62,863 bases of DNA. It comes from Minisyncoccota bacterium (GTDB lineage Bacteria > Patescibacteriota > Minisyncoccia > Phycocordibacterales > UBA9973). How positions within the stretch are numbered: the stretch's first letter is position 1; the number at the start of each line of letters is the position of its first letter. A program made the translations under genes and the position numbers. The stretch spans positions 1 through 62,863 of the forward strand of contig CALNZI010000008.1 in assembly GCA_942491275.1 (NCBI GenBank), in the 5' to 3' direction. Under the pieces are notes generated by a model. The model was not told the DNA's origin. It saw only the letters and a program-made list of their open reading frames with translations, and did not search any database. This document shows positions 1-62,863 of this stretch, one piece after another.

Positions 1-1322
1 GTAACTGGTTCTGGCTCCAATACTTATACTTTCCCTTCGGCTTCTGATACCTTAGTTGGTAGAGATTCAACTGATACTTTAACTAATAAAACAATAGACG
101 CTAATGGAAATACAGGAAACTCAATAACTAATACTATGTTGCTGATTTGGCAGACGGAACAGATGGAGAGCTTATCACTTGGGATGCAGCTGGGGCTCCC
201 ACTACAGTTGCAGCTGGAACAGCTGATCAAGTCCTTACTTCTAATGGAGTAGGTACAGCTCCAACTTTTCAGGATGCGGGAGGAGGATCAGATATCCTTG
301 TTGAAACAGTAGCGATGCCGACTTCCGGATGGGCTGTGGATGGAACATATAGTGATTTTTATTCAGCCACTGTTTCGATTACGGGATTGTTTGAATCGAC
401 GGACGTAGCATTGGCTACTCCTTTAGCAGAAGATACAACGGACGTAAATGCTTGGGCAAGTGCTTTAATAGTTAGAATTGATCGTGTTTCAGACACTTCA
501 ATAAAAATATATTCAAGAATCGCTAATACAAATGCGGTTAATTTCCAATTATTAATAATGGGGGGTAATGCTACATCAACACCAACGGTTACTATTGGAA
601 ATGTAAACCCATATGTCCCTTATTCGGGGGGTGACCCACTTAGTGGAGGAACAAGTACTACTTCTGGGCTTTATACGATTCGTACTTTTTCATCATCTGA
701 TACTTTAGATATTTATACTCCGACATATGTTCAATATTTATGCGTTGCTGGAGGAGGAGCAGGAAGTAGAGCTGGTGGAGGTGGTGGTGGTATGCGTTTT
801 GGATATATTACTTTGACCACAGGTACAATTGCCGTAGAAGTTGGTGCGGGTGGTGTTTATGGTGGTGTTCGTGGAGGTAGTACTTCAATTGGTAGTTATG
901 TTTCTTGTACGGGTGGTGGTTCAGCAACAACCCAGGATGGATACAGTGGAGGTTCAGGAGCTGGAGGTGATGAATTGGGAGATAATGGAGGATCAGGAAC
1001 ATCCGGAGAAGGAAATGCTGGAGGCGCCGGAGATAACGGTGGGAGTACAAGTGATGAAGGAGGTGGAGGTGGGGGTGGGAAAGGCTCTGCTGGACAAGCT
1101 GGTCAAGGTAATGTGGGTGGTGATGCTGGTAATGGATTAGCTAATTCTATTACAGGAACATCAATTTACTATGCAGGTGGACAAGCTGGTACAGGTGACG
1201 GAGGATCAGGATCTGCTGGTAGTCAAGGAGGTGTAGCTTATAATAATAATGGAATTGCCGGTAGAGGTTCTGGTGGTGATACTGGAGGTTCTGGAGTTGT
1301 TATATTACGATATTTAACATAA
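1..1322 (+). CDS. Glycine-rich phage tail-fibre-like protein, 5'-truncated by the window, with an apparent frameshift near 132-140
   Basis: Frame 1 (1-132) reads VTGSGSNTYTFPSASDTLVGRDSTDTLTNKTIDANGNTGNSITN. Frame 3 continues VADLADGTDGELITWDAAGAPTTV and ends in a long Gly-rich domain (VAGGGAGS...GGSGVVILRY). These motifs resemble phage fibre proteins (recalled, not searched). The ORF track starts at TTG 147. Confidence 0.6.
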
Positions 1323-1339
1323 AATAAAAATTAAGAATT

Positions 1340-2188
1340 ATGGCACATTTTGCAAAATTAGATAAGGATGGAAACGTGGTTAATGTTATAGTTGCTACGC
1401 AGGAAGTCATTGACGCGGGAAAGATGGGCCCCCAAGAACTTTTTATAAAGACTTCATACAATACATCTAAAGGGGAATACATACAAAACGGTGATCCAAA
1501 AAATATAGGCAAGAAACCACTCAGAAAAAATTATGCTGGTATAGGGATGAAGTATGATAAAGGACGAGATGCGTTTATTCCAAGAAAGCCCTTTGAGAGT
1601 TGGATATTAGATGAAGATACATGCATATGGGAAGCTCCAGTACCTATGCCTGATGATGGTAAATATGTTTGGGATGAAGATAGTTTAAGTTGGATTAAAA
1701 AAGAAAAGAAAGTTGAAATTAAAGAACCTCCAGCTGAAGAAATAACTCCAGAACCTCCAACTGAAGAACCAACTCCAGAACCTGAACCAGCACCAGAAAC
1801 TCCAGCAGAAGAGCCAGTTGTTGAACCAAATGAGACCGAAGAAACCCCATTAGAACCCACGGATCCACAAGTGGACCCTGCTTCTAACGGGGCAAGCACC
1901 ACAGAATTTCCTGTTGAAGGAGAACCAGCTGTTGAGCCAGTTGAACCAACTGAGCCTGAAGAAACAACCCCAGAACCTGAACCAACACCAGAACCTCCAA
2001 CTGAAGAACCAACACCAGAACCTGAACCAACACCAGAACCTCCAACTGAAGAACCAACTCCAGAACCTGAACCAGCACCAGAAACTCCAGCTGAAGAGCC
2101 AGTTGTTGAACCAACTGAGCCCGAGGAAATACCTCCGACTCCTGAAGAACCAACTCCAGAACCTCCAGTCGAGGAAACAACAGCCTAA
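1340..2188 (+). CDS. Phage fibre-associated small-domain protein (MAHFAKLD...LRKNYAGIG...WEAPVPMP) fused to a Pro/Glu/Thr-rich repeat tail
   Basis: The N-terminal ~120 aa resemble a family commonly encoded after Gly-rich fibre genes in uncultured tailed phages. The C-terminal ~160 aa are PEPTPEPPTEEPT repeats. Confidence 0.65.
   Translation: MAHFAKLDKDGNVVNVIVATQEVIDAGKMGPQELFIKTSYNTSKGEYIQNGDPKNIGKKPLRKNYAGIGMKYDKGRDAFIPRKPFESWILDEDTCIWEAPVPMPDDGKYVWDEDSLSWIKKEKKVEIKEPPAEEITPEPPTEEPTPEPEPAPETPAEEPVVEPNETEETPLEPTDPQVDPASNGASTTEFPVEGEPAVEPVEPTEPEETTPEPEPTPEPPTEEPTPEPEPTPEPPTEEPTPEPEPAPETPAEEPVVEPTEPEEIPPTPEEPTPEPPVEETTA
1748..2114 (+). repeat. Coding direct repeats (82-bp near-identical pair plus shorter units) encoding the PE/PT tract
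   Basis: 1748-1829 and 2033-2114 differ at one base; a shorter copy lies at ~1988-2032. Confidence 0.9.
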
Positions 2189-2268
2189 TATGTACAATAG
2201 GGGCTTGCTTTTTAAATATCATTATAGTAAAGTGTTTCCACTAGTCCTTGAGACTATTTTAATTTGAT

Positions 2269-2688
2269 ATGCCGACAATAAATCAATTGGTTCGCAAGAA
2301 TCGTAAAATAATTAAAAAGAAATCAAAATCAGTGGCTCTTGCCCGAGGTTTTAATTCCATTAAGAATAAGCCAGTTTTTTATCCTGCGCCATTTAAACGT
2401 GGTGTATGTACAAAGGTTTCAACAACCACACCTAAGAAACCTAACTCAGCTCTTCGAAAAATTGCTCGTGTTAGACTGACTAATGGTATGGAAGTTACGG
2501 CCTATATTCCAGGAGAAGGGCACAACCTACAGGAGCACTCAGTTGTTACTATCCGTGGAGGACGTGTTAAGGACTTAATTGGAGTTCGATATCACATCGT
2601 TCGTGGACGTCTTGATACAACTGGAATTGAGAAACGCCGAAAATCAAGAAGTAAATATGGAACTAAACTTCCCAAGGCTGCAAAATAA
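2269..2688 (+). CDS. rpsL: 30S ribosomal protein S12
   Basis: [20 protein letters not shown] and [11 protein letters not shown] motifs. Confidence 0.99.
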
Positions 2689-2720
2689 TAATTACGAATT
2701 AATACTTAGAAATTAAAAAA

Positions 2721-3191
2721 ATGCGAAGACCCATAAAAAATCCAAATATTGTTGAACCTGATATAGTTTACAACTCGCAAAAACTTGCGAAGTTTATTAA
2801 CAATATTATGGAAAACGGAAAGAAAGAAACTGCTCGTAAAATTGTTTATAAGGCTTTTGATATTATTAAAGAAAAAACAAAAAATCCTAATCCTTTGGAA
2901 GTTTTTGATACAGCTATAAAGAATGCAGGACCATTGGTTGAAGTTCGTTCCCGTCGTATTGGTGGAGCAAACTACCAGGTTCCTCGTGAAGTTCGTCCAG
3001 AAAGACGTACAGCTTTAGCCATGAGATGGATTATTCTTGCTGCTAGAGGAAAAAAAGGAGCACCTATTCATGAGAAATTAGCCGAAGAACTTATGCTTGC
3101 TTCAAACAATGAAGGAATTGCTGTTAAGAAGAAAGAAGATACTCATCGAATGGCAGAATCCAATAAAGCATTTGCCCATTTCGCTTGGTAG
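2721..3191 (+). CDS. rpsG: 30S ribosomal protein S7
   Basis: [15 protein letters not shown] and [15 protein letters not shown]; follows rpsL. Confidence 0.99.
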
Positions 3192-3218
3192 AAAAAGAAT
3201 CCCGAAAGGGATTTTTTT
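3192..3218 (+). terminator. Intrinsic terminator-like hairpin after rpsG
   Basis: AATCCC-GAAA-GGGATT followed by a T tract. Confidence 0.7.
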
Positions 3219-3227
3219 ATAGCAGTG

Positions 3228-3295
3228 CAAAATGGAGCATCCAGGTCTTAGTTTTACGAAGTAAAACTTTAGAGTCGGAGTTCCTCACTTTGCTT
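3228..3295. repeat. Imperfect long hairpin with a central AGTTTTAC-GAA-GTAAAACT palindrome
   Basis: Perfect 8-bp stem 3250-3257/3261-3268; outer GCAAA...TTTGC pairing. Confidence 0.5.
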
Positions 3296-3321
3296 GGTAA
3301 TTCTATTTTAAATATAAAACT

Positions 3322-3345
3322 GAAAATCCCCGAAAGGGGATTTTC
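3322..3345 (+). terminator. Second GAAA-tetraloop hairpin upstream of fusA
   Basis: GAAAATCCCC-GAAA-GGGGATTTTC, nearly the same as the hairpin at 3192-3218. Confidence 0.6.
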
Positions 3346-3448
3346 TATTGCAAAAAATAACGTTTTATTGTATATTCAGGGGACAAAAGACTTGAATGTC
3401 TCCCGCTTTGTGTGGGGAAATTTTATTTATAACAAGTAATTTAATAAT

Positions 3449-5590
3449 ATGGAAAGAGATTATCCTTTAGAAAAAGTTAGAAATTTTGGAATTATTGCTC
3501 ACATCGATGCTGGTAAAACAACTACCAGTGAACGTGTGCTTTACTATACCGGTCTATCCCATAAAATTGGGGAAGTTCATGATGGGGAAGCAACAACAGA
3601 CTGGATGGAACAGGAGCAGGAGCGTGGTATTACTATTACTTCTGCGGCTGTTACTTGTTTCTGGAATCCAACGGATGCACCCAAGGATGACAGCAGAAAA
3701 CATCGTTTTAATATTATTGATACTCCTGGGCACATCGACTTTACAGTTGAGGTTAAAAGATCTCTTCGTGTTTTAGATGGAGCCGTTGTGGTTTTCGATG
3801 GTGTGGCTGGAGTTGAACCTCAATCAGAAACAAACTGGAGATATGCCGACGAAGCTATGGTTCCTCGTATTTGTTTTGTTAATAAACTTGATAGAACTGG
3901 AGCCTCTTTCGAACATTCTTTTAAAACAATCCTTGATCGTTTAAGTAAGGATGCTGTTCGAATGCAAATTCCAATTGGTTTGGAAGAGAAACATGAAGGA
4001 GCAATTGATTTACTTAAAATGAAAGCTTTTTATTTTGAAGGAGAAATGGGTAGCAACGTCATAGAAAAAGAAATTCCCGAAGAGTTAAAAGCTGATGCTG
4101 AAAAATACCACGCTGAATTAATTGAAAAAATTGTTGAACAGGATGATGAAGTTATGTCTGAATATCTTGATGGTAAAATTCCTGAAATGAAAGTTTTGAG
4201 AGCACTTTTACGTAAAGGAGTTATCGCTAATAAAATTTTTCCAGTTTATGCCGGAAGTGCTTTAAAAAATAAAGGAGTGCAATTGGTCCTTGATGCTGTT
4301 ATTGATTATTTACCAAGTCCACTTGATATTCCTGCCATTGAAGGAATTAATCCTGAAACTGAAGAGAAGGAAACAAGACCCGCTTCCGACTCTGAACCTT
4401 TTTCCGCTTTGGCTTTCAAAGTTGCCACAGACCCATTCGTTGGGCAATTGATTTTCTTCCGTGTTTATTCAGGAAGCCTAGCTTCAGGAAGTTATGTTTA
4501 TAATCCTCGAACTAGAACTAAAGAGCGTATTGGCCGAATCTTAAGAATGCATGCCAATGATAGAGAAGAAGTTAAGAAAGTTTACGCTGGAGAAATTGCT
4601 GCAGCTGTTGGGCTTAAGGATACAATTACTTCTGATACTATTTGTGATGAAGAAAAACCAATCGAACTTTATCGAATTGAATTCCCGGAACCAGTTATTT
4701 CTTTACGCGTTGAGCCAAAAACAAAGGCTGACCAAGAAAAAATGGGAATGGCTTTATCCCGTCTTGCTCAAGAAGATCCAACTTTCCGTGTTTCAACTGA
4801 TAATGAAACCAATGAGACAATTATTTCAGGAATGGGAGAACTTCATTTGGAAATTATTGTTGATCGAATGAAGCGTGAATTTGCTGTTGAAACAAACGTA
4901 GGGAATCCTCAGGTTGCCTACAGGGAAACAATTACCGGAGAAGCCAGTGTTGAAGGTAAATATATTAAACAGTCAGGAGGAAGAGGTAACTATGGTCACG
5001 TTAAGATTAGAGTTAAACCAATGGACCTTTCTGTTAATGCTGAAGATCTACCTAAGAATACTAAGAGAGACAAGGACTTTGAATTTATTAATACAATTAA
5101 AGGAGGAGTTATTCCGCAAGAATATATTCCTGCCTGTGAAAAAGGATTTAGAGAAGGTCTTGATCGTGGAATTTTAGCTGGATTTAAATTAGTGAATGCT
5201 TCTGTTGAACTTTGGGATGGAAGTTATCACGATGTTGACTCCAATGAAATGGCTTTCAAAATTGCTTCTTCCATGGCTATCCAAGACGCCTGTAAAGCGG
5301 CTAAGCCTGTGATTCTTGAACCAATGATGAAAGTTGAAGTTGTTACTCCAGAAAAATTCATGGGTGATGTTACAGGAAGTCTTTCTTCTAAGAGAGGAAT
5401 TATCGAAGGAATGGAAGCTCGCGGAATGAATCAAGTTGTTCGAGCGATAATACCTTTGTCGGAGATGTTTGGTTATATGACCGCTCTTCGATCAATGACA
5501 GAAGGACGAGCTGGATTTACAATGGAATTTATTCGTTATGATATTGTTCCACAAAGTGTGGCTACAGAAATCATAGAAAAGAGGACATAA
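3449..5590 (+). CDS. fusA: Elongation factor G
   Basis: [18 protein letters not shown] and QVAYRET; 713 aa. Confidence 0.99.
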
Positions 5591-5598
5591 AGATCATT

Positions 5599-5629
5599 AA
5601 AAAATCCCGATATTTGTCGGGATTTTTTG
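5599..5629 (+). terminator. Intrinsic terminator after fusA
   Basis: AAAAAATCCCGA-loop-TCGGGATTTTTT. Confidence 0.85.
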
Positions 5630-5650
5630 TATTTTTTAATAAAGAAAATG

Positions 5651-5659
5651 TGATATAAT
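5651..5659 (+). promoter_or_regulatory. Extended -10 promoter (TGnTATAAT)
   Basis: TGATATAAT upstream of the FKBP gene. Confidence 0.6.
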
Positions 5660-5693
5660 ATCAGAGTATTATAAATTAATTTAATAAAATCAA

Positions 5694-6155
5694 ATGCAAA
5701 AAGGAAATGTAAGATTAGTCATATCTTTTATTATTACTATTGCTTTTATAGGTTTGATTGTTTATACACTCAAAACACCTAAACCTGAAAGTAATTTAAA
5801 TAATTTAGGAGGGGAACAATTACCAATAACAAATAATAATATGGAACAAAATATAAATGATCAAGTAGCAAAAAGTGGGGATTCTCTTATAGTAAAATAT
5901 ACAGGGCGATTAGAAGATGGGACAGTTTTTGATTCAAATGTGGACCCTAAATTTGGACATGTTGAGTCTTTTAAATTTATAGTTGGAGCTGGAAATGTTA
6001 TTCAAGGATGGGAAGAAGGATTCATTGGAATGAAAGTTGGAGAAAAGAAAACTTTAGTAATTCCTCCAGAAAAAGGTTACGGAGGACAAGCAGTTGGAAT
6101 CATTCCAGCCAATTCCACTCTTATTTTTGATGTTGAATTAGTAGGAATTAATTAA
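5694..6155 (+). CDS. FKBP-type peptidyl-prolyl cis-trans isomerase with N-terminal membrane anchor
   Basis: VKYTGRLEDGTVFDS, VIQGWEEG and IPANSTLIFDVEL. Confidence 0.96.
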   Translation: MQKGNVRLVISFIITIAFIGLIVYTLKTPKPESNLNNLGGEQLPITNNNMEQNINDQVAKSGDSLIVKYTGRLEDGTVFDSNVDPKFGHVESFKFIVGAGNVIQGWEEGFIGMKVGEKKTLVIPPEKGYGGQAVGIIPANSTLIFDVELVGIN

Positions 6156-6159
6156 TTAT

Positions 6160-7692
6160 ATGAAAGAAAAACTACCGTTTATTAAAAAAATGATTAGAAA
6201 GAAGAGAACATGGGTGATCCTTGTTCTTGTTGTGGTTGTTTTAATGTTTACTGTTTTTAAACAAAATCCACTTATTAAAAATACGGTTACTGAAAAAGCT
6301 GAACTTATGGATTTACAGCAGACAGTTCTGGCCACAGGTCAGGTTGTTTCCAATACAGATTTAGACCTATCTTTTAATTCAAGTGGGATTGTTAAGAAAA
6401 TCAAAGTTAAAGTAGGGGATCAGGTTAAAGCTAAACAAGTTTTAGCAACGTTGGAACAATCTACAGTGGCAGCTAATTTAACTTCGGCTCGGGGAACTTT
6501 AGCAGCAGCTAATGCAAAATATAAAAAAGTTTTAGAAGGGACAGAAGTTGCCTTAGCAAAGATCGCCTTAGATAGCGCTATTTCTAATTATGAAAATACA
6601 AAAAATACTCAAGCTACTTTAGTAAATAACGCCTATGAGAATTTATTGAATTCTACTCCAGAAGCAATTCCAGAGGATGGGAAAAGTGATTATACTGCTC
6701 CAACAATAAGTGGAACTTATAATTTGGGAAAAGAAGGGGTAATCTATATTGAAACCTATTATAGCAATAGTGGAACTAGTTATAGTGTTTCAGGGTTAGT
6801 TGATGGGACTGGAACAAATAATATAGCCATTCCTCAACCAATTGGAGATTCTGGTTTATTCATTAAATTTGAATCTAGCGCGATTCTTAATACAACTGAC
6901 TGGATAATAGAAATTCCCAATAAAGGTGCAACTAATTACTTAACTAATTATAATGCTTACCAGTCTGCTTTGAAAAATCAAGAAAGTGCTCTTTCTCAAG
7001 CAAAATCTTTAGTGGACCAGCGTCAAGTAGAATATGATTTTAAGGTTACTTCTGCTTCTGGTTCGGATTTAGATATTGCTCAAGCAGAGATTCTTTCAGC
7101 TCAAGGTCAATTGGAGCAGGCTTTGGCCAGATATAATGATACTCAGATAGTCGCTCCGGCCGATGGAACAATTACTGGAATTGATATTAAACTTGGAGAG
7201 CTGGCTTCTGCTTTGAATAAAGCCATTGTTCTTCAGGATGTTTCAAATATGTATATTGAATCAAATATTAATGAAGCAAACATTGTTGGTTTAACAAGGG
7301 GAATGCCAGTTGAAATAACTTTCGACGCCTTTGGCCCAGAAAGAATTTTTAAAGGAAGCATAATTAGTATAGACCCAAGTTCAACTTTAATTTCTGGAGT
7401 TGTAAATTATAAAATTAAGGTAAATGTAGAACAAGTGGAAGAATTGCGTCCTGGTATGACTGCTAATATGACAATTAATGTACAAGAAAAGAAACAAGTT
7501 CTAGCTATTCCTTCTCGTTCAATTATAAAAAATGAGGATGGAAGTAAGGTAATTAGAATTATAACTAATACAAAAAAGAAAAAATATAAAGAAGTAGAAG
7601 TTAAAACTGGTTTAAATGGAGATGGAGGTTTAGTTGAAATTACTGAAGGACTTAATGTGGGTGAAGAGTTTGTTATTCTAATCAAAAAATAG
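6160..7692 (+). CDS. MacA/HlyD-like membrane-fusion (adaptor) protein with an extra internal domain
   Basis: N-terminal TM helix, lipoyl halves (GIVKKIKVKVGDQVK; APADGTI), coiled hairpin, LRPGMTA; precedes an ABC ATPase and two permeases. Confidence 0.9.
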   Translation: MKEKLPFIKKMIRKKRTWVILVLVVVVLMFTVFKQNPLIKNTVTEKAELMDLQQTVLATGQVVSNTDLDLSFNSSGIVKKIKVKVGDQVKAKQVLATLEQSTVAANLTSARGTLAAANAKYKKVLEGTEVALAKIALDSAISNYENTKNTQATLVNNAYENLLNSTPEAIPEDGKSDYTAPTISGTYNLGKEGVIYIETYYSNSGTSYSVSGLVDGTGTNNIAIPQPIGDSGLFIKFESSAILNTTDWIIEIPNKGATNYLTNYNAYQSALKNQESALSQAKSLVDQRQVEYDFKVTSASGSDLDIAQAEILSAQGQLEQALARYNDTQIVAPADGTITGIDIKLGELASALNKAIVLQDVSNMYIESNINEANIVGLTRGMPVEITFDAFGPERIFKGSIISIDPSSTLISGVVNYKIKVNVEQVEELRPGMTANMTINVQEKKQVLAIPSRSIIKNEDGSKVIRIITNTKKKKYKEVEVKTGLNGDGGLVEITEGLNVGEEFVILIKK

Positions 7693-7693
7693 A

Positions 7694-8407
7694 ATGTTAA
7701 TCGAATTAAAAAAAATTGTTAAAAACTATGATAATGGTGGTGTAATCACACGTGTTCTTCGAGGAGTAGATTTGTCCATAGAGGAAGGGGAGTTTGTGGC
7801 TATTATGGGGCCTTCTGGTTCAGGAAAGTCTACTTTGATGCATACCATTGGTTTCTTAGATCGACCAACTTCTGGAGAATACTTTTTTGACGGAGAAAAT
7901 ACAAAAGATTTTATTGACGATGAATTAGCTCATATTAGAAATAATAGAATTGGTTTTGTTTTTCAATCCTTCAATTTATTACCTCGTACTTCTGTATTGG
8001 ATAATGTGGTTCTTCCTTTGTCCTATAGCAAAGATAAAAGAGGGCATGAAAGTAAAGCTAAAAAAGCATTGGAGTCTGTGGGTCTAGCTGATCGATTACA
8101 TTATATGAGTAATCAAATTTCTGGTGGACAAAAACAACGAGTAGCTATTGCGAGGGCGTTGGTTTGTGACCCTAAGGTTATTTTTGCTGACGAACCAACT
8201 GGTAATCTTGACTCAAAAAGTGGAAGTACTGTAATGAATATTCTAGAAAGATTGAGTAAAGAAGGAAAAACGATTATTCTTGTAACCCATGATATGAATG
8301 TTGCTCTTCATGCCAATCGAATTGTTACTATTCGTGATGGTGAGATAGTTTCAGACGAGAAAGTTCCTGAGAGTAAAAGAGTTCATTCTAAAATCATGAC
8401 GGATTAA
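7694..8407 (+). CDS. ABC transporter ATP-binding protein (MacB/LolD type)
   Basis: Walker [10 protein letters not shown], signature ISGGQKQR, Walker [12 protein letters not shown]. Confidence 0.97.
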
Positions 8408-8412
8408 TAAAT

Positions 8413-9690
8413 ATGAGTGATTTTAATAGAGAGTTGAAAATATTAATCAAAGACCTTCTTGCCAGAAAAGGGAGGTCTCTTTTAACTATCCTTGGAATTG
8501 TTATCGGAGTTGCCGGAGTTATTATAATTATCTCTCTTGGCGCCGGGGCTCAATCTCTTGTTTTAGGTCAAGTTACAAAAATGGGAACTAATTTAGTTGT
8601 AATTATGCCTGGCAAGGCAAATGAAAGTGGTCCGCCCGCTGCTGTTTTTGGAATACAAATTAAGACTTTAAGCTCAGCGGATGTTGATGCCATAAAAGAC
8701 AAGGTTCCAGGTGCTACAGAAATTACTCGTAATGTTCAAAATAACGTTACTATTATTTCCGGTCGCGAAAGTGTTGATACTCAATTTACGGCAGTTGATG
8801 GTAATTATCCTAAAATTCAATCGGCCGAAATGGCTAAGGGTGTATTTTTTACAGAGGAACAAGGGAGAGCCGGGGCCAATGTTATTGTTCTAGGTCATGA
8901 TGTGGCTGCTACTCTTTTCCCAAATGGAGATGAGCTAGGACAGATTGTTAAAATAAGAATACCAAATATAACCGGAGCAAAAGAATCCAGTGTAGGTAGT
9001 ATTCCTTTTAGAGTAATTGGTGTCCAGAAAAAAATGGGAACTGTTTTTTTCCAGAACCAAGACGACCAAGTATTTATTCCTTTTTCCATAGGGCAAAGAC
9101 AATTATTGGGAATTAGTCATTTACAAACAGCCGTTATTAAAGTAGATGAATCTGAGAATATTAAAGCAGTTATAGTAGATATTGAGCGAGTTATGAGAGA
9201 TCAACATAAAATACTAAGACCAGAAGATGACGATTTTACTGTTCGTGATTTAGCTGATGCCGTTAAAATTTTAACTGGTATAACTGATACATTAAAAATT
9301 TTTCTAGGGCTAATGGCTGGTATTTCCTTAATTGTTGGGGGTATTGGAATTATGAATATCATGTTGGTTACGGTTTCTGAAAGAACTCGAGAGATTGGTC
9401 TTCGTAAGGCCATAGGGGCAACTCGTCGAAAAATTCGTAATCAATTTTTATTTGAAGCAATAATTCTTACTTTAGCTGGTGGAATAATTGGAATTGTTGT
9501 GGGAATTTTTATCTCATATTTAATTGCCATGGGCGCTCGGTTTGCTGGTTACGATTGGGCTTTTGTAATCTCAATTCCGGCTGTTATTTTAGCTGTTAGT
9601 GTCTCAATTATTACAGGTATTGTGTTTGGTTTGTATCCAGCCCTAAAGGCCTCTAAATTAGACCCAATTGATGCTTTGCGTTATGAATAA
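8413..9690 (+). CDS. ABC transporter permease (MacB/FtsX family)
   Basis: RSLLTILGIVIGV, GGIGIMNIMLVTVSERTREIGLRKAIGA and LDPIDALRYE. Confidence 0.96.
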   Translation: MSDFNRELKILIKDLLARKGRSLLTILGIVIGVAGVIIIISLGAGAQSLVLGQVTKMGTNLVVIMPGKANESGPPAAVFGIQIKTLSSADVDAIKDKVPGATEITRNVQNNVTIISGRESVDTQFTAVDGNYPKIQSAEMAKGVFFTEEQGRAGANVIVLGHDVAATLFPNGDELGQIVKIRIPNITGAKESSVGSIPFRVIGVQKKMGTVFFQNQDDQVFIPFSIGQRQLLGISHLQTAVIKVDESENIKAVIVDIERVMRDQHKILRPEDDDFTVRDLADAVKILTGITDTLKIFLGLMAGISLIVGGIGIMNIMLVTVSERTREIGLRKAIGATRRKIRNQFLFEAIILTLAGGIIGIVVGIFISYLIAMGARFAGYDWAFVISIPAVILAVSVSIITGIVFGLYPALKASKLDPIDALRYE

Positions 9691-10939
9691 TATTTATATT
9701 AAACAAGCTATAAAAGGAATTAAATCGAATCCATCTCGAACATTTTTAACGACTCTTGGAATAATGATTGGTATTGGAACCGTTATTCTTGTTTTGGCTG
9801 CAGGAGAAGGTTTTAAGAGTTATATAAACGATCAAGTTGAAGCCTATGGATCTAACACTGTTTTTATTGAAGTTTCTGTTCCTCTTTCAACTAAACAACG
9901 CTCTAATTCTAATTCAGGCCAAACAGCCAACTCTACGGCAAGTAATGCAGTTACCATTACAACCTTAAAAACTAAAGATGTTGAGGATGTTAAAACTTTA
10001 CCTAATGTTGTTAACGCCTATGGTGCAGTTTATGGGCAAGAAGTTGCAACTTATAAGAATGTTTCAAAAAATGCTTTAATCCTTGGATCTGATGCTTCTC
10101 GTTTTGATATTGATAAAGGAGAGATTGAAATTGGGAGAGGTTATACTTATGAAGAAAATAGATCTCTTGCTCAAGTCGCTCTTCTTGGGAGTAAAATAGC
10201 AGAAGATCTTTTTGAAGATCAAAATCCTTTAGGAAAAAAAATTAGAGTAGGAGATTACAATTTTGAAGTTATTGGAGTTTATGCTAGTCGAGGGGGGTTT
10301 TCTTTTGATGATGACCAAGTTTTTATGCCCCTTACAACTCTTCAAAAGAAAATTTTGGGGATAGATTATTTAGGTTATGTTGTTGTTGAATTAGATGATA
10401 TAAGTAAGGCAGATGTTACTTCTCTTGATATGCAAGATATTATTCGTAGTAATCATTATATTACTGACCCTATTCGTGATGATTTTAAGATTACAACTCA
10501 AGAAGAAAGTTTGGCTATTTTTGATACTATTCTTCAAGCAATAACATTTTTATTGATTGCTATTGCTACAATATCTCTTATTGTTGGAGGTGTTGGTGTA
10601 ATGAACATAATGTATGTTGCGGTAACTGAGCGTATTGGAGAGATTGGCTTAAAAAAAGCTTTGGGTGCAACAAATAAAGATGTTCTCTTTGAATTTTTAT
10701 TTGAAGCGATTTTCCTGACCCTTCTTGGTGGAATTTTAGGTATTATTGGAGGTTCCTTAATTGCTTTTATTGTTTCTAAAGTAGCTCAAGGGTTTGGTCT
10801 AGCTTGGAAATTTGCTGTACCTATATGGGGGATAGTTCTTTCAGTTTCTGTTTCTATGGTAATTGGAATTATTTTTGGAGTATTTCCTGCTAGAAATGCT
10901 TCAAAACTTAACCCAATTGAGGCATTAAATAAGGAATAA
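9683..10939 (+). CDS. Second ABC transporter permease (MacB/FtsX family)
   Basis: RTFLTTLGIMIGI and GGVGVMNIMYVAVTERIGEIGLKKALGA; start moved to ATG 9683, overlapping the previous stop. Confidence 0.95.
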   Translation: MNNIYIKQAIKGIKSNPSRTFLTTLGIMIGIGTVILVLAAGEGFKSYINDQVEAYGSNTVFIEVSVPLSTKQRSNSNSGQTANSTASNAVTITTLKTKDVEDVKTLPNVVNAYGAVYGQEVATYKNVSKNALILGSDASRFDIDKGEIEIGRGYTYEENRSLAQVALLGSKIAEDLFEDQNPLGKKIRVGDYNFEVIGVYASRGGFSFDDDQVFMPLTTLQKKILGIDYLGYVVVELDDISKADVTSLDMQDIIRSNHYITDPIRDDFKITTQEESLAIFDTILQAITFLLIAIATISLIVGGVGVMNIMYVAVTERIGEIGLKKALGATNKDVLFEFLFEAIFLTLLGGILGIIGGSLIAFIVSKVAQGFGLAWKFAVPIWGIVLSVSVSMVIGIIFGVFPARNASKLNPIEALNKE

Positions 10940-10966
10940 AGAGCATTTTTAACTCTTTATTTTTTA

Positions 10967-10975
10967 TGCTATAAT
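10967..10975 (+). promoter_or_regulatory. Extended -10, 6 nt before the ATG (leaderless geometry)
   Basis: TGCTATAAT-CCCCCT-ATG. Confidence 0.65.
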
Positions 10976-10981
10976 CCCCCT

Positions 10982-11779
10982 ATGGAAACATTAACAAAAA
11001 ATAAAAATAGTGCTCTAGGTGCAGTTTCTTTATTATTACTAATTTTATCAGTTTTTTTTGTAGTTAAAATTATCAATGAGATTAAAATGAGCAAACACGT
11101 TGGTGTAGGCTCTCAGTATTCAAATGTTATCTATGTCAGCGGACATGGAGAAGTTAATGCTGTTTCAGACATTGCTTCACTTAGTATGAATCTTTCTAAA
11201 GAAGGGCTAACAGCTAAAGAGGCTCAAGATCTTCTTAATGAATCAGTTACCAGTGTTTTGTCTTATTTAAAAGAACAAAATATAGAAGATAAAGATATTA
11301 AATCTCAATACGGTGGTTTAACTCCCAAGTATTCCTATGACCAGATTGCTTGTTTTACTTACCCTTGCCCACGAAAAGAACCTAAGATTGTTGGATATAC
11401 AGCTACTCAATCAATTGTTGTAAAGATTAGAGAAGTTGATAGTGCCAATGAAATTAGAACTGGTTTAGCGGAGATTGATGTTACAGATATTAATGGTCCA
11501 ACTTTCTCAATTGATGATGAAGACGTTTACAAAGAAGAAGCTCGAGCTTTAGCTATAGAAGAAGCTAAAATGAAAGCTAAAGTTTTAGCAAAGAATCTTG
11601 GAGTTAGATTAGGAAAAATTACAAATTTTTCAGAAAATAATGATAGTCCTTTCCCTATGATGTATGGAGCTGGTGTCATGATGGAGTCTTCTCGAATGAA
11701 GGCAGATCTTGCACCTGAACTACCAAAAGGAGAAAATACAATCACTTCAAACGTAACAATCACATACGAGATTCGGTAA
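10982..11779 (+). CDS. SIMPL (DUF541/YggE-like) domain protein
   Basis: N-terminal TM; VSGHGEV...DI, AREAIEEA-like REEARALAIEEAKMKAKVLA, LGVRLG; ends VTITYEIR. Confidence 0.88.
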   Translation: METLTKNKNSALGAVSLLLLILSVFFVVKIINEIKMSKHVGVGSQYSNVIYVSGHGEVNAVSDIASLSMNLSKEGLTAKEAQDLLNESVTSVLSYLKEQNIEDKDIKSQYGGLTPKYSYDQIACFTYPCPRKEPKIVGYTATQSIVVKIREVDSANEIRTGLAEIDVTDINGPTFSIDDEDVYKEEARALAIEEAKMKAKVLAKNLGVRLGKITNFSENNDSPFPMMYGAGVMMESSRMKADLAPELPKGENTITSNVTITYEIR

Positions 11780-11789
11780 ACAAAGTAAG

Positions 11790-11904
11790 ATTAAAACCCA
11801 AATAGCTCTTCTCTTCAGGCACGAAAATTTTCTGCTGAAAATTTTCTCAGTGTTCGCTCCGTCGAGCTCACAAGCCCTTCAGATAAGACTATTTGGGTTT
11901 TAAT
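11790..11904 (+). repeat. Dispersed structured repeat, copy A
   Basis: Core AATTTTC-TGCT-GAAAATT ... GCTC-CGTC-GAGC within a 16-bp IR (ATTAAAACCCAAATAG / CTATTTGGGTTTTAAT). Confidence 0.92.
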
Positions 11905-11943
11905 TTATTATTAGAGGCATATTAATAGGGTGTTTTTTATAGA

Positions 11944-11973
11944 TTGACTTTCAAGAAGATATTATGGTATTAT
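11944..11973 (+). promoter_or_regulatory. Sigma70-type promoter of secE-nusG-rplK
   Basis: TTGACT at 11944, 18-nt spacer, TGG-TATTAT at 11965-11973. Confidence 0.55.
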
Positions 11974-12022
11974 CCTTCTATAAGCCCTTCGGGGTGGTTT
12001 TTAATAAGGAATAATAAATATT

Positions 12023-12208
12023 ATGGAAAAAATTACTCAATATATTAAAGAAGTTATTGCTGAATCTAAGAATGTAACTTGGCCAACTAAAAGTCAAACA
12101 ATTGCTTTTACCATTGCGGTGATGGTAGTTTCTTTGGCTGTAGCTTATTATTTAGGTTTGTTAGACTTCTTGTTTAAGCAAGGGTTAGATTCAATAATTA
12201 AACGTTAA
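12023..12208 (+). CDS. secE: Preprotein translocase subunit SecE
   Basis: EVIAESKNVTWPT plus one TM helix; precedes nusG. Confidence 0.95.
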   Translation: MEKITQYIKEVIAESKNVTWPTKSQTIAFTIAVMVVSLAVAYYLGLLDFLFKQGLDSIIKR

Positions 12209-12223
12209 TTTTAAAAAAATATT

Positions 12224-12775
12224 ATGGCAAAACAAGAACTAAAAGGAGAAAGAAATTGGTATGCAATTCACACCTATGCTGGCTATGAAAATGCTGTTTT
12301 ACGTAATTTAAAACAACGTATTGATTCATTGGCAATGAATGAAAATATTTTTGATGTGATAGTCCCAACTGAAAAGAAAATCAAAATTAAAGCAGGGAAG
12401 AGAGTTGAAGTTGAAGAAAAGATATACCCAGGTTATGTTTTAGTTGATATGATCGTTGATGATAACTCTTGGTATGTTGTTAGAAATACACCTCGGGTTA
12501 CTGGTTTCGTTGGCGCTGGGGTTAATCCTGTTCCTTTAAATAAAAAAGAAATTGATGATCTATTTAGTCGAATGAATAAAGATGATAAAAAGGATATTCA
12601 TCAGATTGATGTTGAAATGGATGAAATTGTTCTTATTGCTGATGGCCCATTTAAAGATTTAGAAGGGAAGGTTAATGATATAGATCAAGAAAGAGGTAAG
12701 GTTAAAGTTTTGGTTTCAATGTTTGGTCGTGAGACACCCGTTGAATTAGATTTTTTACAAGTAAAGAAATTATAA
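12224..12775 (+). CDS. nusG: Transcription termination/antitermination factor NusG
   Basis: WYAIHTYAGYE, YPGYVLV, VRNTPRVTGFVG and MFGRETPVELDF. Confidence 0.99.
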   Translation: MAKQELKGERNWYAIHTYAGYENAVLRNLKQRIDSLAMNENIFDVIVPTEKKIKIKAGKRVEVEEKIYPGYVLVDMIVDDNSWYVVRNTPRVTGFVGAGVNPVPLNKKEIDDLFSRMNKDDKKDIHQIDVEMDEIVLIADGPFKDLEGKVNDIDQERGKVKVLVSMFGRETPVELDFLQVKKL

Positions 12776-12841
12776 TTAATAAAGATTATTCCATGGTCGG
12801 ATTAACCGGCGCTTCTCATAGAATTAATCATAAATAATAAA

Positions 12842-13267
12842 ATGGCAGTAAAAAAAGCAACAAAAAAAGTAAAATTACAAATTCCCGCAGGGAAAGCAAC
12901 ACCAGCTCCACCGCTTGGACCAGCATTGGGTCAAGCCGGAATTAACATTGCAGAATTTTGTCAAAAGTTTAATGCAATGACACAAAAAATGGAAGGTGAG
13001 ACAGTAGGTGTTTTAATTTCAGTTTTTGAAGATCGTAGTTATGATATTAAGGTTAAAACTCCACCAGCCGCAGGCCTTATTCTAAAAGCTGTCGGAGTAG
13101 AGAAGGGTTCAGGTAAACCTAATACTTCAAAGGTTGGGAAGATAACAAAAGCTCAAGTTAAAGAAATAGCAGAAAAGAAAATGGTAGACTTGAATGCTAA
13201 GGATATAGAAGGAGCAATGAAAATTATCGAAGGAACAGCTCGCGCAGCTGGAATAACCGTAGAATAA
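12842..13267 (+). CDS. rplK: 50S ribosomal protein L11
   Basis: [17 protein letters not shown] and [13 protein letters not shown]. Confidence 0.99.
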
Positions 13268-13273
13268 TAAAAT

Positions 13274-13303
13274 AAAAAACCCTCACAATTGTGAGGGTTT
13301 TTT
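13274..13303 (+). terminator. Intrinsic terminator directly after rplK
   Basis: AAAAAACCCTCAC-AATT-GTGAGGGTTTTTT. Confidence 0.85.
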
Positions 13304-13366
13304 ATTTGTTTGACGCCTTTAAATATTTGTGGTAATGTTAAAATAAATCTAAAAAAGGAGGTAAAT

Positions 13367-14059
13367 GTGAAAAATACAATTATGGGGTATATGTTTGATG
13401 CATGGCTCAAAGTTCAAGTCTTATTACCTAAGGTAGAGAGATGGAGTAAGTATCGGATAAGAAATCCCAAATTAAGAAAACAGACAGTTTTGCATCATCA
13501 ATATTCAGTCTGTTTAGCCATCATTCCTGTTCTATTTAAATTAAAGGAATTTAATTTGTCTTTGGATACCGAACTATTAAAAGATGCTTTTATGTTGCAT
13601 GATATTCCAGAAGGGCTTTTGAAACTCAGATATGATGTCTTGTCTGATGAAAAGGAAAATTATCATGATTTGGCAGAGTATGTAGCTTTTAGAAAATGTT
13701 TTGAAGAAGTAGACCCTTTAGTTTACGAACATTTAGAAAGGTCTTTTTTACTTCAGTTTGCAAACAAAACACAAGAGGAAATTAATTTTTTCCCACCTAG
13801 AGCAGTCAGGGTTATTAGTGTATTAAAGAAAAATAATCCTATCGAGGTAGCTTTGTTTCCAGCTCTTGAAAGTTGGGAGTACCTCTTTTATGCCTATGAG
13901 GGGTATAAAGATAAAAATGACTTTGTTATTTTTAAGGAAGTTTTAAATAAACAGCTTCCGTCTTTAAGATTATACTGTAATCAAATTAATGGTTTTAGAG
14001 AGGTTGTTTTTCCTGAAGTATTAGAGAAAGAGTTAATCTCAATTTCTAAACAAAATTAA
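13367..14059 (+). CDS. HD-domain phosphohydrolase-like protein (YfbR/5'-deoxynucleotidase-like)
   Basis: H...HD..E pattern (HHQYSV; MLHDIPEG). GTG start at 13367 follows an AAGGAGG SD. Own promoter: TTGACG 13310, 17 nt, TAATGT. Confidence 0.6.
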   Translation: MKNTIMGYMFDAWLKVQVLLPKVERWSKYRIRNPKLRKQTVLHHQYSVCLAIIPVLFKLKEFNLSLDTELLKDAFMLHDIPEGLLKLRYDVLSDEKENYHDLAEYVAFRKCFEEVDPLVYEHLERSFLLQFANKTQEEINFFPPRAVRVISVLKKNNPIEVALFPALESWEYLFYAYEGYKDKNDFVIFKEVLNKQLPSLRLYCNQINGFREVVFPEVLEKELISISKQN

Positions 14060-14089
14060 AAAAGCCCCCATAATTGGGGGTATTTTTTT
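14059..14089. terminator. Bidirectional terminator between the HD gene and efp
   Basis: AAAAAGCCCCC-ATAATT-GGGGGTATTTTTT. Confidence 0.75.
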
Positions 14090-14660
14090 ATTTTACTCTT
14101 TCAACATATTCTCCTGTTTCAGTATTTACTCGAATTTTATCTCCAACATTTAAAAAGAAGGGAGCTGAGATTTTTATTCCATTCTCGAGGGTTACAACTT
14201 TTCCACCACCACTAGCAGTATTGCCCTTTATGGATGGGGGAGCTTCTTTAATAGTAAATTCCATCTTAATTGGGAGTTTTATATTAATTATTTTATCTTC
14301 ATCATCCCAAACAAGGGCTTCTACTATTTCATCAGATTTGAGAAATTTTGTTGTTTCTTTCCCAATAACATCTTCTGTTAATTGGAATCTATCAGATGGG
14401 TCTTTGGCATCACAGAACCAATATTCTCCCTTATTGGTGTACAGAAATTTTACATCTTTTTTACTGACATTAGCTTCTGCCACTTTGTCTGAAGCATGAA
14501 AAGTAGCGTTCCAAGTTCGCCCAGAGAGTAGACTTTTCAATTTTACTTGATTTTGAGGTTTCCTTTGTTGGGTTCGAGCCACATGATTGTCTAGAACTTC
14601 ACTAGGCTCATTTTGATAAATTATTATTTTTCCTTTTCTAATGTCGCTATATTCTAACAT
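14088..14660 (-). CDS. efp: Elongation factor P
   Basis: IRKGKII, PPSIKGNTASGGGK (EF-P loop) and GDKIRVNTETGEYVERV; start reassigned to ATG 14660. Confidence 0.96.
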   Translation of the reverse strand: MLEYSDIRKGKIIIYQNEPSEVLDNHVARTQQRKPQNQVKLKSLLSGRTWNATFHASDKVAEANVSKKDVKFLYTNKGEYWFCDAKDPSDRFQLTEDVIGKETTKFLKSDEIVEALVWDDEDKIINIKLPIKMEFTIKEAPPSIKGNTASGGGKVVTLENGIKISAPFFLNVGDKIRVNTETGEYVERVK

Positions 14661-14664
14661 GATT

Positions 14665-15708
14665 TTATTCAGGGTTATTTGTTTGTAATTCTCCAAATCG
14701 GTTTTTTATTTCCTTTAGAAAACCGTCGGCAACTTTTTTATTTTCTTTCAACCAGAGACGAGTAGCATCGTAACCTCTTCCCATAGAAACTTTGTTTCCA
14801 TCTTTATCTTTATATGAATAGGAAGCCCCTGATTTTTCCAGAATTTCAAGTTTCTCTCCTAGAGCGATGATTTCTCCTTCTCGAGAGATACCTTTTCCAT
14901 AGAGAATATCAAATTCAGTTTGTTTGAACGGGCTAGCTACTTTATTCTTTACAACTTTAACTCTAGTTCGGCTTCCGACAATTTCATCACCTTTTTTAAT
15001 TTGAGCAATTCGACGGATATCAAGCCTGACTGATGTGTAAAATTTAAGAGCTTTTCCTCCGGGAGTTGTTTCTGGATTACCAAACATAACACCTATCTGC
15101 ATTCTAATTTGGTTAATAAAGATAACAACAGTCTTTGAATTAGCAACGATGGCAGTCAATTTTCGAAGAGCCTGTGACATTAAACGAGCTTGTTTTCCCA
15201 TATGGGATTGACCCATATCTCCTTCAATTTCATCTCTAGGAGTTAGAGCTGCCACTGAATCAACTACTACTACATCGATTTTTCCAGAGCGAATTAAGCT
15301 TTCGGTAATTTCAAGAGCTTGTTCTCCATTGTCCGGCTGAGAGATTAATAGATCTTTGGTCTTTACTCCTAACTTTCCAGCATATACCGGATCCATTGCA
15401 TGCTCTGCATCAATGAAAGCACATATGCCACCCTTCTTTTGAGCTTCAGCAATGATGTGTAGGGCGAGAGTAGTCTTACCGGAGGATTCTGGTCCAAATA
15501 TCTCAAGAATGCGCCCTCGAGGGACACCACCTATTCCTAGAGCCATATCAAGCCCTAGAGATCCCGTTGGAATAACATCCACGTTTACTTTAGGAGTATC
15601 TCCCATTTTCATAATTGAACCTTCGCCGAATTTTGTTTGGATAGCTTTTATTGTATCTTCAATTTCTCCACCCACTGTTTTTAAGTCTTTCTTTGCTTTT
15701 TTTTGCAT
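14665..15708 (-). CDS. recA: Recombinase RecA
   Basis: [19 protein letters not shown] and [15 protein letters not shown]. Confidence 0.99.
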
Positions 15709-15723
15709 AATATAAAAATTATA

Positions 15724-15840
15724 AAAATAAATTAAAACAACTCTTCTCTTCGGGTATAAAAATTTTCTGCTGAAAATTTTCTCAGTATTCGCTCCGTCGA
15801 GCTCATAAGCCCCTCAGATAAGATTATTTTAATTTATTTT
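15724..15840 (+). repeat. Dispersed structured repeat, copy B
   Basis: Same core as copy A; flanking 17-bp IR AAAATAAATTAAAACAA / TTATTTTAATTTATTTT (one mismatch). Confidence 0.92.
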
Positions 15841-15860
15841 GAATATTTAATAAAAATAAG

Positions 15861-16256
15861 TTATTTTATAATTTCTCTTCCAAGTGCAATCGCCTCTGCA
15901 CTTTCATTTGATATGATAGTAAATTTCTTTTCTGCTGATTTTCCAAATTTGTCGCTGGCATGTAATGAAATAATAGAAAGTCCTGGTAATAGTCCAACTG
16001 TTTCTGAAAAATTACCTTGCTTGTCAATAAATATTTCACGTCCATTTAAACTTAGATGTATAGAATTTTTGGCATTGCCAAATACTTGGACAAGGGAAGA
16101 GGATTTATTCTGAGTTAGGCTTGCTTCTATTCGTACTCCTTTCATAACAAAATCCATTTTTATATAACCAAAAACACCGATAATTAAAATTAATAAAACA
16201 CAAGAAGAGAATCCTAGCCACCATTTTATTCCTTTGTTTTTAATATTCCTTATCAT
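15861..16256 (-). CDS. Hypothetical membrane-anchored protein, probable Ig-like fold
   Basis: One TM helix then a beta-rich domain (LSLNGREIFIDKQGNFSETVGLLPG). Confidence 0.7.
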   Translation of the reverse strand: MIRNIKNKGIKWWLGFSSCVLLILIIGVFGYIKMDFVMKGVRIEASLTQNKSSSLVQVFGNAKNSIHLSLNGREIFIDKQGNFSETVGLLPGLSIISLHASDKFGKSAEKKFTIISNESAEAIALGREIIK

Positions 16257-16290
16257 CTCATTTTTCCCTTACTACTTACTACTAATATAA

Positions 16291-18462
16291 TTATAACTCT
16301 TCCTCCTCAGTATTGTCCATCGGTTTTTCAAGGACATCTCGAGGTTTAGACCCATTAGCTTCACTGACGATTCCTCTTTCTTCCAGCATATCCATCAATT
16401 TAGCAGCACGGGCATAACCAATTCCCAATTTGCGTTGAAGGAAAGAGGTTGAAGCTTTCCCTGTTTCAATAACTGTCATGCGAGCATCTTCGTATAGGTC
16501 GTCGTCATTATTGTCTACATCGTCGTGGAATAGGCTACTTCCTTTTTCTATTGAACCCGTTAGTTCAATTGTTTCTGGAATTTCATCTATGTAAACTTTC
16601 TTAAGATGAGCAGTGACTTTCTTAACTTCGTCTTCTGAAATGAAGGCACTTTGGAGACGTTCTGGCTGGGACATTTCTCCACTGGCAAATAACATATCAC
16701 CGGCACCCAGAAGTTTTTCAGCTCCACCTTGATCCAAAATTGTTCGAGAGTCTATTTGAGAAGAGACCTGAAGGGCAATACGAGCTGGTACATTGGCTTT
16801 AATTAGTCCAGTAATAACATTAACACTTGGACGTTGAGTTGAAAGGATTAGATGAATACCAACGGCTCTGGACATTTGAGCAAGTCGGATAATAGAACTT
16901 TCTAGCTCTCTTGGATAGGTCTGCATGATGTCAGCTAATTCATCAATAACGATAACGATATAGGGCATTCTATCTGCTTGTTCTTCTCTGTCTTCATTAT
17001 TTTTACCATTCTTATAAATATTATTATGATATGACTCAATATCTCTAACTGATTCAGCTTCCAGTACGTCATATCTTCGATCCATCTCTTTAGCAGCCCA
17101 TTTTAGAGCTAGAATCGTTTTCTTTGCGTCAGTAATAACAGGAGTTAGAAGATGGGGAATTTTGTTATATAAAGGAAGCTCAACACGCTTTGGGTCAACT
17201 AGAATCATCTTCATATCATCTGGTCCATTTCTATACAATAGGGAAGTAATCATGGAGTGGATGGTTACTGATTTACCAGAACCCGTTGCTCCAGCTACCA
17301 GAAGATGAGGCATTTTAGCTAGATTGCCGAAGATAGCTTTGCCGGATAATCCTCTTCCCAAAGCCACCGTAAGTGGATTTGGTGCGTTCTGAAATTTGCT
17401 ATCAGAAAGCAATGTAGCTAAACCAACCGTTGATTTTACTTTGTTTGGGATTTCAATTCCCACTAGACTTTTTCCAGGAATTGGAGCCTCGATACGAATT
17501 GGATGAGCAGCTAATGCTAGAGCTAAATCATTTTGTAATCCAACAATTCTAGAAAGCTTAACTCCTTGAGCTGGCTTCAAAGCGTAACGAGTAATGGTTG
17601 GTCCGATTGTTACTTCATCCATTTCAACAGAAATTCCAAAGTTTAGAAGTGTCCTCTGGATGATATTCATATTTCCCTTTAGGTCTCCAACATTTGGTTT
17701 ACCCTTATCTTTTTCCAGTAGTGAAAGTGGGGGAGCGGCATAGTCTGTGTGAACTTTCTTTTTTCGTGAGAAAATGGAAGTTTTTTCTTCCACATCTCCT
17801 TCTTCGTAATCATCAGGAGACACCCCTTTTATTTCTTCATCTTCGCCTTCCTCTTCTTCTTCGTATTCTTCATCTTCCTCTTCACTTACTTCTTCTTCAT
17901 ATTCAACCTCATCTTTATTTCTTGAGAAGGGGAGGGAGAAGTCTCTCTTAAGAAAAGCTAAAACTTTTTGCCAGAAGGCTCCAAGATTTGGGCTTTGGTC
18001 GAATAAAATAATTAAAGAAATTATTAGAATTGTTCCTAGTAAAAGAATACTAGCGTAAACTCCAAAAAGTTTTATAAAAGGTAGGGCTACTAAACTTCCT
18101 AGGTATCCTCCCCAAACTATATTGATTGAGTGACCTGCTCCATTGACTGCAATGTCGGCTATTCCAAGTGCCGAGAGTAAAGAAATAAAACCAGTGATGC
18201 TGTGTCTACGAGCAACCTTGACTTCTCCACGACGAACAAAGGCGACTCCGGCAGCTCCAAGAACAATGGGTAGTAAATAATATCCAAAACCAAATAGTCC
18301 GCTTAGAATTGAAAAAATAAAATCACCAGCAACTCCGGCGGATTTAAATATTGTAAGTAATATAAAAAGACCTAGGACAAGAAATCCGAAGCCCCAGATA
18401 CTTTTTTTTGTTTCGTCTTTTAATGGTGTTCTTGTTGAGTTGTTCTTTTTTCTTTTTGCCAT
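16291..18462 (-). CDS. ftsK: DNA translocase FtsK/SpoIIIE
   Basis: N-terminal TM region, PHLLVAGATGSGKS, DPKRVEL, IDELAD, STQRPSV and gamma domain LQRKLGIGYARAA. Confidence 0.97.
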   Translation of the reverse strand: MAKRKKNNSTRTPLKDETKKSIWGFGFLVLGLFILLTIFKSAGVAGDFIFSILSGLFGFGYYLLPIVLGAAGVAFVRRGEVKVARRHSITGFISLLSALGIADIAVNGAGHSINIVWGGYLGSLVALPFIKLFGVYASILLLGTILIISLIILFDQSPNLGAFWQKVLAFLKRDFSLPFSRNKDEVEYEEEVSEEEDEEYEEEEEGEDEEIKGVSPDDYEEGDVEEKTSIFSRKKKVHTDYAAPPLSLLEKDKGKPNVGDLKGNMNIIQRTLLNFGISVEMDEVTIGPTITRYALKPAQGVKLSRIVGLQNDLALALAAHPIRIEAPIPGKSLVGIEIPNKVKSTVGLATLLSDSKFQNAPNPLTVALGRGLSGKAIFGNLAKMPHLLVAGATGSGKSVTIHSMITSLLYRNGPDDMKMILVDPKRVELPLYNKIPHLLTPVITDAKKTILALKWAAKEMDRRYDVLEAESVRDIESYHNNIYKNGKNNEDREEQADRMPYIVIVIDELADIMQTYPRELESSIIRLAQMSRAVGIHLILSTQRPSVNVITGLIKANVPARIALQVSSQIDSRTILDQGGAEKLLGAGDMLFASGEMSQPERLQSAFISEDEVKKVTAHLKKVYIDEIPETIELTGSIEKGSSLFHDDVDNNDDDLYEDARMTVIETGKASTSFLQRKLGIGYARAAKLMDMLEERGIVSEANGSKPRDVLEKPMDNTEEEEL

Positions 18463-18671
18463 AAATTTTCTTACTCGCCATTCTTTTTTATTTCATCCCG
18501 TTAGAAGTAGACCTCTACCCATAGTAAAAAATAAATGAATTACATGATTAAAATTAAATAAATATAAATCAAATTAAAACCCGTTTTTCGTTGTGGTCGT
18601 AGCTTCTTACGGGACTATAATTATGACCATTATATCATATTTTTTGAAAAAATATTTTTTTGAAAAACTAG

Positions 18672-18789
18672 AAAAAAATAGACAAGACATACTCGGATTC
18701 ACCACGAATATTTTCCTGCTGGAAAATTTCTCTACTCGGCCCGTCGGCCTCCGTAAGGGTTCTCTCGAGCATATCTTGTCTATTTTTTT
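18672..18789 (+). repeat. Dispersed structured repeat, copy C (divergent)
   Basis: ATTTTCC-TGCT-GGAAAAT and GGCC-CGTC-GGCC; perfect 16-bp flanking IR AAAAAAATAGACAAGA / TCTTGTCTATTTTTTT. Confidence 0.85.
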
Positions 18790-18897
18790 TGATAAGATAA
18801 GATTATTTTAATTTCCACTTGCTACTTCTTATTGGAGTATGTATAATGGACAAATCAGAGACATCTATTTTTTATTAAAGACTAACAAAAAAGACAT

Positions 18898-19722
18898 ATG
18901 AATAACCAAAAAGACATACAAAAGACAGGGTTGAGTTCATACGGACAAAGTAATTTTGCGGGTACTAATGCATTGGTAAATAAACCTATTTACGAGTTTG
19001 CCAACAAAAAGACAGGGAAGCTAGTTACCGCCCTTTATATGGTCACAGATTGCATGGAAGTAAACGACGCTCTCCGTGAAAAACTACGTCTTTTAGGAGT
19101 TGAACTTTTGTCCGATATATACAAATTATCCACACTATTACCCATGGAAAATAGTACTCAAGTTGAGCTATCTCTAATTCGAATAAATGAGCTAATTTCC
19201 TTTATTGAAATTGCCGAGACTATAGGATATATATCTGAAATGAATACTAGTATTTTGAAGAGAGAATTTAATATATTGAGTGAAGAAATTAAAGCACATC
19301 AAACTAAGGATAATCATTTTCCATTTACACTGGATGATGAAATGTTCAAAACTCCAATAGAAAATAAAAGACAAGAAAATCTGTCTTTAAACAAGAACAA
19401 TAATAAAAGGACACCTTCTTTATTGTCTTTTACAAATAAAAGGACAGAAGGGAACAATGTCTCTAATAAAAAGGTTACTTCTATTGATTATAAAAAAATC
19501 AAATCTGACAGGGCAGAAAAGATTATTACTACTATAAAGGACAAACAAAAACTCCCAGGAGGGGAGAATGGAGCATCTATAAAAGACATTGCTTCTGTCG
19601 TTATTGATTGTTCAGAAAAGACCATTCAACGAGAACTAAACGATTTAATAGAAAAAGGCCAAGTTAAAAAAACAGGGGCAAAACGTTGGTCTAGATACCT
19701 ATTAATTGATACTAATATATAG
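18898..19722 (+). CDS. Hypothetical protein: N-terminal helical bundle, low-complexity linker, C-terminal winged HTH (DeoR-like)
   Basis: C-terminal SIKDIASVVIDCSEKTIQRELNDLIEKGQVKKTG..RWSRY is a wHTH pattern. Confidence 0.75.
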   Translation: MNNQKDIQKTGLSSYGQSNFAGTNALVNKPIYEFANKKTGKLVTALYMVTDCMEVNDALREKLRLLGVELLSDIYKLSTLLPMENSTQVELSLIRINELISFIEIAETIGYISEMNTSILKREFNILSEEIKAHQTKDNHFPFTLDDEMFKTPIENKRQENLSLNKNNNKRTPSLLSFTNKRTEGNNVSNKKVTSIDYKKIKSDRAEKIITTIKDKQKLPGGENGASIKDIASVVIDCSEKTIQRELNDLIEKGQVKKTGAKRWSRYLLIDTNI

Positions 19723-19727
19723 GGCAG

Positions 19728-19828
19728 AAAGAATAGCTCTCCTCTTCGGGCACGTAAATTTTCTGCTGAAAATTTTCTCAGTATTCGCTCCGTCGAGCTC
19801 ATAAGCCCCTCAGATGAGACTATTCTTT
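19728..19828 (+). repeat. Dispersed structured repeat, copy D
   Basis: Core nearly identical to copy B; 9-bp IR AAAGAATAG / CTATTCTTT. Confidence 0.92.
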
Positions 19829-20760
19829 TGACCTCTTTCATTTGTATTTTCCACCCCATTTTCTATCTATTTTTAGGGTTCAAAAATCACCATTTTTTGA
19901 CCCAAATTAAACCCTTAGTTATCCACACTTTTCTATATATCTATTGATTATTTATAGGCCACGGTATATAATACGTATACATATTATTATTGCTAGTGTA
20001 ATTGCACTAAATATGATAGTATATGTTGTCTGATATTATATTCATTTTTAATGGATATAAGTTGGATTGATCATTGAAAATTTAATAGCTAAAAATTATT
20101 AATACCAAATAATTTTTAGAAATATAATTTTAGTTCTTATTTTTTAAGAAGGTTTTATTTATAATTTTAACACCTTGTTTTAAAACTAGTTCTAAATTAT
20201 TTATTACTTTTCGATGGTTAGACACCGTAAAATTTTGAAGTAAAAATTTGAAATTATTTCTTCCGCTTAAAATTTTGTTTCCAATATTTGATACTCGTCC
20301 GTGATTTTTTTTGATAGAGAAAATTATTAGGAGAGAAAATATAAAAATAATTTTTTAAAAAGAAAAATAAAATTGAATTTATATTTTAATTTTTTATTTG
20401 GTATCGGCCCTGTCGACAAGGCAGATATGCTATTTGTTTTTCATTAAAATATTTTAATTTTTTTAGAAAATTTTAATGATTACATTTAGTAATGTTTATC
20501 AGTTTTTTTTCTAACTAATTTTTTCAGAATTTGGATTGTTGCTTGGCATATTTCTTTTGATAGAGAAGTAAGTAAGTCAGGAATAAAAAAAATAATGAAA
20601 TTATTATTTGGAATTTGTGTTCGTTCATATTAATCAATTAATTAATGTGAACAAAAATAATATACACACGCACATTAGTTTTTTTTGTGGATGCATCATT
20701 ATTAATAAGCATTCCATGAATTAGTCGAAATTAATTTAAAAGTGTATAGAATTATTAAAT

Positions 20761-22719
20761 ATGTTAAAAAAATTCTTAATCGGAACATTCGCAGTTGCTG
20801 TTTTAGCTTTTGCTATGGTAGCATCCGCTGCTTATGATTTCGGAACTACAACTTTGAGAGTAGGTAGTACAGGCGAAGCTGTTATGAATGTTCAAACAGT
20901 TGTCGGTGCTTCCGTAGATGGAAAATTTGGTCCTATGACCAAAGCTAAAGTTATGGCTTGGCAGTCAAACAACGGCTTAGTTGCCGATGGTGCTGTTGGT
21001 CCTATGACTAAAGCTGCAATGAACGGTACATCAGTTGTTACATCAACTTGTCCAGCAGGTCAATTTGACCCTATGACAGGTCTTGCATGTGGAGAAGTTT
21101 CAACTCTTCCAGCAGGATGTATGGCAGGTTACGCGTTTAGTGCAACAACAGGCGTAGCTTGTGTTGCTGGAACAGTTCCTGCAGATACAACTTTCACTGG
21201 AGATGGTGAAGGTAAATTAACTTCTTTTGAAGAAAATGCCCCAGAAGTAACAGAAGCTTCTGAGAATGGAGTTGATGAAGAAGTTTTAAATGTTTCTTTT
21301 GACGCTGATAATGCTGATCAGAAAATTACTCGTATTGATGTAGACTTCCAAGCAGAAGATTCTACACAATCTGATAAGCCTTGGGATTATTTCACAGAAG
21401 TATCTCTTGTCTTTAATGGAAGCGTGGTAGCAACAGCAGATGCTGCTAGCTCAAGTGACTGGGATAGAACAGATGAAACAACTTCTTATGATACTTGGTC
21501 AATTAGATTTTCTAATCTTGATTTAGTTATCAAAGATAATGCTACTGCTAATTTGGCAGTTGCTGTTTCTTCTTTATCTAATGTTGATGGAAATGATGAA
21601 GGTCAATCTTGGGAAGTTGCAATTCCAACAAATGGAATTCGTGCTATTTCTCCAAATGGTCTTTCAGAAACATATCCTACAACAGAACTTAACGAAGACT
21701 TTACTGTAGCTGGTTCAGATGCAGGAACTCTTGTTTGGTCAACAAATGCAGATAATCCAGATGCAAAAGCTATCTCTCTTGATGCTACTGTTGATACTAA
21801 TGGTGTAGTTTTAGCTCTATATGATGTTGAAGCTGACAATCAAGATATATTAGTTGAAGATGTGGTAATTGAAGTTACTGGAACAACTACTGGAACAGCT
21901 AACCAAGTTAGCGACTTCGTTCAAACATTTCATCTTTATGCAGATGGGGACTTAGTTTCAAGTGAATCTGCTTCTACTGCAACAGATATTGATGATGTAG
22001 AAATTACATTTAGTAATGTTAACTTCACAGTTGAAGATGGAAAGACTGTTACTTTCAAAGTTACAGCTGACTTCCAACCTTTAGATGGGACAATTGTAAA
22101 GGCCGCAGATACCTTTAAGGTAAACATTGATGCTTCTGATACTGTTGCTGAACAAGCTTCAGGTGGAAACACAGGAGATTCAATTACTGTAACTGGTGAT
22201 ATTACCGGGCAAGTACATGCTTTGTTCGTTGATGCTCCAGAAATTGCTTTAGTTAGTGCAGTTCTAACAAAGACCCTCGCTTGTGATGGTGTTTGTGCTG
22301 GAGGCGAAGCAGAAAGAGCAGAAGCAGTTATAACTTATACAGTTAAAGCTGTTGGTGCTGATGTTTATCTTCCAGATGAATTAGTGGAAGATGCAGATGA
22401 ATCAGATACTACATACGGAACAGGATCAACATACTTCTTAAAAGAAGGAGCTGGTACTGAACCTACAGCAACTGCTTTGTTGACAACAACAAACGCTTCT
22501 ACTGATACAAACGGTTGGGTTGTTCGTAAGGGTGAAACAAAAACATTCAAAGCATATGTAACAATTACAGCTGCTGCTGATGGTTACCAATCAGTTGGTA
22601 TGTCATCTATTGAATGGAATGCAACTTCTGTTGCTGGAGGTTCTGCAAAGGACTACACTTACAGTATGCAACCAGACTGGACAACAAACAGTATTTATCT
22701 AGAATTTACAGCAGCATAA
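20761..22719 (+). CDS. Secreted peptidoglycan-binding, acidic beta-rich surface (S-layer-like) protein
   Basis: Signal peptide; PG-binding domain (LRVGSTGEAV...VDGKFGPMTKAKVMAWQ..GLVADGAVGP); Cys-rich linker; long T/D/A/V-rich beta region; strongly biased codon use. Confidence 0.8.
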   Translation: MLKKFLIGTFAVAVLAFAMVASAAYDFGTTTLRVGSTGEAVMNVQTVVGASVDGKFGPMTKAKVMAWQSNNGLVADGAVGPMTKAAMNGTSVVTSTCPAGQFDPMTGLACGEVSTLPAGCMAGYAFSATTGVACVAGTVPADTTFTGDGEGKLTSFEENAPEVTEASENGVDEEVLNVSFDADNADQKITRIDVDFQAEDSTQSDKPWDYFTEVSLVFNGSVVATADAASSSDWDRTDETTSYDTWSIRFSNLDLVIKDNATANLAVAVSSLSNVDGNDEGQSWEVAIPTNGIRAISPNGLSETYPTTELNEDFTVAGSDAGTLVWSTNADNPDAKAISLDATVDTNGVVLALYDVEADNQDILVEDVVIEVTGTTTGTANQVSDFVQTFHLYADGDLVSSESASTATDIDDVEITFSNVNFTVEDGKTVTFKVTADFQPLDGTIVKAADTFKVNIDASDTVAEQASGGNTGDSITVTGDITGQVHALFVDAPEIALVSAVLTKTLACDGVCAGGEAERAEAVITYTVKAVGADVYLPDELVEDADESDTTYGTGSTYFLKEGAGTEPTATALLTTTNASTDTNGWVVRKGETKTFKAYVTITAAADGYQSVGMSSIEWNATSVAGGSAKDYTYSMQPDWTTNSIYLEFTAA

Positions 22720-22818
22720 TTAATGTTGATGTAATCTAGCCAATTTAAACTAAATTGGAGTCGGTTAATACGCCTTAAAATGTATTCCCGGACACTATTA
22801 AAAAAGTGTACGGGTAAA

Positions 22819-22848
22819 CAAAAAACCACCCTCACGGGTGGTTTTTTG
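22819..22848 (+). terminator. Terminator after the surface-protein gene
   Basis: CAAAAAACCACCC-TCAC-GGGTGGTTTTTTG. Confidence 0.8.
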
Positions 22849-22906
22849 TTGCCTAATTTCTCACACCTAATAATAACCCACACCTCCGGGATAGGGGAAG
22901 AAAAAT

Positions 22907-22934
22907 GCACCGTTTCGGTTTACCGAAACGGTGC
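22907..22934. repeat. Perfect 13-bp hairpin
   Basis: GCACCGTTTCGGT-TT-ACCGAAACGGTGC. Confidence 0.8.
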
Positions 22935-22981
22935 TTTTGATTCTAACTCAAACGTCCGAACAATCCCCCAAATCCACCAAT

Positions 22982-23006
22982 TCTGCCAAGGACGGTCCTT
23001 GGCAGA
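22982..23006 (+). repeat. REP-like palindrome 1 (5' of RAYT)
   Basis: TCTGCCAAGGAC-G-GTCCTTGGCAGA. Confidence 0.9.
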
Positions 23007-23032
23007 TTTGAGCATTATGATATAATGGTTAT

Positions 23033-23704
23033 ATGTTACGTAAAGACCCATTTATAACAGGTCAATATTACCATATTTACAATAGGGGAATAGATAAACG
23101 TCTGATATTTAACTCAAAAAGTGATTATAAAAGATTTATTATACTTTTATATTTAACTAATTCTACTGGACCAACCAATATTCGTTACATATTAAAAAGA
23201 GATCATAAAAAATTTAATGAAATATTTCAAATAAATAGAGGTGATATGGTTGTTTCTATTGGGGCTTGGTGTTTGATGCCAAATCATTTTCATATATTAG
23301 TAAGACAAGAGAGTGATGGCGGAATAACTAAATTTATGAAAAAGTTATCCACAGGGTACTCTATGTATTTCAATAAAAAATACGAACGACAAGGGTCATT
23401 ATTTGGAGGAGTATTTAAATCTAAGTTAATTGGTGAAGATGATAATTATATGAGACAACTTTTTGCTTATATTCATTTAAATCCATTAGAAACTAATTTT
23501 CCAGATTGGGAAAATAATAAAAAAGAATTAAATCAAGCTGAAGTTCAAAATTTTTTAAATTTGTATGAATATTCTAGTTATCACGATTATCTCGGGGAGG
23601 GGAGAGAACAGAAAAATATATTAAACAAAACTGCATTCCCTGATTATTTTAATAATGATTCAACATCTTTTGTCGATTTTGTAGAAAATTATTTTAAAAC
23701 ATAA
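23033..23704 (+). mobile_element. REP-associated tyrosine transposase (RAYT/TnpA-REP, HUH Y1 family)
   Basis: YYHIYNRG, WCLMPNHFHIL (HUH), AYIHLNP (catalytic Tyr) and YSSY; flanked by inverted palindromes; TGATATAAT 6 nt upstream. Confidence 0.9.
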
Positions 23705-23705
23705 T

Positions 23706-23736
23706 AAAGTTGCCAAGGACCGTCCTTGGCAACTTT
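23706..23736 (-). repeat. REP-like palindrome 2 (3' of RAYT, inverted relative to REP 1)
   Basis: AAAGTTGCCAAGGAC-C-GTCCTTGGCAACTTT. Confidence 0.9.
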
Positions 23737-23802
23737 AGGAGTTATCCACAGTTTGAGAGTATTTTTTATGGAAATAAAAAATACAGATTATATAATTGAG
23801 GA

Positions 23803-24462
23803 ATGGAAAAAATAAAAAAAATATTTGCTCACAAAGTTTTTAAAATTATTTTTAAAATACTTAAGTGGGCTTTTTTAGTATTACTAGCTATTTATTTAAT
23901 TGTGGTAATTGTTAGAGTTTTTTATTTTATTAATTTAGACAAGACTAATGCGCAGGTTGAGAAGATTCATTCTACAAAAATTACGATGGACGACGTCATG
24001 GGAGTTAATTTACCACCCGACCCTGGAGCCGAAGCGGACAAAACTGTGGAGGGGGTTGATGTGAATGAGAATGGGATTCGAGATGATGTTGAATTGGCTA
24101 TTTTTGAAAAGTATTCTGATTCAGCAAAAACTCGGGCAGCGCTTTTGCAATATGCTTTAGCTCAACAAATGATGTTAACTCAACCTTTTGTTAATACAAC
24201 AATTGCGACGGAGGTGGTAAGAGAAGATAATAGAGCTCATTCTTGTATTGCCAATAAACTTGCCCCAAGAAAAACACCCGAATCTTTTAGAACGAATATA
24301 GAAATGGAAAAAATTAATAGTTATATTTCTTTTGTAGAAAATTTACAATTTAACACAGAAGAAAGAAAAGAAGTTCAAAATTCTTTTATTGAAAAATTGA
24401 GGAGTTATTCAAATTTAAGTATTGATGAGTGTGATATAGATTATTCTAAATTATCTAATTAA
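23803..24462 (+). CDS. Hypothetical membrane-anchored protein with a DxNxNG Ca-binding-like motif
   Basis: N-terminal TM; TVEGVDVNENGIRDDVE...KTRAALLQYA; two Cys. Confidence 0.75.
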   Translation: MEKIKKIFAHKVFKIIFKILKWAFLVLLAIYLIVVIVRVFYFINLDKTNAQVEKIHSTKITMDDVMGVNLPPDPGAEADKTVEGVDVNENGIRDDVELAIFEKYSDSAKTRAALLQYALAQQMMLTQPFVNTTIATEVVREDNRAHSCIANKLAPRKTPESFRTNIEMEKINSYISFVENLQFNTEERKEVQNSFIEKLRSYSNLSIDECDIDYSKLSN

Positions 24463-24470
24463 AAACAAAA

Positions 24471-27400
24471 ATGTTGTTAAAAAATATGAGAAATAAAATA
24501 ATATTTAGTTTAATATTTATTTTATTTTTTCTTTTTCAACATTCAGTTTTAGCGGAAGAGCTGTGTTCTTCCAATGGTTATTCTGTGATAACCATTAATG
24601 GTATGATAGCAGATTTAAACGATGCTAAAGCTAATAAGATTGCAATTGAAGATAAAGTTCCTCTTTATTACAATAATCAAAAAGTTACCGTCGACTACAT
24701 CCACAACGAAACTCATTTAGCTGGGCTGGGAGATTTATTTGATGCCATAAGACAGAAGCTTTCTAAAGAAGACTTTGTAGTTAATAGTTACGATTTGAAT
24801 AACATTCTGTTTGATTTGAGCGCTAAGCTTAAAACTCAGAAAGTTTTATTTATTCCTCATTCTCAGGGAAATTTTTATACCAATGACATATACAATAGAG
24901 TAGCTTCAAAAGAAGGAGGAACCCCCAAGGAATCTTTGGGAATTTATGGTATTGGTAGTCCAGCCAGTTATGTGGCTGGAGGTGGAAAATATATAACTTC
25001 TAGTAATGATAAAATAATTAACTTAGTTAGAAAAGCCGGCTGGTTTTTAAATGTTTTAGAACCGAATGTGGAGATTAATTCTCCAATTAATCCAGAAAAT
25101 TTATGGGGGCATAGTTTATCGTCGGTATATTTAAAATATGAGGGAGATAGAATTGCTTCAGAAATTAAAGAAGCTATTGATAAATTAAAAAATAATAAAA
25201 TACAAAATATTAATGAACCCTGTGTGTCTGCTCCAGAGTTAACAGTAGTTCATAAAATAAAAGATGTTTTTTATAGTGTAGCCGATCCTCTTTCTATTAA
25301 GACTAAAAATGTAGCGGTTCTTTTTTATAAAGTTGAGAAATTTATTGTTAATAAAGCAGGGGATATTGCCTCATCTATTGGTGGAACTTTAAAAAAATTA
25401 CTGGCTAGTGCCGGAGGAAGTTCTTTGGGCAATAACGAAGAATCAATTTTACCAACTGAAGCATCTGAGATGGAAGATCCCCAAGTACTTCCAGTTAATA
25501 GTGAATCTGAATTACAACTAGAACCAGTAGTTGAACCAGTTATACCTGAGGAAGAAAATACACCATCTGAATTAACCACGCCCGAGGAGATACCTCTATC
25601 CGCTTCGCTACCCGAGGAAACACCTCCGGCCTCTATAGAACCATTAGAAACAGAACTGGAAGAAGAGCCAATTTCTTCCGGACCTGTAATTCATGGTGGA
25701 GGAGGAAGTTCTTCAACTCCAGATACAACAGCTCCGATAATTTCTTTAATAGGGGAAAGTAATTTAGATGTTGAAAAAGATTCTGTTTATTACGATGCTG
25801 GAGCCACTGCCACCGATGACATCGATGGAGTGATTGATGTTGTTTCGGAAGGAGTTGTTGATACTTCAAATGTTGGAACTTATGCAATTATTTATACAGC
25901 AACAGATTCTTCAAATAATATTTCAACCTTAACTCGAACTATTAATGTTTTTATTCCTTTGTCAAGTTTAATTATTGATTCAGATACCACCTTATCCCCA
26001 GGAGAATATTTCTATGATAATTTAATAATTACTAATAATGCGACACTTACACTTCAAGGAGATCCACTTTCTACCGATTCTTTTAAGGGAGTAAAAATAA
26101 ATGCAAAAAATATTACCGTTGATGCTGGATCAGTAATTTCTGCCAATGGTCAAGGTTTTGTAATTGGACCAGGTACTCTTCTTGAAAATAATGCAGGAGG
26201 AAGTTATGGAGGAGACGGAGATCACAATATAAATTCATTAATTTATGGTTCTGCTAAGGAGCCCATTGATCTTGGTAGTGGGGGTTCTGGAGGAAAAAAT
26301 GGAGGAGGGGCTATTCGAATTATTATTGAAGAGACTTTTTTAAATAATGGGGTTGTTTCTGCAAATGGAGATCTTAATTCAAGTGGAGGAAGCCTCTATA
26401 TAACGACTAAAAATGTTACAGGCAGTGGAGCTTTTAAAGCAAATGGGGGAGGAATATTGTCTACTACAGTTGTAAATGCTTTGGGAGGAGGTGGGAGAGT
26501 CGCTATTTATTATGAGAACTCGACATTTAGTGGAAAAATAGAAGCAAAAGGTGGTTGTGGTCAGTATAATGGGATTACTTTGGTTTGTGCAGAAGCTGGG
26601 ACAGTTGGATTTTTTGATACTGTAAATAATAATCTTTTGATAAATACTTCTTGGCAATTTTTGAAAATAGATATCCCTTTTAATATTAATGAAATTAATA
26701 TTAAAGAAGGAGCAAAAGTATTATCAGAAAAAGATGTAGATATAACAGCAGGTAATTTTATTATTGATGAAGCTTCAACCTGGACTCTTTCTGGTGACGA
26801 AATAACTGATATTAATAGTTTAAATATTTTGGGAAATTCAATTATTACCATAGATCCAGAAGAAATACTTTCTTTAAAGGCTGGAAATCTTAGTATTGAA
26901 AATGGGTCATTGATTAAATCTGACGGGAAAGGCTATGTTAGTGGACCCGGTACACCGAATGTAAATTACGAGGCAGGGTCTAGTTATGGAGGTAAAGGGG
27001 GAGGAGCTAATGCTAAACCAATATATGGTTCTGCTTCTGAGCCTATTGATTTTGGAAGTGGAGCAGAGGCTAATCGTGGGGGTGGGGCAATTCATTTAAC
27101 TATTTCTGATACATTAATTAATAACGGAATTATTTCTGCCAATGGAAGTTCAGATCGTACCAGTGGAGGAAGTATATATATAGATTCAAATAAAGTAAAT
27201 GGAAGTGGAAGTTTCCAGGCAAATGGAGGTGGCAGTAGGTGGCCTTACGGATCCGTTGGAGGAGGAGGAAGAATTGCAATTCATTATCAAGATTCTACTT
27301 TTAGTGGAACATCGGACGTTTCTGGAGGTAAGTATTGTTATTCTGGTTGTAAATCATCAGGGGAAGATGGAACAGTAGAATTTGTTGATAAATCAATTGT

Positions 27401-28166
27401 TGTTCTCAGTTCTGAAAAACAAATTTCTTCTTTTGATTTTAAAATTTTAACACCAGAAGTTATTGGTCTTATTAATGAAGATGATCATACTATTTCTATG
27501 GCTGTACCTTTTGGGACAGAGGTGACAAATTTAGTTCCAATGATTTCTTTTTCAGATAAATCAACAGTGAATCCAAATTCGGAGGTGGCTCAAGATTTTA
27601 CAAATTCAATTATATATACAGTCACAGCTGAAGATAATTCAATACAAGAATACACAGTGAGTGTTGTTGTAGGAGCAGACCCAAGCCCTACCCCAGATCC
27701 TATTTTGGGTTGTATGGATTCTTCTTTCGATAATTATGATTCAACCGCAACGGAAGATACAGATCCAACTTTATGTGTTAATGATCCAGACCCTATCCCT
27801 GATCCCGTTGTGGACATAATTACACCTTCTATTACAAGTTATAGTTTAAATGGAATTTCTGGAGACATCACAGTTAATCCCTTGAGCAATCCCATGGTTA
27901 TAAATTTAAACTCCAGTGAAGATGTAAATTGGATGTCTGTAAAAATCGAAAATCAAGATAATTCAAGTTTTTATAAAATTTTCCAATCAGGAGCAGGTTG
28001 TGTGGATGGAACTAATACCTGTACAAAAACCTGGGATGGACTTCTTTCCAGCGGGGGATTACTAGATAGTGGAACATATAAGATTAAAGTACACATAAAA
28101 GATGCTGCAGATAATGAGTATTATGACTACCTACCGTCAATAATTACAGTTGAGATTCCAATTTAA
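24471..28166 (+). CDS. Large secreted multidomain protein: alpha/beta-hydrolase-like N-domain, Pro/Glu linker, Ig-like (DUF5011-type) domain, two Gly-rich modules, C-terminal Ig-like domains
   Basis: Signal peptide; PHSQGNFYTN nucleophile-elbow motif; DTTAPIISLIGE...DAGATATDDIDG...VGTYAIIYTATDSSNN; duplicated YGSA.EPID.GSG...GGGAI...GGGGR.AI modules. Confidence 0.8.
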   Translation: MLLKNMRNKIIFSLIFILFFLFQHSVLAEELCSSNGYSVITINGMIADLNDAKANKIAIEDKVPLYYNNQKVTVDYIHNETHLAGLGDLFDAIRQKLSKEDFVVNSYDLNNILFDLSAKLKTQKVLFIPHSQGNFYTNDIYNRVASKEGGTPKESLGIYGIGSPASYVAGGGKYITSSNDKIINLVRKAGWFLNVLEPNVEINSPINPENLWGHSLSSVYLKYEGDRIASEIKEAIDKLKNNKIQNINEPCVSAPELTVVHKIKDVFYSVADPLSIKTKNVAVLFYKVEKFIVNKAGDIASSIGGTLKKLLASAGGSSLGNNEESILPTEASEMEDPQVLPVNSESELQLEPVVEPVIPEEENTPSELTTPEEIPLSASLPEETPPASIEPLETELEEEPISSGPVIHGGGGSSSTPDTTAPIISLIGESNLDVEKDSVYYDAGATATDDIDGVIDVVSEGVVDTSNVGTYAIIYTATDSSNNISTLTRTINVFIPLSSLIIDSDTTLSPGEYFYDNLIITNNATLTLQGDPLSTDSFKGVKINAKNITVDAGSVISANGQGFVIGPGTLLENNAGGSYGGDGDHNINSLIYGSAKEPIDLGSGGSGGKNGGGAIRIIIEETFLNNGVVSANGDLNSSGGSLYITTKNVTGSGAFKANGGGILSTTVVNALGGGGRVAIYYENSTFSGKIEAKGGCGQYNGITLVCAEAGTVGFFDTVNNNLLINTSWQFLKIDIPFNINEINIKEGAKVLSEKDVDITAGNFIIDEASTWTLSGDEITDINSLNILGNSIITIDPEEILSLKAGNLSIENGSLIKSDGKGYVSGPGTPNVNYEAGSSYGGKGGGANAKPIYGSASEPIDFGSGAEANRGGGAIHLTISDTLINNGIISANGSSDRTSGGSIYIDSNKVNGSGSFQANGGGSRWPYGSVGGGGRIAIHYQDSTFSGTSDVSGGKYCYSGCKSSGEDGTVEFVDKSIVVLSSEKQISSFDFKILTPEVIGLINEDDHTISMAVPFGTEVTNLVPMISFSDKSTVNPNSEVAQDFTNSIIYTVTAEDNSIQEYTVSVVVGADPSPTPDPILGCMDSSFDNYDSTATEDTDPTLCVNDPDPIPDPVVDIITPSITSYSLNGISGDITVNPLSNPMVINLNSSEDVNWMSVKIENQDNSSFYKIFQSGAGCVDGTNTCTKTWDGLLSSGGLLDSGTYKIKVHIKDAADNEYYDYLPSIITVEIPI

Positions 28167-28173
28167 TTAGCTT

Positions 28174-28198
28174 TCTGCCAAGGACCGTCCTTGGCAGA
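28174..28198. repeat. REP-like palindrome 3 (8 nt after the large surface gene)
   Basis: TCTGCCAAGGAC-C-GTCCTTGGCAGA followed by TTTGAG, as for REP 1. Confidence 0.9.
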
Positions 28199-28318
28199 TT
28201 TGAGGTTTATTTTATAGAGCTGTCTAGGCGGTCAATATTGAAAAAATATTCAAAAAATTTTTATATTATTTTGGGATAATGAGTGGAAAATCTTGGCTTT
28301 TTGTGGTATAATAGGTGT

Positions 28319-28414
28319 ATGATCAATAAACATTCAATTAAGGTCATTCTTGCTTTTACTACCGTTGTTGTGTTGGGCTTGATTCTCCTGGTTGTTATTG
28401 ACGGATTTAAGTAA
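28319..28414 (+). CDS. Small single-TM protein (31 aa), not in the ORF track
   Basis: MINKHSIKVILAFTTVVVLGLILLVVIDGFK*; TGGTATAAT (28304-28312) lies exactly 6 nt upstream of the ATG. Confidence 0.6.
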   Translation: MINKHSIKVILAFTTVVVLGLILLVVIDGFK

Positions 28415-28426
28415 ATAGTATATATT
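28398..28426 (+). promoter_or_regulatory. Promoter of rplJL
   Basis: TTGACG, 17 nt, TATATT. Confidence 0.65.
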
Positions 28427-28435
28427 AATAAACGT

Positions 28436-28540
28436 TAGCCGTAGAAAGTAGGCAATCAATAAGCCCTACCCAGGTCGAATCTATCTTCTCAATATGAGTA
28501 AGGTAGGCTACACTTTAACGGCCCTTAGGGCCTTTTTTAA
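28436..28540 (+). ncRNA. Ribosomal protein L10 leader (autogenous control element)
   Basis: GCCGTAGAAAGTAGGC...CCCTACCCAGGTC resembles the L10-leader core; GC hairpin GGCCC-TTA-GGGCC before the rplJ start. Confidence 0.6.
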
Positions 28541-28554
28541 TTTTAAACAAAATT

Positions 28555-29043
28555 ATGCCGATTACATTAAACAAAAAGAAAGAACTTGTGGCTGGCTTGG
28601 AAAAGTCAATTAAAAGTTCAAATTCAGTTGTTTTTGTGAAGTTTGATAAGTTGTCAGTGGAAAATGCAAACGTACTTCGTCGTAAATTACAAAGCCAAGA
28701 AGTTGGCTACGTGGTTTCGAAGAAGACTCTTTTGAAAAGAGCTCTTGATTCTCAAAAGTTCGAAGGTGACCTTCCAGAAATTCCTGGACAGATTGCCATC
28801 GCCTACGGAGATGATTTAATTGCTCCGTCTCGAGAGATTTTTGATTTTGCAAAAACTCACAAAGAAAGCATTAAGATTGTTGGGGGAGTGTTTGAAGGAA
28901 AGTACATGAACGCTGAAGAAATGATGTCCATTGCTACTATTCCTCCATTACAAACTCTACGTGGAATGTTTGTCAACATTATCAATTCACCGATTCAAAG
29001 ATTTGCTGTTGTGTTAGATCAAATCGCACAGGCAAAAGCTTAG
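28555..29043 (+). CDS. rplJ: 50S ribosomal protein L10
   Basis: LRRKL...VSKKTLLKRAL and LATIPP-like IATIPPLQTLRGMFV; precedes rplL. Confidence 0.96.
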   Translation: MPITLNKKKELVAGLEKSIKSSNSVVFVKFDKLSVENANVLRRKLQSQEVGYVVSKKTLLKRALDSQKFEGDLPEIPGQIAIAYGDDLIAPSREIFDFAKTHKESIKIVGGVFEGKYMNAEEMMSIATIPPLQTLRGMFVNIINSPIQRFAVVLDQIAQAKA

Positions 29044-29072
29044 GAATTTACTAATTAATAAAATATAAAATT

Positions 29073-29549
29073 ATGTCAGAAGAAACAAAAAAAGAAGAAG
29101 TAGTTGCTACTCCAGAAGTTGCTGCTACCGAAGAAAAGAAAGAAGTCAAAGCAGAAGCTGAGACTAAAGAAGTTGCAGTTCCTGCAAAATTCAAGAAACT
29201 TGTTGAAGAAGTTGAAACAATGTCAGTTATTGAATTACACGAACTTGTAAAAGTTTTAGAAGAAAAATTCGGAGTTTCAGCTGCTGCTGCAGTTGCTGGA
29301 CCAGCTGCTGCTGCCGGAGGAGAAGAAGCAGAAGAAAAAAGTGCTTTCACCGTTGAACTTACTTCAGCAGGGGAACAGAAGATTGCTGTTATGAAAGTAG
29401 TTAAAGAAGTTCTTGCTCTTGGACTAAAAGAAGCTAAAGATTTAGTTGATGGAGCTCCTGGAGTTCTAAAGGAAGGAGTTAAGAAAGAAGAAGCAGAAGA
29501 AATGAAGAAGAAAATAGAAGAGGCTGGTGGTAGTGTTACTTTAAAATAA
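29073..29549 (+). CDS. rplL: 50S ribosomal protein L7/L12 with an acidic N-terminal extension
   Basis: [23 protein letters not shown] and [14 protein letters not shown]. Confidence 0.98.
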
Positions 29550-29564
29550 GGATTTCCTTAAAAG

Positions 29565-29600
29565 AAAAACACCCTGCAAGTAAACTTGCAGGGTGTTTTT
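29565..29600 (+). terminator. Terminator after rplL
   Basis: AAAAACACCCTGCAAGT-AA-ACTTGCAGGGTGTTTTT. Confidence 0.9.
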
Positions 29601-29622
29601 TGATAGCGTATAATAGATAAAT

Positions 29623-30243
29623 ATGGAAACCCTAGCAAAACTATTTGGTGGCCAACCGCGTGTTAAAATTATGAGGCTTTTTTTGCTGAATGGTGATATT
29701 AATTTTGAAATAGCTGATATATCCAGTCGTAGTCGAGTGACAAAACCAAATGTTCGTAAAGAAATCAATGCACTTTCGGCAATTGGTTTTATCAAACCAC
29801 GAACAATTATAAAAGAAGGAGCTCGAGGAGCCAAAAAGAAAGTCTCCACCTGGCATTTAAATAGATCATTCCAATACCTTCCTCCCATTCAGGAATTACT
29901 TGTAAATCCAAGTATTCTTTTGCAGGAAGATTTAGTTACTAGGTTTAAACCAATTGGTAAAATTAAACTAATGATTGTTTCAGGTGTATTTATGGGAGAA
30001 GAAGAAAGTCGAGCAGATCTTATGTTGGTTTGTGATAAATTAAAGAAAACACCCCTTAATCAAATAATTAAAAGTTTAGAAGCAGAAATAGGGAAGGAAC
30101 TTGATTATGCAGTTTTTGACAGTAAGGAGTTTAAATATAGATTAGAAATGTATGACAAGCTTGTTTGCGACATAATAGACTTACCTCATATAAAATTAGT
30201 TGATAGTGGCCAGTTATCCACATTGATTACTAAAAAAGCCTAA
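29623..30243 (+). CDS. Hypothetical protein, N-terminal wHTH plus a possible nucleotidyltransferase-like C-domain
   Basis: LAKLFGGQPRVKIMRLF...EIADISSRS...VRKEINAL; C-terminal GVF....RADLMLV pattern. Confidence 0.6.
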   Translation: METLAKLFGGQPRVKIMRLFLLNGDINFEIADISSRSRVTKPNVRKEINALSAIGFIKPRTIIKEGARGAKKKVSTWHLNRSFQYLPPIQELLVNPSILLQEDLVTRFKPIGKIKLMIVSGVFMGEEESRADLMLVCDKLKKTPLNQIIKSLEAEIGKELDYAVFDSKEFKYRLEMYDKLVCDIIDLPHIKLVDSGQLSTLITKKA

Positions 30244-30331
30244 AATTTGGTATAATAAAAGGAGTACTTAAAAAGGTCGAAGCTTTGTGGGTACCCTTTA
30301 TTATTATTTTTTAAATATTAAATTTATTATT

Positions 30332-31021
30332 ATGAATTTTTTTCAAACTTGGGGAGCAGTTTTTACTGATTCTCTAATGGGTCTCTGGTATGGATTTGTG
30401 AGTTTTATTCCAAGTCTTATTGGAGCAATAATTCTCTTTATCATTGGTTGGGTTCTTGGTTCAGTTATAGGTAAGGCAGTTAATCAAGTTGTCACTTCAT
30501 TGAAGATCGACAAACTTTTCGAAAGTGCTGGTGCAAATACCTTAATGGATCGTGCTGGAATTAAACTAAATGTTGGAAGATTTGTTGGTGTTGTTGTTAA
30601 GTGGTTCATCATTGTTGTTTTCTTGATGGCTTCTTTACAGATAATTGGTCTTACTCAAGTAAACGACTTCCTACGTGAAGCAGTTCTATATTATCTACCG
30701 AAAGTAATCGTCGCATCATTTGTTTTGGTTATTGCAACAGTTATTGCTGACGCAATGCACAAACTTGTTAATGCTTCTGCAAAGGCAGTTAATATCCGTT
30801 CAGCTAACATGCTTGGATCAATTACTCGCTACGCAATCTGGATTTTTGCTTTCATTATAGCTCTATCAGAACTTGGTATCGCTACTGCATTCATGCAGAT
30901 TCTTTTCACTGGATTCATCGCAGCTTTGGCCATCGCTTTGGGCTTAGCTTTTGGTCTAGGAGGGAAGGAAGCAGCAGCTCGAAAAATCGAGCATTTCTCA
31001 GATCACATGTCAATGAAATAA
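30332..31021 (+). CDS. Multi-TM protein of the MscS TM-helix/CmpX-like family
   Basis: PSLIGAIILFIIGW repeat, LPKVIVA, GLAFGLGGKEAA; start set at ATG 30332. Confidence 0.8.
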   Translation: MNFFQTWGAVFTDSLMGLWYGFVSFIPSLIGAIILFIIGWVLGSVIGKAVNQVVTSLKIDKLFESAGANTLMDRAGIKLNVGRFVGVVVKWFIIVVFLMASLQIIGLTQVNDFLREAVLYYLPKVIVASFVLVIATVIADAMHKLVNASAKAVNIRSANMLGSITRYAIWIFAFIIALSELGIATAFMQILFTGFIAALAIALGLAFGLGGKEAAARKIEHFSDHMSMK

Positions 31022-31039
31022 TCCTTATTTCATAAGCAC

Positions 31040-31078
31040 AAAAAGAACTCTTTAGCTTCGGCTAGAGGGTTCTTTTTT
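31040..31078 (+). terminator. Intrinsic terminator
   Basis: AAAAAGAACTCTTTAGC-TTCG-GCTAGAGGGTTCTTTTTT. Confidence 0.9.
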
Positions 31079-31116
31079 ATCCCCATAATATACACATAAT
31101 AGAGCAGTCAAAAAGG

Positions 31117-31145
31117 TTGACTTATTTTTACCCTTGGTATAGAAT
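31117..31145 (+). promoter_or_regulatory. Promoter of the stand-alone 23S-5S unit
   Basis: TTGACT, 17 nt, TAGAAT; followed by a leader containing GATATTTGAAAACTGAATGCT (~31267-31287), complementary to AGCATTCAGTTTTCAGATATTATC (~35023-35046), i.e. a processing stem. Confidence 0.65.
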
Positions 31146-31456
31146 ACTGCCTACGATGTTAATAAATAAAAACCAGTTGAAAATGCGGAAAAAGTAAAAC
31201 TTTCTTAGTTTTCCTTTGTCCGTCATTAAGACGGATTTTTTATTTGTTAGACAAGACATTGAAGATGATATTTGAAAACTGAATGCTGTTCCAACTCACT
31301 GTTATCCTTTAATTTTTTAAGGGTCTTTTGTATCGAGTTGGAAACAGAGTGTGATAATAAAAATTATTATTAGATCGGAAGCGGTTCTGAATGATAATAA
31401 TAAAGTCTGATTCTTTATCTGGAGAGAGAAAGATGATGATGGTTTTCAAATTTCCT

Positions 31457-34955
<3,499 letters not shown>

Positions 34956-35075
34956 AGGAAATATGAAAATCATCCCAGTAGTAGAGCATAGCTCACTACG
35001 GGATCAATTATTGTCACACTTTAGCATTCAGTTTTCAGATATTATCTATCTGAGTAGTGTTCATTGAATTTTTTG

Positions 35076-35184
35076 TTCTGGTGATTCGGCAGTGGGGTCA
35101 CACCCGATTACATTCCGAACTCGGAAGTTAAGTCCATTTGCACCGATGATACTCTTTATGGGGAAAGTAGGTTATTGCCAGAAC
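35076..35184 (+). rRNA. rrf: 5S rRNA
   Basis: TTCTGGTG...CACCCGATTACATTCCGAACTCGGAAGTTAAG...GAAAGTAGG...CCAGAAC. Confidence 0.95.
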
Positions 35185-35245
35185 AAAGAATTCAATACAA
35201 AAATCCACTTCATATTGAAGTGGATTTTTGCTATAGTATGTATAT

Positions 35246-36022
35246 ATGTCATGGGCCAGAAGAAAACAGTTTAAATACCTTTCCATTGTTTTTGGAGTTT
35301 TTTTCTTGATAGTTTTTTGGATTTTTTCTCCAGTAATTTTTAAGAAACCAACATGTTCAGATGGAAAAATGAATGGTACTGAGACTGAAATTGACTGTGG
35401 TGGTAGTTGCGCACGGATTTGTCCTTCCCAAATATCCTCAACGGTGACCGTTTGGAGCCGAGCTTTCCCAGTAACAGCCAGTGTTTATAATTTAGTTTCC
35501 TATGTGGAAAATCCAAATAAAAGTGCTGCTGTGGCCCAGGCAAATTATGAATTTAGAATTTATGATACAAATAATAAATTAATAGGAAGAAGAGAGGGCA
35601 GTACTTTCATTCCGCCCAATCAACAATTTGTAGTTTTTGAACCACGATTTGATTCTGGAGAAAGTGAAATAAGAAGTGTTTCTTTCGAGTTTTTACCACC
35701 ATTTATTTGGCAGAAGAAAGAACCAGTTATAAATACTTTGCCGGTCAGGGTTGATAACGTTATTTTTGATAATGATTCTAGTTTTCCAAATTTGACCGCA
35801 AGAGTTATTAATGAATCAATTCATGATATTCCGCCATTTGATGTTATGGCCGTTCTTTATGATTTGGACAATAATGCAATTAACGTTTCCAAGACACAAA
35901 AAGATGGGCTTCTTAGTAATAATGCCACACCTATTTCTTTTACTTGGCCTGAATCTTTAAGTGGCAATCCCGTTAAGCGTGATATTTTAGTGCAGATTAA
36001 TCCATTTTTACTTTCTTTCTAG
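35246..36022 (+). CDS. Hypothetical membrane-anchored protein with a Cys-rich motif
   Basis: TM helix, then CSDGKMNGTETEIDCGGSC; beta-rich C-region with YD motifs. Confidence 0.75.
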   Translation: MSWARRKQFKYLSIVFGVFFLIVFWIFSPVIFKKPTCSDGKMNGTETEIDCGGSCARICPSQISSTVTVWSRAFPVTASVYNLVSYVENPNKSAAVAQANYEFRIYDTNNKLIGRREGSTFIPPNQQFVVFEPRFDSGESEIRSVSFEFLPPFIWQKKEPVINTLPVRVDNVIFDNDSSFPNLTARVINESIHDIPPFDVMAVLYDLDNNAINVSKTQKDGLLSNNATPISFTWPESLSGNPVKRDILVQINPFLLSF

Positions 36023-36096
36023 AAATAACAAATTAAAAAGGGGATTTCTTCTGTGAAAATTTTTACAGTTTTATTTTCTATTAAATTTTTAAATAT

Positions 36097-37236
36097 ATGC
36101 CATTATCGCAAAGTAGAATAAGGAAAATTTTTAGTGGAATTGACTGGCCTCTTATTCTTTTCCTTCTCCCAATTCTTGGATTTGGTCTTGTAACCATGAA
36201 GTCTTTTACAGAAACCACTCCATTTTTTAGTCATCAGCTAATGTGGATCGTCATTTCTTTTTGTGTTCTTTTCTTTTTATCTTTTTTAGATTTTAGATTT
36301 TTGAAAAGGACCGATATTCTAGTTACTATTTTTGGCTTTTTCTCGGGACTATTGGTCCTTCTTTTCATTGCTGGACACACTGCCAATGGTGCTCAAAGTT
36401 GGTTTTCCTTTGGAGGTTTTTCTTTTCAACCGGTGGACATGATGAAGTTAGTAGTTGTTTTAATGTTAGCTAAATATTTTTCACGACGACATGTAGAAAT
36501 TGGGAATTTTAAACATATTTTTATTTCAGGGATTTATGCATTAATTCCTTTTCTCCTTGTTTTTCTTCAGCCAGACTTTGGTAGTGCTCTAATTATTTTT
36601 CTCATATGGTTAGGAATGATTTTGGTTTCTGGGATTTCAAAGAAATATCTATTGATTGTTTTTGGAGGGGGAGTACTTAGTTTTATCTTTCTATGGAGTT
36701 TTATTTTTGCTCCATATCAAAAGGCCCGTGTTCTTGATTTTGTACAACCTCTTTCTAATGTTCAAAGCTCTGGTTATAGTGTCTATCAATCAACCATTGC
36801 TGTTGGTTCAGGACAGATTTTTGGTAAAGGAGTTGGCTTTGGAACACAATCCAGGCTGAAGTTTTTGCCGGAATATCAGACTGACTTTGTTTTTGCAGCC
36901 TTTGTGGAAGAGTGGGGTTTTGTTGGAGCTATATTTATATTTATTTTATTTGGTTTAATAATTTGGCGGATATTGAGAATGGCCCTATTAGGTGTAACAA
37001 ATTTTGAAATACTTTTTGGAATCGGCCTAGCTATTTATTTCATGAGCCACTTTATTATTAATGTGGGAATGAATATTGGAATTATGCCGGTGACGGGAAT
37101 CACTCTACCTTTTATGAGTTATGGAGGATCTCATTTATTGGCTGAATTCATTGGTCTGGGTATTTTAATGGGGATGAACCGTTATCGAAGAATTGCGCAC
37201 CAAGATGATATGAGAAATGAGTTTCTTGGGATATAA
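36097..37236 (+). CDS. rodA: Rod shape-determining protein RodA (SEDS family)
   Basis: GAQSW, FQPVDMMK, LQPDFGSA, PEYQTDFVFA and PVTGITLPFMSYGGS. Confidence 0.93.
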   Translation: MPLSQSRIRKIFSGIDWPLILFLLPILGFGLVTMKSFTETTPFFSHQLMWIVISFCVLFFLSFLDFRFLKRTDILVTIFGFFSGLLVLLFIAGHTANGAQSWFSFGGFSFQPVDMMKLVVVLMLAKYFSRRHVEIGNFKHIFISGIYALIPFLLVFLQPDFGSALIIFLIWLGMILVSGISKKYLLIVFGGGVLSFIFLWSFIFAPYQKARVLDFVQPLSNVQSSGYSVYQSTIAVGSGQIFGKGVGFGTQSRLKFLPEYQTDFVFAAFVEEWGFVGAIFIFILFGLIIWRILRMALLGVTNFEILFGIGLAIYFMSHFIINVGMNIGIMPVTGITLPFMSYGGSHLLAEFIGLGILMGMNRYRRIAHQDDMRNEFLGI

Positions 37237-37241
37237 TTTAA

Positions 37242-37288
37242 AAGAATTAAGAATTAAGAATTAAGAATTAAGAATTAAGAATTAAGAA
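37242..37288 (+). repeat. Heptamer tandem repeat (AAGAATT)6 plus a partial unit, abutting the folD ATG
   Basis: Six perfect units plus AAGAA, then ATG at 37289. Confidence 0.97.
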
Positions 37289-38125
37289 ATGAAAACACAA
37301 ATTATTGACGGAAGAAAAATTAAAGAAGAGATCTTAAAGAAAGTAAAAGAAGAAGTTTTAACTTTACCTTTTTCTCCTGTTTTTTGTGATATTTTAGTAG
37401 GGGATGATAAGGTTTCTGCTTCCTATGTTCAAATTAAGGCAAAAAATGCTGATTCTGTAGGGATTAAATTCCGAACGGCAGAATTTCCAGAATCCATAAC
37501 TACGGAAGAACTAATTGAAGAAATAGAAAATTTAAATAGAGTCCCTCATATTTGTGGAGTAATTATTCAATTACCATTACCGGATCATATCGACAGAAAA
37601 AAAGTTTTAGATGCCATTGATCCACGGATTGACGTTGATTGTTTAGGGGCAGAAACAAATAAGGAATTTTATAATAATAAAGGAGAGCTTGGATATCCAA
37701 CAGCTTTAGCTTGTTTGAAAATTATTGATTCACTTAACTTAAATTTGTCTGATAAAAAAATTGTTGTTTTAGGGCAAGGATTTCTCGTTGGTCTTCCAGT
37801 GTCTCATTTGCTCCGTTCTCGAGGATTACAGATAGAAACTATTAGTAGCAATACAGAGGGAGCAAAAGATTTAATTAAAGAAGCAGATATTATAATCTCA
37901 GGAATAGGGAAAGGAAAATTTATTACTGGAGAAATGATTAAAAAAGATGTTATTATAATTGATGCGGGGACTTCTGAGGAGAATGGTTCTGTGATAGGGG
38001 ATGTGGATTTTGAATCAGTAAATGGAATTGCATCTCAGATAACACCATCACCGGGAGGAGTTGGGCCCGTTACTGTGGCAGTACTATTGGAGAATGTTTT
38101 AAAAGTAGCTAAAAATAAAAAATAA
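37289..38125 (+). CDS. folD: Methylenetetrahydrofolate dehydrogenase/cyclohydrolase
   Basis: GVIIQLPLP, DVDCL, IDAG, GDVDF and TPSPGGVGPVT. Confidence 0.95.
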   Translation: MKTQIIDGRKIKEEILKKVKEEVLTLPFSPVFCDILVGDDKVSASYVQIKAKNADSVGIKFRTAEFPESITTEELIEEIENLNRVPHICGVIIQLPLPDHIDRKKVLDAIDPRIDVDCLGAETNKEFYNNKGELGYPTALACLKIIDSLNLNLSDKKIVVLGQGFLVGLPVSHLLRSRGLQIETISSNTEGAKDLIKEADIIISGIGKGKFITGEMIKKDVIIIDAGTSEENGSVIGDVDFESVNGIASQITPSPGGVGPVTVAVLLENVLKVAKNKK

Positions 38126-38126
38126 A

Positions 38127-38666
38127 ATGAATCATACTATTTTCTTTATCTTTCATGATCTAGCTAACCAATCAATATTTTTTGACGGATTGGTTATTTT
38201 TTCTTCTAAAATTCTGGGTTGGTTGATGATTGTCGGAGTAATTTATTTTCTTTTTATTCATAGTGATGGAATGTTTGATCCTCAACGACCATTTTTACAA
38301 ATAAAAAATAAAATAAGAGAAACTTTCTTTGTTCTCACTTTTGGATTTTCGGCCTGGATACTTGCAAATATTATAAAGGCTTTGATTGTAGCTCCCAGGC
38401 CTTTTATTGTATTTGAAAATTTAAATCCATTATTTTTACACGGAGGATTTGATTCATTTCCTTCCGGCCACGCCACTTTGTTTTCAGCCTTGGCTATTTC
38501 AGTATTTTTGAGACATAAAAAAATGGGTTTTTATTTCATTTTAATAACTCTTGTGATTTCTTTTTCCAGAATCATTGCGGGAATTCATTTTCCAATAGAT
38601 ATTTTAGCTGGCTGGATTTTGGGAACAACTTTTGCTTTGATTTTTAATAGAGTATTTAGGAAATAG
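38127..38666 (+). CDS. PAP2-family phosphatase (undecaprenyl-PP phosphatase-like)
   Basis: K....RP, SFPSGHAT and SRIIAGIHFPIDILAG. Confidence 0.92.
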   Translation: MNHTIFFIFHDLANQSIFFDGLVIFSSKILGWLMIVGVIYFLFIHSDGMFDPQRPFLQIKNKIRETFFVLTFGFSAWILANIIKALIVAPRPFIVFENLNPLFLHGGFDSFPSGHATLFSALAISVFLRHKKMGFYFILITLVISFSRIIAGIHFPIDILAGWILGTTFALIFNRVFRK

Positions 38667-38731
38667 ACAATAAATTTAGTTATGTTAGTTAAGTTGATTT
38701 TTTGGGTAAAAAGGTCTAGAATAAGGCCATT

Positions 38732-40132
38732 ATGTTAAAAACACGAATTACAGCTTTAATTATCCTCATCGTAGGATTGGGGATTGGTTTTTTTGTTTAT
38801 AAATCAGAAGTCGCACATATGAATTTAGCTCCAGAGGAAATACCTAAAGGGGTAGCTAATTTGCCTTTTAAATTAGGTCTTGATTTGTCTGGAGGAACTC
38901 ATTTAGTATACAAAGCCGATGTTTCTCAGATCTATGGTTCCGAAGTAAATGACTCCATGAATGCTCTACGGGATGTCATTGAAAGAAGAGTTAATATGTT
39001 CGGAGTAGCTGAGCCTTCCATTCAAGTTCAAGATGCTGGTTTTGCAAATGGAGGGGAACAACGATTAATTGTTGATTTACCAGGAGTGACTGAAGTTGCC
39101 GAGGCCATAAAGATGATTGGTCAAACACCGACTCTTGATTTTCGAACAGAAAATCCTAATAAAGATGAAGCCCAGGAGTTAACCGTTGATGAGAATGGAG
39201 TTGCTACTGTTAGTATCGCCTCACAATACGTGATGACAGAATTAACTGGACGTTATCTAGATAAGGCAATTCTTGAATTTGATCCAAACACAGGAGAACC
39301 AACCGTTGGACTTCAATTTGATGCTGAAGGTTCAAAACTTTTTGAACAAATTACGACAGATAATGTTGGGAAATCCGTAGCTATTTTTCTTGATGGACAA
39401 CCAATTTCAATTCCAACAGTTAATGAACCCATCACTGGAGGACAGGCTCAAATTTCAGGAAACTTTAGACCAGAAGAAGCGAAACTTCTTGTGGGTCGTT
39501 TAAATTCTGGAGCATTACCTGTACCAATAAGTTTAATTTCAACTCAAACAATTGGACCATCTCTTGGAGGTGAGGCCACTTCCGCCGGAGTTAAGGCTGC
39601 TATAATTGGATTTTTGGCTATAGCTCTCTTTTTAATCATCTGGTATCGTTTACCAGGATTAATTGCTGTGATAGCTTTGTCTTTGTATGTGGCTATTATG
39701 ATGGCTATATTTAAGCTTCTTCCCGTTACTTTGACTGCTGCTGGTATTGCAGGGTTTATTCTTTCCATCGGTATTGCCGTTGACGCCAATGTTCTTATTT
39801 TTGAACGAATTAAGGAAGAGCTTCGTGGAGGTGATAAAATTGAAGATTCTATCCGTAATGGATTCAAAAGAGCTTGGTTCTCAGTTCGTGATTCAAATAT
39901 CTCAAGTATCATAACAGCTATTATTTTGTTTTGGTTTGGGACAACTTTGATTCAAGGATTTGCACTAGTCTTTTTGATTGGTGTTATTGTTTCCATGTTT
40001 TCAGCAATTACCATCACTCGTCTTTTCCTTTATACTCTTAACATTAAACGCACCAATTCTTTAACAGGTTTCCTATTCGGGTCGGGATTAAGTAACGCTA
40101 AGGCTGTAACTGCAACAGCGGATCAAAAATAA
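38732..40132 (+). CDS. secD: Protein translocase subunit SecD
   Basis: LGLDLSGG, VIERRVNMFGVAEP, IGPSLG and VDANVLIFERIKEE. Confidence 0.98.
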   Translation: MLKTRITALIILIVGLGIGFFVYKSEVAHMNLAPEEIPKGVANLPFKLGLDLSGGTHLVYKADVSQIYGSEVNDSMNALRDVIERRVNMFGVAEPSIQVQDAGFANGGEQRLIVDLPGVTEVAEAIKMIGQTPTLDFRTENPNKDEAQELTVDENGVATVSIASQYVMTELTGRYLDKAILEFDPNTGEPTVGLQFDAEGSKLFEQITTDNVGKSVAIFLDGQPISIPTVNEPITGGQAQISGNFRPEEAKLLVGRLNSGALPVPISLISTQTIGPSLGGEATSAGVKAAIIGFLAIALFLIIWYRLPGLIAVIALSLYVAIMMAIFKLLPVTLTAAGIAGFILSIGIAVDANVLIFERIKEELRGGDKIEDSIRNGFKRAWFSVRDSNISSIITAIILFWFGTTLIQGFALVFLIGVIVSMFSAITITRLFLYTLNIKRTNSLTGFLFGSGLSNAKAVTATADQK

Positions 40133-40133
40133 T

Positions 40134-41018
40134 ATGTTTATAATAAAAAATAAAAAAATATTTGTTATCATTTCAGCTACTCTAGTTTCTTTGTCCATTG
40201 CATCTTTATTTGTTTTTGGATTGAAAATGGGTATCGATTTTAAGGGAGGTTCTTTATTGGAAGTAGAATATATAAATGAACGTCCAGTACAGAATGTTGT
40301 CGAAGAGGCAATTAAACCTCTTGATATTGGAGAAATTGTTGTTCAACCAATGGGGAATATCGGTTATAGTATAAAATCTCGAGATATTAGTGAAGATGAA
40401 AGAGCTTCTGTTTTGGAAGCACTTGGGGCTGAAGCAACTGAAAAAAGCTTTACCTCCATCGGTCCTTCAATTGGATCCGAACTTGCACGTAAATCTATAA
40501 TTTCCTTTATTCTTGTTGTCCTAGGTATTATTTTCTGGATTGCTTTTTCTTTCCGAAAAGTTTCTAAGCCAGTTTCATCTTGGAAGTATGGTTTTATTGC
40601 CATTGCTGCTTTAATTCATGATGTTATTATTCCAATTGGAATATTCACAGTGGCTAGTTATTTCTATGGATTTGAAGTGGACACACTCTTTGTTGTAGCC
40701 GTGTTAACTATTTTAGCCTTGTCTGTTTCAGATACTATTGTTGTATTTGATCGTATTCGTGAAAATATCAGAAATAAAAGCTCTAAAGATTTTGATGTTG
40801 TTGTTGGTCAAAGTATAAATCAGGTTTACACTCGTTCAATTGCCACATCTTCAACAACTTTGATTATTTTAGTTGCTTTAATTATTTTTGGTCCTGTAAG
40901 TACTAAAATGTTTGCTATAATGTTGGCAGCCGGAATGTTCTTTGGAACATACTCGTCATTATTCTTAGCGAGTCCTTTGTTGGTTATGGTTAAGAATGGT
41001 CAAAAAAACAATAGATAA
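40134..41018 (+). CDS. secF: Protein translocase subunit SecF
   Basis: GIDFKGGS, IGPSIG, HDV and DTIVVFDRIRE. Confidence 0.98.
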   Translation: MFIIKNKKIFVIISATLVSLSIASLFVFGLKMGIDFKGGSLLEVEYINERPVQNVVEEAIKPLDIGEIVVQPMGNIGYSIKSRDISEDERASVLEALGAEATEKSFTSIGPSIGSELARKSIISFILVVLGIIFWIAFSFRKVSKPVSSWKYGFIAIAALIHDVIIPIGIFTVASYFYGFEVDTLFVVAVLTILALSVSDTIVVFDRIRENIRNKSSKDFDVVVGQSINQVYTRSIATSSTTLIILVALIIFGPVSTKMFAIMLAAGMFFGTYSSLFLASPLLVMVKNGQKNNR

Positions 41019-41127
41019 TAAGACTTAAATAACAAAAAATCTCCTAGTTCTCTAGGTGATTTTTTGTTATAATAAATAAGTTATTTACTCAAAGTCGCTT
41101 TATTAAACATTAAATTTTTTATCAAAT

Positions 41128-41676
41128 ATGTATATAGTAATAATAATTGTCGTTGCTTTTGTTTTGTTTTTAGTCTTTAAATATAATGGATTTATAGCCA
41201 TGATTAATCGATCTAAGGAAGCCTGGGCTGATATTGATGTTCAACTTAAGCGTCGTTATGATCTTATTCCTAATTTGATTAATACAGTTAAGGGTTATGC
41301 AAAACATGAATCAGCCACTTTTGAAAAGGTGACTGAAGCTAGAACTCAAGCAATGCAAGCAGGAACACCGGCTCAGAAAGGCGAAGCAGAAAACATGCTT
41401 TCAGGGACACTTAAATCTTTGTTCGCTGTTTCCGAGGCCTATCCAGAACTAAAAGCCAATACTAACTTTTTAGAATTACAAAAGGAACTTTCTGACACAG
41501 AAAATAAAATTCAAGCAGCTCGTCGTTTCTACAATGGAAATGTTCGTGATCTAAATACTGCAATTGAAATGTTCCCAGGTAATGTAATTGCCAACATGTT
41601 TAAATTTAAAATTATGGATTTCTTCCAATTGGAAGAGGGGAGTGAAGAGAAAGAGCCAGTGGCTGTTAAATTCTAA
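41128..41676 (+). CDS. lemA: LemA family protein
   Basis: WADIDVQLKRRYDLIPNL, EAYPELKAN and ARRFYN. Confidence 0.96.
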   Translation: MYIVIIIVVAFVLFLVFKYNGFIAMINRSKEAWADIDVQLKRRYDLIPNLINTVKGYAKHESATFEKVTEARTQAMQAGTPAQKGEAENMLSGTLKSLFAVSEAYPELKANTNFLELQKELSDTENKIQAARRFYNGNVRDLNTAIEMFPGNVIANMFKFKIMDFFQLEEGSEEKEPVAVKF

Positions 41677-41687
41677 ACTGAAACTTA

Positions 41688-42572
41688 ATGACTTTATATA
41701 AACAGCAATCGAGAAATGTTCAAAAGACTTGGTTATTAATGACTGTGTTTTTGGTGGTGGTTATTGGGATTGGTTATTTTTTTAGTGTTTATTATCAAAA
41801 TCCTTCAATACTTATTTTCTTCATAATTTTCTCTTTAATTATGAATGTGATTTCCTATTGGTATTCTGATAAAATTGTTCTTTCCATGGCAGGAGCACAT
41901 CGAGCTGACAGAAAGCAACACTTTGATCTGTATACTACAGTTGAAAATTTAGCTATCACTGCGGGACTACCCATGCCTAGAGTTTACATTATTAATGATC
42001 CTTCTCCCAATGCTTTTGCTACCGGACGAGACAAGGATCATGCTGTTGTAGCTGTCACAACGGGCCTCTTAGCTATTCTAGAGAAGAATGAGTTAGAAGG
42101 AGTCATTGCTCATGAACTGAGCCACATAGGCAATAAAGACATGCTATTATCCACAGTTATAGTGGTGTTAGTTGGATTTGTGGCCATCCTAGCTGACTTC
42201 TTTATGAGAAGTCTAATCTTTGGTGGAGGACGAGATAGAGACGGAAAAGGAAACTTTCTAATGATTGTTGGAATTGTTCTTTCCATTCTGGCTCCTATTT
42301 TTGTTATGATTATTCAATTGGCAATTTCTCGAAAGAGGGAATTTCTAGCCGACGCCTCGGGAGCTCTATTGACTCGTTATCCAGAAGGACTGGCCAGTGC
42401 TTTGGAAAAGATAAGTAAATTCAGTCGTCCAATGAAGAAACAATCTAAGGCAATTTCACATTTATATATTTCTGATCCGAAAGGGAAGTCTCTTTCTATG
42501 AAAGTTTCCGGAATGTTTGCCACCCATCCGTCAACCGAAGAGAGGGTAAAAAGATTGAGAGGAAATAGTTGA
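41688..42572 (+). CDS. htpX: Zinc metalloprotease HtpX (M48)
   Basis: PNAFATG, HELSH, SRKREFLADA and THP; follows lemA. Confidence 0.93.
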   Translation: MTLYKQQSRNVQKTWLLMTVFLVVVIGIGYFFSVYYQNPSILIFFIIFSLIMNVISYWYSDKIVLSMAGAHRADRKQHFDLYTTVENLAITAGLPMPRVYIINDPSPNAFATGRDKDHAVVAVTTGLLAILEKNELEGVIAHELSHIGNKDMLLSTVIVVLVGFVAILADFFMRSLIFGGGRDRDGKGNFLMIVGIVLSILAPIFVMIIQLAISRKREFLADASGALLTRYPEGLASALEKISKFSRPMKKQSKAISHLYISDPKGKSLSMKVSGMFATHPSTEERVKRLRGNS

Positions 42573-42717
42573 TTTAGACCACACTTTTTGGGTTGTTTAT
42601 TTTTATTATTTCTAGTACCATACATCTCGAATATTATTTGTTCCTGTGAATCTGTTAGCTTTATTATTAATAGATAGATTCGCTACACCCTTTTCGGTGA
42701 TGATTGTTGGGTGTTAA

Positions 42718-42807
42718 GGAGAGGTCGCATAGTGGTCTAGTGCGCTCGCTTGGAAAGCGAGTGAGGGGTCAAACCCTCCGCGAGTTCGAATCTCGCTCTC
42801 TCCGCCA
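42718..42807 (+). tRNA. tRNA-Ser (anticodon GGA)
   Basis: Acceptor GGAGAGG/TCTCTCC, anticodon stem CTCGC-TTGGAAA-GCGAG, long variable arm, GTTCGAATC, encoded CCA. Confidence 0.97.
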
Positions 42808-42832
42808 CTAAGTTTTATGGTAATATTTATAT

Positions 42833-44557
42833 ATGAAACCTGAAACTAGAAATTGCCAGAATTGTAAAAAAGACTTCGTTATTGAAGTTGATGATTTTTC
42901 TTTTTATGAGAAAATCAAGGTTCCTCCTCCTACTTTTTGTCCGGGATGTCGTATGCAAAGGAGATTAAACTTTAGAAATGAAAGGTCTTTATATAAGAAA
43001 GAATGCAATCATTGCAAAAAAATGGTTATTTCTGTTTATCCAAAAGAAAGCTCGGTAATAGTTTTTTGCCAGGATTGCTGGTGGGAAGATTTCTGGGACC
43101 CTTTTTCTTTTGGAAGTGAGTATGATTTTTCAAAACCATTTTTTGAACAATTTGAAAATTTATATGCAAAAGTTCCACAGATAAGTTTATTTAATACTAA
43201 ACCTTTAAATTCAGATTATTGTAATTTTGCAGCAGAAAATAAAAACTCCTATCTCTTCTTTGGAGGAAAGGGGAATGACGGAGTTTTATATTCCCACAAC
43301 TCATCTTTTTCCAAGGATTCTTTAGATGTCTCTATATCAGGCAAATTAGAACTTTGTTATGAAGATATTCAATGTGATAATTCAAATCGTCTCTTTTTTA
43401 GTAAAGATTGTGATAATTGTGTAGATTCTTATTTTCTTTATGATTGCAAAAATTGCATAAATTGTTTTGGTTGTACTAATTTAAGGAATAAACAATATTG
43501 TTTATTTAATAAACAGCTTGGGAGAGAAGAATATTTAAAGAGTATTGAAAGTTTAAACCTAGGTAGTTTTTCTTCTGTGGCGGAGGTCAAAAAAGAGTTT
43601 CAGAATTTATACAATAAGGCTGTTCATAGATTTTCTCATTTCATAAATACAGAAAATTGTACGGGAGATAATATTAGAAATTCTAAAAATTGTAAGAATT
43701 GTTTTTATATGCTGGGTTCCGATTCTGAAAATAATAAATATTCTGCTCATTCAGTTGTCGGAATGAAAGATAGTTATGATAATTATGGATCAGCAAAAGC
43801 AGAATTAGTTTATGAAACAATAGCAATTGGGTTTGAGTCTAACGAAAATTATGATTATAAATTTAGTTTTTTTATTAGAAGTAGTAGTGATATTTCTTAT
43901 TCTATAAATTGTACTGGATCCATGCACCTCTTCGCCTGCATCGGCCTCCGAAACAAAAGTTATTGTATTCTTAACAAACAATACACCAAAGAACAATACG
44001 AAGAATTGGTCCCCAAGATAATACAACACATGAACGACATGCCATACATAGATAGTAAGGGAAGAGTATATAAATACGGAGAGTTCTTTCCATCAGAACT
44101 ATCACCATTTGCCTACAATGAAACAATAGCTCAAGAATATTTCCCATTAACAAAGGAACAAGCTCTAGAACAAGGATATAGATGGAAAGATAAGGAAGAA
44201 CGTAATTACACCATTGATATCAAGAATCAAGACATTCCCGATGATATAAAAGACGTAAACACTGACATACTAGGTAAAGTTATAGAATGTGCACATAAAG
44301 ACTGTAATCATCAATGCACTGAAGCTTTCAAGATAATACCCGAAGAACTACAGTTCTACCAAAGAATGAACTTACCCCTACCACGTCTATGTCCCAACTG
44401 TAGACATTATGAAAGACTAAACCAACGTAATCCAATGAAACTATGGCACCGATCCTGTATGAAAGAAGGATGTACCAACACCTTTCAAACATCATACTCC
44501 CCAGACAGACCAGAGATAGTATATTGTGAAGAGTGTTATCAAAAGGAGGTGTATTAA
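42833..44557 (+). CDS. Cys-rich protein with zinc-ribbon CxxC pairs and C/S/N-rich beta-helix-like repeats
   Basis: CQNC, CPGC, CNHC, CQDC at the N-terminus; CDNCVDSYFLYDCKNCINCFGC repeats; CPNC and CEEC at the C-terminus. Confidence 0.8.
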   Translation: MKPETRNCQNCKKDFVIEVDDFSFYEKIKVPPPTFCPGCRMQRRLNFRNERSLYKKECNHCKKMVISVYPKESSVIVFCQDCWWEDFWDPFSFGSEYDFSKPFFEQFENLYAKVPQISLFNTKPLNSDYCNFAAENKNSYLFFGGKGNDGVLYSHNSSFSKDSLDVSISGKLELCYEDIQCDNSNRLFFSKDCDNCVDSYFLYDCKNCINCFGCTNLRNKQYCLFNKQLGREEYLKSIESLNLGSFSSVAEVKKEFQNLYNKAVHRFSHFINTENCTGDNIRNSKNCKNCFYMLGSDSENNKYSAHSVVGMKDSYDNYGSAKAELVYETIAIGFESNENYDYKFSFFIRSSSDISYSINCTGSMHLFACIGLRNKSYCILNKQYTKEQYEELVPKIIQHMNDMPYIDSKGRVYKYGEFFPSELSPFAYNETIAQEYFPLTKEQALEQGYRWKDKEERNYTIDIKNQDIPDDIKDVNTDILGKVIECAHKDCNHQCTEAFKIIPEELQFYQRMNLPLPRLCPNCRHYERLNQRNPMKLWHRSCMKEGCTNTFQTSYSPDRPEIVYCEECYQKEVY

Positions 44558-44559
44558 AT

Positions 44560-44584
44560 TCTGCCAAGGACGGTCCTTGGTAAG
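44560..44584 (+). repeat. REP-like palindrome 4 (2 nt after the stop of the Cys-rich gene)
   Basis: TCTGCCAAGGAC-G-GTCCTTGGTAAG, then AAACGTCCGAA (44585-44595), also found at 22950-22960 near REP 1. Confidence 0.88.
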
Positions 44585-44621
44585 AAACGTCCGAATCAAG
44601 ATGAGGTGTTATAATTAAAAA

Positions 44622-45218
44622 ATGAATAAAAACACAGAATACCTAGAAGTTTTTAAGAGTGCTGATTTTAAAAGATGGCTCTCAAAAAATCATAAAGAAA
44701 AAAGTAAAATTGGTTTAATCATTCACAAAAAACATACGGGCAAAAAATCACCTAGTCATAACGAACTTTTACTGGAAGCAATTTGCTATGGTTGGGTTGA
44801 TACAGTAATAAAGAAATTAGATGAAGATAGGTTTATCCGCTTTTTTTCTAAAAGAAGTTTGAAGGGTAAGTGGAGTTATAATACATTGAGTTACGGAGAA
44901 AAAGTAATAAAAGAAAAAAGGATGAAGTCTTCAGGTTTAATTGCCTATAAGGAAGGAAAGAAGAGACTTCCTCTTGATCATGGAATTCCTAAAAATCCTG
45001 AATTACCAGAAGAAATGAAAGTTGAGCTAGATAAAAAGAAAAACAAAAAAGCTAAGGAAGCCTGGGATAAACTAGCTCCTTCCTCTAGAAAAACATATTT
45101 AAGATGGGTTATAAGAGGGAAGCAAGCTGAAACTCGAAAAAAGAGAATTTATTCGATAATTAATGGGTTAACGAAGGATGGAGTTAAAATGGGTATTTCT
45201 CTTAAGATTAATATTTAA
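44622..45218 (+). CDS. YdeI/OmpD-associated (bacteriocin-protection) family protein
   Basis: F..WL..NH, EAICYGWVD, F..R..K.KWS, W.KLAPS.RK.Y..W. Confidence 0.85.
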   Translation: MNKNTEYLEVFKSADFKRWLSKNHKEKSKIGLIIHKKHTGKKSPSHNELLLEAICYGWVDTVIKKLDEDRFIRFFSKRSLKGKWSYNTLSYGEKVIKEKRMKSSGLIAYKEGKKRLPLDHGIPKNPELPEEMKVELDKKKNKKAKEAWDKLAPSSRKTYLRWVIRGKQAETRKKRIYSIINGLTKDGVKMGISLKINI

Positions 45219-45335
45219 TATGTTCCATTATTTTTTCTTTTGTTGAAAAATGTTATAATTTAACTATGCTTGAATCTTTTCAGTCAGGAGATTTGAGTTA
45301 ATATTTTTAGAAATTACTAATAATAAAAAAAATTT

Positions 45336-46073
45336 ATGAAAAAAAAGATTACAATTATTACGGCACTAATGTTTTCTCTACTTTTAGTTTTTATGGCATT
45401 TAATGTTCAAGCTAAAGAGGGAGGGGAAGAAAAAGGAGGAATTAATGTAAAGGATAGCGTTCAGATTCAAACTACTAACCAAGGAGAAGAATCTGAAATT
45501 CAAGTTCAAAACAGAGAAGAAAATCGAGTTGAAACAAATGCTCAAGTTAAGACCCAGGGGGAAGATGATGATTCTGATGAAAATGAATATGGTAACAGAA
45601 AAAATGACGACAGTGATGATGATTTAGACGATGAAGATAACGGTAAAAATATGGGTGAAGAAAGAAGAAGTATGGTTGCCAATGCTGTTCAAGAAATGCT
45701 TCAAGTTGCTGATAGAACCGGAGGAATTGGTGAACAAGTTAGAGTTATTGCTCAAAATCAAGTAATGCACCAAGAGGCATTAGAAGAATCACTAGAAGAG
45801 GCTAGGGATCGTAGCGGTTTTGCTAAATTTTTTATTGGTCCAAAATACAATAAAATAAATGAGTCTAAAAAATTACTTGAACAAAACAAAGAAAGAGTAA
45901 CAGAATTGAATCAAATTCACGCTCAAATTTTAAATGAGGCTGATGCTCAAAATTTAATGGAACAGATTTCTCTTTTGGAACAAGCTAATCTACAAATTGA
46001 GGCAACAATCAATAGTTCAGAAAAAACCTTTAGTTTATTAGGTTGGTTTTCTAAAATGTTTGTAAAGAAATAA
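45336..46073 (+). CDS. Hypothetical secreted protein, acidic N-half and helical C-half
   Basis: Signal peptide ending VQA; D/E-rich tract; coiled-coil-like C-terminus. Confidence 0.75.
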   Translation: MKKKITIITALMFSLLLVFMAFNVQAKEGGEEKGGINVKDSVQIQTTNQGEESEIQVQNREENRVETNAQVKTQGEDDDSDENEYGNRKNDDSDDDLDDEDNGKNMGEERRSMVANAVQEMLQVADRTGGIGEQVRVIAQNQVMHQEALEESLEEARDRSGFAKFFIGPKYNKINESKKLLEQNKERVTELNQIHAQILNEADAQNLMEQISLLEQANLQIEATINSSEKTFSLLGWFSKMFVKK

Positions 46074-46103
46074 AAAACTCATAGTCAGGGGTATAATTAA
46101 TTA

Positions 46104-46784
46104 ATGTCTCACCAAGGAAATACCTGGGAAAAGGAATATCGAAATCCCAAATTGGTAACTAAAAATGAAGGTCCTCAAGCGGATACTTTACGTTTTTTGA
46201 AGTTTCTTAAAAAAAATGAAAAATATTTAGTTGAAGAAAGGAATATTTTAGATCTTGGTTGCGGAACCGGTAGAAATTCTAATTACTTAGCTGAAAAAGG
46301 GAATAGGATTATTGGAATTGAAATTTCAAGGACAGCATTGGAAATTGCTAAGCTTCGTGATTTAAATAAAAAGGTAGATTATAGACTTGGAGATATTGGC
46401 CAACCCTATGATATTCCAGATAATTCCATAGATATTATTTTAGATGTTACTAGTTCTAATTCTTTAGATGAAAAAGGGAGGGGAGTTTACTTAAAAGAAA
46501 GCTCTAGGGCTTTAAAAGAAGGTGGGTATTTCTTTGTTCGAGCTTTGGCCAAGGATGGAAATAAAAATGTAAAAAATTTATTAAAAATGAGCCCGGGTCC
46601 CGAAAAGGACACCTATATAATTAAAGAAATTAATTTGACGGAGAGAGTTTTTTCTCGAGAAGATTTTATAAGAATATATAGTAAATATTTCAAAATTCTA
46701 AAATTAGAAAAGAAAACAAACTATGCAACTTTTAATAATCGTATTTACAAAAGAGACTATTGGTTGGCCTATCTACAAAAGTAA
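46104..46784 (+). CDS. Class I SAM-dependent methyltransferase
   Basis: ILDLGCGTGRNS, IGIEIS and GD motif. Confidence 0.9.
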   Translation: MSHQGNTWEKEYRNPKLVTKNEGPQADTLRFLKFLKKNEKYLVEERNILDLGCGTGRNSNYLAEKGNRIIGIEISRTALEIAKLRDLNKKVDYRLGDIGQPYDIPDNSIDIILDVTSSNSLDEKGRGVYLKESSRALKEGGYFFVRALAKDGNKNVKNLLKMSPGPEKDTYIIKEINLTERVFSREDFIRIYSKYFKILKLEKKTNYATFNNRIYKRDYWLAYLQK

Positions 46785-46816
46785 TAGTCCCTACAAAAAA
46801 GTGTTATAATAACTTT

Positions 46817-47605
46817 ATGACCATTGGAGTATTTGATTCAGGAGTAGGTGGATTATGGGTTTTAGATCATATTAGAAGGGAATTCCCTCAATATGATTAT
46901 ATTTATATGGCTGACCAAGCTCATGTACCCTATGGCCCCAGACCAATAGAAGAAGTTCAGAATTTTTCAGAGGAGATTACAAAGTTTTTAATTAATAGAG
47001 ATTGTCAGATTATTGTTATTGCCTGTAACACAGCCTCAGCAGCCTCATTGAAATATCTAAGAAATAAATTTCCAGAAATCCTTTTTGTTGGCATGGAGCC
47101 AGCTCTTAAACCAGCAGTTGAAAATTCTAAAACTGGAAAGATCGGAGTTTTAGCTACACCCACAACTTTTAAAGGAGAACTCTATAGTTCCATTGTTGAA
47201 AAATTTGGAGAAGGCAAAGAGTTATTGGAACATACCTGCCCTGGCCTTGTTGAAGAAATAGAAAAAGGAGAATTAGATTCATTAAGTATAATTGCAATTC
47301 TCGAGCAGGCACTTTTCCATATGATAAAAAAAGGAGTGGATGCCATCGTTCTAGGTTGTACTCATTATCCTTTTGTATTACCATCCATTAAAAAAATTGT
47401 TGGGAAAAAAGTTAAAATTATTGACCCCACTCTAGCCATTGTTCGACAGGTTGGGAGAATTATAGAAAAAGAGGGTCTTACAAAGAATTCAATTTCTAGT
47501 GGAAGCCTAGAGGTATTTACTTCAGGAGATCCTGTGAAAATAGAGACTTTTCTGTGGGAATCATTGAAACAAAAAATAAAAGTACAAAAATATGAAATTA
47601 AGTAA
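46817..47605 (+). CDS. murI: Glutamate racemase
   Basis: GVFDSGVGG, PYG, IACNTAS and LGCTHYP; start set at ATG 46817, 6 nt after TGTTATAAT. Confidence 0.96.
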   Translation: MTIGVFDSGVGGLWVLDHIRREFPQYDYIYMADQAHVPYGPRPIEEVQNFSEEITKFLINRDCQIIVIACNTASAASLKYLRNKFPEILFVGMEPALKPAVENSKTGKIGVLATPTTFKGELYSSIVEKFGEGKELLEHTCPGLVEEIEKGELDSLSIIAILEQALFHMIKKGVDAIVLGCTHYPFVLPSIKKIVGKKVKIIDPTLAIVRQVGRIIEKEGLTKNSISSGSLEVFTSGDPVKIETFLWESLKQKIKVQKYEIK

Positions 47606-49085
47606 AACAGATTATCTTATATATAAAGACTGCGGGAAAAATGCCTGGCTTAAAATTCACAAATATGATGTATATAAGACAAAAACATTATCTGCCTTTG
47701 AGGAGGGAATAATTGAAACCGGGAATGAAGTTGATGAATTGGCAAGAGATTTATTTCCTGGAGGAGTTCTTTTGAAAGATAGAAATGCTTCAGATGAAAC
47801 AGCTAAACTAATAAAAGAAAAGACTTCAGTAATTTATCAGCCAGTTTTTGAAACAGATAAATATAAAGTTATTTGCGATATTATTGTTTGGAATAAAAAT
47901 TCAGAAGTTTATGATCTTTATGAAGTAAAGGCTTCCAATAGTGGAGAAAATAAAAGTGCTAAGGATAAACTCTATACTGATGATATTGCTTTTCAATATT
48001 TAGTTTTAAAAGAATTAGGAATTCCTCTAGGGAAATTAAACTTAATAAGACTCAATAGTGAATATATTAGAGGGGCTAATCTTGATATTGAGGGTTTATT
48101 TTCAATTGAAGATTTCACAGAAAGAGTTATGTACGTAGAGGAGAGTGTCATTTTAGAGATGGAAAATGCCTATGGAGTTCTTTCTTCAGAGCAGGAACCA
48201 ATTGGTCCCTGTAAGTGCATAGCTAGAGGTAGAAGTGCTCATTGTACGACATTTTCATATTCTAATCCGGATATTCCAGAATATAGTGTCCATGATATTT
48301 CAAGAATAGGAAGTTCTAAAAAGAAATTAGCTGAACTTGTTGATTCTGGTATTTTTGATATAAAAGATGTTCCTGAGGATTTTCCTTTAAGTGAAAAACA
48401 AAGAAATCAAGTTGATGCTATTCAATTGAATAAAATATTCATCAATAAAGAAGAAATTAAAAATTTTCTTGATTCTATTTCTGAACCTATTTCATTTTTA
48501 GATTATGAAACCTATGCTGCTGGAATTCCCAGGTATGCTGGTTATTCTCCTTTCAATCAAATTCCATTTCAGTTTTCTCTGCATGTTGTGAGAGACTTAG
48601 ATAGAGAACCAGATCATTCAGAGTTTATTTTTACGGAGAATAAGAATCCCGATGAAGCATTTATTTTAGCCCTCAAAGAACAACTTCCAAAGAAAGGGAA
48701 TGTCGTTGCCTGGCATAAGAGTTTTGAAATTGGAAGAAACAAAGATTTAATAAAAAGAAATCCTGAGCATAAAGTTTTTTTAGAAGATTTGAATTCTCGA
48801 ATGGTTGACCTAGAAGAAGTTTTTTTGAATCAACACTTCGTTCATCCTAAATTTAAAGGGAAAACTTCTATTAAATTTGTTTTACCCGTGCTTGTTCCAG
48901 AGTTGTCCTACAAAGAGCTTGATATTCAAGAAGGAGCTTCAGCTTCAAATACCTGGGATCAAATTGTCACCGGTGTTTATAAGGAAAAAGAAAAATTAGA
49001 AAAAATTGAGAATCTAAAAATTTACTGCAAATTAGACACCTATGCTATGTATAAAATCTGGAAATATTTAAGGGAGATAAAATAG
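47592..49085 (+). CDS. DUF2779-type protein (PD-(D/E)xK-like N-region plus RNase H-like C-domain)
   Basis: CDII...LYEVKAS; FLDYET, QIPFQFSLH, W..SFE, MVDL, SIK.VLP and YCKLDTYAM. Confidence 0.8.
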   Translation: MKLSKTDYLIYKDCGKNAWLKIHKYDVYKTKTLSAFEEGIIETGNEVDELARDLFPGGVLLKDRNASDETAKLIKEKTSVIYQPVFETDKYKVICDIIVWNKNSEVYDLYEVKASNSGENKSAKDKLYTDDIAFQYLVLKELGIPLGKLNLIRLNSEYIRGANLDIEGLFSIEDFTERVMYVEESVILEMENAYGVLSSEQEPIGPCKCIARGRSAHCTTFSYSNPDIPEYSVHDISRIGSSKKKLAELVDSGIFDIKDVPEDFPLSEKQRNQVDAIQLNKIFINKEEIKNFLDSISEPISFLDYETYAAGIPRYAGYSPFNQIPFQFSLHVVRDLDREPDHSEFIFTENKNPDEAFILALKEQLPKKGNVVAWHKSFEIGRNKDLIKRNPEHKVFLEDLNSRMVDLEEVFLNQHFVHPKFKGKTSIKFVLPVLVPELSYKELDIQEGASASNTWDQIVTGVYKEKEKLEKIENLKIYCKLDTYAMYKIWKYLREIK

Positions 49086-49131
49086 CTGAAATTATTGGAA
49101 AATAGCCTTAAAAATGTTATATTTTTAAGGT

Positions 49132-49842
49132 ATGAAAGATTACGAAAAGGGGTCTTTGCACCCATTAACGTTGATAATAAACCAATCTGTCTCTATATTT
49201 AAAGACCTTGGTTTTGTGGTGGAAGTTGGCCCTGAACTAGAAGATCAATGGCACAATTTTGATGCTTTAAATATACCAAAGGATCATCCAGCTCGTGATA
49301 TGCAGGATACATTTTTTATAAAAAATAAAGAAGATTTTGTTCTTCGTACTCATACTTCAAATACTCAAATTAGATTTATGGAAAATCTATCAAAATCTAG
49401 CAATAAGCCTCCGTTTGCAATTATTGTTCCTGGAAAAGTTTTTAGAAATGAAGCCACCGACTCTACTCATGAAATGCAATTCAGTCAGATTGAAGGGTTG
49501 ATGATAGGTGAAGATATTTCTGTTGCCCACATGAAAGGTGTTCTCTTGGAATTTTTCAAAAGATTTTTTGATGGAGAAAAAGTGGATATTAGGTTGCGCC
49601 CTAGTTTTTTCCCATTTGTTGAACCTGGTTTTGAAATAGATCTCAGAAGGGGAGATAAGTGGATAGAATTATTGGGAGCAGGAATGGTTCATCCTAAGGT
49701 TTTAGAAAATTGTGGAATTGATTCAGAAAAATATCAAGGATTTGCTTTTGGTATTGGAGCTGACCGTTTAATGATGATGAAGTTGGGTGTTTCCGATGTT
49801 AGATATTCTTATCAAGGAGATTTAAGACTTAATCAATTTTAA
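49132..49842 (+). CDS. pheS: Phenylalanine-tRNA ligase alpha subunit (short form)
   Basis: HNFDALN...HPARDMQDTF, LRTHTS, YFPF-like FFPFVEP and FAFGIGADR; only 236 aa. Confidence 0.95.
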   Translation: MKDYEKGSLHPLTLIINQSVSIFKDLGFVVEVGPELEDQWHNFDALNIPKDHPARDMQDTFFIKNKEDFVLRTHTSNTQIRFMENLSKSSNKPPFAIIVPGKVFRNEATDSTHEMQFSQIEGLMIGEDISVAHMKGVLLEFFKRFFDGEKVDIRLRPSFFPFVEPGFEIDLRRGDKWIELLGAGMVHPKVLENCGIDSEKYQGFAFGIGADRLMMMKLGVSDVRYSYQGDLRLNQF

Positions 49843-49845
49843 TAT

Positions 49846-51672
49846 ATGTTAATTTCATACAATTGGCTAAAATCATATGTTCCCGAACTTCCAGAAAGTG
49901 AAAAAATTTCTGATATTATTAACAATCATCTTTGTGAGATTGAAGGTATTGAAAAAAAAGAAAATGATACAGTTTTTGATTTAAATATCTTGCCGGACAG
50001 AGCCCACGATTTACTTTCTCACCAAGGTGTTGCTCGAGAGTTAGCTTCTTTGCTGGAGTTAGATTTTAAACTTCCTGAATATAAAATTCCCACAGATAAT
50101 AAATCTAATTTCAAAATAGAAATAGAGACCGATAAATGTCGTCGATATATGGGTAGAATTGTTAGGAATGTAAAGATTGGACCATCTCCAAAATGGATGG
50201 CTGATTATCTAACTGCCATTGGGCAAAGAAGTATAAATAATATTGTTGATGCAACAAATATTGTGATGTTTGATTGTGGCCAACCAATTCATGCTTTTGA
50301 TTTAAAAGAACTTTCTTCGGAGAAAATAGTAGTTAAAAATGCTGTTATGGATGAAGAATTACAATTAGTTGGATCTGAAGAGGCAATCGTTAAATTAACC
50401 GATTCAAATATGATGATTACCGATGGAAAAAAGAACCTTGCAATAGCAGGAGTTAAAGGGGGAAAGAATTCTGGAGTCTCAGAAAATACAAAGGATCTTT
50501 TAATTGAAGTGGCGAACTTTGAACCAGTTTCTGTTCGTAGAACTTCAAGAGTTTTAGGAATACAAACAGACGCAACAAAGAGATATGAAAATGATTTATC
50601 TGCAAATTTATGTGATTTTGCAATGAAAGAAATTTCATCCTTATTTTTGGACATGTTTCCTGACGCAAAGTTTGAAGAAATTATTGATGAATATCCCATA
50701 AAGAAAGAAAAGAAAGTTATTTCTTTTAGTACAGAATATGTTTCAAAAATGTTGGGTGTTGAGATTTCAGATAAAGAGATAGAAAAAATCTTAAAAAATT
50801 ATAACTTTGATTATAGCGGAAATTGGAATGTGGAAGTTCCTGATATGAGAATCGATTTAAGTGGCCCGCAGGATATGGTTGAGGAAATAGGGAGAGTCTA
50901 TGGTTATGATAAAATTCCTTCAAGATTACCAGAGGTAGATTTTCCCGGAGAGAATAATCCTATTTGGGATAAAATACAAAAAGCGAAGGTCCAGCTTATT
51001 AATGATGGATATAAGGAGATAATGACCTACACTTTTACCAATAGGGGCAAAGTTGAAGTTTTAGCCAGCGCCAGTGATAAAAATTTTCTAAGAGACAATC
51101 TTTCTGACGGGCTTAGGGAGAGTTTAAGATTAAATAAAATAAATGCACCACTTCTTGATTTTGATGAAATTAAAATTTTTGAAATAGGGACAGTGTTTTT
51201 TGAGGATAGGGAGGAAATTCATGTTTGTTTTAATGAGAAGAAAAATATTATAGAAATGACGCTAAAAGAGTTTTCGGGAAAGAAGATTTCTTCTGAAGTC
51301 TACGGATATTTTTCTGCTGAAAAATTCCTCGTGCTCGGGCCGTCGCCCTCCCAAGGTACTTCAGATGAAACTTCTTTTCCTTCAACTTTTAAACCTTGGT
51401 CTTCCTATCCATTTATTTCTCGTGATATTTCTGTTTGGGTTCCAGAAAATACTAAGCCAGAAGAGTTGTCAAAAATTTATGAAGAACTTGGAACTGATCT
51501 TCTTATTAATAAACCAAAACTTTTCGATCAATTTACTAAGGATGGAAGGACTTCCTATGCATTTCGATTGGTTTTTCAATCTCAAGAGAGAACTCTGACG
51601 GACGAGGAAATAAATAAAGTAATGGTAAAAATTGAAGAGAAAATAGCTTCTTCTGGGTGGGAAGTAAGATAA
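49846..51672 (+). CDS. pheT: Phenylalanine-tRNA ligase beta subunit (short form) with a repeat-derived in-frame insert
   Basis: MLISYNWL, PDRAHDLLSHQG.ARE, INNIVDATN, B5 RIDL...EEIGR.YGYD, B8 YPFISRDIS...SYAFRL.FQ...RTL. Confidence 0.95.
   Translation: MLISYNWLKSYVPELPESEKISDIINNHLCEIEGIEKKENDTVFDLNILPDRAHDLLSHQGVARELASLLELDFKLPEYKIPTDNKSNFKIEIETDKCRRYMGRIVRNVKIGPSPKWMADYLTAIGQRSINNIVDATNIVMFDCGQPIHAFDLKELSSEKIVVKNAVMDEELQLVGSEEAIVKLTDSNMMITDGKKNLAIAGVKGGKNSGVSENTKDLLIEVANFEPVSVRRTSRVLGIQTDATKRYENDLSANLCDFAMKEISSLFLDMFPDAKFEEIIDEYPIKKEKKVISFSTEYVSKMLGVEISDKEIEKILKNYNFDYSGNWNVEVPDMRIDLSGPQDMVEEIGRVYGYDKIPSRLPEVDFPGENNPIWDKIQKAKVQLINDGYKEIMTYTFTNRGKVEVLASASDKNFLRDNLSDGLRESLRLNKINAPLLDFDEIKIFEIGTVFFEDREEIHVCFNEKKNIIEMTLKEFSGKKISSEVYGYFSAEKFLVLGPSPSQGTSDETSFPSTFKPWSSYPFISRDISVWVPENTKPEELSKIYEELGTDLLINKPKLFDQFTKDGRTSYAFRLVFQSQERTLTDEEINKVMVKIEEKIASSGWEVR
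51279..51378 (+). repeat. Dispersed structured repeat, copy E, inside the pheT coding sequence
   Basis: ATTTTTC-TGCT-GAAAAAT and GGGC-CGTC-GCCC; IR AAAGAAGATTTCTTCTGAAGT / ACTTCAGATGAAACTTCTTT. Confidence 0.85.
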
Positions 51673-51821
51673 ATAAAAATAGTTAAATATTCATTAAATA
51701 ACCTTATTAAATAAGGTTAAAAATACTCTAAAAACACTGGTTTTTCGAGTATTTTTTTGCTATAATAGAAGAGTATCTTACCCAGTTTATGAGGGTATTT
51801 TTAAATTAATTTTTTAACAAA

Positions 51822-53969
51822 ATGGCTAAAAAAGAAGTAAAAACTAAAGTTAAAAGTAAAACAAAAAATGAATATGGTGCCGATAAGATTTCTGTTTTAG
51901 AAGGACTTGAACCAGTACGTCGTCGTCCCGGAATGTATATTGGATCCACTGGAGTTGAAGGATTACATCATTTGATTTGGGAAATTTTTGATAACTCTCG
52001 AGATGAAGCCATGGGAGGTTTTTGTGATCGCATTGAAGTGACTTTGCTTCCAGATAATGCTGTTCGAGTTGTTGATAATGGACGAGGAATTCCAGTTGGC
52101 ATCCATCCAAAGACAAAAGTTTCTGCTTTGGAAACAGTAATGACAACCCTTCATGCTGGAGGTAAGTTTGGAGGAGAAGATAGTGGGTATAAAGTTTCCG
52201 GAGGACTTCATGGAGTTGGGGCTTCCGTTGTAAATGCTCTTTCTATTTACACTAAAGCTGAGATTCACACTGAAGGCGGCAAGCACGTCCAGGAATATTC
52301 AAAAGGGAAAAGAAAGTCTGCCGTTAAAAAAGTTTCTTCATCGAAACATCATGGAACAATTATTTCTTTCCAGCCTGATGATGAAATTTTTTCTGCCAAG
52401 GAAGGGAAAGATATTAGATTTAAGTGGGAAACTATAGTAGATCATTTACGCCAGCAAGCATATTTAGTTAAGGGATTAAGAATAGATATTATTGATGCCC
52501 GAGAGTGGAGTCCTTTAGTTGAAGGAAAGGGTAAAAAAGATTTTGAAAATATTTTTTGGTTTAGAGAATTAGAATTAGAACTTCCTTCTACCACTTTCTA
52601 TTTTGAAGGAGGACTTGTTTCTTTGGTTAAATTTTATAATCAATTAGATAAACCATTACACCGAACAGTTTTTTATGTAGACAGAGAATTAGATAATGTT
52701 GGAGTCGAAGTTGCACTTCAGTATGTAGATGATATTAGCTCTGAAATAGTTCCTTTTGCGAACAATATCCATAATCCAGAAGGGGGGACTCACATAACTG
52801 GTTTTAAAATGGCTTTAACTCGTATCCTAAACACCTACGGCAAGAAGAATAATATGATTAAAGATAGCGATGGTGGTTTTACGGGAGACGATGTCCTAGA
52901 AGGGCTTATGGCAGTAGTTTCCGTTAAATTACGAGAGATTCAGTTTGAGGGACAAACAAAGGGTAAATTAGGGTCAACAGAGGCTCAGGGAGCTGTAGCA
53001 ACCGTCTTTGGAGAAGCTTTCTCAGCTTTCCTTGAAGAAAATCCAGATGAAGCTAAAGCTATAATTAATAAGTCAATTTTAGCTCTTAGGGCTCGAAAAG
53101 CAGCTAAGGCGGCGAAAGATTCAGTTCTTCGAAAGGGAGTTCTAGAGGGAATGACATTACCTGGAAAGCTAGCTGATTGTCAGGTTAAAGATGCTGAAAG
53201 TGCAGAATTGTTTATTGTGGAGGGAGATTCCGCTGGAGGTACTGCGAAGATGGGACGAGATCGAAAAACTCAAGCCATTTTACCTCTGCGAGGAAAAATT
53301 TTAAATGTTGAAAGAGCCCGTCTTGATCGAATATTAGGATCTGAACAGATAAAAAATTTAGTTATTGCCATGGGTGCTTCCATTGGAGATACTTTTGATA
53401 TTGAAAAAATGCGTTATCATAAGATAATTATTGCTACCGACGCCGATGTGGATGGAGCTCATATTGATACACTTATTTTAACTTTATTGTATCGTTATTT
53501 CCGCCCAGTGATAGAAGCTGGCTATGTTTATATTGCCCAACCCCCACTTTTCAAAATAAAGAAAGGAAAAGAAATTTTCTATGCTTACTCCGACGAAGAA
53601 AGAGATTCTATTTTAGGAGAAGACGCTGTTGCCATTGAAGATTTATTAACTGCTTCAGCTAACGAAGAAGGGGATTTTAGTTCTGAAGAAGAAACAGAAG
53701 ATGTTGATGAAAAAGAAAATACTTCTTCTAAAAAAGTAGTAAAGAAGAAAGCAAAAATTCATGTTCAGAGATATAAAGGTTTGGGGGAAATGAATGCCGA
53801 AGAATTATGGGAAACTACAATGGACCCAGAACGTCGTCTTTTGAAACAAATTGTTATAAATGATGCGGAAAAAGCCAATAAAGTTTTTGATACTTTAATG
53901 GGATCACTGGTTCCACCTCGTAAAGCTTTCATTCAATCTCACGCTAAGATGGCGAATCTAGATGTATAA
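51822..53969 (+). CDS. gyrB: DNA gyrase subunit B
   Basis: LEPVRRRPGMYIG, DNGRGIP, SGGLHGVGASVVNALS, VEGDSAGG, PLRGK, TDADVDG, RYKGLGEM; C-terminal NLDV. Confidence 0.9.
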   Translation: MAKKEVKTKVKSKTKNEYGADKISVLEGLEPVRRRPGMYIGSTGVEGLHHLIWEIFDNSRDEAMGGFCDRIEVTLLPDNAVRVVDNGRGIPVGIHPKTKVSALETVMTTLHAGGKFGGEDSGYKVSGGLHGVGASVVNALSIYTKAEIHTEGGKHVQEYSKGKRKSAVKKVSSSKHHGTIISFQPDDEIFSAKEGKDIRFKWETIVDHLRQQAYLVKGLRIDIIDAREWSPLVEGKGKKDFENIFWFRELELELPSTTFYFEGGLVSLVKFYNQLDKPLHRTVFYVDRELDNVGVEVALQYVDDISSEIVPFANNIHNPEGGTHITGFKMALTRILNTYGKKNNMIKDSDGGFTGDDVLEGLMAVVSVKLREIQFEGQTKGKLGSTEAQGAVATVFGEAFSAFLEENPDEAKAIINKSILALRARKAAKAAKDSVLRKGVLEGMTLPGKLADCQVKDAESAELFIVEGDSAGGTAKMGRDRKTQAILPLRGKILNVERARLDRILGSEQIKNLVIAMGASIGDTFDIEKMRYHKIIIATDADVDGAHIDTLILTLLYRYFRPVIEAGYVYIAQPPLFKIKKGKEIFYAYSDEERDSILGEDAVAIEDLLTASANEEGDFSSEEETEDVDEKENTSSKKVVKKKAKIHVQRYKGLGEMNAEELWETTMDPERRLLKQIVINDAEKANKVFDTLMGSLVPPRKAFIQSHAKMANLDV

Positions 53970-53974
53970 TTTAT

Positions 53975-54093
53975 AAAAAATATTAAAAATAGCTCTTCTC
54001 TAAATGCACACATAATTTTCTGCTGAAAATTTGATCTGCTCGGGCCGTCGCCCTGCGCAAGGCATCTCTTGAAGACTATTTTTAATATTTTTT
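53975..54093 (+). repeat. Dispersed structured repeat, copy F (between convergent gyrB and thrS)
   Basis: AATTTTC-TGCT-GAAAATT and GGGC-CGTC-GCCC; perfect 18-bp IR AAAAAATATTAAAAATAG / CTATTTTTAATATTTTTT. Confidence 0.92.
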
Positions 54094-55858
54094 AATTTAG
54101 AGTTTTTTCTGAAATTTCTTTTTGTAATTTTTCGAGAAGTTGCTCCGAAGTAATTCCTTCTAACTTTTCATCTCGTCCTTCGAGAGTTACTGTTCTAGAT
54201 TCTTTTTCTTTATCTCCAATAACTATCACGTATGGAGTTTTTTGTAATTTAGCATTACGGATACGTTTTCCAAGAGATTCATTTGAATCATCCAACTCAA
54301 CTCGGATATTTTTTTCTTTTAGTTTATTATAGATTTCATCCGCGTATCCTTTTTGTTTTTCACTAATTGGAGTAATGATTACTTGAACAGGAGAAAGCCA
54401 AAGGGGGAATGCTCCAGCATATTTTTCAATAAGGAAAGCCATTATTCTTTCGATTGCTCCAATAGAAGATCGATGAACCACAAAGGCTCTATGTGATTTT
54501 CCATCTTCTCCTATATAGGAAAGATCAAATCTTTCTGGCATGCAGAAATCATATTGGACCGTGAAGGCCGTATCTTCTTTACCATTTACATTTTTCATTT
54601 GGATATCTATTTTGGGACCATAAAAGGCAGCCTCATCTTTGGCTTCTTCGAATGCAGATTTTCTACTTATCATTAATTCTCGTAGAAGGTCTTCTCCTTT
54701 TTCCCAGGCAGAATCATCGTTATAATATTTTTCAGTATTATTTCTGTCTCCCAGAGAAAGTCGGTATCTATAATCCACATCAAGTTTTAGTCCAAAAACA
54801 GAGGTAATGTACTCAATCAAATCTAGAGCTTTACCAATTTCTTCTACAGCTTGTTTATCTGAAGCACATATTATATGGGCATCGGCTAGACAGAAACTTC
54901 TAACTCTAACAAGACCCATAAGTTCTCCCGACTGTTCATATCGATATAATTTAGCTAATTCAGCAATTTTCAGAGGTAGCTCTTTATAACTATGTGGTTT
55001 ATTTAAATATAATTCAAAGTGATGAGGACAGGTCATTGGTCTAAGCATATATTCTGATTCATCAATTTTTATTGGAGCATACATGGAATCCTTGTAATGG
55101 GGATAATGTCCAGATTTTTTATATAATTCTAAGTTAGCAATGTCTGGAGTTACAACATGTTGATATCCACGTCTAATTTCTTCATCAACAATAAATCTTT
55201 CTAGTTCACGTCTAATTGTTGCTCCCTTAACTGTAAAGAGAGGAAGACCCTTACCAACTGTTTCAGAAAAGACAAAAAGGTCTAATTCTTTCCCTAATTT
55301 TTTATGATCTCTTTTTTCGGCTTCAATTCTCATTTCCTCATATTCTTTTAAAGCCTCTTTGCTTTCAAAAGCCAATCCGTAAATACGAGTAAGCATTTTA
55401 TTTTTTTCATCTCCTCTCCAGTAGGCTCCAGCAACACGGTCCAAATTAAAAGAATCACTTTTAATTTCTTTAGAAGGATTTTCTACATGTCCTCCTCCAC
55501 AAAGATCAGTAAAATCACCACAACTATAAAGGGTTATTTCTTCTCCTCTTTCTACTATTCCGTCTATTAATTCTAATTTGTATACATTATCTTTGTAATA
55601 TTCTCGGGCTTCTTCGGGGGAAACTTTTTTATGACTGAATTCTTTCCAAGAAGAAAGATTTTTTTTCATTATTTTCTCTAATTTTTTTAAATCGTCATCA
55701 TTAACTTTCTTGTCCCCGAAATCAATATCATAATAGAACCCATTATCAACAGCCGGACCCAGTGTTAAGAGCGACCCCGGATGTATTTCTTTGGCAGCCT
55801 GGGCCAATAGATGAGAAAGTGTATGTCTAATATTTTTAATTTTTTCGTTATTTTCCAT
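54092..55858 (-). CDS. thrS: Threonine-tRNA ligase (lacks the N1/TGS domain)
   Basis: RHTLSHLL, DLCGGGHV, AYWRG, DHKKLG, RPMTCPHH, AFYGPKID and VHRSSIGAIER. Confidence 0.98.
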   Translation of the reverse strand: MENNEKIKNIRHTLSHLLAQAAKEIHPGSLLTLGPAVDNGFYYDIDFGDKKVNDDDLKKLEKIMKKNLSSWKEFSHKKVSPEEAREYYKDNVYKLELIDGIVERGEEITLYSCGDFTDLCGGGHVENPSKEIKSDSFNLDRVAGAYWRGDEKNKMLTRIYGLAFESKEALKEYEEMRIEAEKRDHKKLGKELDLFVFSETVGKGLPLFTVKGATIRRELERFIVDEEIRRGYQHVVTPDIANLELYKKSGHYPHYKDSMYAPIKIDESEYMLRPMTCPHHFELYLNKPHSYKELPLKIAELAKLYRYEQSGELMGLVRVRSFCLADAHIICASDKQAVEEIGKALDLIEYITSVFGLKLDVDYRYRLSLGDRNNTEKYYNDDSAWEKGEDLLRELMISRKSAFEEAKDEAAFYGPKIDIQMKNVNGKEDTAFTVQYDFCMPERFDLSYIGEDGKSHRAFVVHRSSIGAIERIMAFLIEKYAGAFPLWLSPVQVIITPISEKQKGYADEIYNKLKEKNIRVELDDSNESLGKRIRNAKLQKTPYVIVIGDKEKESRTVTLEGRDEKLEGITSEQLLEKLQKEISEKTLN

Positions 55859-55879
55859 ATTATTTTTTAAATTAATTAA

Positions 55880-56030
55880 TTAAAATAAAATCGCCCCGAC
55901 AAAAATTAAAAAATTCATTTTTGTCGGGGCGAGTCTAAATTCGCGGTTCCACCCAACTTTGTTCTCTTTTCTATAGATTAGCCCGAAGGTCCCGAGGGGA
56001 TTATGGTTGGTAGCCATAACAATCTCTATC
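55880..56030 (-). ncRNA. Compact T-box riboswitch (Thr) with terminator
   Basis: Minus strand has AAAGTTGGGTGGAACCGCG (55960-55942), a CTCGCCCC antiterminator arm, a 15-bp terminator stem (55891-55932) with U tract, and hairpin TTATGG-CTACCAA-CCATAA with ACC in the loop. Confidence 0.85.
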
Positions 56031-56123
56031 TTTAAATAATACAATTAATGTTTTAATAATGCAAGGACGGTATAGGTCCTTATTTTGTTTGCATTTTAGC
56101 TAAAAATCGGTATACTATGAAAT

Positions 56124-56336
56124 ATGGTAATCCGAATGAGACATACACGAGCCCATACTGGGAATCGTCGATCACATCATGCTTTGAAAGCTAAGGTTTT
56201 TACTACATGTACTAATTGTAAACAACAGAAGGAAACTCATGTGGTTTGCAAAAGCTGTGGTTTTTACCGGGGGCGCAAAGTCATTGATATGATTAAAAAA
56301 GTTGAAAAGAAGCAAGCCAAGAAAAAGTCTAAATAG
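56124..56336 (+). CDS. rpmF: 50S ribosomal protein L32
   Basis: RRSHHAL, CTNC, HVVCKSCGFYRGR. Confidence 0.95.
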   Translation: MVIRMRHTRAHTGNRRSHHALKAKVFTTCTNCKQQKETHVVCKSCGFYRGRKVIDMIKKVEKKQAKKKSK

Positions 56337-56401
56337 CACCTAGAAATTATTTATTAATTATATTGTTAATGGATGATTTCTAGAGGTTATAGATAATAAT
56401 T

Positions 56402-57301
56402 ATGGCAAACAGGCACCTTTCACGTTCAATTGTTCTTCAGACACTCTTTGAGTGGGATTTTGATGCTGAAAAAAATACCACCCCCGAAGCAATGCTTGAT
56501 CGTAATATAAAAGAATTTGGTCCTGGTCTTGATGATTCTCAATTTATGAGTGATCTTTTTTCTGGTATTGTTGAAAAAAGAGAAGTGATAAATGAAATTA
56601 TTGAAAAAGCTGCTCCCGATTGGCCAATTGAAAAAATATCTATTGTCGATCGTAATATTCTGAGACTTGGTTTGTATGAGCTACTTTTTGGAGATCGAAA
56701 AGAAGTTCCTCCTAAAGTAGCTATAAATGAAGCCATTGAATTGGCTAAAAGTTTTGGAGGAGAGAATTCCAGTAAATTCATTAATGGTGTTCTTGGTGGT
56801 GTCTACAAAGAAATTGGAGAACCAGGGAAGGACGATGTTAGTAAAAAGAAAAAGAAATTTGAAACTGACCCAACTAAGTTTCCCATAGAAAAAAAAGCTG
56901 GAGCTATCGTATATGCTAATCACGAAAATAAGGTTTACCTTGCTTTCGTCCATGATGTTTTTGGATATTGGACTCTTTCAAAAGGAGGAATAGATGATTT
57001 AAAAGATGAAAAAGAAGGAGCAATTCGCGAGATTAAAAAAGAGATGGGAATTGATATAAAGATTAAAGAACTATTGGGACGTAATGAATATATTGCAAAT
57101 CATCCAGAAAAAGGCAAGATTCGTAAGCAGGTAGTTTTCTTTTTGGCTGAGGCGGATTATCAGGATTTGGTGCTTAATAAGGAATCTGGGGGATTAGATG
57201 AGGCGAGATGGTTCCCAATGGATGAAATTGCTAGTCTCAAAATGTATGACAATATGGTTCCTTTGTTAACAAAAGCTGTCGAAATTTTAACCAGTAAATA
57301 A
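56402..57301 (+). CDS. nusB: NusB fused to a C-terminal Nudix-fold domain
   Basis: R..SR..VLQ.LFE, DRNILRLG.YEL, VAINEAIELAK.FG and FINGVLG; then KAGAIVY...WTLSKGGID...AIREIKKEMGI. Confidence 0.9.
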   Translation: MANRHLSRSIVLQTLFEWDFDAEKNTTPEAMLDRNIKEFGPGLDDSQFMSDLFSGIVEKREVINEIIEKAAPDWPIEKISIVDRNILRLGLYELLFGDRKEVPPKVAINEAIELAKSFGGENSSKFINGVLGGVYKEIGEPGKDDVSKKKKKFETDPTKFPIEKKAGAIVYANHENKVYLAFVHDVFGYWTLSKGGIDDLKDEKEGAIREIKKEMGIDIKIKELLGRNEYIANHPEKGKIRKQVVFFLAEADYQDLVLNKESGGLDEARWFPMDEIASLKMYDNMVPLLTKAVEILTSK

Positions 57302-57311
57302 TAAAAATAAT

Positions 57312-58007
57312 ATGATTGATTTTTCACTATTTGAAAAAAAGACAGGGATTGTCTTTAGTGATAAAAAACTACTGGAGCAGGCTTTCATCCATCGTTCTTA
57401 TATAAATGAGAATGACGGATCGAAGCTATCTCACAATGAACGTCTGGAATTTTTAGGGGACGCTGTTTTAGAGTTAGTGGTTACGGATTATTTGTATAAA
57501 AAATATCCTGGAAAAAATGAGGGAGAATTAACTGCTTATCGTTCATCTTTGGTCAATACTATTACCATTGGTGATGTGGCTCATGAATTAGAAATGAATA
57601 ATTATCTTCTCCTTTCAAAAGGAGAGGCTAAGGATGTGGGGAAAGCTCGAAGTTATATTTTAGCTAACACCTATGAAGCCTATATTGGAGCAACCTACTT
57701 AGATCAAGGTTACGATACTGCTCGTGGTTTTATTACTAAAACTTTACTTGGGAAATTAGAAGAAATAATTAGTCAGAAACTATGGAGAGATTCTAAAAGT
57801 TTAGTTCAAGAAAAATCTCAAGAATTTTTGAATGTTACTCCTTCCTATAAAGTTCTGAATGAATCAGGGCCTGACCACGACAAGAGTTTTACCGTTGGAA
57901 TTTTCTTTGGTGATGATCGAATCGCTGATGGTAAGGGGCACAGTAAACAGGAAGCTGAACAGGCTGCTGCCCATGCCGCATTAGAATTAAAGAATTGGTT
58001 AGATTAG
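57312..58007 (+). CDS. rnc: Ribonuclease III
   Basis: HNERLEFLGDAVLEL; dsRBD GPDHDKSF...GKGHSKQEAEQAAA. Confidence 0.99.
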   Translation: MIDFSLFEKKTGIVFSDKKLLEQAFIHRSYINENDGSKLSHNERLEFLGDAVLELVVTDYLYKKYPGKNEGELTAYRSSLVNTITIGDVAHELEMNNYLLLSKGEAKDVGKARSYILANTYEAYIGATYLDQGYDTARGFITKTLLGKLEEIISQKLWRDSKSLVQEKSQEFLNVTPSYKVLNESGPDHDKSFTVGIFFGDDRIADGKGHSKQEAEQAAAHAALELKNWLD

Positions 58008-58014
58008 AAATCTC

Positions 58015-60279
58015 ATGACTTTAAAAAGTATTGAATTAATAGGTTTTAAATCCTTTGGACGCAAAAGTCTAGTTAGTTTTTTAACGCCAGTTACTTCAAT
58101 TGTTGGACCAAATGGATCTGGAAAATCAAATATTGTTGAAGCCATAAGATTTGTTCTAGGAGAACAGTCAATGAAATCTCTAAGGGGGAAAGGGGGAGTG
58201 GATTTAATTTTTAAAGGATCTAAAACTTTAACTGCTTCAAATAGAGCTTCTGTGGTAATAACTTTTGATAATAGTAAGAAAGATTTTTGTTTTACAAATA
58301 GTGGATTAGGAGTGCCCCTTGATTATGATGAAGTGAACATTGGGCGTGAAGTTTTTGCCGATGGAGCTAGTCGATATAGTATAAATGGGACAGAGGTTAG
58401 ATTAAAGGATGTGGTTGACCTGTTAGCTTCTATTAATATTGGTAGTTCTGGCCATCACATTATTTCTCAAGGAGAAGCTGATCGTGTTTTAAATGCTTCA
58501 AATAAAGATCGTAAGGCCATGATTGAAGATGCTTTAGGTCTTAGAGTATATCAATATCGAATTCGTGAGTCTGAACGTAAGTTAGAAAAAACCACTTTGA
58601 ACATGAAGGAAGTTCAGTCTCTTCGTCGTGAAATTGCACCTCATTTGAATTTCTTGAAGAAGCAGGTTCAAGTTGTGGAAAAGGCTAAAAATATGAGAGA
58701 GGAATTAAAGGATTTGTATAAAACATATTTACCAGCTGAATCAACCTATATCAATAAAGAAACAATTCGTCTTAGGGACTTAAAAGAAACTTTGAATGAG
58801 AAAGGGATTGTTTTGGATGAGCAAATTCAAAAATTAAAAGACGAACAGGGGCCCCAGGAAGAAAGTGAATATTTAAAGGAAATAAAAAATCAAGAAATAA
58901 AACTTACAGAAGTTCGCCGACAAAAAGACGAGCTTGTTCGTTCTTCAGGTAGAATTGAAGGTATTTTAGAAAGCTTGAAACGTCAGTCGGAGAAAGTTCA
59001 AAAAACTGAAGAAAAAGTTATTTCCGCATCCCAATGGAAGATTATAGTTGATGAAGTTGAAGAAAAAATCAATGAAGCTTTGAGTATTCAAGATATGCCA
59101 AGAATAGTTGAGATTTTAAAAACTATTAAAGAAAAAATTAATTCTCTCAATGGTAAAGAAAAGAATAATGAAACTGTTCCTGATTTAAATATTGAAAATG
59201 AATACAATGAAATGAAGTCAGAGAGAGATGATATTAACTCTCAATTAGAAGAAATTAATAATAACGAGAATCAAATTCTGGTATTAATTTCAGAGCTTAG
59301 AGGAAAAGAAAAAGAAGAGCAAGAGTCTCTTCGCGACAATGAGCGTGTTTTATATGAGCTTTTAAATCAAAGAAATACAATAACTTCAAAAACACACTCT
59401 CTTAGGTTTGAGGAAGAAAAGCTAACTTTAATTAAAACTGATTTTGATAGAGAATTAATGGAAGCAGGAGTTTTGATTGGAAGAGATATTGTGACTTACG
59501 CTAAAACCGTAGTTGAGCATCAAATAGAGCGCGAAACTCAGGAAGGTCTTCGCCGTAAAATAGAAAGAATTAAAATAAAACTAGAAGACGCCGGTTCAGG
59601 AAGTGGATCAGAGGTTGTTAAAGAATATGAAGAAACTCAAGAAAGGGATGCTTTTCTAGCTAAAGAGTTGGATGATTTAAAAGAAAGTATGGATTCTTTA
59701 AGAATATTAATTCAAGAATTAAAAGAAACATTGGACACAGAGTTTAAAGGAGGTGTTGTTAAAATTAATCAACAATTTCAGGATTTCTTTGCTTTGATGT
59801 TTGGAGGAGGAAAGGCTTCCTTGTCCGTTACTATGGAATATAAAAAGCCCCGCAAAGCTGAAGATCTTGGAGATGAAGGAGAGACATTAGAAGAAGTAGA
59901 AGAAGAAAATGAATTGGGATTTGAGAGGGGAATTGAGATTGATGTTTCTCTTCCACAGAAAAAAGTTAAAGATCTGAATATGCTTTCTGGGGGAGAAAGA
60001 TCATTAACTTCTATCGCTCTTCTCTTTGCTATCTCTCAAGTTAATCCACCTCCATTTTTAGTTTTGGATGAAACTGATGCGGCCCTTGATGAAGCTAACT
60101 CTCGAAAATATGGAGATATGTTAGAAAATCTTTCTAAATATTCTCAGCTTATCTTAGTTACCCATAATAGGGAAACCATGTCTCGAGCTCATGTTCTCTA
60201 TGGAGTGACAATGAGTTCCGAAGGAGTTTCCAAACTTCTCTCAATTCACCTCGAAGACGCCACCTCCTATGCGAAATAA
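58015..60279 (+). CDS. smc: Short SMC-family ATPase
   Basis: GFKSF, GPNGSGKSN, ISQG Q-loop, LSGGE and LDETDAALD; adjacent to rnc; only 754 aa. Confidence 0.8.
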   Translation: MTLKSIELIGFKSFGRKSLVSFLTPVTSIVGPNGSGKSNIVEAIRFVLGEQSMKSLRGKGGVDLIFKGSKTLTASNRASVVITFDNSKKDFCFTNSGLGVPLDYDEVNIGREVFADGASRYSINGTEVRLKDVVDLLASINIGSSGHHIISQGEADRVLNASNKDRKAMIEDALGLRVYQYRIRESERKLEKTTLNMKEVQSLRREIAPHLNFLKKQVQVVEKAKNMREELKDLYKTYLPAESTYINKETIRLRDLKETLNEKGIVLDEQIQKLKDEQGPQEESEYLKEIKNQEIKLTEVRRQKDELVRSSGRIEGILESLKRQSEKVQKTEEKVISASQWKIIVDEVEEKINEALSIQDMPRIVEILKTIKEKINSLNGKEKNNETVPDLNIENEYNEMKSERDDINSQLEEINNNENQILVLISELRGKEKEEQESLRDNERVLYELLNQRNTITSKTHSLRFEEEKLTLIKTDFDRELMEAGVLIGRDIVTYAKTVVEHQIERETQEGLRRKIERIKIKLEDAGSGSGSEVVKEYEETQERDAFLAKELDDLKESMDSLRILIQELKETLDTEFKGGVVKINQQFQDFFALMFGGGKASLSVTMEYKKPRKAEDLGDEGETLEEVEEENELGFERGIEIDVSLPQKKVKDLNMLSGGERSLTSIALLFAISQVNPPPFLVLDETDAALDEANSRKYGDMLENLSKYSQLILVTHNRETMSRAHVLYGVTMSSEGVSKLLSIHLEDATSYAK

Positions 60280-60307
60280 AAAACCCTTATAACTGTAAGG
60301 GTTTTTT
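60278..60307. terminator. Bidirectional terminator
   Basis: AAAAAACCCTTAT-AACT-GTAAGGGTTTTTT between convergent genes. Confidence 0.8.
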
Positions 60308-61934
60308 ATTTTAAAAATTCAGTGATCGTTAAACCAGATTCTTTTATTTTTAGAGCTGTTTCTGTTCCAAGATAACGATAATGCCAAGGTTCGTACATGT
60401 AACCAGTAATTGCTTCTTTCCCAAAAGGGTAACTCATAACAAAACCAAATTTATAAGCATTTTCCTTTAGCCATAGATCTTCCGGAGTTTCATTAAAATC
60501 ACTTACAGCTGAAGAGTAACCAATAGATGAACCTGATAAATCCACGGCTGTACCCAGTTGATGCTCAGAATGTCCTGGTTTAGCAATGGCTATTGAAGCG
60601 TTTTTATGTCCATTTTTGATAGCGTTATTTAAAATATTTTCTTGATAGGAGAAACTTCTGTAGGCTGAGGTGGCTCTAATTTTTAAATTATCTTTTTGAG
60701 CAGCCTCTTCCATCTTAGCTAGAGCTTTTTTAGTTTCTTGAGTTAAGCAAATTTCTTCTCGAATAGAAAGTGATTTTAACTCAACTAAATCTTTGGGAAC
60801 ATAGGTTTTATCCGGTAAACCAATTTCTTGTCCTATATTCAAATTAAACATATCTTCATATTCTTTCTTTGGTTTAGAACAGGCAGAATAGATAACTTCT
60901 TCTTTGTCTTTAACTAAATTTTCTTCATATAGCCCCTCGGACTGGTATTTTTTATTTAAAATATTTATCAAGCTTTTTGTTTCTTTTAGTTCTCCATTTT
61001 CATAGGTTGTAGAAAATAACATTCCCTTCATTGTATTTCTAGAAAAAGATTGATCAAAAATAAAATTACCCAAAGAATAGACAATTGGTTTTCCGTTGTA
61101 GGTTTCAATATCTTGAATTACATGAGGATGATGTCCTATTATAAGATCAGCTCCAGCATCAATGGCTTTATGAGCTAAAGTTTCTTGTCTTGCATTATGA
61201 GTGGTTTTATATTCTTCGCCCCAATGAAAAGAAATAATTAGAACTTCACATTCATTATTGGCTTTATTAATAATGCTTTCAAAATTTGGATCACTGGCTA
61301 GCAATATCCCAGGATTGTCTTTTTTTGCTTCCATCCAAGCTGGTCCAACATCGGAGAATCCAAGGAAACCAAATTTGATCCCATTTTTTTCTATGATGGT
61401 TGGTGTTTCAGCTTCTTCTTTATTCAAACTAGCTCCAGTTTTTAAAATATTATTTTCTGAAAGTCTTTGAAGTGTATCTTCATGGGCAACTACATTCCAA
61501 TCACCCACATGATTGTTGGCAAGAGAAAAGATATCAAATCCAGCTTCTTTTAAAGCAGGCAAAACAAAAGGGGACATTCGAAAAGAATATTTACTTCCCA
61601 CATTATTTCCCTTATCTGAAATTGGCCCTTCTAGATTTCCAAATAAAATGTCAGCTTTCTTTAATTCTTATAGATTTTTAAATAATTGAGAATAGTCTCC
61701 ATTGAAATTTTTATTAACCGAAGATTCAACTCCTCGAGTCATCATAATATCTCCAACGAAATAAAGTGTTGTTTGGGGAATTTTCTTTTTAAAAACAAAA
61801 CTATCAGGGACTATATTGTTTAATCCATTTTTGATTTGTTGGCTTTTATTTAGAATTACAAAAGTTGAAATTAAACCAATTATTATAATAATTGAAATAT
61901 AAAAAATAGATTTATTTTTTTTCCGAAAATTCAT
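60306..61934 (-). pseudogene. CapA-like metallophosphatase fused to a VanY/M15B D,D-carboxypeptidase, interrupted by one in-frame TAA at 61668-61670
   Basis: The two ORF-track pieces share one frame: ...GDYSQLFKNL*ELKKADILFGNLEGPIS.... CapA motifs VGDIM, GNLE, SLANNH, HWG, GHHPH and YSLGNF; VanY motifs SAYRS, SEHQLG.AVD and YEPWHYRY. Confidence 0.8.
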
Positions 61935-61935
61935 A

Positions 61936-62862
61936 TTATACTAATAGGTAATCAATTGTTTTTTTATTTATATCTACCTTAGAAACCTTAAAACGAACTT
62001 TACTTCCCAGTGCATATTTTTTACGAGTTTTTTGACCTACTAAACGCATTTGTTTTTTATCAAAAGTGTAATAGTCATTACCTAGATCACGCATTCTTAT
62101 CATTCCTTCACATTTTGTTTCTTCTTCTTCCACATATAGGCCCCATTCTGTAACTCCTGTGATAACGCCGTTAAATTGGTCACCAATTCGAGAAGACATA
62201 TATTCAACCTGTTTGTATTTAATGGAAGCTCTTTCTGCCTCGGCCGCTTCTTTTTCTCTTTGTGAAGTCTCTAAACTAATTTCTTGGTATTTTTTTAATT
62301 TATCGCTGGAGATTGTTTTACCGTTAATATTCATTTCTAGAATTCGATGAACAATAATATCAGGATACCTTCTAATGGGGGAAGTAAAATGAGTGTAGTA
62401 TTTAAAAGCTAATCCATAGTGGCCAATATTTTTTACGGAATAGATTGCTTTAGCCATGGTTCTAATTATAGCTGTATGAACCATATCTCGAATGGGACTA
62501 CCTTCTAATTTATGAATCAAAAGGTTTATTTCTTCAGAAGGAATGACTCCATTTCGTAGACTTAGTTTGTAGCCTAATTTTCTTAAGAAAAAAGCTAAAT
62601 CCTGCATTTTTTCTTTATTTGGTAAATCATGGATTCTGTACAGGAAGATATTATCCGTCTTACCTTTCTTTTTAGCAGACATTTTTTCAGCTATTCTTCT
62701 GTTGGCTAAAAGCATTAATTCCTCGATCATTTTATGGGAATCTCCTCGAGTTTTTAAATAAACTTTCACGGGAACACCGTTTTGGTCTAATTCAAATTTA
62801 ACTTCATCTTGTTCGAGAGAGATAGCCCCATTGGCAAATCTTTGTTTTTTTAATTTTTTTGC
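61936..62862 (-). CDS. rnr: Ribonuclease R (RNB plus S1), 5'-truncated by the window
   Basis: IEELMLLAN, YRIH..P, GHYGLA...YTHFTSPIRRYPD and S1 domain; the frame stays open to the window edge (AKKLKKQRFANGAISL...). Confidence 0.95.
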   Translation of the reverse strand, partial: AKKLKKQRFANGAISLEQDEVKFELDQNGVPVKVYLKTRGDSHKMIEELMLLANRRIAEKMSAKKKGKTDNIFLYRIHDLPNKEKMQDLAFFLRKLGYKLSLRNGVIPSEEINLLIHKLEGSPIRDMVHTAIIRTMAKAIYSVKNIGHYGLAFKYYTHFTSPIRRYPDIIVHRILEMNINGKTISSDKLKKYQEISLETSQREKEAAEAERASIKYKQVEYMSSRIGDQFNGVITGVTEWGLYVEEEETKCEGMIRMRDLGNDYYTFDKKQMRLVGQKTRKKYALGSKVRFKVSKVDINKKTIDYLLV

Positions 62863-62863
62863 A

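Follow-up and report, generated by a model that had tools for sequence, protein, structure and literature searches.

The question raised by this stretch of Patescibacteria DNA (62,863 nt in all, hereafter the window) is what kind of element recurs in it six times as a long, branched hairpin, and whether it is mobile DNA, an RNA signal or a landmark of the chromosome. A preliminary description had placed six structured copies there, and these were found again by pattern scan, covariance model and folding alike. The pattern CTGCTG-N(10-30)-CCGTCG matched the window six times, in each case at one of the copies and on the + strand, where shuffled sequence would give 0.01 matches. A covariance model run over the whole window with filters off returned the same six at 62-77 bits, all on the + strand, the next best match scoring 11 bits. 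Each copy is 103-120 nt long, with limits that we refined from predicted folds, and each folds into two hairpins that meet a long outer stem in a three-way junction (z-scores of -3.9 to -8.2, with 0 of 200 shuffles folding equally well). The copies are spaced 1-31 kb apart among housekeeping genes, and several subfamilies lie side by side in this one 63-kb window at 59-82% identity.

The genomic contexts proved to be those described, i.e., after + genes, between - genes, between divergent and convergent genes, and inside a coding sequence. Copy 1 (11790..11905, +; MFE -43.5 kcal/mol, z -8.2; 66 bits) belongs to subfamily A, begins 11 nt past the stop codon of a SIMPL-family gene, is followed by a promoter-like site for nusG, and has a 16-bp outer stem (ATTAAAACCCAAATAG/CTATTTGGGTTTTAAT). 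Copy 2 (15726..15838, +; 67 bits), also of subfamily A and 82% identical to copy 1, is flanked by two minus-strand genes (the start of recA and the end of a 131-aa ORF) and is thus antisense to local transcription. Copy 3 (18671..18790, +; 70 bits), of a distinct subfamily, lies between the divergent ftsK (-) and a 274-aa HTH ORF (+), with an A7 run and a T8 run flanking its outer stem. Directly after it is a solo fragment (18796..18814, +) that matches the 3' arm of copy 2 (15817-15835) at every one of its 19 nt; this sequence had two matches against 0.01 expected by chance, and the fragment is what remains of a further copy. Copy 4 (19727..19829, +; subfamily A; 62 bits) begins 5 nt past the stop codon of the 274-aa ORF, which separates copies 3 and 4, had only a weak HTH match and is not a recombinase. 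Copy 5 (51276..51380, +; 77 bits) lies in frame within pheT (CDS 49846-51672) and encodes GKKISSEVYGYFSAEKFLVLGPSPSQGTSDETSFP in the PheT linker preceding the FDX-ACB domain; the closest PheT to that of the window is 67% identical. Copy 6 (53976..54092, +; 75 bits) lies between the convergent gyrB (+) and thrS (-), and its 3' arm overlaps the thrS stop codon. Presence differs at this last site, as gyrB of the closest relative (locus L120) is followed only by a plain terminator hairpin and by no copy of the element. With regard to the conserved terminal inverted repeats of a classical MITE, members of subfamily A share the ends AAATAGCTCTTCTCT...AGATAAGACTATTT, but the other subfamilies differ there, and pairing runs on into unique flanks.

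The six copies are part of a much larger family, whose ~55-nt core is found in over 100 genomes of Patescibacteria from several phylum-level lineages: our pattern scan of genome contigs found more than 119 loci, nearly all in Patescibacteria (Paceibacterota lineages and Saccharibacteria), and the covariance model gave 125 matches in 100 loci. Viral contigs gave a single pattern match (L122), which was discarded as a chance match within GC-rich coding DNA. A match to a described Rfam family, which had been named as a thing to look for, was not found: the six copies had none in Rfam 15 at the gathering score or at E<=10, and a search of 36 more loci at the gathering score gave none over their class 1 or class 2 copies either. 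Resemblances to hammerhead, twister, K-turn, retron, SRP, Y-RNA and attC structures were also considered by eye and set aside, there being no defining motifs and no model matches. The family is apparently an undescribed hairpin-shaped repeat that is widely conserved in Patescibacteria (CPR). It includes degenerate copies and copies with a replaced hairpin, and at locus L099 two copies have an identical outer stem. A 29-nt dnaK anchor taken from locus L031 retrieved 58 metagenome loci, only one of them from the same organism and that one identical in sequence, so that no filled and empty pair in closely related strains was found; the remaining 57 loci (about 450 kb) contained zero copies and serve as a specificity control. 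The element behaves like one that is dispersed, non-autonomous and probably mobile, which agrees with this part of the preliminary description.

The repeat unit consists of the conserved ~55-nt core and roughly 15 nt of inner arm on either side, the inner arms containing a conserved asymmetric internal loop. The core has two hairpins, a long one that contains a bulged base and is closed by 4 nt (TGCT on the + strand) and one of 4 bp with the loop CGTC, and the joints are unpaired and conserved. The stems quoted earlier were exact, both for hairpin 1 (AATTTTC/GAAAATT, ATTTTCC/GGAAAAT, ATTTTTC/GAAAAAT) and for hairpin 2 (GCTC/GAGC, GGCC/GGCC, GGGC/GCCC). The two loops had been called invariant, which holds for the six copies but not for their relatives, where loop 1 may be TACT, AGCT or CGCT and loop 2 CGAC, CAGTC or CGCC. 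Over 125 copies the pairs of the two hairpins were 98.1% paired, compared with 45-62% in slid controls, and there were 311 double-sided stem changes versus 95±6 in shuffles, with 0 of 500 shuffles matching the observed covariation. The claim that this is a genuine family of structured repeats, with stems that change in a compensatory way, thus stands in the larger alignment. The covariation does not serve as proof of structural selection: we counted a single one-sided change against the 311 two-sided ones and only ~9 G-U pairs in 1616 cells, and template switching, which makes and maintains hairpins in DNA palindromes, also yields such changes (PMC8794818). DNA-level templated correction is an alternative source of the covariation. 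We also dropped an assignment of the strand from P2/P3 wobble pairs (about 9 G·U versus 4 A·C), as these were too few.

Template switching bears most directly on the outer stem, which extends 8-40 bp beyond the inner arms and has its own sequence in every copy (median 23 paired nt, maximum 54; each unique, many perfect). Perfect outer stems of 26-39 bp occur at L080, L012, L047 and L055. In the pheT copy of L121 and the tsaD copy of L119 the arm that is upstream in the direction of the gene belongs to the native coding sequence, and the downstream arm repeats it in inverted form. No strand asymmetry was seen among mismatches of the outermost stem (A·C 8 versus G·T 12), as expected for unselected DNA palindromes. 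The flanks of class 1 copies are inverted rather than direct repeats. We found no target-site duplication at class 1 copies, apart from a possible 6-bp duplication at L099 only. Nor is a target of 4-5 nt conserved beside the copies, and the flanks of the six window copies have no common motif. Perfect stems, double changes made in one step and a flank copied into the arm opposite are all explained by quasipalindrome mutagenesis through template switching (PMC8794818, PMC5453318). Such mutagenesis is a process, however, and not an element family, and it explains the outer stems of the element but neither the conserved core nor its spread.

Some copies lie inside coding sequences. In-frame copies were found in PheT (three loci and two further orthologues), TsaD (two), a PrmC-like methyltransferase (two) and, once each, in RecG, DnaE, UvrD and a phosphoglucomutase-family mutase; both orientations occur, and the Pfam architecture is intact in all of the copy-bearing proteins. 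The linker site in pheT is filled in only 4 of 22 orthologues, which are scattered over the tree, and the TsaD site has a copy in L090 and L119 but none in L036. At identical residues, the codons were identical in 14/15, 14/15 and 15/15 cases within the core and in about 50% outside it. Synonymous sites in the core are frozen, and conservation of the nucleotides exceeds what the protein needs. That the same site is filled in distant PheT, TsaD and PrmC-like orthologues would require either that the insertion is ancient and strongly maintained or that copies home to specific sites. A phmmer search with the 35-aa element peptide gave 0 matches, the query being too short for the library size.

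Repeated entry into unrelated genes, in frame and without loss of the ORF, is also the behaviour of Rickettsia palindromic elements (RPE), ~100-150-bp palindromic repeats of a reduced genome that occur between genes and in frame in unrelated housekeeping genes, where they add a conserved peptide at a tolerated position, and for which no linked transposase is known (PMC10969869). The likeness is one of functional class only, and homology is not expected, the host clade being a different one. Unlike RPE, the Patescibacteria core (~55 nt) is conserved across phylum-level lineages rather than within one genus, and in the element two covarying hairpins meet at a three-way junction, with a unique, flank-derived outer stem in each copy. 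ERIC (IRU) and Correia (NEMIS) elements are likewise ~100-150-bp imperfect palindromes, mostly at gene ends, that are transcribed as long hairpins and cut by RNase III or RNase E, which alters the fate of the mRNA; ERIC is conserved across genera and occasionally lies within genes (PMC10969869). Our element resembles both in its size, its imperfect palindrome and its position mostly at gene ends, but its conserved part is the apex of the hairpin and not the termini, and Correia elements end in defined terminal inverted repeats and duplicate a TA target where we found no duplication.

From these comparisons we read the six repeats as members of a Patescibacteria-wide family of small palindromic elements of the RPE/ERIC/Correia kind, non-autonomous and probably mobile or formerly mobile DNA, and we put the probability of this reading, including the spread and stem copying proposed for it, at roughly 0.55. 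An RPE-like element, whether selfish or exapted, is the best reading. In the proposed mechanism, a trans-acting factor would recognise the folded core and copies would spread. At or after insertion, intramolecular template switching (snap-back) during replication would lengthen the palindrome and keep it perfect, copying the upstream flank into the downstream arm and also giving the one-step 'compensatory' changes. Once transcribed, the long hairpin could act as a 3' end, a terminator or an RNase III-type structure, and such an action would explain both the enrichment at stop codons and the sense bias described next.

The median distance between the core and the nearest stop codon is 35 nt, convergent sites (15) are commoner than divergent ones (7), and in tandem gene contexts 27 copies are sense and 8 antisense to the adjacent genes, a bias that needs selection or a directed mechanism. 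All of this would also be expected of a host-selected, cis-acting RNA, such as a 3'-UTR or intergenic terminator, an mRNA stabiliser or an RNase processing site, bound by a conserved Patescibacteria protein and present in many copies because it is useful. Conservation of the core at phylum level together with frozen synonymous sites is unusual for decaying selfish DNA and fits a host-level function at least as well; the conserved joints, bulged base and asymmetric internal loop, the promoter-like sites that follow copies 1, 3 and 4 closely and would serve the next gene, and the relatives near RNA genes described below point the same way. Such an RNA is not readily reconciled with in-frame copies in seven unrelated essential genes in both orientations, with degenerate copies, fragments and patchy presence at orthologous sites, with stems that vary heavily and yet almost lack G-U pairs or one-sided changes, or with copy 2, which faces against all local transcription. 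We therefore regard a cis-acting RNA as possible but not the probable origin of the family. It overlaps with the palindromic-element reading as the exapted state of such an element.

Which strand is active is a further point on which the indicators conflict, orientation favouring the + strand and mismatch chemistry and folding energy favouring its complement. Folding was better on the complement strand for 48 of 72 class 1 copies and 37 of 39 class 2 copies, although the comparison for class 2 is confounded by flanking tRNAs. On the complement strand the conserved mismatches read as tandem G·A and G·U and the bulge as a bulged A, so that these asymmetric non-Watson-Crick features point, if anywhere, to the complement and away from the strand first described; the complement is also mostly antisense to the flanking genes, which counts against a cis-acting RNA. 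Class 2 relatives are located in tRNA, 5S and RNase P neighbourhoods, about a third of them 20-150 nt downstream of tRNA genes and co-directional with these on the complement strand. The folding, the mismatches and the co-directional tRNA genes would suit paralogous genes for trans-acting small RNAs, transcribed from the complement. Six copies in 63 kb, copies in coding sequences, unique outer stems, and decayed copies and fragments would not, and promoter-like sites were not enriched (33 found versus 32.5 in shuffles); we consider this explanation very unlikely. At four tRNAs the class 2 copies come with exact 19-nt direct repeats that start at tRNA position 56. It is conceivable, though doubtful, that the family is still active as a mobile element guided by structure and inserts by a chemistry so far undescribed; it would enter hairpin loops or gene 3' ends, including the T-loop-to-3'-end region of tRNAs, make its outer stem by inverted copying of the flank at insertion, and have its three-way-junction core read by a factor conserved in Patescibacteria.

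The preliminary description had itself proposed a single-stranded DNA structure oriented by the replication fork, either mobilised by an HUH enzyme (IS200/IS605 or RAYT) or serving as a polar chromosome signal, and independent of transcription. Within the window this has some appeal: the six copies lie on the G-rich strand, which carries the leading-strand sequence, cumulative GC skew is monotonic, strictly Watson-Crick stems suit DNA, and a RAYT-like (Y1_Tnp) ORF is present at 23033-23704. That all six copies face the + strand is true of the window, but the 1/32 chance attached to it is weak and the uniformity is not a family property. Among neighbouring copies within 8-kb loci of other genomes, 13 were parallel and 10-11 antiparallel, which confines strict polarity to the window, although class 1 neighbours of class 1 copies outside it were more often parallel (7 versus 3). 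Orientation followed the adjacent genes (the 27 to 8 above) better than it did regional gene orientation, our proxy for replication from non-adjacent genes (43 agreeing versus 29), so that it tracks the adjacent genes where independence from transcription had been claimed, an outcome that the preliminary description had itself named as refuting the idea. GC skew agreed with copy orientation in 56 cases to 17, but we dropped it as a test of orientation, because skew in these genomes mainly follows the coding strand and the agreement is thus not independent of gene orientation. The strand that folds better, moreover, is the complement, and in the window this strand does not serve as lagging-strand template.

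The proposed enzyme fared no better. The RAYT-like ORF is flanked, in the inverted orientation of a classical REP-RAYT arrangement, by an unrelated 21-nt palindrome (TGCCAAGGAC[G/C]GTCCTTGGCA at 22984 and 23711, which recurs at 28176 and 44562), and the six-copy element does not flank it. An all-against-all BLAST of 797 ORFs from about 110 loci found no enrichment of Y1 transposases or of any other family near the copies, the most frequent neighbour family being ThrRS (6 of about 110 loci), and no autonomous parent element or parent IS was found near the copies at these loci. REP/BIME sequences, like our element, are short multi-copy extragenic palindromes at gene ends, thought to be mobilised as folded single strands by RAYT (Y1 HUH) proteins, but our element is 3-5 times longer than a REP, branches at its apex and also occurs within coding sequences. 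With the ends of IS200/IS605 and their ORF-less derivatives (PATEs) it would share recognition of structure rather than sequence, subterminal hairpins and the lack of a target duplication, but no tetra- or pentanucleotide is conserved as its target, its polarity is not strict, and neither TnpA nor TnpB is associated with it. We consider an HUH-mobilised or fork-oriented element very unlikely. Integron attC sites also keep their structure while the sequence of the stem varies, contain extrahelical or mismatched bases and fold in a strand-specific manner; the six copies, however, lack RYYYAAC...GTTRRRY boxes at their ends, there is no tandem cassette array or integrase, and here the apex is conserved rather than the base of the stem and copies lie inside genes. 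Nor did we find at class 1 copies the direct target-site duplication and related autonomous IS of a classical MITE.

Patescibacteria account for a large share of bacterial diversity and have genomes of roughly 1 Mb with very little spare DNA. For this reason it is notable that the repeat fills about 1% of the window, is conserved across phylum-level lineages, and lies within the essential PheT, DnaE, RecG, TsaD and UvrD. The family offers a model for the annotation of CPR genomes, can mark CPR contigs for binning, accounts for odd insertions seen in CPR proteins, and is a natural test case for template switching in replication that creates 'covariation' without selection on RNA. Experiments are feasible, since Saccharibacteria have the family and can be co-cultured with their host. 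The element is either a very successful genomic parasite or a common regulatory or processing signal that current RNA catalogues have missed.

A search of the window for CTGCTG-N(10-30)-CCGTCG returned six matches, all on the + strand (0.01 expected), and an unfiltered scan of the entire window with a covariance model made from 74 family members recovered only these six copies, at 62–77 bits, the best remaining match scoring 11 bits. With limits refined relative to the preliminary description, copy 1 (11790-11905) lies between an upstream SIMPL-family gene and nusG downstream, copy 2 (15726-15838) is flanked by two minus-strand genes and adjoins the recA start, copy 3 (18671-18790) separates the divergent pair ftsK and an HTH ORF, copy 4 (19727-19829) is 3' of that HTH ORF, copy 5 (51276-51380) is in-frame within pheT, and copy 6 (53976-54092) occupies the convergent gyrB/thrS spacer and overlaps the thrS stop codon. 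The earlier count, shared architecture, strand and gene contexts (after a + gene, between - genes, divergent, convergent and inside a CDS) were as described, and the stem variants quoted for both hairpins were exact; the observation is confirmed and its interpretation partly supported. Every copy folds as a three-way junction closed by a long outer stem and bearing hairpins 1 and 2, whose loops are TGCT and CGTC respectively, with folding z-scores of -3.9 to -8.2. Copies 1, 2 and 4 form one subfamily (80–82% identity; remaining pairs 59–69%), and a solo 19-nt fragment directly 3' of copy 3 exactly matches the 3' arm of copy 2. A family of nearly perfect palindromes patterned A6-CCCnnnn...nnnnGGG-T6, at 5595-5632, 13270-13307, 14055-14092 and 60274-60311, looks like a set of bidirectional intrinsic terminators; the copy 1 outer stem (AAAACCC...GGGTTTT) is similar to them, so copies of the element may enter such hairpins or mimic them.

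At 35% GC the window is AT-rich, and its housekeeping genes are those of a Patescibacteria-type organism. Its 23S rRNA gene (31456-34958) has several insertions, being 3503 nt long against a 2925-position model; one insertion (34329-34619) gives a sub-threshold hit to the group I intron model (39 bits against a gathering score of 50; E 1.9e-6) and is free of ORFs of 80 aa or longer. A 5S gene (35077-35183) adjoins the 23S gene, and no 16S gene was detected within the window. A T-box leader hit that falls below threshold (55922-56098, minus strand; 27.6 bits, gathering score 93, E 0.033) directly precedes thrS (54092-55858, minus strand) and may represent a divergent T-box riboswitch; a ribosomal protein L10 leader match slightly below threshold (28421-28547, plus strand; 38.5 vs 44 bits) precedes ORF 28555-29043. 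Region 1712-2195 of ORF 1340-2188 consists of highly repetitive coding repeats rich in Pro/Glu/Thr (16 overlapping units of 49 nt, with higher-order repeats of 106 nt), and a 14-nt tandem repeat, AAGAATTAAGAATT, occurs in about four copies at 37242-37295 in the short spacer of two + genes.

When the exact core pattern was searched in one-genome-per-species contigs, the matches listed included at least 119 loci, nearly all in Patescibacteria (Nomura-, Kaiser-, Yonath-, Niyogi- and Moranbacteria, other Paceibacterota, and Saccharibacteria among the carriers listed); about ten matches in GC-rich proteobacterial coding sequence were dismissed as chance. The covariance model identified 125 copies in 100 of the pattern-matched loci; unrelated metagenomic DNA of AT-rich composition (454 kb) yielded a single copy, the orthologue of locus L031. 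There was no true match in 2.9 million viral contigs; no Rfam 15 family matched the element, and full-text literature searches found no account of it in CPR bacteria. The copies fall into class 1, with the architecture of the window copies, and class 2, in which hairpin 1 is longer (GGTCAC...GCGACC). Class 2 copies are situated in stable-RNA neighbourhoods, about one third of them 20–150 nt downstream of a tRNA gene and others adjoining 5S or RNase P RNA genes. After the copy at four class 2 loci (L045, L097, L098 and L107), the last 19 nt of the tRNA, beginning at T-loop position 56, recur exactly as a direct repeat, and a short inverted copy of this repeat makes the closing stem; such an arrangement could reflect an att-like site, target duplication or a device for alternative pairing. 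Class 2 relatives also lie just downstream of tRNA genes at L014, L044, L062 and L077, and at some tRNA-adjacent class 2 loci other than the four with the direct repeat the last tRNA bases form a hairpin with the trailer. At locus L099, two copies 1.2 kb apart (658-733 and 1900-1976) have their outer stem in common (TCAGAAAAAGCTTCCTTCCGAGAC...), and a 6-bp direct repeat (TTATAT) possibly bounds one of them; the outer stem may therefore sometimes belong to the unit that is mobilised or duplicated.

Over the 13 pairs of the two hairpins in the 125 copies, 98.1% were paired, compared with 45–62% in partner-slid controls, and 311 double-sided changes were observed against 95±6 in shuffles. The compensatory changes claimed for the six copies are thus borne out, but one-sided changes (only 1 in 1616 cells) and G-U pairs (~9 in 1616) are so scarce as to be atypical of RNA helices evolving via wobble intermediates, and templated correction of a DNA palindrome yields just such a pattern (PMC8794818). 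The loops, previously called invariant, are strongly conserved but vary across the family. Outer stems (median 23 paired bases, maximum 54) are unique to each copy and many are perfect. The inner arms hold a conserved asymmetric loop, which on the pattern strand (that carrying CTGCTG...CCGTCG, + in the window) is tandem T·C/C·T beside an A·C and on the complement is tandem G·A plus G·U; in 48 of 72 class 1 copies the complement is the better-folding strand. Mismatches lying further than 21 nt from the core have no strand asymmetry (A·C 8, G·T 12), and the outermost stems therefore give no sign of strand-specific selection.

Copy 5 encodes GYFSAEKFLVLxPSxSQ within PheT. Among 22 aligned orthologues, 4 carry this peptide at the corresponding linker, as does L110; its carriers are dispersed across the PheT tree, and the closest orthologue is without it. 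Within the core, residues that are identical share their codon in 14/15, 14/15 and 15/15 cases; outside it the figure is ~50%. Further in-frame copies, in either orientation and with host genes intact, occur in TsaD (L090 and L119, at a common site; L036 is without a copy), a PrmC-like methyltransferase (L056 and L067), RecG (L041), DnaE (L039), UvrD (L015) and a phosphoglucomutase-family mutase (L087). Relative to gene direction, the upstream arm in L121 (pheT) and L119 (tsaD) is made up of native conserved codons, which the downstream arm, an insertion, repeats in inverted form. Separately, a ~27-aa peptide (…LSERSSDLLANTENTLGQTVSESTS…) is found at two different sites in P0080, a PheT of another Paceibacterota genome (columns ~240-270 and ~575-625 of PheT alignment A2), which points to another in-frame repeat family, unrelated to this one, in CPR genomes.

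The cumulative GC skew of the window rises monotonically, so the window is a single replichore with + as the G-rich strand, and the preliminary description had linked the agreement of six copies to fork direction rather than transcription. In other genomes, adjacent copies within 8 kb were parallel 13 times and antiparallel 10–11 times (class 1 pairs, 7 vs 3; mixed class 1/class 2 pairs, 1 vs 5). In tandem gene contexts, the class 1 pattern strand matched the sense strand of both neighbours in 27 cases and was antisense to them in 8; more sites were convergent (15) than divergent (7), and the median distance from core to nearest stop codon was 35 nt. Locus GC skew agreed with the pattern strand in 56 cases and disagreed in 17, although skew in these genomes mostly tracks the coding strand; with non-adjacent genes as the replication proxy, agreement fell to 43 vs 29. 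From the neighbour pairs, the sense bias and this proxy, the strict polarity seen in the window is not shared by the family at large, and orientation tracks local transcription more than replication, an outcome named in advance as refuting the ssDNA/HUH/fork-polarity model. The proposed RAYT/HUH mobilisation fared no better. The window's Y1_Tnp/RAYT-like ORF (23033-23704; Pfam Y1_Tnp 40.7 bits; NCBIfam REP_Tyr_transpos 38.7 bits, under that model's cut-off) is bracketed by inverted copies (22984-23004 and 23711-23731) of a 21-nt perfect palindrome, TGCCAAGGAC[G/C]GTCCTTGGCA, which is distinct from the six-copy element and has two additional copies at 28176-28196 and 44562-44582. This is the classical REP-RAYT layout, making the ORF and its palindromes a candidate REP-RAYT system in a CPR genome. 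When 797 neighbouring ORFs from ~110 loci were clustered, no family exceeded six loci, and transposases, integrases and reverse transcriptases were all absent.

The dispersal, subfamilies, decay products and fragments, together with uneven occupancy of orthologous sites, copies lying in-frame within essential genes and the lack of a linked enzyme, fit a palindromic repeat element of the RPE (Rickettsia palindromic element), ERIC or Correia kind. Unusual features are the conserved branched apex common to phylum-level lineages, the nucleotide-level constraint persisting within coding sequence, and the flank-derived stem unique to each copy. Snap-back template switching would account for the unique outer stem, as supported by the two coding cases (L121 and L119) and the symmetric decay of the outermost pairs. 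Either a mobilising factor or a host function at the RNA level may maintain the core, and the element may act as RNA or as DNA, through one strand or the other.

Follow-up and report, generated by a model that had tools for sequence, protein, structure and literature searches.

Results

Six copies of one repeat lie among ordinary cellular genes

The window, by which we mean the whole 62,863-nucleotide stretch of DNA analysed here, contains exactly six copies of a repeat, all in one shared orientation, as determined by direct repeats, a core pattern search and a covariance model; run with filters off on both strands, the model returned six matches with E values of 1e-24 to 4e-18, the next match having an E value of 0.03. 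The identifiable genes around the copies are ordinary cellular ones (a SIMPL-family gene, secE, recA, ftsK, pheT, gyrB and thrS). Nine of the ten ORFs flanking the copies matched ordinary cellular protein families, the exception being a 274-aa ORF without a Pfam match, and none of these ten was evidently a transposase, a reverse transcriptase or another partner gene. Homologues of PheT place the organism among Paceibacteria/Nomurabacteria-like Patescibacteria, the closest pheT being 67% identical.

Copy A (11790-11904, 70.5 bits; this and the other five hairpins are assigned to the minus strand) has a SIMPL/DUF541 gene on one side and secE on the other; its unit (11800-11895) is enclosed by outer arms at 11790-11799 and 11896-11904, and its 16-bp arms run from 11790 to 11805 and from 11889 to 11904. 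Copy B (15724-15840, 63.6 bits, E value 4e-18), situated between a 131-aa ORF (15861-16256, minus strand) and recA (14665-15708, minus strand), has arms of 17 bp (15724-15740 and 15824-15840) with a single mismatch, which is C.A on the plus strand and G.U on the minus strand. Within these, a locus-specific left outer arm (15724-15734, AAAATAAATTA) pairs with a locus-specific right outer arm (15830-15840, TAATTTATTTT), outside a unit of ~96 nt common to copies A, B and D, which in copy B occupies 15735-15829 on the minus strand, comprises the inner stem and a three-way-junction head and corresponds to direct-repeat family D3. Copy C (18672-18789, 72.1 bits; 16-bp arms at 18672-18687 and 18774-18789), which lies between the divergent ftsK and 274-aa ORF, is of a separate subtype with an inner stem of CUCGAG..GGUGAAUCCGAG, and copy D (19728-19828, 64.7 bits; unit 19731-19826) lies 3' of the 274-aa ORF with 9-bp arms (19728-19736 and 19820-19828) and an outer arm of just ~5 bp. 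Copy E (51276-51380, 84.2 bits) is 105 nt long, equal to 35 codons, and lies within pheT (49846-51672), with arms at 51276-51285 and 51371-51380 in addition to imperfect inner pairing. Copy F (53975-54083, 76 bits; 18-bp arms at 53975-53992 and 54066-54083) fills the space between the convergent gyrB (51822-53969) and thrS (54092-55858).

Each of the six folds as one long hairpin (z scores of -4.7 to -7.0, with 0 of 200 shuffles equalling any), and ten contiguous complementary bases in a fixed register would be expected by chance at ~2e-6 in DNA of 35% GC. The original observation, that flanking arms differ from copy to copy and are self-complementary within each, was borne out for all six, with every arm length and coordinate in agreement.

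Elsewhere in the window, Rfam 15 at gathering thresholds reported just LSU rRNA, 5S rRNA and one tRNA. The 23S rRNA gene (31456-34958) measures 3503 nt against a model of 2925 nt, so that ~580 nt are insertions, none of the six elements being inside, and no 16S gene was seen upstream of it within the window. A GC-rich palindrome, TTCTGCCAAGGACNGTCCTTGGCAG, forms an unrelated repeat family (D4) at 22981-23024, 23708-23751, 28173-28216 and 44559-44602, and periodic repeats of 12-18 nt (families D1 and D2) at 1700-2200 code for a Pro/Glu/Thr-rich stretch. The ~900 nt downstream of copy D (19860-20760) held no plus-strand ORF of at least 60 aa and no Rfam match. Six perfect DnaA-box-like nonamers (TTATCCACA) begin at 19126, 19919, 23345, 23742, 30214 and 42147, all on the plus strand; an enrichment of such boxes near copy D was rejected, as with one mismatch allowed their count was not above chance.

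A conserved head stands on a variable basal stem

The locus-specific inverted repeats that appear to wrap each copy are the variable basal stem of a hairpin of ~96-115 nt, whose conserved head, a three-way junction, carries two short hairpins with the minus-strand loops GACG and AGCA. On that strand the basal stem leads into a junction strand that closes with GGA, after which come hairpin A, GAG, hairpin B and the return strand of the basal stem. The consensus of hairpin A is N-NNC-GACG-GNN-N and that of hairpin B is ..AAUUUUYC-AGCA-GRAAAAUU.., with a bulged A; in the RNA-sense (minus) strand of copy B these take the forms GCUC-GACG-GAGC and AAAAUUUUC-AGCA-GAAAAUUUU. Both loops and hairpin B are nearly invariant. 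Hairpin A covaries freely, one of its pairs being CG in 55 copies, GC in 28, UA in 4 and AU in 2, and a second being GC in 68, CG in 17, UA in 8 and AU in 6; compensatory changes were found at 7 of the 13 predicted pairs. The stems comprise at least 30 pairs with the three-way junction and are ~95% Watson-Crick, and the sequence of the basal stem is free provided that pairing holds. Tandem G.A motifs, noted by eye only, occur beside hairpin A and inside some stems and resemble protein-binding motifs of RNA.

More of the stem is common to the copies than had been described. The pentamers AATAG/CTATT are indeed common to copies A, D and F, as first reported, and they are not the sole shared arm sequence: the 96-nt unit of copies A, B and D is ~90% identical and already includes ~17-20 bp of stem, and ATTAAAA/TTTTAAT, immediately outside the unit, is common to copies A, B and F. 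Within the unit, copies A and D differ by compensated pairs (T-A against C-G, and A-T against G-C). The truly locus-unique part is thus the outermost 5-14 bp only (10-14 bp in copies A, B and F). The ends AATAGCTCTTC...GAAGACTATT are common to copies A, D and F and to the related loci L025 and L115, other subtypes ending otherwise, and the outer arms are unique. The arms had also been contrasted, as mostly A/T, with the GC-stem terminators of the window; those terminators (family D6) do differ, but the A/T content follows the genome, and in carriers with genomes of 53-57% GC the arms are GC-rich.

Pairing is maintained on the minus strand

Strandedness was assessed in 102 main-family copies drawn from the window and from 119 related loci. 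The reverse complement of the window plus strand folded better in 94 of the 102, with a mean advantage of 5-6 kcal/mol, and the minus strand was favoured in all six window copies, clearly so in B, C and D. G.U pairs numbered 247 on the minus strand against 133 on the plus strand, and single A.C mismatches 19 against 55. Folding and the G.U excess therefore identify the minus strand as the one on which pairing is maintained. The window plus strand is G-rich throughout (skew +0.126), and a mutational bias behind the G.U asymmetry was rejected since deamination on a G-rich strand predicts the opposite sign; selection on a single-stranded minus-strand form is therefore the better explanation. With pairing kept on one strand only, the structure matters as a single-stranded form, either RNA or ssDNA. 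A rule tied to the replication strand was also rejected, as the bias was moderate only (the folding strand was C-rich in 64 of 98 loci) and copies in one locus can face both ways.

The family is spread across Patescibacteria

A degenerate core pattern applied to GTDB species representatives recovered at least 119 loci, all of which have the conserved head on a long stem whose sequence differs from locus to locus. Among the matches listed, all but three records were labelled Patescibacteria or unclassified 'bacterium', with exceptions given as three loci labelled gamma-/pseudomonadal, one Draconibacterium; host labels included Nomura-, Kaiser-, Adler-, Yonath- and Zambryskibacteria and Minisyncoccia. 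Copies are dense, with six per 63 kb in the window and up to three per 8 kb at some loci. Adjacent copies, as inverted pairs or tandems, are frequent (L044:446-647, L049:1221-1465, L006:879-1077, L062:5425-5610 and L095:2199-2397); the members of adjacent inverted pairs are only 65-70% alike, so that mirror duplication was rejected in favour of separate insertions.

Several identities were considered and set aside. No covariance-model match linked the element to an Rfam 15 family, including twister, hammerhead, SRP, Y RNA and tmRNA, and for copies A, F and six tRNA-linked loci, searches with E-value limits of 10 and 0.1 returned nothing relevant. ARAGORN returned ordinary tRNAs only, ruling out a tRNA or tmRNA, and a phage origin was ruled out by the lack of a match among 2.9 million viral contigs. 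An intrinsic terminator or cis-regulatory role was rejected on the grounds that copies occur in ORFs, that stems of at least 30 pairs carry a three-way junction and that orientation relative to neighbouring genes is random, with both neighbours opposite in 28 cases and the same in 22, and copies within ORFs being sense in 14 and antisense in 11. We found no published description of the element in the literature, and it is apparently uncatalogued. On balance, and with the explanation taken as a whole, we lean towards regarding the family as short, non-coding insertion elements (~96-115 nt) that are palindromic in form and restricted to Patescibacteria.

A second class with an extended head (..GCGACCCCGCCUCGCGCCGUCG.. 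core strand) was observed at L028, L035, L053, L061, L063, L065, L082 and L103 (for example L082:5074-5204). Its copies lie in clusters of tRNA genes, co-oriented with the tRNAs in 8 of 8 cases, and are flanked by direct repeats of 16-27 nt that are pieces of the neighbouring tRNA gene; the copies in L028 and L061 look like insertions into a duplicated tRNA fragment.

Copies within a genome share heads and differ in arms

For pairs of copies from the same genome, in at least six genomes besides the window, heads were 0.92-1.0 identical while the next 20 nt of the arms were 0.3-0.7 identical, against ~0.44 for random pairs; one genome shares arms and further flanks too (L018, L034 and L045). 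The paralogues L076, L098 and L101 differ only in the arms and, by compensated changes, in the stem of hairpin A.

Gene-order positions were found to be occupied repeatedly. The position between the 131-aa ORF and recA is filled in the window (copy B), L004 and L085, where RecA is 73-80% identical, with arms and subtypes that differ and, in L004, a different orientation as well; that between ftsK and the 274-aa ORF is filled in the window (copy C), L044 and L049. From these comparisons such positions would seem to be either old or preferred targets. At L089:3440-3525, the gyrB-thrS spacer orthologous to the copy F site, there is no head; the spacer instead forms a perfect 20-bp hairpin with a 27-nt loop, and its arms (AAAAAACAGTAAAAATTTTC / GAAAATTTTTACTGTTTTTT) contain the stem sequence of hairpin B. 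It could be a decayed or rearranged relative of the element, or a pre-existing hairpin. The data fit re-insertion at preferred sites, gene-conversion pasting of heads into old hairpins, or both, and the positional conservation could mean that copies are old, with heads merely homogenised by gene conversion and little true transposition.

Insertion within genes and turnover at a tsaD site

Roughly one fifth of copies lie within reading frames, in both orientations and several frames. Twenty-four reading frames remain open through a copy, including tsaD, uvrD, recG, pheT, ksgA, prmC and a phospho-sugar mutase gene, and hairpin B translates as KFSAENF in either direction. Copy E is read in frame on the plus strand as GKKISSEVYGYFSAEKFLVLGPSPSQGTSDETSFP, in a variable linker of PheT; the insert is present in the pheT orthologues P0003, P0004, P0005 and P0056, with the closest orthologue, P0002, being without it. 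Relative to solved homologues the inserts amount to 32-48 aa. Alignment to these homologues put the whole hairpin, with both arms, inside the extra segment in L097 and L096, and most of it in L112; for L071 and L056 the comparison was of insertion size only. In-frame insertion into housekeeping proteins is thus tolerated.

The TsaD site KLAEE.R // F.LPRPM was followed across 120 CPR proteins (P0121-P0240; loci L074, L097 and L119-L124). A recognisable element peptide was present in ~93 of the 120, 20 were empty and 7 were unclear. The inserts occur in at least five frame and orientation versions, some orthologues having two copies, and the nearest TsaD neighbour carried the same insert type for 40 of the 120 against a permutation mean of 21, which is far from clade-wise inheritance. 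P0144 and P0197 are ~98% identical outside the insert and hold the element in opposite orientations (for P0197, the flip was deduced by translating the reverse complement of L124), and tsaD pairs of 97-98% identity carry different subtypes, the whole hairpins with arms included. Closely related genomes differ in whether they carry the element, in its orientation and in its subtype, and the TsaD linker either attracts insertion strongly, as a hot spot, or undergoes rapid flipping and replacement.

Occupied and empty tsaD alleles

Comparison of an occupied with an empty tsaD (L122 and L123, 83% nucleotide identity) showed that a hairpin of ~95 nt replaces 18 A-rich bases. The L122 hairpin includes both terminal arms (GGATTTCGCG...CGCGAGAATCC), and L123 has neither arm and no palindrome, so that the inner arms arrive with the element. 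No palindrome was present at any of three empty tsaD sites. The suggestion that the element targets the loops of pre-existing hairpins was accordingly not upheld at tsaD; given the headless L089 hairpin, it may hold for intergenic sites.

The L074 tsaD carries a larger insert of 144 nt, in which a 5' arm extends ~40 nt beyond the unit. This extra arm holds GGGGATTT..AACATG..CGGAAAG..TTTC, the reverse complement of the downstream host sequence GAAATCTTTCCGCTTCCCCGCCCCATGTTGAAATCCCC, which encodes the universally conserved EIFPLPRPMLKSP. Arm and host flank match without gaps at 26 of 34 positions, a score reached by 1 in 2000 shuffles. The two orthologues closest to L074 (L120 and L121) are empty, with the downstream sequence present and its upstream complement absent, and gave control scores of 9-11 against a shuffle mean of 7.7. 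This one clean case shows that the stem can grow outward through an inverted copy of one flank. The unit occurs at the same site without the extension in L097 and many other tsaD genes, and the extension apparently postdates insertion.

These alleles divide the original proposal that insertion duplicates flanking DNA in inverted form: the L074 arm agrees with it, its closest empty orthologues being one-armed, but it does not give the general origin of arms, as the empty L123 has neither. The converse possibility, that arms are just variable parts of the element copied between sites, describes the inner arms (L122 against L123; also L097, L096 and L112) but not the L074 extension, which is derived from the flank. 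For the outer arms of copies A, B and F no empty allele was found in databases, the nearest pheT being 67% identical, and how the window copies acquired theirs we infer by analogy.

Discussion

Origin of the arms

The explanation that we hold to be probably, if by no means securely, correct is that the element is a mobile hairpin which depends on its structure and whose basal stem is formed by the arms: the inner part of these belongs to the unit, and the outer part is written or renewed by fold-back copying. Head and inner stem would be copied from site to site, or homogenised among the copies within a genome, and intrastrand template switching (fold-back synthesis) at the hairpin would produce or restore the outer arms; there, a new strand may snap back on the stem and copy its own other side, at times running into host DNA. 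Fold-back copying would account for arms that are ~95% Watson-Crick and yet unrelated between loci, and stems so well paired speak for complementarity being actively renewed. Template switching is well established as a source of perfect palindromes (PMC6649704).

The best surviving alternative, though unlikely, takes up the earlier idea that each insertion leaves the new copy with its flank duplicated in inverted and not in direct form: the arms would be made at each insertion, the head moving via a hairpin RNA or ssDNA intermediate and target-primed synthesis snapping back to copy the adjacent target. The order in L074 (inverted downstream flank, unit, downstream flank) is what such a snap-back predicts, same-genome copies with identical heads have sharply different perfect arms of 14-22 bp, and the tRNA-linked subclass has direct repeats of variable length (16-27 nt), as target-primed insertions do. 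Arms made at insertion are nevertheless hard to reconcile with an empty L123 allele that has neither arm, or with L096, L112 and L097, where both arms are extra relative to solved homologues; the unit without extension at the L074 site in L097 and many tsaD genes makes the extension look secondary, and direct repeats around main-family copies are not above chance. A related scheme, somewhat more doubtful, would be a bacterial equivalent of a SINE-like or 'fold-back' retro/ssDNA element with a structured minus-strand intermediate, in which target-primed synthesis snaps back to give an inverted target duplication and the tRNA-linked subclass represents co-transcribed source genes.

A further reading, which falls between these two in probability and is also rather unlikely, combines hairpin targeting, as first proposed, with concerted evolution: the head would enter pre-existing hairpins (old copies, terminators or other palindromes), or be pasted into them by gene conversion, and the outer arms would predate the head and be a property of the locus. 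That copy B resembles its paralogues A and D, and not its positional counterparts in L004 and L085, is as expected here, as are the headless hairpin in the L089 spacer, the identity of L076, L098 and L101 save for the hairpin A stem and arms, which patchy conversion would give, and the resemblance of the copy A arms to a weak A-tract/CCC...GGG/T-tract terminator. Against it, the three empty tsaD sites are free of hairpins, the same AATAG/CTATT boundary in copies A, D and F, L025 and L115 suggests a defined unit and not conversion tracts, and tsaD genes of 97-98% identity have wholly different hairpins, arms included.

That the copies are small structured transcripts of the minus strand that serve the host, such as a protein-binding scaffold with the arms as a covarying closing helix and in-gene copies as tolerated by-products, would suit the strand-specific tolerance of G.U, the covariation in hairpin A and stems, the compensatory differences between copies A and D within the unit, the conservation of the head over the whole class or phylum and the 8 of 8 co-orientation of the tRNA-linked subclass with tRNA genes, but is improbable given the random orientation to neighbours (28 opposite, 22 same; 14 sense and 11 antisense in ORFs), the one fifth or so of copies inside reading frames in either orientation, the speed with which the element is gained, lost and flipped at one tsaD site, and the occurrence of adjacent pairs and up to three copies per 8 kb. 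Two features do favour a functional RNA: the G.A motifs, and a head conserved across the phylum, which a selfish repeat would not usually show. The fold-back explanation and its rivals differ mainly in timing and beneficiary and are not mutually exclusive.

The tiny genomes of Patescibacteria evidently tolerate a dense, structured repeat, even where it interrupts essential proteins, and the element could serve as a marker of genome dynamics in an uncultivated phylum and as a natural setting for hairpin-driven template switching, with host sequence being written into a gene in reverse. A further consequence is annotation artefacts, in the form of 32-48-aa 'linkers' in TsaD, PheT, RecG and UvrD. 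Should the head prove to bind a conserved factor or to move through RNA, this would point to undescribed machinery in Patescibacteria.

Comparison with known systems

MITEs, Correia, ERIC and bcr1 elements and REP/REPIN sequences are likewise short, abundant, non-autonomous hairpin repeats, some of them transcribed. MITEs, however, are characterised by terminal inverted repeats conserved among copies and by direct duplications of the target site. Here the ends common to copies A, D and F, L025 and L115 give way to others in further subtypes, and direct repeats flanking main-family copies were not above the null, the tRNA-linked subclass alone having them, at a variable 16-27 nt. The layout of REPINs, with conserved arms, a variable loop and a RAYT partner gene, is the opposite of the conserved head and variable arms found here. 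Integron attC sites are closer in some respects, being imperfect palindromes of 60-140 nt that are recognised as folded single strands with one strand active, but their base is conserved (the R''/R' boxes) and their top variable, the reverse of this element, which occurs inside essential genes and outside cassette arrays.

The Rickettsia palindromic elements, reportedly described by Ogata et al. in 2000 as RPE-1 to RPE-8, offer the nearest likeness in behaviour. They too are hairpin-forming repeats of ~100-150 bp without coding capacity of their own; they occur in bacteria that depend on hosts and have reduced genomes, and are found both between genes and, at permissive surface loops, in frame in housekeeping proteins, with no known transposase; the present element is also a hairpin repeat of about this size that is found both between genes and in frame in conserved proteins. 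Like the RPEs, which are mentioned in PMC6649704, it is most likely selfish. The likeness drawn here is one of behaviour, and there are differences: the phylum is another, the head is near-invariant throughout a class or phylum with free arms and strand-specific pairing, about three quarters of orthologues carry the element at one tsaD site, and RPEs are reported to decay with time. With its matches in Patescibacteria MAGs, the element may be called an RPE analogue at most.

Quasipalindrome template-switch mutagenesis in bacteria, studied by Ripley and by Lovett and colleagues, perfects or lengthens an imperfect hairpin when the nascent strand copies its own other arm. Such switching would explain both the near-perfect arms that differ between loci and the host coding stretch that is copied in reverse in L074; the 'coding palindromes' reported from mitochondria of Nematomorpha provide a comparison case (PMC6649704). 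Quasipalindrome cases are generic DNA events at any inverted repeat, whereas here, as far as the sequences indicate, the process would act on a defined, conserved, multi-copy element.

Follow-up and report, generated by a model that had tools for sequence, protein, structure and literature searches.

Genes and palindromes at the locus

The stretch of DNA analysed here, referred to throughout as the window, is 62,863 nt long and contains a gene for a RAYT-type Y1 HUH enzyme, four copies of a palindrome of the form TCTGCCAAGGAC-S-GTCCTTGGCAGA (REP1 to REP4) and a two-gene surface-protein operon that lies upstream of rplJ-rplL (Table 1; loci of relatives are designated by L numbers).

Table 1. 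Positions of the features discussed, numbered along the window.
Feature	Position	Strand	Remarks
Half-site AACGTCCGAA of second REP type	22951..22960	+	cognate hairpin type of a different RAYT in L194
REP1	22982..23006	.	25-nt perfect palindrome (12 bp) upstream of RAYT; exact core 22985-23003, loop G; 27 nt to RAYT ATG
Promoter-like site of RAYT	22999..23026	+	-35 TTGGCA is REP1 3' arm; 16-nt spacer; TG-extended TATAAT
RAYT-type Y1 HUH enzyme, 223 aa	23033..23704	+	HUH = H85/H87 (PNHFHIL); catalytic Tyr = Y146 (YIHLNP)
REP2	23705..23737	.	33-nt perfect palindrome (16 bp) directly abutting RAYT stop codon; exact core 23712-23730, loop C
AGTTATCCACA motif	23741..23751	+	identical to DnaA-box consensus; downstream of RAYT
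Promoter-like site of operon	23769..23796	+	TGGAAA-16-TATAAT; kept whichever cargo follows
219-aa protein	23803..24462	+	N-terminal membrane anchor; conserved Paceibacterota family of unknown function
1231-aa surface protein	24471..28166	+	signal/anchor, cutinase/lipase-like serine hydrolase, Ig-like, glycine-rich repeats, DUF5018 Ig-like
REP3	28174..28216	.	palindrome 28174-28198 (12 bp), exact core 28177-28195, loop C; flank copying REP1 flank; starts 7 nt past stop (28166) of 1231-aa gene
31-aa hydrophobic small ORF	28319..28414	+	conserved, right-hand flank; L004 counterpart is a 32-aa gene
rplJ-rplL	28555..29549	+	conserved right anchor of slot
REP4	44563..44581	.	one mismatch, loop G; 5 nt past stop (44557) of 574-aa ORF
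Right arm and flank ACGTCCGAATCAAG, second REP type	44586..44599	+	directly 3' of REP4; 14/14 identical to flank of REP downstream of L194 RAYT

The RAYT reading frame is intact, and both the HUH motif and the catalytic Tyr are present in it. It matches the Pfam family Y1_Tnp (PF01797) with E = 3e-10, and its best-scoring NCBIfam family is REP_Tyr_transpos (NF047646), at 38.7 bits as against 16.4 bits for IS200, both scores lying below the curated cut-offs of 80 and 55 respectively. The residues H85, H87, Y146 and N150 are invariant across 31 homologues, and the C-terminal YSSY extension of the protein constitutes a serine motif following the catalytic Tyr. The family profile has its best match in PDB 4ER8, the E. 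coli TnpA-REP (5.9e-5, compared with 6e-3 for ISDra2 TnpA), and the RAYT frame, as judged by these profile scores, resembles E. coli TnpA-REP more than the IS200 transposases. The family is very large (>7900 matches), and the invariance of the HUH and Tyr residues across it argues that the predicted nuclease/ligase activity has been retained.

The original prediction, according to which the palindrome flanks the RAYT gene and recurs past the stop of the 1231-aa gene, is confirmed with matching coordinates, and the core GCCAAGGAC-N-GTCCTTGGC, which is exact in REP1, REP2 and REP3, has 0 occurrences in 100 dinucleotide-preserving shuffles. The fourth copy had been missed. The folding energies of REP1, REP2, REP3 and REP4 as single-stranded DNA are -13.4, -15.9, -12.0 and -7.5 kcal/mol, with z-scores of -3.7 to -9.3. 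The flank GATTTGAG, described earlier as common to REP1 and REP3, is indeed present beside both, and forms part of a longer shared stretch of 44 nt at 89% identity. The “inverted orientation” attributed to the two copies around RAYT depends only on the loop base, which is G in one and C in the other, and is weakly founded, REP2 being otherwise a perfect palindrome.

Two of the four copies lie away from RAYT in the 63 kb of genome covered, and all four are singlets, with no inverted doublet (the REPIN form) among them; doublet or long-hairpin forms are confined to the relatives L002, L014, L019 and L030. The GT[AG]G (or CGTC) foot is absent beside the window REPs, whose 5' flanks are AATTC/AAAGT and whose 3' flanks are GATTT/ACTTT. 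The window also retains half-sites of a second, type-C REP (Table 1), the full hairpin of which, ATTCGGACGT-NNN-ACGTCCGAAT, flanks the RAYT of L194 and occurs in arrays in L001.

The promoter-like site ahead of RAYT has 11/12 matches, which is the best score in the region, and the same geometry is found in relatives. If it is the promoter, the RAYT mRNA would be leaderless, since the ATG lies 7 nt past the -10. Downstream of RAYT, the AGTTATCCACA motif is invariant in the window, L001, L002 and L004, present in L085 and L194, and altered by one mismatch in L196.

The two genes of the surface-protein operon are separated by only 8 nt. The 219-aa family has 1400 homologues, and the hydrolase domain of the 1231-aa protein contains an invariant GHSQG at 129-133, His214 and several Asp residues, from which a catalytic triad can be tentatively assigned. 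The 219-aa gene is paired with an Ig-like gene in 6/6 contexts examined beyond L004, and the pair lies upstream of rplJ in the 4/4 that extend far enough; on this evidence of gene order, the pair is an old, conserved resident operon immediately upstream of rplJ-rplL. The interval between the 31-aa small ORF and rplJ holds a conserved, structured-looking sequence.

Enzyme, palindromes and slot in related genomes

Of 32 related Patescibacteria loci, 26 have a RAYT homologue with the same palindrome on either side, and the REP stem co-varies with the enzyme lineage, with double compensatory changes at 9/9 stem pairs and 95.9% of cells paired. The flanked loci and the lineage-specific covariation of the stems together indicate that this is a real RAYT/REP system, or “REPtron”, and the earlier assignment of cognate REPs to this RAYT is upheld both by them and by the best profile match to E. 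coli TnpA-REP. No description of a RAYT/REP system in this phylum was found in the literature searched.

The REPs of the relatives' loci are concentrated near the enzyme gene, their density falling from 7.2/kb within 150 nt of RAYT to 0.33 at 150-1000 nt, 0.10 at 1-3 kb, 0.039 at 3-6 kb and 0 at 6-10 kb. L001 holds REP arrays of 12 copies, and REP insertions are seen within RAYT ORFs and next to other REP types, all of which indicates copying activity.

The gene order recA/ftsK ... RAYT ... rplJ-rplL, 206-aa gene, MscS is seen at ~15 loci, and RAYT occupies one syntenic position in them, between the ftsK/274-aa-gene side and rplJ-rplL; the window has a single copy. Between lineages, the enzymes at this position share only 35-73% identity. 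The closest host by L10 (L085, 83%) has a RAYT only 46% identical to that of the window, yet 60% identical to the RAYT of the distant L086 and L087. Similarly, L194 and L196, whose 219-aa proteins are 76% and 71% identical to that of the window, carry a third RAYT type and a type-B RAYT respectively, each accompanied by a REP of its own, so that three RAYT types and three REP types are found at this slot among close relatives. Host relatedness does not always predict the RAYT type, so replacement or paralogue sorting also occurs. It is the RAYT/REP module itself that turns over at the slot, and the RAYT is in other respects single- or low-copy, vertically inherited and not moving as a unit.

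The slot between RAYT and rplJ contains the 219-aa protein and an Ig-like/lipase protein in the window, L004, L085, L194 and L196, and a beta-helix/LCAT-lipase protein in L001 and L002; both types of cargo also occur in distant lineages. In the window, L004 and L085, three of the four genomes in which the RAYT and the operon lie side by side, the Ig-like gene is directly followed by a REP, each time of a different sequence. Where the cargo is of the other type, a post-cargo REP is mostly absent, and L002 has a REP doublet there. The recurrence of a REP after the Ig-like gene is not fully predicted by simple local spill-over.

Origin of the bracketed operon

The locus is probably a REPtron in which a domesticated, chromosomally fixed RAYT of a Patescibacteria-specific clade is accompanied by its cognate REP hairpins, and in which the bracketing of the operon is a by-product. 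The RAYT would bind and cut the REP hairpin formed by single-stranded DNA, and would seed REP copies mainly in cis, in permissive spacers close by that lie immediately downstream of stop codons. REP3 would then be a local copy of REP1 and its flank, which may have landed in the first sizeable downstream spacer because the operon genes are only 8 nt apart. The 3' arm of REP1 may supply the -35 of the leaderless RAYT promoter, which would make autorepression possible, and REPs at 3' ends may stabilize or terminate the upstream transcripts. Since REPs seeded locally come to lie beside a conserved operon, their bracketing of it would be a by-product of seeding rather than the boundary of a transposable cargo. 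Points that weigh against this reading are the REP after the Ig-like gene in three genomes, the lack of a GT[AG]G foot, the NCBIfam score below the cut-off and the presence of only two copies away from RAYT in 63 kb.

A more active role for the module, in which it marks and helps to drive a recombination hotspot by rplJ in episymbiotic Patescibacteria, is unlikely; the slot would then undergo repeated replacement both of the RAYT/REP type, of which close relatives have at least three as well as relics of displaced REPs, and of the neighbouring lipase-bearing surface protein, Ig-like or beta-helix/LCAT. REPs would in that case be re-seeded at the 3' end of the operon at each replacement, and the locus, if this were true, would represent a domesticated transposase diversifying the surface proteins through which its host interacts.

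It is also rather unlikely that RAYT cleavage or recombination at REP2 and REP3, or at the conserved flanks, swaps surface cargos as REP-bounded cassettes. The presence of two alternative cargos in the slot among close relatives, and of both in distant lineages, is consistent with exchange, as are the restart of window-L001 homology just past REP3, the REP just downstream of the Ig-like gene in three genomes and the post-cargo REP doublet in L002. The left breakpoint, however, lies ~70-90 nt past REP2, beyond the conserved motif and promoter: L001 and L002, with their different cargo, still keep the REP, AGTTATCCACA and promoter downstream of RAYT, which places the breakpoint at or near the start codon of the first cargo gene and not at REP2. 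The right junction is without a REP in L001, the loop-base orientation of the bracketing REPs is inconsistent from genome to genome, and the 219-aa and Ig-like proteins are by and large more alike in more closely related hosts, as vertical descent predicts. Tandem ancestral cargos followed by differential loss would, moreover, yield the same pattern. The original prediction that the REPs bound a movable cargo is thus not supported, the operon being resident and the left breakpoint lying elsewhere; in L086 and L087 no REP follows the operon, and in L085 the REP behind it is of another type, a finding that the prediction had itself named as counting against it. What survives of the exchangeable cargo is the alternation of two surface proteins in the slot and the REP after the Ig-like gene in three genomes, with a junction that is not at REP2.

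A distinctly improbable alternative is that the palindromes are chiefly transcriptional, acting as an operator in the RAYT promoter and as terminating or stabilizing hairpins at 3' ends, with the Y1 protein serving as a DNA-binding regulator that no longer mobilizes anything. REP2, REP3 and REP4 lie 0-7 nt past stop codons with no other terminator close by, an arm of REP1 forms the -35 of the best promoter match, the REP-to-ATG distance is steady at 39-41 nt in seven loci, and the REP copy number is very low, all of which such a role would accommodate. The window REPs, however, have no T-tract and none is called as a + strand terminator, and neither the catalytic residues kept invariant throughout the >7900-match family nor the 12-copy arrays of L001 and the REPs inserted in RAYT ORFs and beside other REP types would be expected of a regulator alone.

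That REP1-RAYT-REP2, or the segment from REP1 to REP3 with two passenger genes, is an active IS200/IS605-type insertion sequence is highly improbable, for although a Y1 transposase does lie between subterminal hairpins and the flank common to REP1 and REP3 is an extended one, the 63 kb of the window contain a single copy and no tnpB, the syntenic position is constant although the enzymes are only 35-73% identical, the family scores higher with RAYT than with IS200 models, and the supposed passengers are conserved residents.

Relation to known systems

The E. coli TnpA-REP (RayT/YafM; PDB 4ER8; PMC3479197, PMC6006769) is, like the window RAYT, a single-copy Y1 HUH enzyme with a Y---NP motif. 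In both REPtrons the gene lies between cognate hairpins, with further copies in intergenic spacers at the 3' ends of genes, and neither system transposes as a unit. The window protein differs in its length of 223 aa, its C-terminal YSSY extension and its score below the NCBIfam cut-off; its hairpins are without the GT[AG]G foot, and the REP forms a perfect palindrome of 25-33 nt, in which the stem core CAAGG/CCTTG is conserved. Whereas hundreds of REPs are dispersed in E. coli, the window has four in 63 kb, clustered near the gene. The host genome, unlike that of E. coli, is presumably in the roughly 1-Mb class of Patescibacteria.

The RAYT/REPIN systems of Pseudomonas (Bertels & Rainey, PMC3116915; Bertels et al. 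2017, PMC5581495) share with the present one vertical inheritance, a housekeeping-like single copy, a repeat family that is particular to each RAYT and co-evolves with it, and the occurrence of several RAYT/REP types among related genomes. The Pseudomonas REPINs are, however, inverted doublets, whereas the window REPs are singlets, and RAYT types that coexist at different loci in Pseudomonas replace each other here at one fixed locus. Atypical flanking hairpins without GTAG are also known from TnpA-Y1 subclass 2.6 and class 3, and RAYT-like enzymes of the same survey (Quentin et al. 2018, PMC6006769) resemble the window protein, with its YSSY, in having a serine motif behind the catalytic Tyr; no flanking structures were found there for subclass 2.1 (the TIRYT group), and candidate phyla have 0 occurrences in the paper.

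The IS200/IS605 elements (IS608, ISDra2) share with the window the Y1 HUH chemistry on single-stranded DNA hairpins, which is predicted for the window. In these elements the mobile segment is delimited by one hairpin on the left and another on the right, while the window RAYT is fixed in position and single-copy, has no tnpB and matches them more weakly in sequence. In replacement islands such as the O-antigen and capsule loci, related strains carry different surface-structure genes in one chromosomal slot with conserved flanks on either side; the likeness to the window is limited to the behaviour of the slot, which tandem ancestry and loss would also fit.

The transposase and its palindromes in the window

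A scan of the window sequence finds the exact palindrome core GCCAAGGAC-N-GTCCTTGGC on each side of the RAYT (REP-associated Y1 HUH transposase) ORF and again after the 1231-aa gene (REP1 to REP3), and the core does not occur in any of 100 dinucleotide-preserving shuffles of the window, which confirms the arrangement originally predicted; a fourth copy with one mismatch, REP4, had been missed. The RAYT ORF lies between REP1 and REP2, and the 219-aa and 1231-aa genes lie between REP2 and REP3, which is separated from the stop of the 1231-aa gene by 7 nt, while 5 nt separate REP4 from the stop of a 574-aa ORF. When folded as single-stranded DNA, REP1 to REP3 are predicted to form stable hairpins (-12 to -16 kcal/mol; REP4, -7.5). 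The flank GATTTGAG said to be common to REP1 and REP3 is borne out and is longer than claimed, extending over 44 nt at 89% identity; the “inverted orientation” of REP1 and REP2 has a single loop base as its whole basis. This base was also considered as a sign of IS608-like left-end and right-end geometry, which was rejected, as the window and the related loci L004 and L085 disagree. The REPs are not canonical intrinsic terminators, because they lack a T-tract and do not appear among the + strand terminators listed for the window.

Positions of features in the window and in related loci (prefix L)
Feature	Position	Remark
REP1	22982-23006	perfect palindrome; core 22985-23003
REP2	23705-23737	perfect palindrome, 16-bp stem; core 23712-23730
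REP3	28174-28198	perfect palindrome; core 28177-28195
REP4	44563-44581	core with one mismatch
RAYT ORF	23033-23704	223 aa
219-aa gene	23803-24462	
1231-aa gene	24471-28166	
Internal duplication, 1231-aa gene	26240-26452, 27020-27232	~780 nt; glycine-rich repeat units
Small ORF upstream of rplJ	28319-28414	31 aa, hydrophobic, conserved
574-aa ORF	42833-44557	
Half-sites of third-type REP	22951, 44586	
DnaA-box consensus TTATCCACA	19126, 19919, 23345, 23742, 30214, 42147	all + strand; 23345 coding
Second intergenic repeat	11800-11912, 15735-15847, 19731-19843	~105 nt, 81-84% identical
Second intergenic repeat	53987-54054	partial copy
ORF after rplK	13310-14059	
23S rRNA match	31456-34958	3503 nt
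Pro/Glu/Thr-coding repeats	1712-2195	within ORF 1340-2188
REP array upstream of RAYT	L001:7350-9970	12 copies
REP inside RAYT ORF	L085:376-418; L086:7157-7183; L087:9492-9516; L194:1108-1150	
REP inside RAYT ORF	L021, L022, L029, L035, L040, L041, L047	~+160-175 nt into ORF

The RAYT matches Pfam Y1_Tnp (3e-10), scores 38.7 bits with the NCBIfam RAYT model (below its cut-off of 80) against 16.4 bits for IS200, and contains the motifs PNHFHIL and YIHLNP; H85, H87, Y146 and N150 are invariant among 31 aligned homologues. The profile built from this alignment retrieves from the PDB E. coli TnpA-REP (4ER8, 5.9e-5) and then ISDra2 TnpA (6e-3); the family profile is required, as a single-sequence phmmer search of the PDB gave no match. 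The family has more than 7900 database matches, the best 120 of which are 62-73% identical and carry the names Nomurabacteria, Paceibacterota or Parcubacteria. An exact-protein look-up found no identical protein on record, and a scan of genome contigs with the RAYT gave relatives at 66% identity or less.

Metagenomes scanned for the REP core yielded 106 stretches that match it, 80 of them returned as loci. Almost all lie on contigs of high GC content with no relation to the window and are probably chance matches; none is from the window's own organism, and RAYT homologues are present only in L102, L116 and L124.

Cognate REPs across the Patescibacteria

Among loci around RAYT homologues drawn from metagenomes and GTDB species representatives, the same palindrome stands up- and downstream of the RAYT, within ~130 nt, in 26 of 32 Patescibacteria loci. 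The stem varies by lineage with its pairing preserved, as in TTGCGCAAGGAC-W-GTCCTTGCGCAA, TAAGCAAGAAC-C-GTTCTTGCTTA, TTAGCTAGAAC-W-GTTCTAGCTAA, ATCAAGGCC-S-GGCCTTGAT and TGTCGGATACC-A-GGTATCCGACA, and a CAAGG/CCTTG core is widely retained. In the REP alignment both sides have changed in all 9 stem pairs, and pairing holds in 95.9% of cells, a percentage that is partly circular because the sequences counted were chosen for being palindromes; two L044 rows misregistered by MAFFT were counted as unpaired, which leaves the conclusion unaffected. The independent evidence for the coupling of REP and RAYT is the match of the upstream and downstream copies within a locus together with the differences between lineages. 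The domain and profile matches and these flanking palindromes support the original identification of the ORF as a RAYT and of the palindromes as its REPs, and its extension to a whole phylum-level clade is likewise supported.

The gene order around the RAYT recurs in many loci: recA(-), a 131-aa gene(-), ftsK(-), a 274-aa gene, a variable stretch, RAYT, a second variable stretch, rplJ, rplL, a 206-aa gene and MscS. Over 26 loci, the density of REP copies per kb falls from 7.2 at less than 150 nt from the RAYT to 0.33 at 150-1000 nt, 0.10 at 1-3 kb, 0.039 at 3-6 kb and 0 at 6-10 kb. The array directly upstream of the L001 RAYT is built of composite units of ~470 or 1,100 nt, each containing a terminator-like hairpin, three type-A (window-type) REPs, a TACCCCCTAGG hairpin and a type-C (third-type) REP hairpin.

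Among type-A loci, the window's included, 6-7 nt separate the end of a -10 box from the RAYT ATG, and the -35 position coincides with the 3' arm of the REP lying upstream (TTGGCA, TTGCGC or TTGCTT), the distance from REP centre to ATG being 39-41 nt in seven loci. From this geometry we infer that the RAYT may have a leaderless promoter overlapped by the REP, and may be autoregulated.

Many sister clades carry the cognate REP in frame within the RAYT coding sequence, where its translation gives, for example, SPTPGVG, VGYLVSD or SRHSVST; these copies occupy a variable loop and the ORFs are intact. The type-A RAYT of the window has no such copy.

The surface operon and its neighbours

The original prediction was that the 219-aa and 1231-aa genes may form a movable or exchangeable cargo module defined by REPs. 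The 219-aa protein has 1400 homologues, and a large Ig-like protein follows it in six of six contexts beyond L004 (L085, a JGI contig without DNA, L086, L087, L194 and L196), with a small ORF and then rplJ-rplL next wherever the contig reaches far enough. A REP follows the large gene in the window, in L004 (its own REP, 4 nt past the stop, and a second copy) and in L085 (a different REP type, 49 nt past the stop); in L086 and L087 the operon is kept with no 3' REP, an observation named beforehand as one that would refute the prediction. Nor does a cargo junction coincide with REP2: in the window, L001, L002 and L004, conservation of the REP, AGTTATCCACA and a TTTACA/TATAAT promoter continues as far as the start codon. 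On the right side, homology between the window and L001 picks up directly after REP3, and L001 has no REP at the point where it resumes. The gene pair is a resident operon rather than REP-defined cargo, and the mobile-cargo interpretation as first stated is not supported.

What varies at the locus is the cargo and, more strikingly, the RAYT/REP module itself. Judged by L10, L12, the 206-aa protein and MscS, L001 is a nearer relative of the window than L004, and the RAYTs of L001 and L002 are 70-73% identical to that of the window; in both loci a beta-helix/LCAT-lipase protein replaces the operon, a type also found after the RAYT in L014, L018, L019, L023, L031 and L067. Of the hosts, L085 is closest (L10 83%, 219-aa protein 73%), yet its RAYT, of a second type shared with L196, is only 46% identical to that of the window and 60% identical to those of the distant L086 and L087. 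L194 has the closest 219-aa protein (76%) yet a third RAYT type, with REP ATTCGGACGT-NNN-ACGTCCGAAT; half-sites of this REP occur in the window, one of them adjoining REP4 and matching the L194 flank at 14 of 14 positions, and full copies of the hairpin occur in L001. These conflicts and third-type relics therefore identify the surface operon as the stable part, and the neighbouring RAYT/REP module as the part that undergoes replacement or paralogue sorting.

Six REP copies lie more than 3 kb from a RAYT, and four of them directly follow an orthologue of the 1231-aa gene; these four are spread over three genomes and involve three REP sequences and two RAYT types. Loci with LCAT-type cargo mostly have no REP after the big gene. 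The REP may have been seeded into the first permissive spacer, it may have been inherited and then homogenised, or a 3' hairpin may be selected for, each of these being possible. The bracketing of the operon as a by-product is ranked first, ahead of a part in cargo exchange, which is improbable.

At its N terminus the 1231-aa protein carries a domain in which GHSQG, His214 and several Asp are invariant. AlphaFold models this domain with confidence over residues 33-240, and the nearest PDB folds are, with modest scores, cutinases and small lipases. The most likely identity of the protein is a serine esterase/lipase that is anchored at the surface and bears Ig-like domains. The gene contains an internal duplication and the L085 orthologue (1513 aa) has its blocks rearranged; the protein seems to evolve via repeat expansion. 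The small ORF that precedes rplJ is shared with L001 and L004, and conserved sequence that looks structured comes after it.

Genomic setting and comparison with known systems

The 23S rRNA match is longer than the 2925-position model by ~580 nt, which points to an insertion or an intron. The ORF downstream of rplK stands in the expected place of rplA and has no Pfam match, with no recognisable L1 gene there; these two features fit a Patescibacteria genome. The rplJ-rplL genes are 14.5 kb from that ORF, with efp, recA, ftsK, RAYT and the surface operon between. The 574-aa ORF has no Pfam or NCBIfam match and several partial DNA matches on single metagenome contigs (L120, L141); these matches suggest a multi-copy gene family. 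The second intergenic repeat has a highly conserved core AATTTTCTGCTGAAAATTTTCTCAGT...CGCTCCGTCGAGCTC and no Rfam family at gathering score. Long runs of 15-45-nt repeats encode PEPPTEEPT-like sequence, and a LAGLIDADG ORF lies at the far end of L087.

The DnaA-box consensus is seen 6 times in the window, against 0.71 expected, and by a rough composition estimate is ~8-fold enriched across Patescibacteria loci, mostly on the gene strand, and it recurs at syntenic spots downstream of the RAYT and of the 274-aa gene and where the 206-aa gene ends. A replication origin, considered on account of these boxes, was rejected, the GC skew being positive on both sides and dipping only where there are minus-strand genes; because the skew gives no sign of an origin, the motif looks promoter-associated.

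Why hosts retain RAYT/REP systems is a long-standing question, and to our knowledge work on them has been almost wholly in Proteobacteria. A very large, well-conserved RAYT clade is found here in the smallest, most streamlined bacterial genomes; its layout is unusually simple, with few REPs, almost all of them a few kb or less from the RAYT. Such a minimal fixed-locus system with natural swaps of enzyme and hairpin is convenient for reading their specificity from covariation, for testing cis action and for asking what the enzymes are kept for. The value for the claim of REP-bounded cargo is mostly negative; the main use is for RAYT/REP biology in minimal genomes. The literature searched yielded no paper linking RAYTs with the Patescibacteria phylum, and PMC6006769 makes no mention of candidate phyla. 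Unlike canonical REPs, those found here have no GT[AG]G foot; flanking on both sides by a cognate REP, as in these loci, is the arrangement that defines the REPtron, a RAYT with its REP hairpins, for TnpA-REP (PMC6006769).

Follow-up and report, generated by a model that had tools for sequence, protein, structure and literature searches.

Concerted evolution by interlocus gene conversion is exemplified in bacteria by tufA/tufB and the rRNA operons, and pilE/pilS and vlsE represent cassette-type antigenic variation. Vertebrate mitochondrial genes have a sense strand rich in A and C. Lassalle et al. (2015, PMC4450053) describe GC-biased conversion in bacterial genomes, in which recombining DNA is richer in G+C at synonymous sites. 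Here we compare with these systems a Cys-rich gene of a Minisyncoccota bacterium, located in the window (the whole stretch of DNA analysed, 62,863 nucleotides), in which the codon composition changes sharply within one open reading frame.

The gene is an intact ORF on the + strand (42833..44557) encoding a protein of 574 aa with 33 Cys. It follows a tRNA-Ser with the anticodon GGA (42718..42807, + strand; found by ARAGORN and matched by the Rfam tRNA model at 54.4 bits), and the distance of 25 nt between the tRNA 3' end and the start codon, as given in the preliminary description, is correct; in an Rfam search of both strands of 42500-45000, only the tRNA was found. The ORF is undamaged and belongs to a very large Patescibacteria family that has no name, with more than 7,900 relatives, every one of them unnamed. 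The gene shows the features of the family, which are a length of ~550-600 aa, zinc-ribbon modules at both ends, a solenoid core, and many paralogues per genome, often in tandem. The genome of 0.69 Mb contains 21 full-length copies, with arrays on contigs C1, C4, C6, and C9; the family occupies ~5% of such tiny genomes. The conserved 5' block, which comprises the start region and the N-terminal zinc ribbon (42827..42990, + strand), is 84.8% identical to C1:6693-6856 by blastn, and residues 1-40 of the product are 75-92% identical to those of many paralogues. It is followed by a variable head (42991..43912, + strand) that corresponds to the beta-solenoid core, has 20-55% aa identity to the paralogues and uses ordinary T-ending codons (C share at two-fold pyrimidine codons, 0.14). 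The invariant cysteines are 8, 11, 36, 39 and 486, 542, 547, 565, and the N- and C-terminal CxxC zinc-ribbon modules match one another, indicating homologous ends with the solenoid core between them. In the predicted structure (model pLDDT 82), residues 121-397 bear a weak resemblance to beta-helices (best alignment Z 6.0 in a wide VIA search that returned weak rows only, Z ≤ 6). A Foldseek search of the protein against the PDB gave no match at E ≤ 0.001, and a PDB sequence profile gave a single match, of the LIM type (E = 0.015). The protein resembles the treble-clef zinc fingers zf_Tbcl (PF13451) and zf_Tbcl_2 (PF23477) in having CxxC...CxxC modules at both ends but reaches neither model, with no hit to these two at E ≤ 1; among 43 relatives, 9 and 8, respectively, matched them weakly (best E 1.7e-4 and 2.7e-5). 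At the end of the gene, codons K571-E572-V573 contain a Shine-Dalgarno-like string, AAGGAGGTG (44543..44551, + strand). A literature search found no paper on this family or on such an intragenic switch, which is not proof of absence.

The preliminary description had placed a sharp codon switch at about 43920 with no break in frame, and our analysis corroborates both points: T-ending codons drop and C/A-ending codons rise at codons 361-365 (about 43919-43925), and the frame remains open. The odd composition was also said to reach the stop codon; instead, it returns to baseline by about codon 540 (near 44450). From head to tail of the ORF, the third-position share of T falls from 0.52 to 0.23, that of C rises from 0.09 to 0.24 and that of A from 0.29 to 0.42, and G is 0.10 in both parts. 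When the amino-acid content was controlled, C/(C+T) at two-fold pyrimidine codons was 22/152 in the head vs 32/67 in the tail (Fisher p = 4e-7), and the four-fold T/C/A/G counts were 49/11/30/9 vs 11/17/32/1 (chi-square p = 2e-5). The maximum-likelihood change-point lies between codons 361 and 363 (43913-43921) with a likelihood-ratio statistic (LRT) of 45.2, vs a maximum of 22.5 in 108 switch-less family genes. The junction (43913..43927, + strand), delimited by this change-point and by the left edge of the alignment with a C1 paralogue at 43925, falls within the last turns of the predicted solenoid rather than in a linker. From the change-point, a C-rich, T- and G-poor sense-strand stretch covers codons 361-540 (43913..44452, + strand), with its peak at codons 381-400. 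Among 3304 genome windows of 180 codons each, taken from all ORFs of at least 100 aa, only this tail and that of the C1 gene beginning at 6699 had a four-fold (C-G) of at least 0.26.

The bias is at the nucleotide level: over codons 361-540, degenerate sites of every kind have C (and A) on the sense strand in place of T and G. C is up in all eight four-fold families, in Ile, in Leu (TTR to CTN) and in every two-fold pyrimidine codon. G at four-fold sites decreases from 0.10 to 0.03, and the G share of two-fold purine codons is unchanged (0.20 vs 0.21). The bias is regional and independent of residue conservation, as the C share is 0.22 at invariant head columns and 0.32-0.45 at variable tail columns, and codons 561-574 are at baseline and G-rich (four-fold G of 0.40 across the clade).

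The 3' ~640 bp had been described as a shared module of a multi-copy Cys-rich family, and ~650 bp of the gene indeed match the tail of C1:6699-8408, with the heads unrelated at the DNA level. The common tract (43925..44583, + strand; C1:7776-8434) extends over 659 nt with 96.2% identity, 25 mismatches and no gaps. Within it, a core of 353 bases (43928..44280, + strand) has no difference from the C1 sequence, and this core is the most recent conversion; 15 synonymous and 5 non-synonymous codon differences separate the tails, and all but one of them lie at or beyond 44281. The heads share ~55% of their bases, and their DNA matches are limited to the first 164 nt and one 25-nt match. A tract that is near-identical, synonymous sites included, with diverged DNA around it is the mark of interlocus conversion, and the identity over 43925..44583 most probably reflects gene conversion between the paralogues, from codon 365 to just past a REP-like hairpin. 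This palindrome, CCAAGGACGGTCCTTGG (44564..44580, unstranded), lies just past the stop codon, and the shared tract stops 3 nt beyond it, which agrees with the earlier suggestion that REP ends are perhaps involved in the shuffling. The repeat match already begins at the final stop-codon base, 44557, and is the fourth of four sites in the window, vs 0.03 expected by chance; nine sites are present in the genome, and the same hairpin or a variant is located 3' of 7 of the 21 family genes.

Four other genomes behave alike. Within each, tails are 76-100% identical over codons 381-540 and heads 40-60%, and heads cluster by orthology and tails by genome. In genome G021, AU tests rejected the heads of L019 and L021 as a clade (p = 1e-5) and the tails of L017 and L019 as a clade (p = 0.024), the groups having been named after the trees were seen. 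Because the heads of the pair in our genome are not rejected as sisters (AU p = 0.34), the head incongruence is seen in the relatives only. These relatives were picked for their similarity to the present gene; of 67 hits in five congeners, 40 were used, and 2 genes that were broken were left out. The genome was found to contain no piece consisting of a tail or a head alone. In a protein atlas, only unnamed clusters of ~200 aa resemble the tail (scores of 0.90-0.92), a hint that there are proteins consisting of the tail alone, or fragments of the gene. We also considered a DGR variable region and rejected it, as the 25 differences to the C1 copy are of mixed kinds, mostly C/T, and are not confined to the adenines of one copy.

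These observations resemble the concerted evolution of tufA/tufB and the rRNA operons in that a near-identical tract is bounded by diverged sequence and that, in the relatives, tails group by genome and heads by orthology. They differ in that only the conserved C-terminal third is converted, within a ~20-copy family in a 0.7-Mb genome, and in that the converted part carries its own strand-asymmetric composition. As with pilE/pilS and vlsE, the family is multi-copy, its ends are conserved around a variable middle, and there is gene conversion, but here each of the 21 copies is a full-length ORF, conversion affects the conserved rather than the variable part, and the protein begins with a zinc ribbon and has no visible signal peptide. 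Nothing here supports the antigenic or ligand variation proposed in the preliminary description; cassette-type variation, which needs silent partial cassettes and a surface protein, was rejected, as the genome has no partial pieces.

We then consider how old the switch is. Of 134 family genes taken from other Patescibacteria, 26 have a C share at two-fold pyrimidine codons that is up by at least 0.2. Their change-point lies at query residues 362-367 in 13 cases and within 345-378 in 24 of the 26. Whole-gene orthologues were found in other species, with heads 66-73% identical; DNA identity between species is 66-77% for housekeeping genes and 76-78% for the tail. Within the family, the tail is part of a lineage of its own, the 'C-rich tail' lineage, which evolves slowly. 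Between species, the identity at four-fold sites is 0.31-0.57 vs 0.22-0.37 expected, and site-level synonymous conservation is weak (observed/expected, 1.1-1.2). Because the synonymous sites are nearly randomised between species, the composition is actively maintained, and the codon switch was not made by the conversion event with C1 but is an ancient trait that the tail lineage has kept. Two further attempts were less informative. A 38-nt motif of the C version occurred in 2 of 301 genomes of an order sample that did not include the congeners, giving no useful picture of its spread. Recent synonymous changes polarised in five within-genome tail pairs (C>T 27 vs T>C 16; A>G 23 vs G>A 4) were rejected as a test, because clade-majority polarising labels most differences as majority-to-minority and cannot separate mutation from selection.

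Taken as a whole, we consider it likely that an old, maintained C-rich tail is kept near-identical by conversion between paralogues. More tentatively, and with slightly less than even odds, we propose that selection acting on the nucleic acid itself sustains the bias, most plausibly in favour of a G/U-poor, weakly structured mRNA, and that conversion merely follows from high identity. Selection would keep codons 361-540 poor in G and U and weakly structured as mRNA, and the high identity of the selected tail would then permit conversion between the copies as a consequence. The predicted mRNA folding energy is -76.1 kcal/mol for the 540-nt tail stretch vs -98.8 kcal/mol for 540 nt of the head, and per 120 nt it is -14.6 vs -16.6 and -17.6 kcal/mol (14 genes per group); the predicted loss of structure is modest, and the sense strand folds like its own shuffles (z = +1.15). 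The unchanged G of two-fold purine codons is predicted neither by selection against G nor by G-to-A pressure. We know of no function for such an RNA stretch. It is possible, though doubtful, that a 540-nt coding stretch whose sense strand is kept poor in G and T in many lineages of Patescibacteria, contrary to the genomes' own mutation bias and preferred codons, represents an undescribed nucleic-acid-level signal tied to the exchanged part of the gene, either an unstructured mRNA platform or a process of polar recombination or single-strand exposure.

An alternative that we regard as unlikely, yet consistent with several observations, is that the bias is a by-product of recombination. If the tail were always converted from the head side, with the template strand left single-stranded or repaired with a bias, the sense strand would gain C and A. 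The odd composition and the conversion tracts have a common left edge, the bias peaks beside this edge and is gone by codon 540, and at four-fold sites T and G fall and C and A rise, the direction in which deamination of the opposite strand would be expected to act. Moreover, within-genome identity of at least 0.77 is found only in C-rich tails (8 of 8 such tails), and C-richness correlates with within-genome identity over 59 genes, which are kin and not independent (Spearman 0.51). However, the tail richest in C (G004, L017) comes from a 100% complete genome and lacks any partner above 0.69 identity, G does not fall at two-fold purine codons, and no C excess was found in the other repeats of the genome, which are few and of a different kind. 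GC-biased gene conversion in its plain form is excluded: the likeness to the description by Lassalle et al. is the higher G+C at synonymous sites of recombining DNA, but the process needs G and C both up, and here only C rises and four-fold G falls.

Antisense transcription is an improbable explanation. Strong antisense transcription over codons 361-540 would reverse the usual transcription-linked strand asymmetry, and the skew does have the direction of a gene read from the other strand, in a regional effect with a sharp edge. Yet promoter- or terminator-like sites are not above chance (7 found vs 9.3 expected, with 0 terminators), shuffled versions of the antisense RNA are predicted to fold just as well (z = -0.41), and there is no Rfam match, no conserved antisense ORF and no conserved nucleotide motif. 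No antisense partner of codons 365-401 was found elsewhere in the genome. An overlapping gene was also rejected, as the median longest open run is 37-63 codons over the five alternative frames and none is conserved; the open runs are no longer than those of ordinary tails in four of the five frames, the exception being frame +2 (36.5 vs 25 codons). A Rho utilisation (rut) site was rejected because Rho (PF07497) was found in none of six genomes from the genus, which are 88-100% complete.

Recoding of the tail for the speed or accuracy of translation is very improbable and already largely refuted. The C share of two-fold pyrimidine codons (0.48) and the four-fold G (0.02) of the tail match those of EF-Tu and L7/L12 of the genome (0.50 and 0.01-0.03). 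At four-fold sites, however, EF-Tu prefers T in 5 of 5 genomes (0.42-0.57), whereas the tail has 0.18, and EF-Tu avoids C in 4 of 5 genomes (0.04-0.10; G008, at 0.21, is a partial exception), whereas the tail has 0.28. In addition, C is up in Ala, Pro and Thr, for which only UNN and no GNN tRNAs were found in this genome, of which ~12% is missing, and the invariant residues of the head are not recoded.

It is highly unlikely that the tail is a recent import that has not yet ameliorated, whether its source was a paralogue of the opposite replication strand or a foreign genome. Minority-strand genes lean the same way (two-fold pyrimidine C 0.28; four-fold T/C/A/G 0.39/0.16/0.37/0.08), and a paralogue with the same tail is present, but the bias of the tail is about twice that of the minority-strand genes (0.48 vs 0.28), both tail carriers are on the majority strand, and no relative of the tail was found in viral contigs. 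The same codon switch also recurs in other species with near-saturated synonymous divergence and near-random four-fold sites, contradicting the preliminary description where it derived the 3' module from an opposite strand-bias context or another genome; its composition break and its paralogue-shared tail stand. A lagging-strand compositional bias is rejected on the same two grounds, the majority-strand position and the size of the bias relative to that of the genome. The sense strand does resemble that of vertebrate mitochondrial genes under replication- and transcription-linked asymmetry, with four-fold A and C high, T low and G near zero, but here the asymmetry is confined to 540 nt within one majority-strand gene and has a sharp edge conserved across species. 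Finally, an assembly chimera at a repeat is hardly credible, for although the identical core of 353 bp could mislead an assembler and the bin has contigs with overlapping, GC-rich ends, both copies have the switch, upstream of that core, the reading frame is unbroken, and the same head-to-tail switch is seen in orthologues that were assembled independently.

Conversion between paralogues is in itself commonplace. The unusual feature is an abrupt codon step within a gene, whose position is conserved across species with scrambled synonymous sites and which the usual forces do not explain. As a practical warning, composition breaks within genes of this family should not be taken as foreign DNA or chimeras. 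If polar recombination proves true, the tails would preserve a natural trace, of a rare sort, of bacterial repair with a strand bias. If selection proves true, the mRNA or DNA of the conserved tail would have a function of its own, in a family that has no known role.

The codon switch lies within an ORF at 42833..44557 (+ strand), which encodes a 574-aa protein with 33 Cys of an unnamed Cys-rich Patescibacteria family with zinc ribbons at both ends and a beta-solenoid core. A tRNA-Ser(GGA) gene (42718..42807) ends 25 nt before the ORF start, the upstream neighbours encode LemA and an M48/HtpX peptidase, a YdeI/OmdA-family gene lies downstream, and the palindrome CCAAGGACGGTCCTTGG is found 3' of the ORF at 44564..44580. 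The interval from HtpX/tRNA-Ser to the next conserved genes (42573-46100) spans 3.5 kb here and ~1.4, 5.6 and 8.6 kb in the congener genomes G022, G020 and G004, respectively, and because its length differs in this way, the place next to the tRNA gene where the Cys-rich gene sits is a variable one. The genome (685,839 bp in 13 contigs, 88% complete; the window is contig C8) carries 21 full-length family paralogues, several as tandem arrays, together taking up about 5% of its DNA; three of its only 39 tRNA genes are tRNA-Cys(GCA). The 574-aa protein had no match in Pfam or NCBIfam, nor to the zf_Tbcl models, which weakly matched 9 and 8 of 43 relatives. In a database search, 7,991 of 8,000 scored sequences were relatives; the best 120 of these are all named 'hypothetical protein' and all come from Patescibacteria lineages, and just one has a precomputed Pfam domain. 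The AlphaFold model (pLDDT 82, pTM 0.86) predicts three parts: an N-terminal zinc ribbon, a core folded as a beta-solenoid, and a third part in which helices lead into a second zinc ribbon at the C-terminus. The solenoid core weakly resembles left-handed beta-helices (best Z 6.0), and Foldseek with this model matched nothing at E<=0.001.

The codon-composition break near 43920 noted in the preliminary description was confirmed. From the head (codons before ~361) to the tail, third-position T drops from 0.52 to 0.23, and C and A both increase (0.09 to 0.24 and 0.29 to 0.42, respectively). With amino acids controlled, C/(C+T) in two-fold pyrimidine codons is 22/152 in the head vs 32/67 in the tail (Fisher p=4e-7), and the T/C/A/G counts at four-fold sites are 49/11/30/9 vs 11/17/32/1 (p=2e-5); the G share of two-fold purine codons is about the same (0.23 vs 0.22). 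The best change-point falls between codons 361 and 363 (43913-43921) with an LRT of 45.2, whereas the 108 family genes lacking the switch reach no more than 22.5. Among 3304 genome windows of 180 codons each, a four-fold C-minus-G excess this high occurs only in this tail and in that of a paralogue on contig C1 (C1:6699-8408). The bias begins with a jump at codon 361, is strongest over codons 381-400 (where the two-fold C share reaches 0.83 and four-fold C 0.59) and is back at baseline in codons 541-574. All four-fold families and all two-fold pyrimidine codons gain C, as do Ile and Leu (the latter by TTR to CTN); G is lost at four-fold sites only, and among the tail amino acids Gly, Val and Phe, with G- or T-rich codons, are slightly rarer and Gln, His and Pro commoner. 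The bias is regional rather than residue-linked: invariant residues of the head lack it too (C share 0.22), and variable residues of the tail show it as well (0.32-0.45). In this copy only, GGATCC directly precedes the ATG of codon 364 exactly at the junction (43916-43924); we regard this as coincidental, since the composition of the C1 copy and of the orthologues changes at the same position although they lack the hexamer. AAG GAG GTG, the final sense codons (44543-44551), form a perfect Shine-Dalgarno-like string ~70 nt before the next start, and clade-wide G is frequent at the degenerate sites of the last 14 codons (four-fold G 0.40).

A paralogue had been suggested as the source of the tail, and a near-identical tail was indeed found in the C1 gene: 43925..44583 aligns with C1:7776..8434 at 96.2% identity with 25 mismatches and 0 gaps. 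Positions 43928..44280 are 100% identical, 24 of the 25 differences are confined to 44281..44518, and in total the differences change 15 codons synonymously and 5 non-synonymously. Upstream of 43925, DNA similarity is limited to an 84.8% match over the first 164 nt and a single match of 25 nt, with essentially none otherwise, and the two heads share ~40% protein identity. The shared tail is a case of gene conversion between paralogues, or of an equivalent tail replacement. The common tract ends 3 nt past the palindrome, which, itself or as a variant, directly follows the stop in 7/21 family genes. Perfect or near-perfect copies of this 17-nt palindrome lie at 22986-23002, 23713-23729, 28178-28194 and 44564-44580 in the window, and nine occur in the genome.

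Judging from the sequences, concerted evolution of the tail recurs across genomes. G021, G020, RAAC4 and STB_124 each have 2-3 C-rich tails, mostly 83-100% identical in DNA over codons 381-540, with some 20-codon windows below 83%; their heads share 40-60% identity, with the left edge at codons 361-381. Head trees group by orthology across genomes and tail trees group by genome. In AU tests of groups picked after the trees had been seen, clades of the L019+L021 heads (p=1e-5) and the L017+L019 tails (p=0.024), all single family genes of the compared genomes, were rejected, and clades of the L021+L022 tails (p=0.30) and of the heads of the two tail-sharing genes in this genome (p=0.34) were not.

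Elsewhere in this 34% GC genome, very GC-rich codons occur at ~110-131 kb of C7, 1.2-3.3 and 151-155 kb of C6, 43.7-44.1 kb of C1 and 0.7-1.4 kb of C2, with two-fold pyrimidine C shares of 0.5-0.7 and four-fold G+C of ~0.7. Most lie at contig ends, and their probable explanation is chimeric joining, contaminant DNA in the bin or the presence of foreign islands. Window positions 1-781 match the end region of C1 (C1:42887-43668) at 96.8% identity, and the ends of C3/C13, C7/C10, C10/C13 and C2/C9 overlap at 98-100%, an indication of repeats or strain variants where the assembly breaks. A ~60-nt repeat at 37237-37305, which gave dozens of matches (80-100%) when the congeners were searched with the region flanking it, may belong to a CPR-wide hairpin repeat (51279-51378). 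C5 contains a 2.5-kb inverted repeat (14573-17076 and 20173-22692; 86% identity) overlapping a 1056-aa ORF.

Two readings of the bias, selection on the nucleic acid and a recombination-linked strand-polar bias, fit most of the data, and the unchanged G share of two-fold purine codons suits neither well. It is quite possible that selection on the nucleic acid itself would keep the tail composition, as an A/C-rich sense strand pairs poorly. The predicted mRNA fold per 540 nt is -76.1 kcal/mol for the tail vs -98.8 kcal/mol for the head of the same gene, and per 120 nt, with 14 genes per group, -14.6 vs -16.6 to -17.6 kcal/mol. Synonymous-site conservation in the tail is slightly above expectation (ratio 1.1-1.2), and because these sites are barely extra-conserved, selection would act on composition and not on a motif. 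That the bias is instead a by-product of recombination, tied to tail conversion, seems rather unlikely: the bias and conversion tracts have a common left edge and within-genome near-identity is found only for C-rich tails, but the tail richest in C (G004) lacks a close partner. Antisense transcription over the C-rich stretch (43913..44452) is highly doubtful; a structured antisense RNA was rejected (z=-0.41), and searches found no known RNA families, promoter or terminator signals. Overlapping ORFs, none of them conserved, and Rho, absent from 6/6 genomes, do not explain the bias either. EF-Tu and L7/L12 match the tail in two-fold C share (0.50) and low four-fold G, but at four-fold sites their preference is for T and against C, as is that of EF-Tu in four congeners, which speaks against expression-linked codon bias. 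tRNA supply fails as well, since Ala, Pro and Thr gain C though only UNN tRNAs for them are among the 39 found. Replication strand, in line with which the preliminary description proposed an opposite-strand origin, does not account for the bias: both carriers lie on the majority strand, and minority-strand genes reach a two-fold C share of just 0.28 (four-fold T/C/A/G 0.39/0.16/0.37/0.08). A phage source finds no support, the tail having no relative in viral contigs. GC-biased conversion is ruled out by G not being raised, and a general property of repeated DNA is not supported, the other repeats of this genome, few and different in kind, not sharing the bias.

The codon switch was not produced by the C1 conversion event. 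The closest DNA matches to the tail outside the genome (76-78%) are in six other species of the genus, whose genes show the same head-to-tail switch. We compared 134 family genes, of which 21 belong to this genome, 38 to five congeners and 75 to genomes of other species (40/67 congener hits were fetched, 2 broken genes left out and 3 duplicates merged). The C share of two-fold pyrimidine codons rises by at least 0.2 in 26/134, a set of non-independent kin picked by similarity to the query gene, and the genomes of these 26 are labelled Paceibacterota, Parcubacteria RAAC4, Nomurabacteria and Giovannonibacteria. On query residues, the change-points fall at 362-367 in 13/26, at 372-378 in 7, at 345-360 in 4 and elsewhere in 2. 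Between species, tail four-fold sites are near random (identity 0.31-0.57 observed vs 0.22-0.37 expected from composition), neighbouring housekeeping DNA is 66-77% identical, and whole-gene orthologues of the ORF are 72-75% identical overall and 66-73% in their heads. The G022 orthologue (L023 / L084, G022:C2:24657-26369) carries a frameshift plus an in-frame TAG close to residue 382, which reflects either a disrupted gene or an error in sequencing. The cross-species switch, the near-random four-fold sites and the orthologues imply that the head-tail pairing is old and that the composition has been upheld independently in many lineages. The tail composition is lineage-wide, fixed in position and maintained.

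Follow-up and report, generated by a model that had tools for sequence, protein, structure and literature searches.

The phenylalanyl-tRNA synthetase beta chain gene (pheT) of a Minisyncoccota bacterium contains a full-length palindromic element of about 100 nt whose family is spread across CPR bacteria, and what is conserved at the pheT site is the DNA/RNA structure and not the encoded peptide. The element family is undescribed, widespread and structurally well supported. No paper on this CPR hairpin family was found in the literature. Rfam 15 gave no match at gathering score on any copy in the analysed window, i.e. the whole stretch of 62,863 nucleotides, and no match at E <=1 in five loci holding both variants.

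The window contains six copies, which are designated A to F (Table 1); its genes were annotated through Pfam scans. The core signature TCG[SN]CCGTCG[NS]CT occurs six times, always on the + strand (at 11854, 15789, 18736, 19785, 51335 and 54040), compared to 0.00 occurrences expected from shuffled sequences, while the hairpin-1 motif has 14 matches vs. 1.87 expected. The copies are 105-139 nt long and fold with -21 to -42 kcal/mol (z between -2.4 and -5.7). The core of copy E, the one inside pheT, shares 67-81% identity with the other window copies; the nearest ones are F, in which the hairpin-2 stem is identical, and C. An independent covariance model was used for scoring, which was based on copies from other genomes only and excluded the window copies as well as all copies identified inside genes. 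Under this model copy E (51299-51357) reached 72.0 bits (E about 2e-14), the top score of the six window copies, and a scan in which every position of the window was scored revealed no seventh copy.

Table 1. Coordinates of the host gene, the six element copies and the structural parts of copy E in the window.
Feature	Position	Strand	Context or sequence
pheT (phenylalanyl-tRNA synthetase beta chain)	49846..51672	+	608 aa, host gene of copy E
Copy A	11790..11904	+	intergenic, past the stop of a SIMPL/DUF541 gene (10982..11779)
Copy B	15716..15848	+	intergenic, recA (-) on one side, small gene (-) on the other
Copy C	18672..18789	+	intergenic, flanked by ftsK (-) and ORF 18898 (+)
Copy D	19709..19847	+	intergenic, at the stop of ORF 18898..19722
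Copy E, entire hairpin element	51276..51380	+	from arm-to-arm alignment, ~105 nt, PheT residues about 477-512
Copy E, basal stem left arm	51276..51299	+	encodes GKKISSEV, pairs with 51358-51380
Copy E, hairpin 1	51304..51328	+	GGATATTTTTC-TGCT-GAAAAATTCC
Copy E, hairpin 2	51337..51348	+	GGGC-CGTC-GCCC, encodes part of LGPSPS
Copy E, basal stem right arm	51358..51380	+	encodes TSDETSF
Copy F	53974..54094	+	between convergent gyrB (stop 53969) and thrS (end 54092)

Beyond the window, family copies occur in more than 100 CPR loci. The family scan, covering one genome per species, gave at least 119 matching stretches among the matches listed, of which about ten are chance matches in non-CPR genomes, while the remainder come nearly all from Patescibacteria. 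The conserved core consists of two hairpins that meet at a junction and sit atop a long basal stem. Hairpin 1 has the loop TGCT, and hairpin 2 is a 4-bp stem with a CGTC loop. The inner part of the basal stem is specific for the subfamily and its outermost 5-20 bp for the locus. Core conservation extends from Saccharibacteria to Paceibacterota and has the signature of base pairing: 97% of cells are paired vs. 79% in shuffles and at most 57% with slid partners, and double-sided changes were found in 169 cells vs. 51 expected, a value reached by none of 500 shuffles. Among 75 copies, the helix of hairpin 1 shows changes on both sides in six of its ten pairs with 96% of the cells paired, and the two middle pairs of hairpin 2 covary in 34 and 26 copies, respectively.

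Copy E follows the B7 module and precedes the B8 (FDX-ACB) domain of PheT, a protein with more than 6000 homologues in our homologue search. Pfam assigns B3_4 to residues 97-270, B5 to 292-354, the catalytic-like module (tRNA_synthFbeta) to 357-457 and FDX-ACB to 519-602, and no Pfam domain covers residues 458-518. A preceding sequence-only reading had placed a repeat at 51279-51378 and described it as translated in the pheT frame without a stop codon. The frame was confirmed, and the ORF translation contains exactly the peptide given there, GKKISSEVYGYFSAEKFLVLGPSPSQGTSDETSFPSTFKPWSSYPFISRDIS; the extent was roughly right, with the actual hairpin being slightly wider at both ends (Table 1). 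Among the 23 aligned positions of its basal stem are 21 Watson-Crick pairs, one G.U pair and one T.T mismatch, and one additional base is bulged. By eye, the right arm is similar to its counterparts in copies A and D (CTTCAGATAAGACT, CTCAGATGAGACT). The region folds with -42.3 kcal/mol (z = -4.9 vs. shuffles). As judged from the intact reading frame, copy E should be translated by read-through, and the peptides ISSEVYGYFSAEK and FLVLGPSPSQGTSDETSFPSTFK are predicted from the translated insert. The AlphaFold2 model has pLDDT values below 50 at residues 480-520 and confidently folded B7 and B8 on either side, which fits the earlier suggestion of an insert in an interdomain linker. The copy E peptide would amount to about 20-35 residues of probably disordered PheT linker.

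The conserved entity is not the peptide. Depending on the species, this DNA yields one of three different peptides from one strand or lies in inverted orientation. Between species, identity at third codon positions is 0.87 in the core vs. 0.44 in B8 and in residues 211-470. Hairpin 2 occurs in pheT in six compensatory versions (GGGC/GCCC, GCTC/GAGC, GCGC/GCGC, GAGC/GCTC, GTCGC/GCGAC, GCTT/AAGC), and the better fold belongs to the reverse-complement strand in five of six pheT genes with a sense-strand core. In intergenic hairpins, 2.5 of the six frames are open vs. 1.17 in composition-matched shuffles, and a given frame is open about half the time.

At least 28 of 120 PheT orthologues have the core at the same linker site (peptide class A in 17, B in four, C in four, inverted in three). 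The sequence-only reading had recommended an orthologue alignment to look for a gap at this place. Its expectation withstood this comparison, since PheT proteins without the repeat do not have a linker of equal length and sequence: in many of them it comprises 34-44 residues (34 being the minimum) vs. 54 in carriers; carriers of the main peptide form have nearly all a 54-residue linker. The closest orthologue (P0002, 591 aa, 67% identical) has no insert and a linker of 37 residues with unrelated sequence. The site and homologous arms are common to the loci L001, L002, L004, L114 and L125; in L125 the arms are in frame and the core is read in a shifted frame, while L126 has the core inverted. 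Moreover, different palindromic cores occupy the site in other lineages, amounting to at least three kinds of core in one linker. The insertion at the pheT site is thus old and common to several lineages and not a recent event of this genome. A single ancient insertion may underlie this distribution. The carriers are scattered on the neighbour-joining tree of PheT, which is too rough to separate one insertion from many, and repeated insertion into a hot spot would explain them just as well as one insertion followed by many losses.

PheT is not the only protein concerned. In-frame copies of the core were also found in RecG and a phosphoglucomutase (PGM/PMM) and, in two genomes each, in TsaD and a PrmC-like methyltransferase; these copies bear out the earlier proposal that the family creates new peptide segments in essential CPR proteins. 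They are located between Pfam domains in RecG, phosphoglucomutase and the methyltransferase, and inside the TsaD domain in TsaD. Related TsaD and RecG genes have empty sites that are 27-31 residues shorter, and the filled sites contain both arms as extra sequence. These additional hosts were identified via DNA matches and open frames; in-gene copies were recognised by open frames and full-length homologues, a procedure that broken genes would escape. A search at the peptide level, which had been suggested to reveal further host proteins, did not succeed: a 34-residue query against 1.8 billion representatives retrieved nothing at E <=0.001, and a concatenated query of 53 residues matched only two short unannotated proteins.

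Regarding mobility, neither a consistent target-site duplication nor a partner enzyme was found for the element. The arms are inverted repeats that differ between subfamilies, and there is no general direct duplication, while TCGCTC is present on both sides in a subset. An autonomous insertion sequence with the same ends was found neither in the window nor in about 130 loci; only unrelated RAYT-like genes came up. One such gene for a Y1 (HUH) transposase lies in the window at 23033..23704, and homologues exist in L001, L007, L061 and L083, i.e. near the element in four of about 124 loci in addition to the window. The window gene is flanked by TCTGCCAAGGAC[C/G]GTCCTTGGCAGA, and the homologues in L001, L007 and L061 by palindromes of their own. 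A role of RAYT as mobilising enzyme is not supported, because each RAYT gene is flanked by a palindrome other than this element. A phage origin is not supported, with one match in 2.9 million viral contigs. The idea that one arm is host sequence and the other its inverted copy was dropped, because both arms are extra sequence at filled RecG and TsaD sites; the arms of copy E also resemble, by eye, those of the intergenic copies A, D, L040 and L071, and locus specificity is confined to a few base pairs at the outer end. A hammerhead, an SRP RNA and a tRNA-like core were discarded due to misfitting invariant motifs and the absence of an Rfam match. Likewise, an intron or intein was discarded, as no group I or II intron model matched, no Pfam domain spans the linker, and the minimum size of such elements exceeds 105 nt.

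As a whole, we regard it as likely that a CPR palindromic element inserted into an ancestral PheT, that its peptide is a read-through passenger and that its nucleic-acid structure is maintained. Accordingly worded as a sequence of events, an ancestor of this PheT clade would have gained one copy in the linker that connects the B7 module to the anticodon-binding domain B8, and this copy would have been inherited thereafter with only open-frame states surviving. The ribosome would read through the copy and add about 20-35 linker residues. The structure would be kept as a requirement for the persistence or spread of the element; alternatively, it might be kept via gene conversion from other genomic copies. 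The element would then be selfish rather than host-serving, and in this regard the breadth of core conservation and the orientation bias are unusual for a purely selfish repeat.

It is possible, though we consider it rather unlikely, that the core is instead a structured nucleic acid that serves the host. A conserved CPR protein could bind it as a three-way junction of RNA or single-stranded DNA, with a role in forming 3' ends, in RNA stability or in a chromosome function oriented with replication, and in-gene copies would be kept by selection for that function while the coding sequence accommodates them. The covarying conservation over very distant CPR lineages and the frozen synonymous sites within pheT are in favour of such a function, as is the location of intergenic copies flush with stop codons, where in 17 loci (G+C <45%) a CTGCTG motif follows a co-oriented gene, about 37-65 nt past its stop. 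In 60 of 77 loci, the strand showing the pattern has more G than C. Furthermore, on the opposite strand the conserved 2x2 loop becomes a tandem G.A, A.C mismatches exceed G.U (59 vs. 17), and the better fold of the reverse complement in pheT points in the same direction. However, the element occurs in both orientations relative to transcription, within as well as between genes, and the 2x2 loop is missing from the pheT copies. Decay or deletion in some PheT lineages (hairpin 2 in L127; the 34-residue linkers) has no visible consequence, the number of copies per locus varies from one to four, and neither an Rfam family nor a linked gene is associated with the core. A comparably small chance is given to the core being a functional single-stranded RNA/DNA module with tandem G.A, which would be recognised by conserved CPR machinery and have working copies in essential genes. 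Such a module would fold best on the strand opposite most genes, its carriers being pheT, tsaD, recG and prmC, and nucleic-acid selection would override peptide selection, with the site being read in whichever frame stays open.

It is improbable that the pheT transcript loses the element, for example if the long stem were cut and the ends rejoined, or that the element is skipped, leaving the mature PheT with a short linker. The strong hairpin (-42 kcal/mol) and the frame-independent conservation at the nucleotide level would agree with removal, RNase III genes occur in related loci, and here the 23S gene exceeds its expected length by about 580 nt; CPR rRNA genes are known to carry intervening sequences. 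However, none of the in-gene copies seen, with three peptides and both orientations, closes the frame or puts the downstream domain out of phase, whereas a given frame is open in intergenic copies only about half the time, an argument to be read with the ascertainment in mind, which favours open frames. The nearly uniform linker length among main-form carriers also speaks against removal, and to our knowledge no bacterial pathway that rejoins mRNA exons of such kind is established. Finally, the reverse direction, in which the segment is a native PheT linker and the intergenic copies are dispersed pheT fragments, is highly improbable: the pheT copy is indeed the top scorer of the window copies against the family model and its site is common to many orthologues, but the core is missing in the closest orthologue and many others, PheT contains three peptides on one strand as well as the inverted form, the same core also occurs at more than 100 intergenic sites, including genomes of other CPR phyla, and in four protein families that are unrelated, and the intergenic copies have no flanking pheT sequence.

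Protein-incorporated palindromic repeats were previously known from Rickettsia and few other bacteria, and the same phenomenon is now found in CPR, a huge, little-studied group with tiny genomes. Here, it comes with a measurable signal that evolution keeps the repeat and not the peptide, and one linker of an essential enzyme serves as a recurrent landing or retention place for palindromic cores. The element family explains odd low-complexity inserts in CPR housekeeping proteins, which calls for caution among annotators and structure predictors. Moreover, it provides a marker with which the history of CPR lineages can be followed, and an entry point to the mechanism of mobility or maintenance.

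Among known systems, bacterial MITEs such as Correia, ERIC/IRU, RUP, Nezha and others (reviewed in PMC10969869) resemble the CPR element in being small, non-coding and multi-copy, with inverted-repeat ends that form a long hairpin when transcribed and a frequent location at gene ends. As differences from MITEs, the CPR element has no conserved terminal inverted repeats common to all copies, its conservation peaks in the middle and not at the ends, and neither a general direct target duplication nor a parent insertion sequence was found in the loci described above. REPIN/RAYT systems share long hairpins and genomes encoding a RAYT-like transposase; however, the CPR element is not a doublet of one REP, and the RAYT genes are flanked by other, species-specific palindromes. 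GTAG- and CGTC-tagged intragenic REPs are palindromic and lie mostly downstream of genes, between co-directional or convergent ORFs (Di Nocera et al. 2013, PMC3733652). The intragenic ones are often found in DNA replication and repair genes, their dimers encode 20-30 residues, and CGTC REPs have no dedicated transposase (PMC3733652). The CPR element is likewise palindromic, mostly downstream of genes and in some cases inside genes. However, CGTC REP units measure 20-40 bp and have a terminal CGTC that stays unpaired, a stem of 8-9 bp, a loop of 4-5 nt and a CCA tail (PMC3733652), whereas CGTC is the loop of a 4-bp hairpin within a two-hairpin composite of about 105 nt in the CPR element, which places it outside that definition.

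The analogy to Rickettsia palindromic elements that the sequence-only reading had drawn holds with regard to behaviour, i.e. a hairpin of about 100 nt that is inserted in frame into housekeeping genes and adds to a linker. RPE-1 to RPE-8 (Ogata et al. 2000, 2002; Claverie and Ogata 2003, as cited in PMC3733652) are hairpin repeats of about 100 nt that are dispersed in a small genome, both intergenically and in frame in housekeeping genes, as is the CPR element. Both occupy orthologous sites in related species, add 20-35 residues at tolerant places and have no known transposase. The likeness would be one of behaviour with CPR/Patescibacteria as hosts; a sequence relation is not established and membership is not claimed. 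Unlike RPEs, the CPR element has its conserved part in the apical, covarying two-hairpin core, while the stem varies by subfamily and locus, and a single site gives rise to several different peptides and holds the core in either orientation, with the synonymous sites of the core frozen.

The in-frame repeat copy that the sequence-only reading had placed in pheT at 51279-51378 was confirmed, with slightly wider bounds (51276-51380). The gene is located between pheS, immediately upstream, and gyrB, immediately downstream, and its frame stays open through this copy, named E. PheT residues 477-512 (GKKISSEVYGYFSAEKFLVLGPSPSQGTSDETSF), over which the Pfam scan of PheT placed no model, are encoded by DNA that is a member of a repeat family. 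The window contains six matches to the signature TCG[SN]CCGTCG[NS]CT, every one on the + strand (none expected), and 14 to the motif TTTTCTGCTGAAAATTT upstream of it (1.9 expected). A full-sensitivity window scan with a covariance model returned exactly the same six copies and none beyond them. Copy E clearly belongs to the family: it was the best of the six (72.0 bits) with an independent covariance model, which was built solely from copies of other genomes, excluding all those identified inside genes.

Coordinates of the features in the window, in PheT and in loci of other genomes (L numbers)
Feature	Location	Strand	Basis or detail
pheT (PheT, 608 residues)	49846..51672	+	ORF
B3_4 domain	PheT residues 97-270		Pfam
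B5 domain	PheT residues 292-354		Pfam
Catalytic-like module, first half	PheT residues 357-457		Pfam
Ferredoxin-fold anticodon-binding domain	PheT residues 519-602		Pfam
Copy E, whole hairpin	51276-51380	+	alignment of hairpin ends
RAYT-like Y1 (IS200-type) transposase gene	23033..23704	+	Pfam PF01797 3e-10; NCBIfam REP_Tyr_transpos 8e-10, below its cut-off
Palindrome TCTGCCAAGGAC[C/G]GTCCTTGGCAGA	22982-23006, 23705-23737, 28174-28198, about 44559-44580
23S rRNA gene	31456-34958	+	3503 nt; model of 2925 positions
23S_rRNA_IVP (PF05635) gene	L002 9569-9913; L003 2373-2717; L132 1119-1463
Longer variant beside tRNA genes	L102 5086-5178; L050 about 240-345; L111 about 1925-2060
RecG	L046		core between two helicase lobes
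Phosphoglucomutase	L092		core between domains I and II
TsaD	L095 and L123		core before LPRPM, identical site in both genomes
PrmC-like methyltransferase	L061 and L072		core before methyltransferase domain
Second palindromic family, PheT of other CPR lineages	L129 4464-4478; L130 3671-3685, 4571-4585; L002 10258-10272; L132 pheT linker

In the computed fold every copy is one long hairpin. Its conserved apical core, about 59 nt long, comprises hairpin 1, in copy E GGATATTTTTC-TGCT-GAAAAATTCC, and hairpin 2, a 4-bp stem with CGTC as closing loop. Across 75 copies drawn from many genomes, pairing holds in 97% of the cells, compared with 79% in shuffles and at most 57% with slid partners, and both sides are changed in 169 cells versus 51 expected; since the loops and, in hairpin 2, the first and last pairs were preset by the search pattern, only the remaining positions count as evidence for covariation. 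The stem beneath the core has a median length of 25 bp and pairs perfectly over up to about 40 bp. Its inner part is common within subfamilies when the sequences are read by eye: ATAGCTCTTCTC... is found in window copies A, B, D and F and, in other genomes, in L040 and L071; the arms of copy E, the two sides of this stem, are similar to theirs. The outermost 5-20 bp are locus-specific and still complementary; one might speculate that they come from outward extension of the palindrome by template switching. A few pairs beneath the junction, non-coding copies show a conserved 2x2 loop (5'-TC/3'-CT), which is a tandem G.A on the opposite strand. A.C mismatches outnumber G.U pairs (59 vs 17), and among the six pheT genes with the core on the sense strand, five give a better fold on the reverse-complement strand.

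Among 120 PheT orthologues (53-67% identical), the stretch from ...LDEF to FKPWS... comprises 34 to 64 residues; it nearly always has 54 in the 17 proteins with the window-type peptide GYFSAEKFLVLAPSRSQ and 37 in the closest orthologue, P0002, which is without this peptide. The AlphaFold2 model shows residues 480-520 as coil (pLDDT about 30), flanked by confident B7 strands and the B8 domain. Together, the stretch lengths, the insert-free P0002 and the modelled coil argue for an insert in a predicted interdomain linker, as originally proposed. The orthologous insert site is common to several species, and carrier DNA of L001, L002, L004 and L114 holds the same element at the same site.

Hairpin 2 shows compensatory pairs at this site, GGGC/GCCC in the window, GCTC/GAGC in L001, GCGC/GCGC in L002 and L004, and GAGC/GCTC in L114, which recast LGPSPS into LAPSSS, LAPSRS or LEPSLS. 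The arms of L125 are in unchanged frame around a frame-shifted core read as KNFLLEISSVRRRR; L126 has an inverted core read as ARLRNFSAEKY (69.9 bits, minus strand), and L127 kept hairpin 1 and lost hairpin 2. Four peptide classes, the main (17), shifted (4), third (ISLLGNFSAR; 4) and inverted (3) forms, account for 28 of the 120 proteins. Third codon position identity among five species is 0.87 in the core, 0.44 in B8 and residues 211-470, and intermediate in the arms. Compensatory, frame-shifted and inverted cores and frozen synonymous sites therefore make the peptide a by-product. The core is conserved at the nucleotide level, and what is chiefly added to the earlier interpretation is a constraint that acts on the nucleic-acid structure instead of the peptide. 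One of three processes would maintain the core: selection at the nucleic-acid level, gene conversion templated by other copies, or repeated re-insertion.

Other palindromic cores occupy the same PheT linker site in other lineages. A second family, GGTCCTCGGATCTCC...GGCCAGACC, which is absent from the window, lies in frame at the B7-B8 linker, in two frames (QVLGSP or RSSDLL), and also at two further PheT positions. The pheT linker of L131 (within 1177-2976) contains a plain perfect 13-bp palindrome, AAGGTCTTGCCTT ... AAGGCAAGACCTT, encoding GKVLPLEIPRQDLEEQK, and similar peptides occur in six other orthologues. Carriers are scattered on a rough tree. We favour an old insertion that would have undergone decay, deletion, inversion and replacement, because the arms appear homologous by eye across carriers, the frame-shifted and inverted ones included. 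Recurrent insertion at this site would also fit.

Open-frame analysis of the DNA matches, combined with Pfam scans and the independent model, identified in-frame copies in four protein families besides PheT (table), so that several host genes carry the element in frame. Element-free relatives of TsaD and RecG are 27-31 residues shorter at precisely these points, and the core orientation in all four families is opposite to that of most PheT copies. Of six frames, 2.5 are open in intergenic hairpins, compared with 1.17 in shuffles, which makes this family unusually compatible with coding.

A pattern scan with one genome per species gave at least 119 matching stretches. Among the matches listed, about 10 are chance matches in non-CPR genomes and the remainder are nearly all from Patescibacteria, namely Paceibacterota, Nomura-, Kaiser-, Yonath-, Niyogi- and Moranbacteria and Saccharibacteria; some loci contain as many as four copies. 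Viral contigs yielded a single match in 2.9 million. No Rfam 15 family matches the element, and literature searches turned up no report of an element of this kind in CPR. In loci with G+C <45%, intergenic copies are often flush with stop codons, and in 60 of 77 loci the strand that corresponds to the pheT sense strand of copy E is the one with G>C. A longer variant, with a 16-nt spacer and a GGTCAC...GCGACC extension of hairpin 1, directly adjoins tRNA genes. On the reverse-complement strand it is co-oriented with the tRNA gene, and a 19-20 nt duplicate of the tRNA 3' end comes after it. For the copies in L006, L008, L011, L026, L046 and L099, which come from different genomes, the left flank reads (T)CGCTC and the right flank TC(G/T)CT(C/G); this may be a favoured target that was duplicated, or else an outer part conserved within one subfamily.

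Other features of the locus and its relatives were also recorded. The 23S rRNA gene exceeds its model by about 580 nt, and so carries extra sequence of that length; it contains no ORF of 90 aa or longer. Some relatives have a small 23S_rRNA_IVP family gene inserted between pheS and pheT; in the window, which lacks this gene, 3 nt separate the two. AAGAATT heptamer runs and their complement (34490-34535 and 37240-37295) constitute an inverted pair of 46 nt, separated by about 2.7 kb, with the 5S rRNA gene and the next two ORFs between them. An imperfect tandem repeat, GAACCAACWCCAGAACCT..., with a copy spacing of 12-18 nt (1712-2195, within ORF 1340..2188), encodes a low-complexity stretch rich in Pro, Glu and Thr.

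Regarding mobility, no direct target duplication was found at the element boundaries, and a search for a partner gene found none. The RAYT-like gene of the window has on both flanks a 25-33 nt palindrome that recurs elsewhere in the window; its homologues in L001, L007 and L061 each have their own flanking palindrome, other than the hairpin element, and a further homologue lies at the end of L083. The element would be a non-autonomous, self-maintaining palindromic repeat. Ribosomes presumably read through copy E, the insert peptide is probably neutral, and copies might survive in genes only when they keep the frame and fall in tolerant segments, which is what has been suggested for the Rickettsia elements. 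CGTC-REPs were considered as well; CGTC is their terminal tag and a loop here, so the element falls outside this class. It most closely resembles the Rickettsia palindromic elements and the intragenic REPs in the survey of Di Nocera et al. (PMC3733652), and shares their behaviour as hairpin repeats that occur at the ends of genes and also in frame within housekeeping genes, without a dedicated transposase. Our data support the initial interpretation, and the likeness to Rickettsia palindromic elements concerns behaviour.
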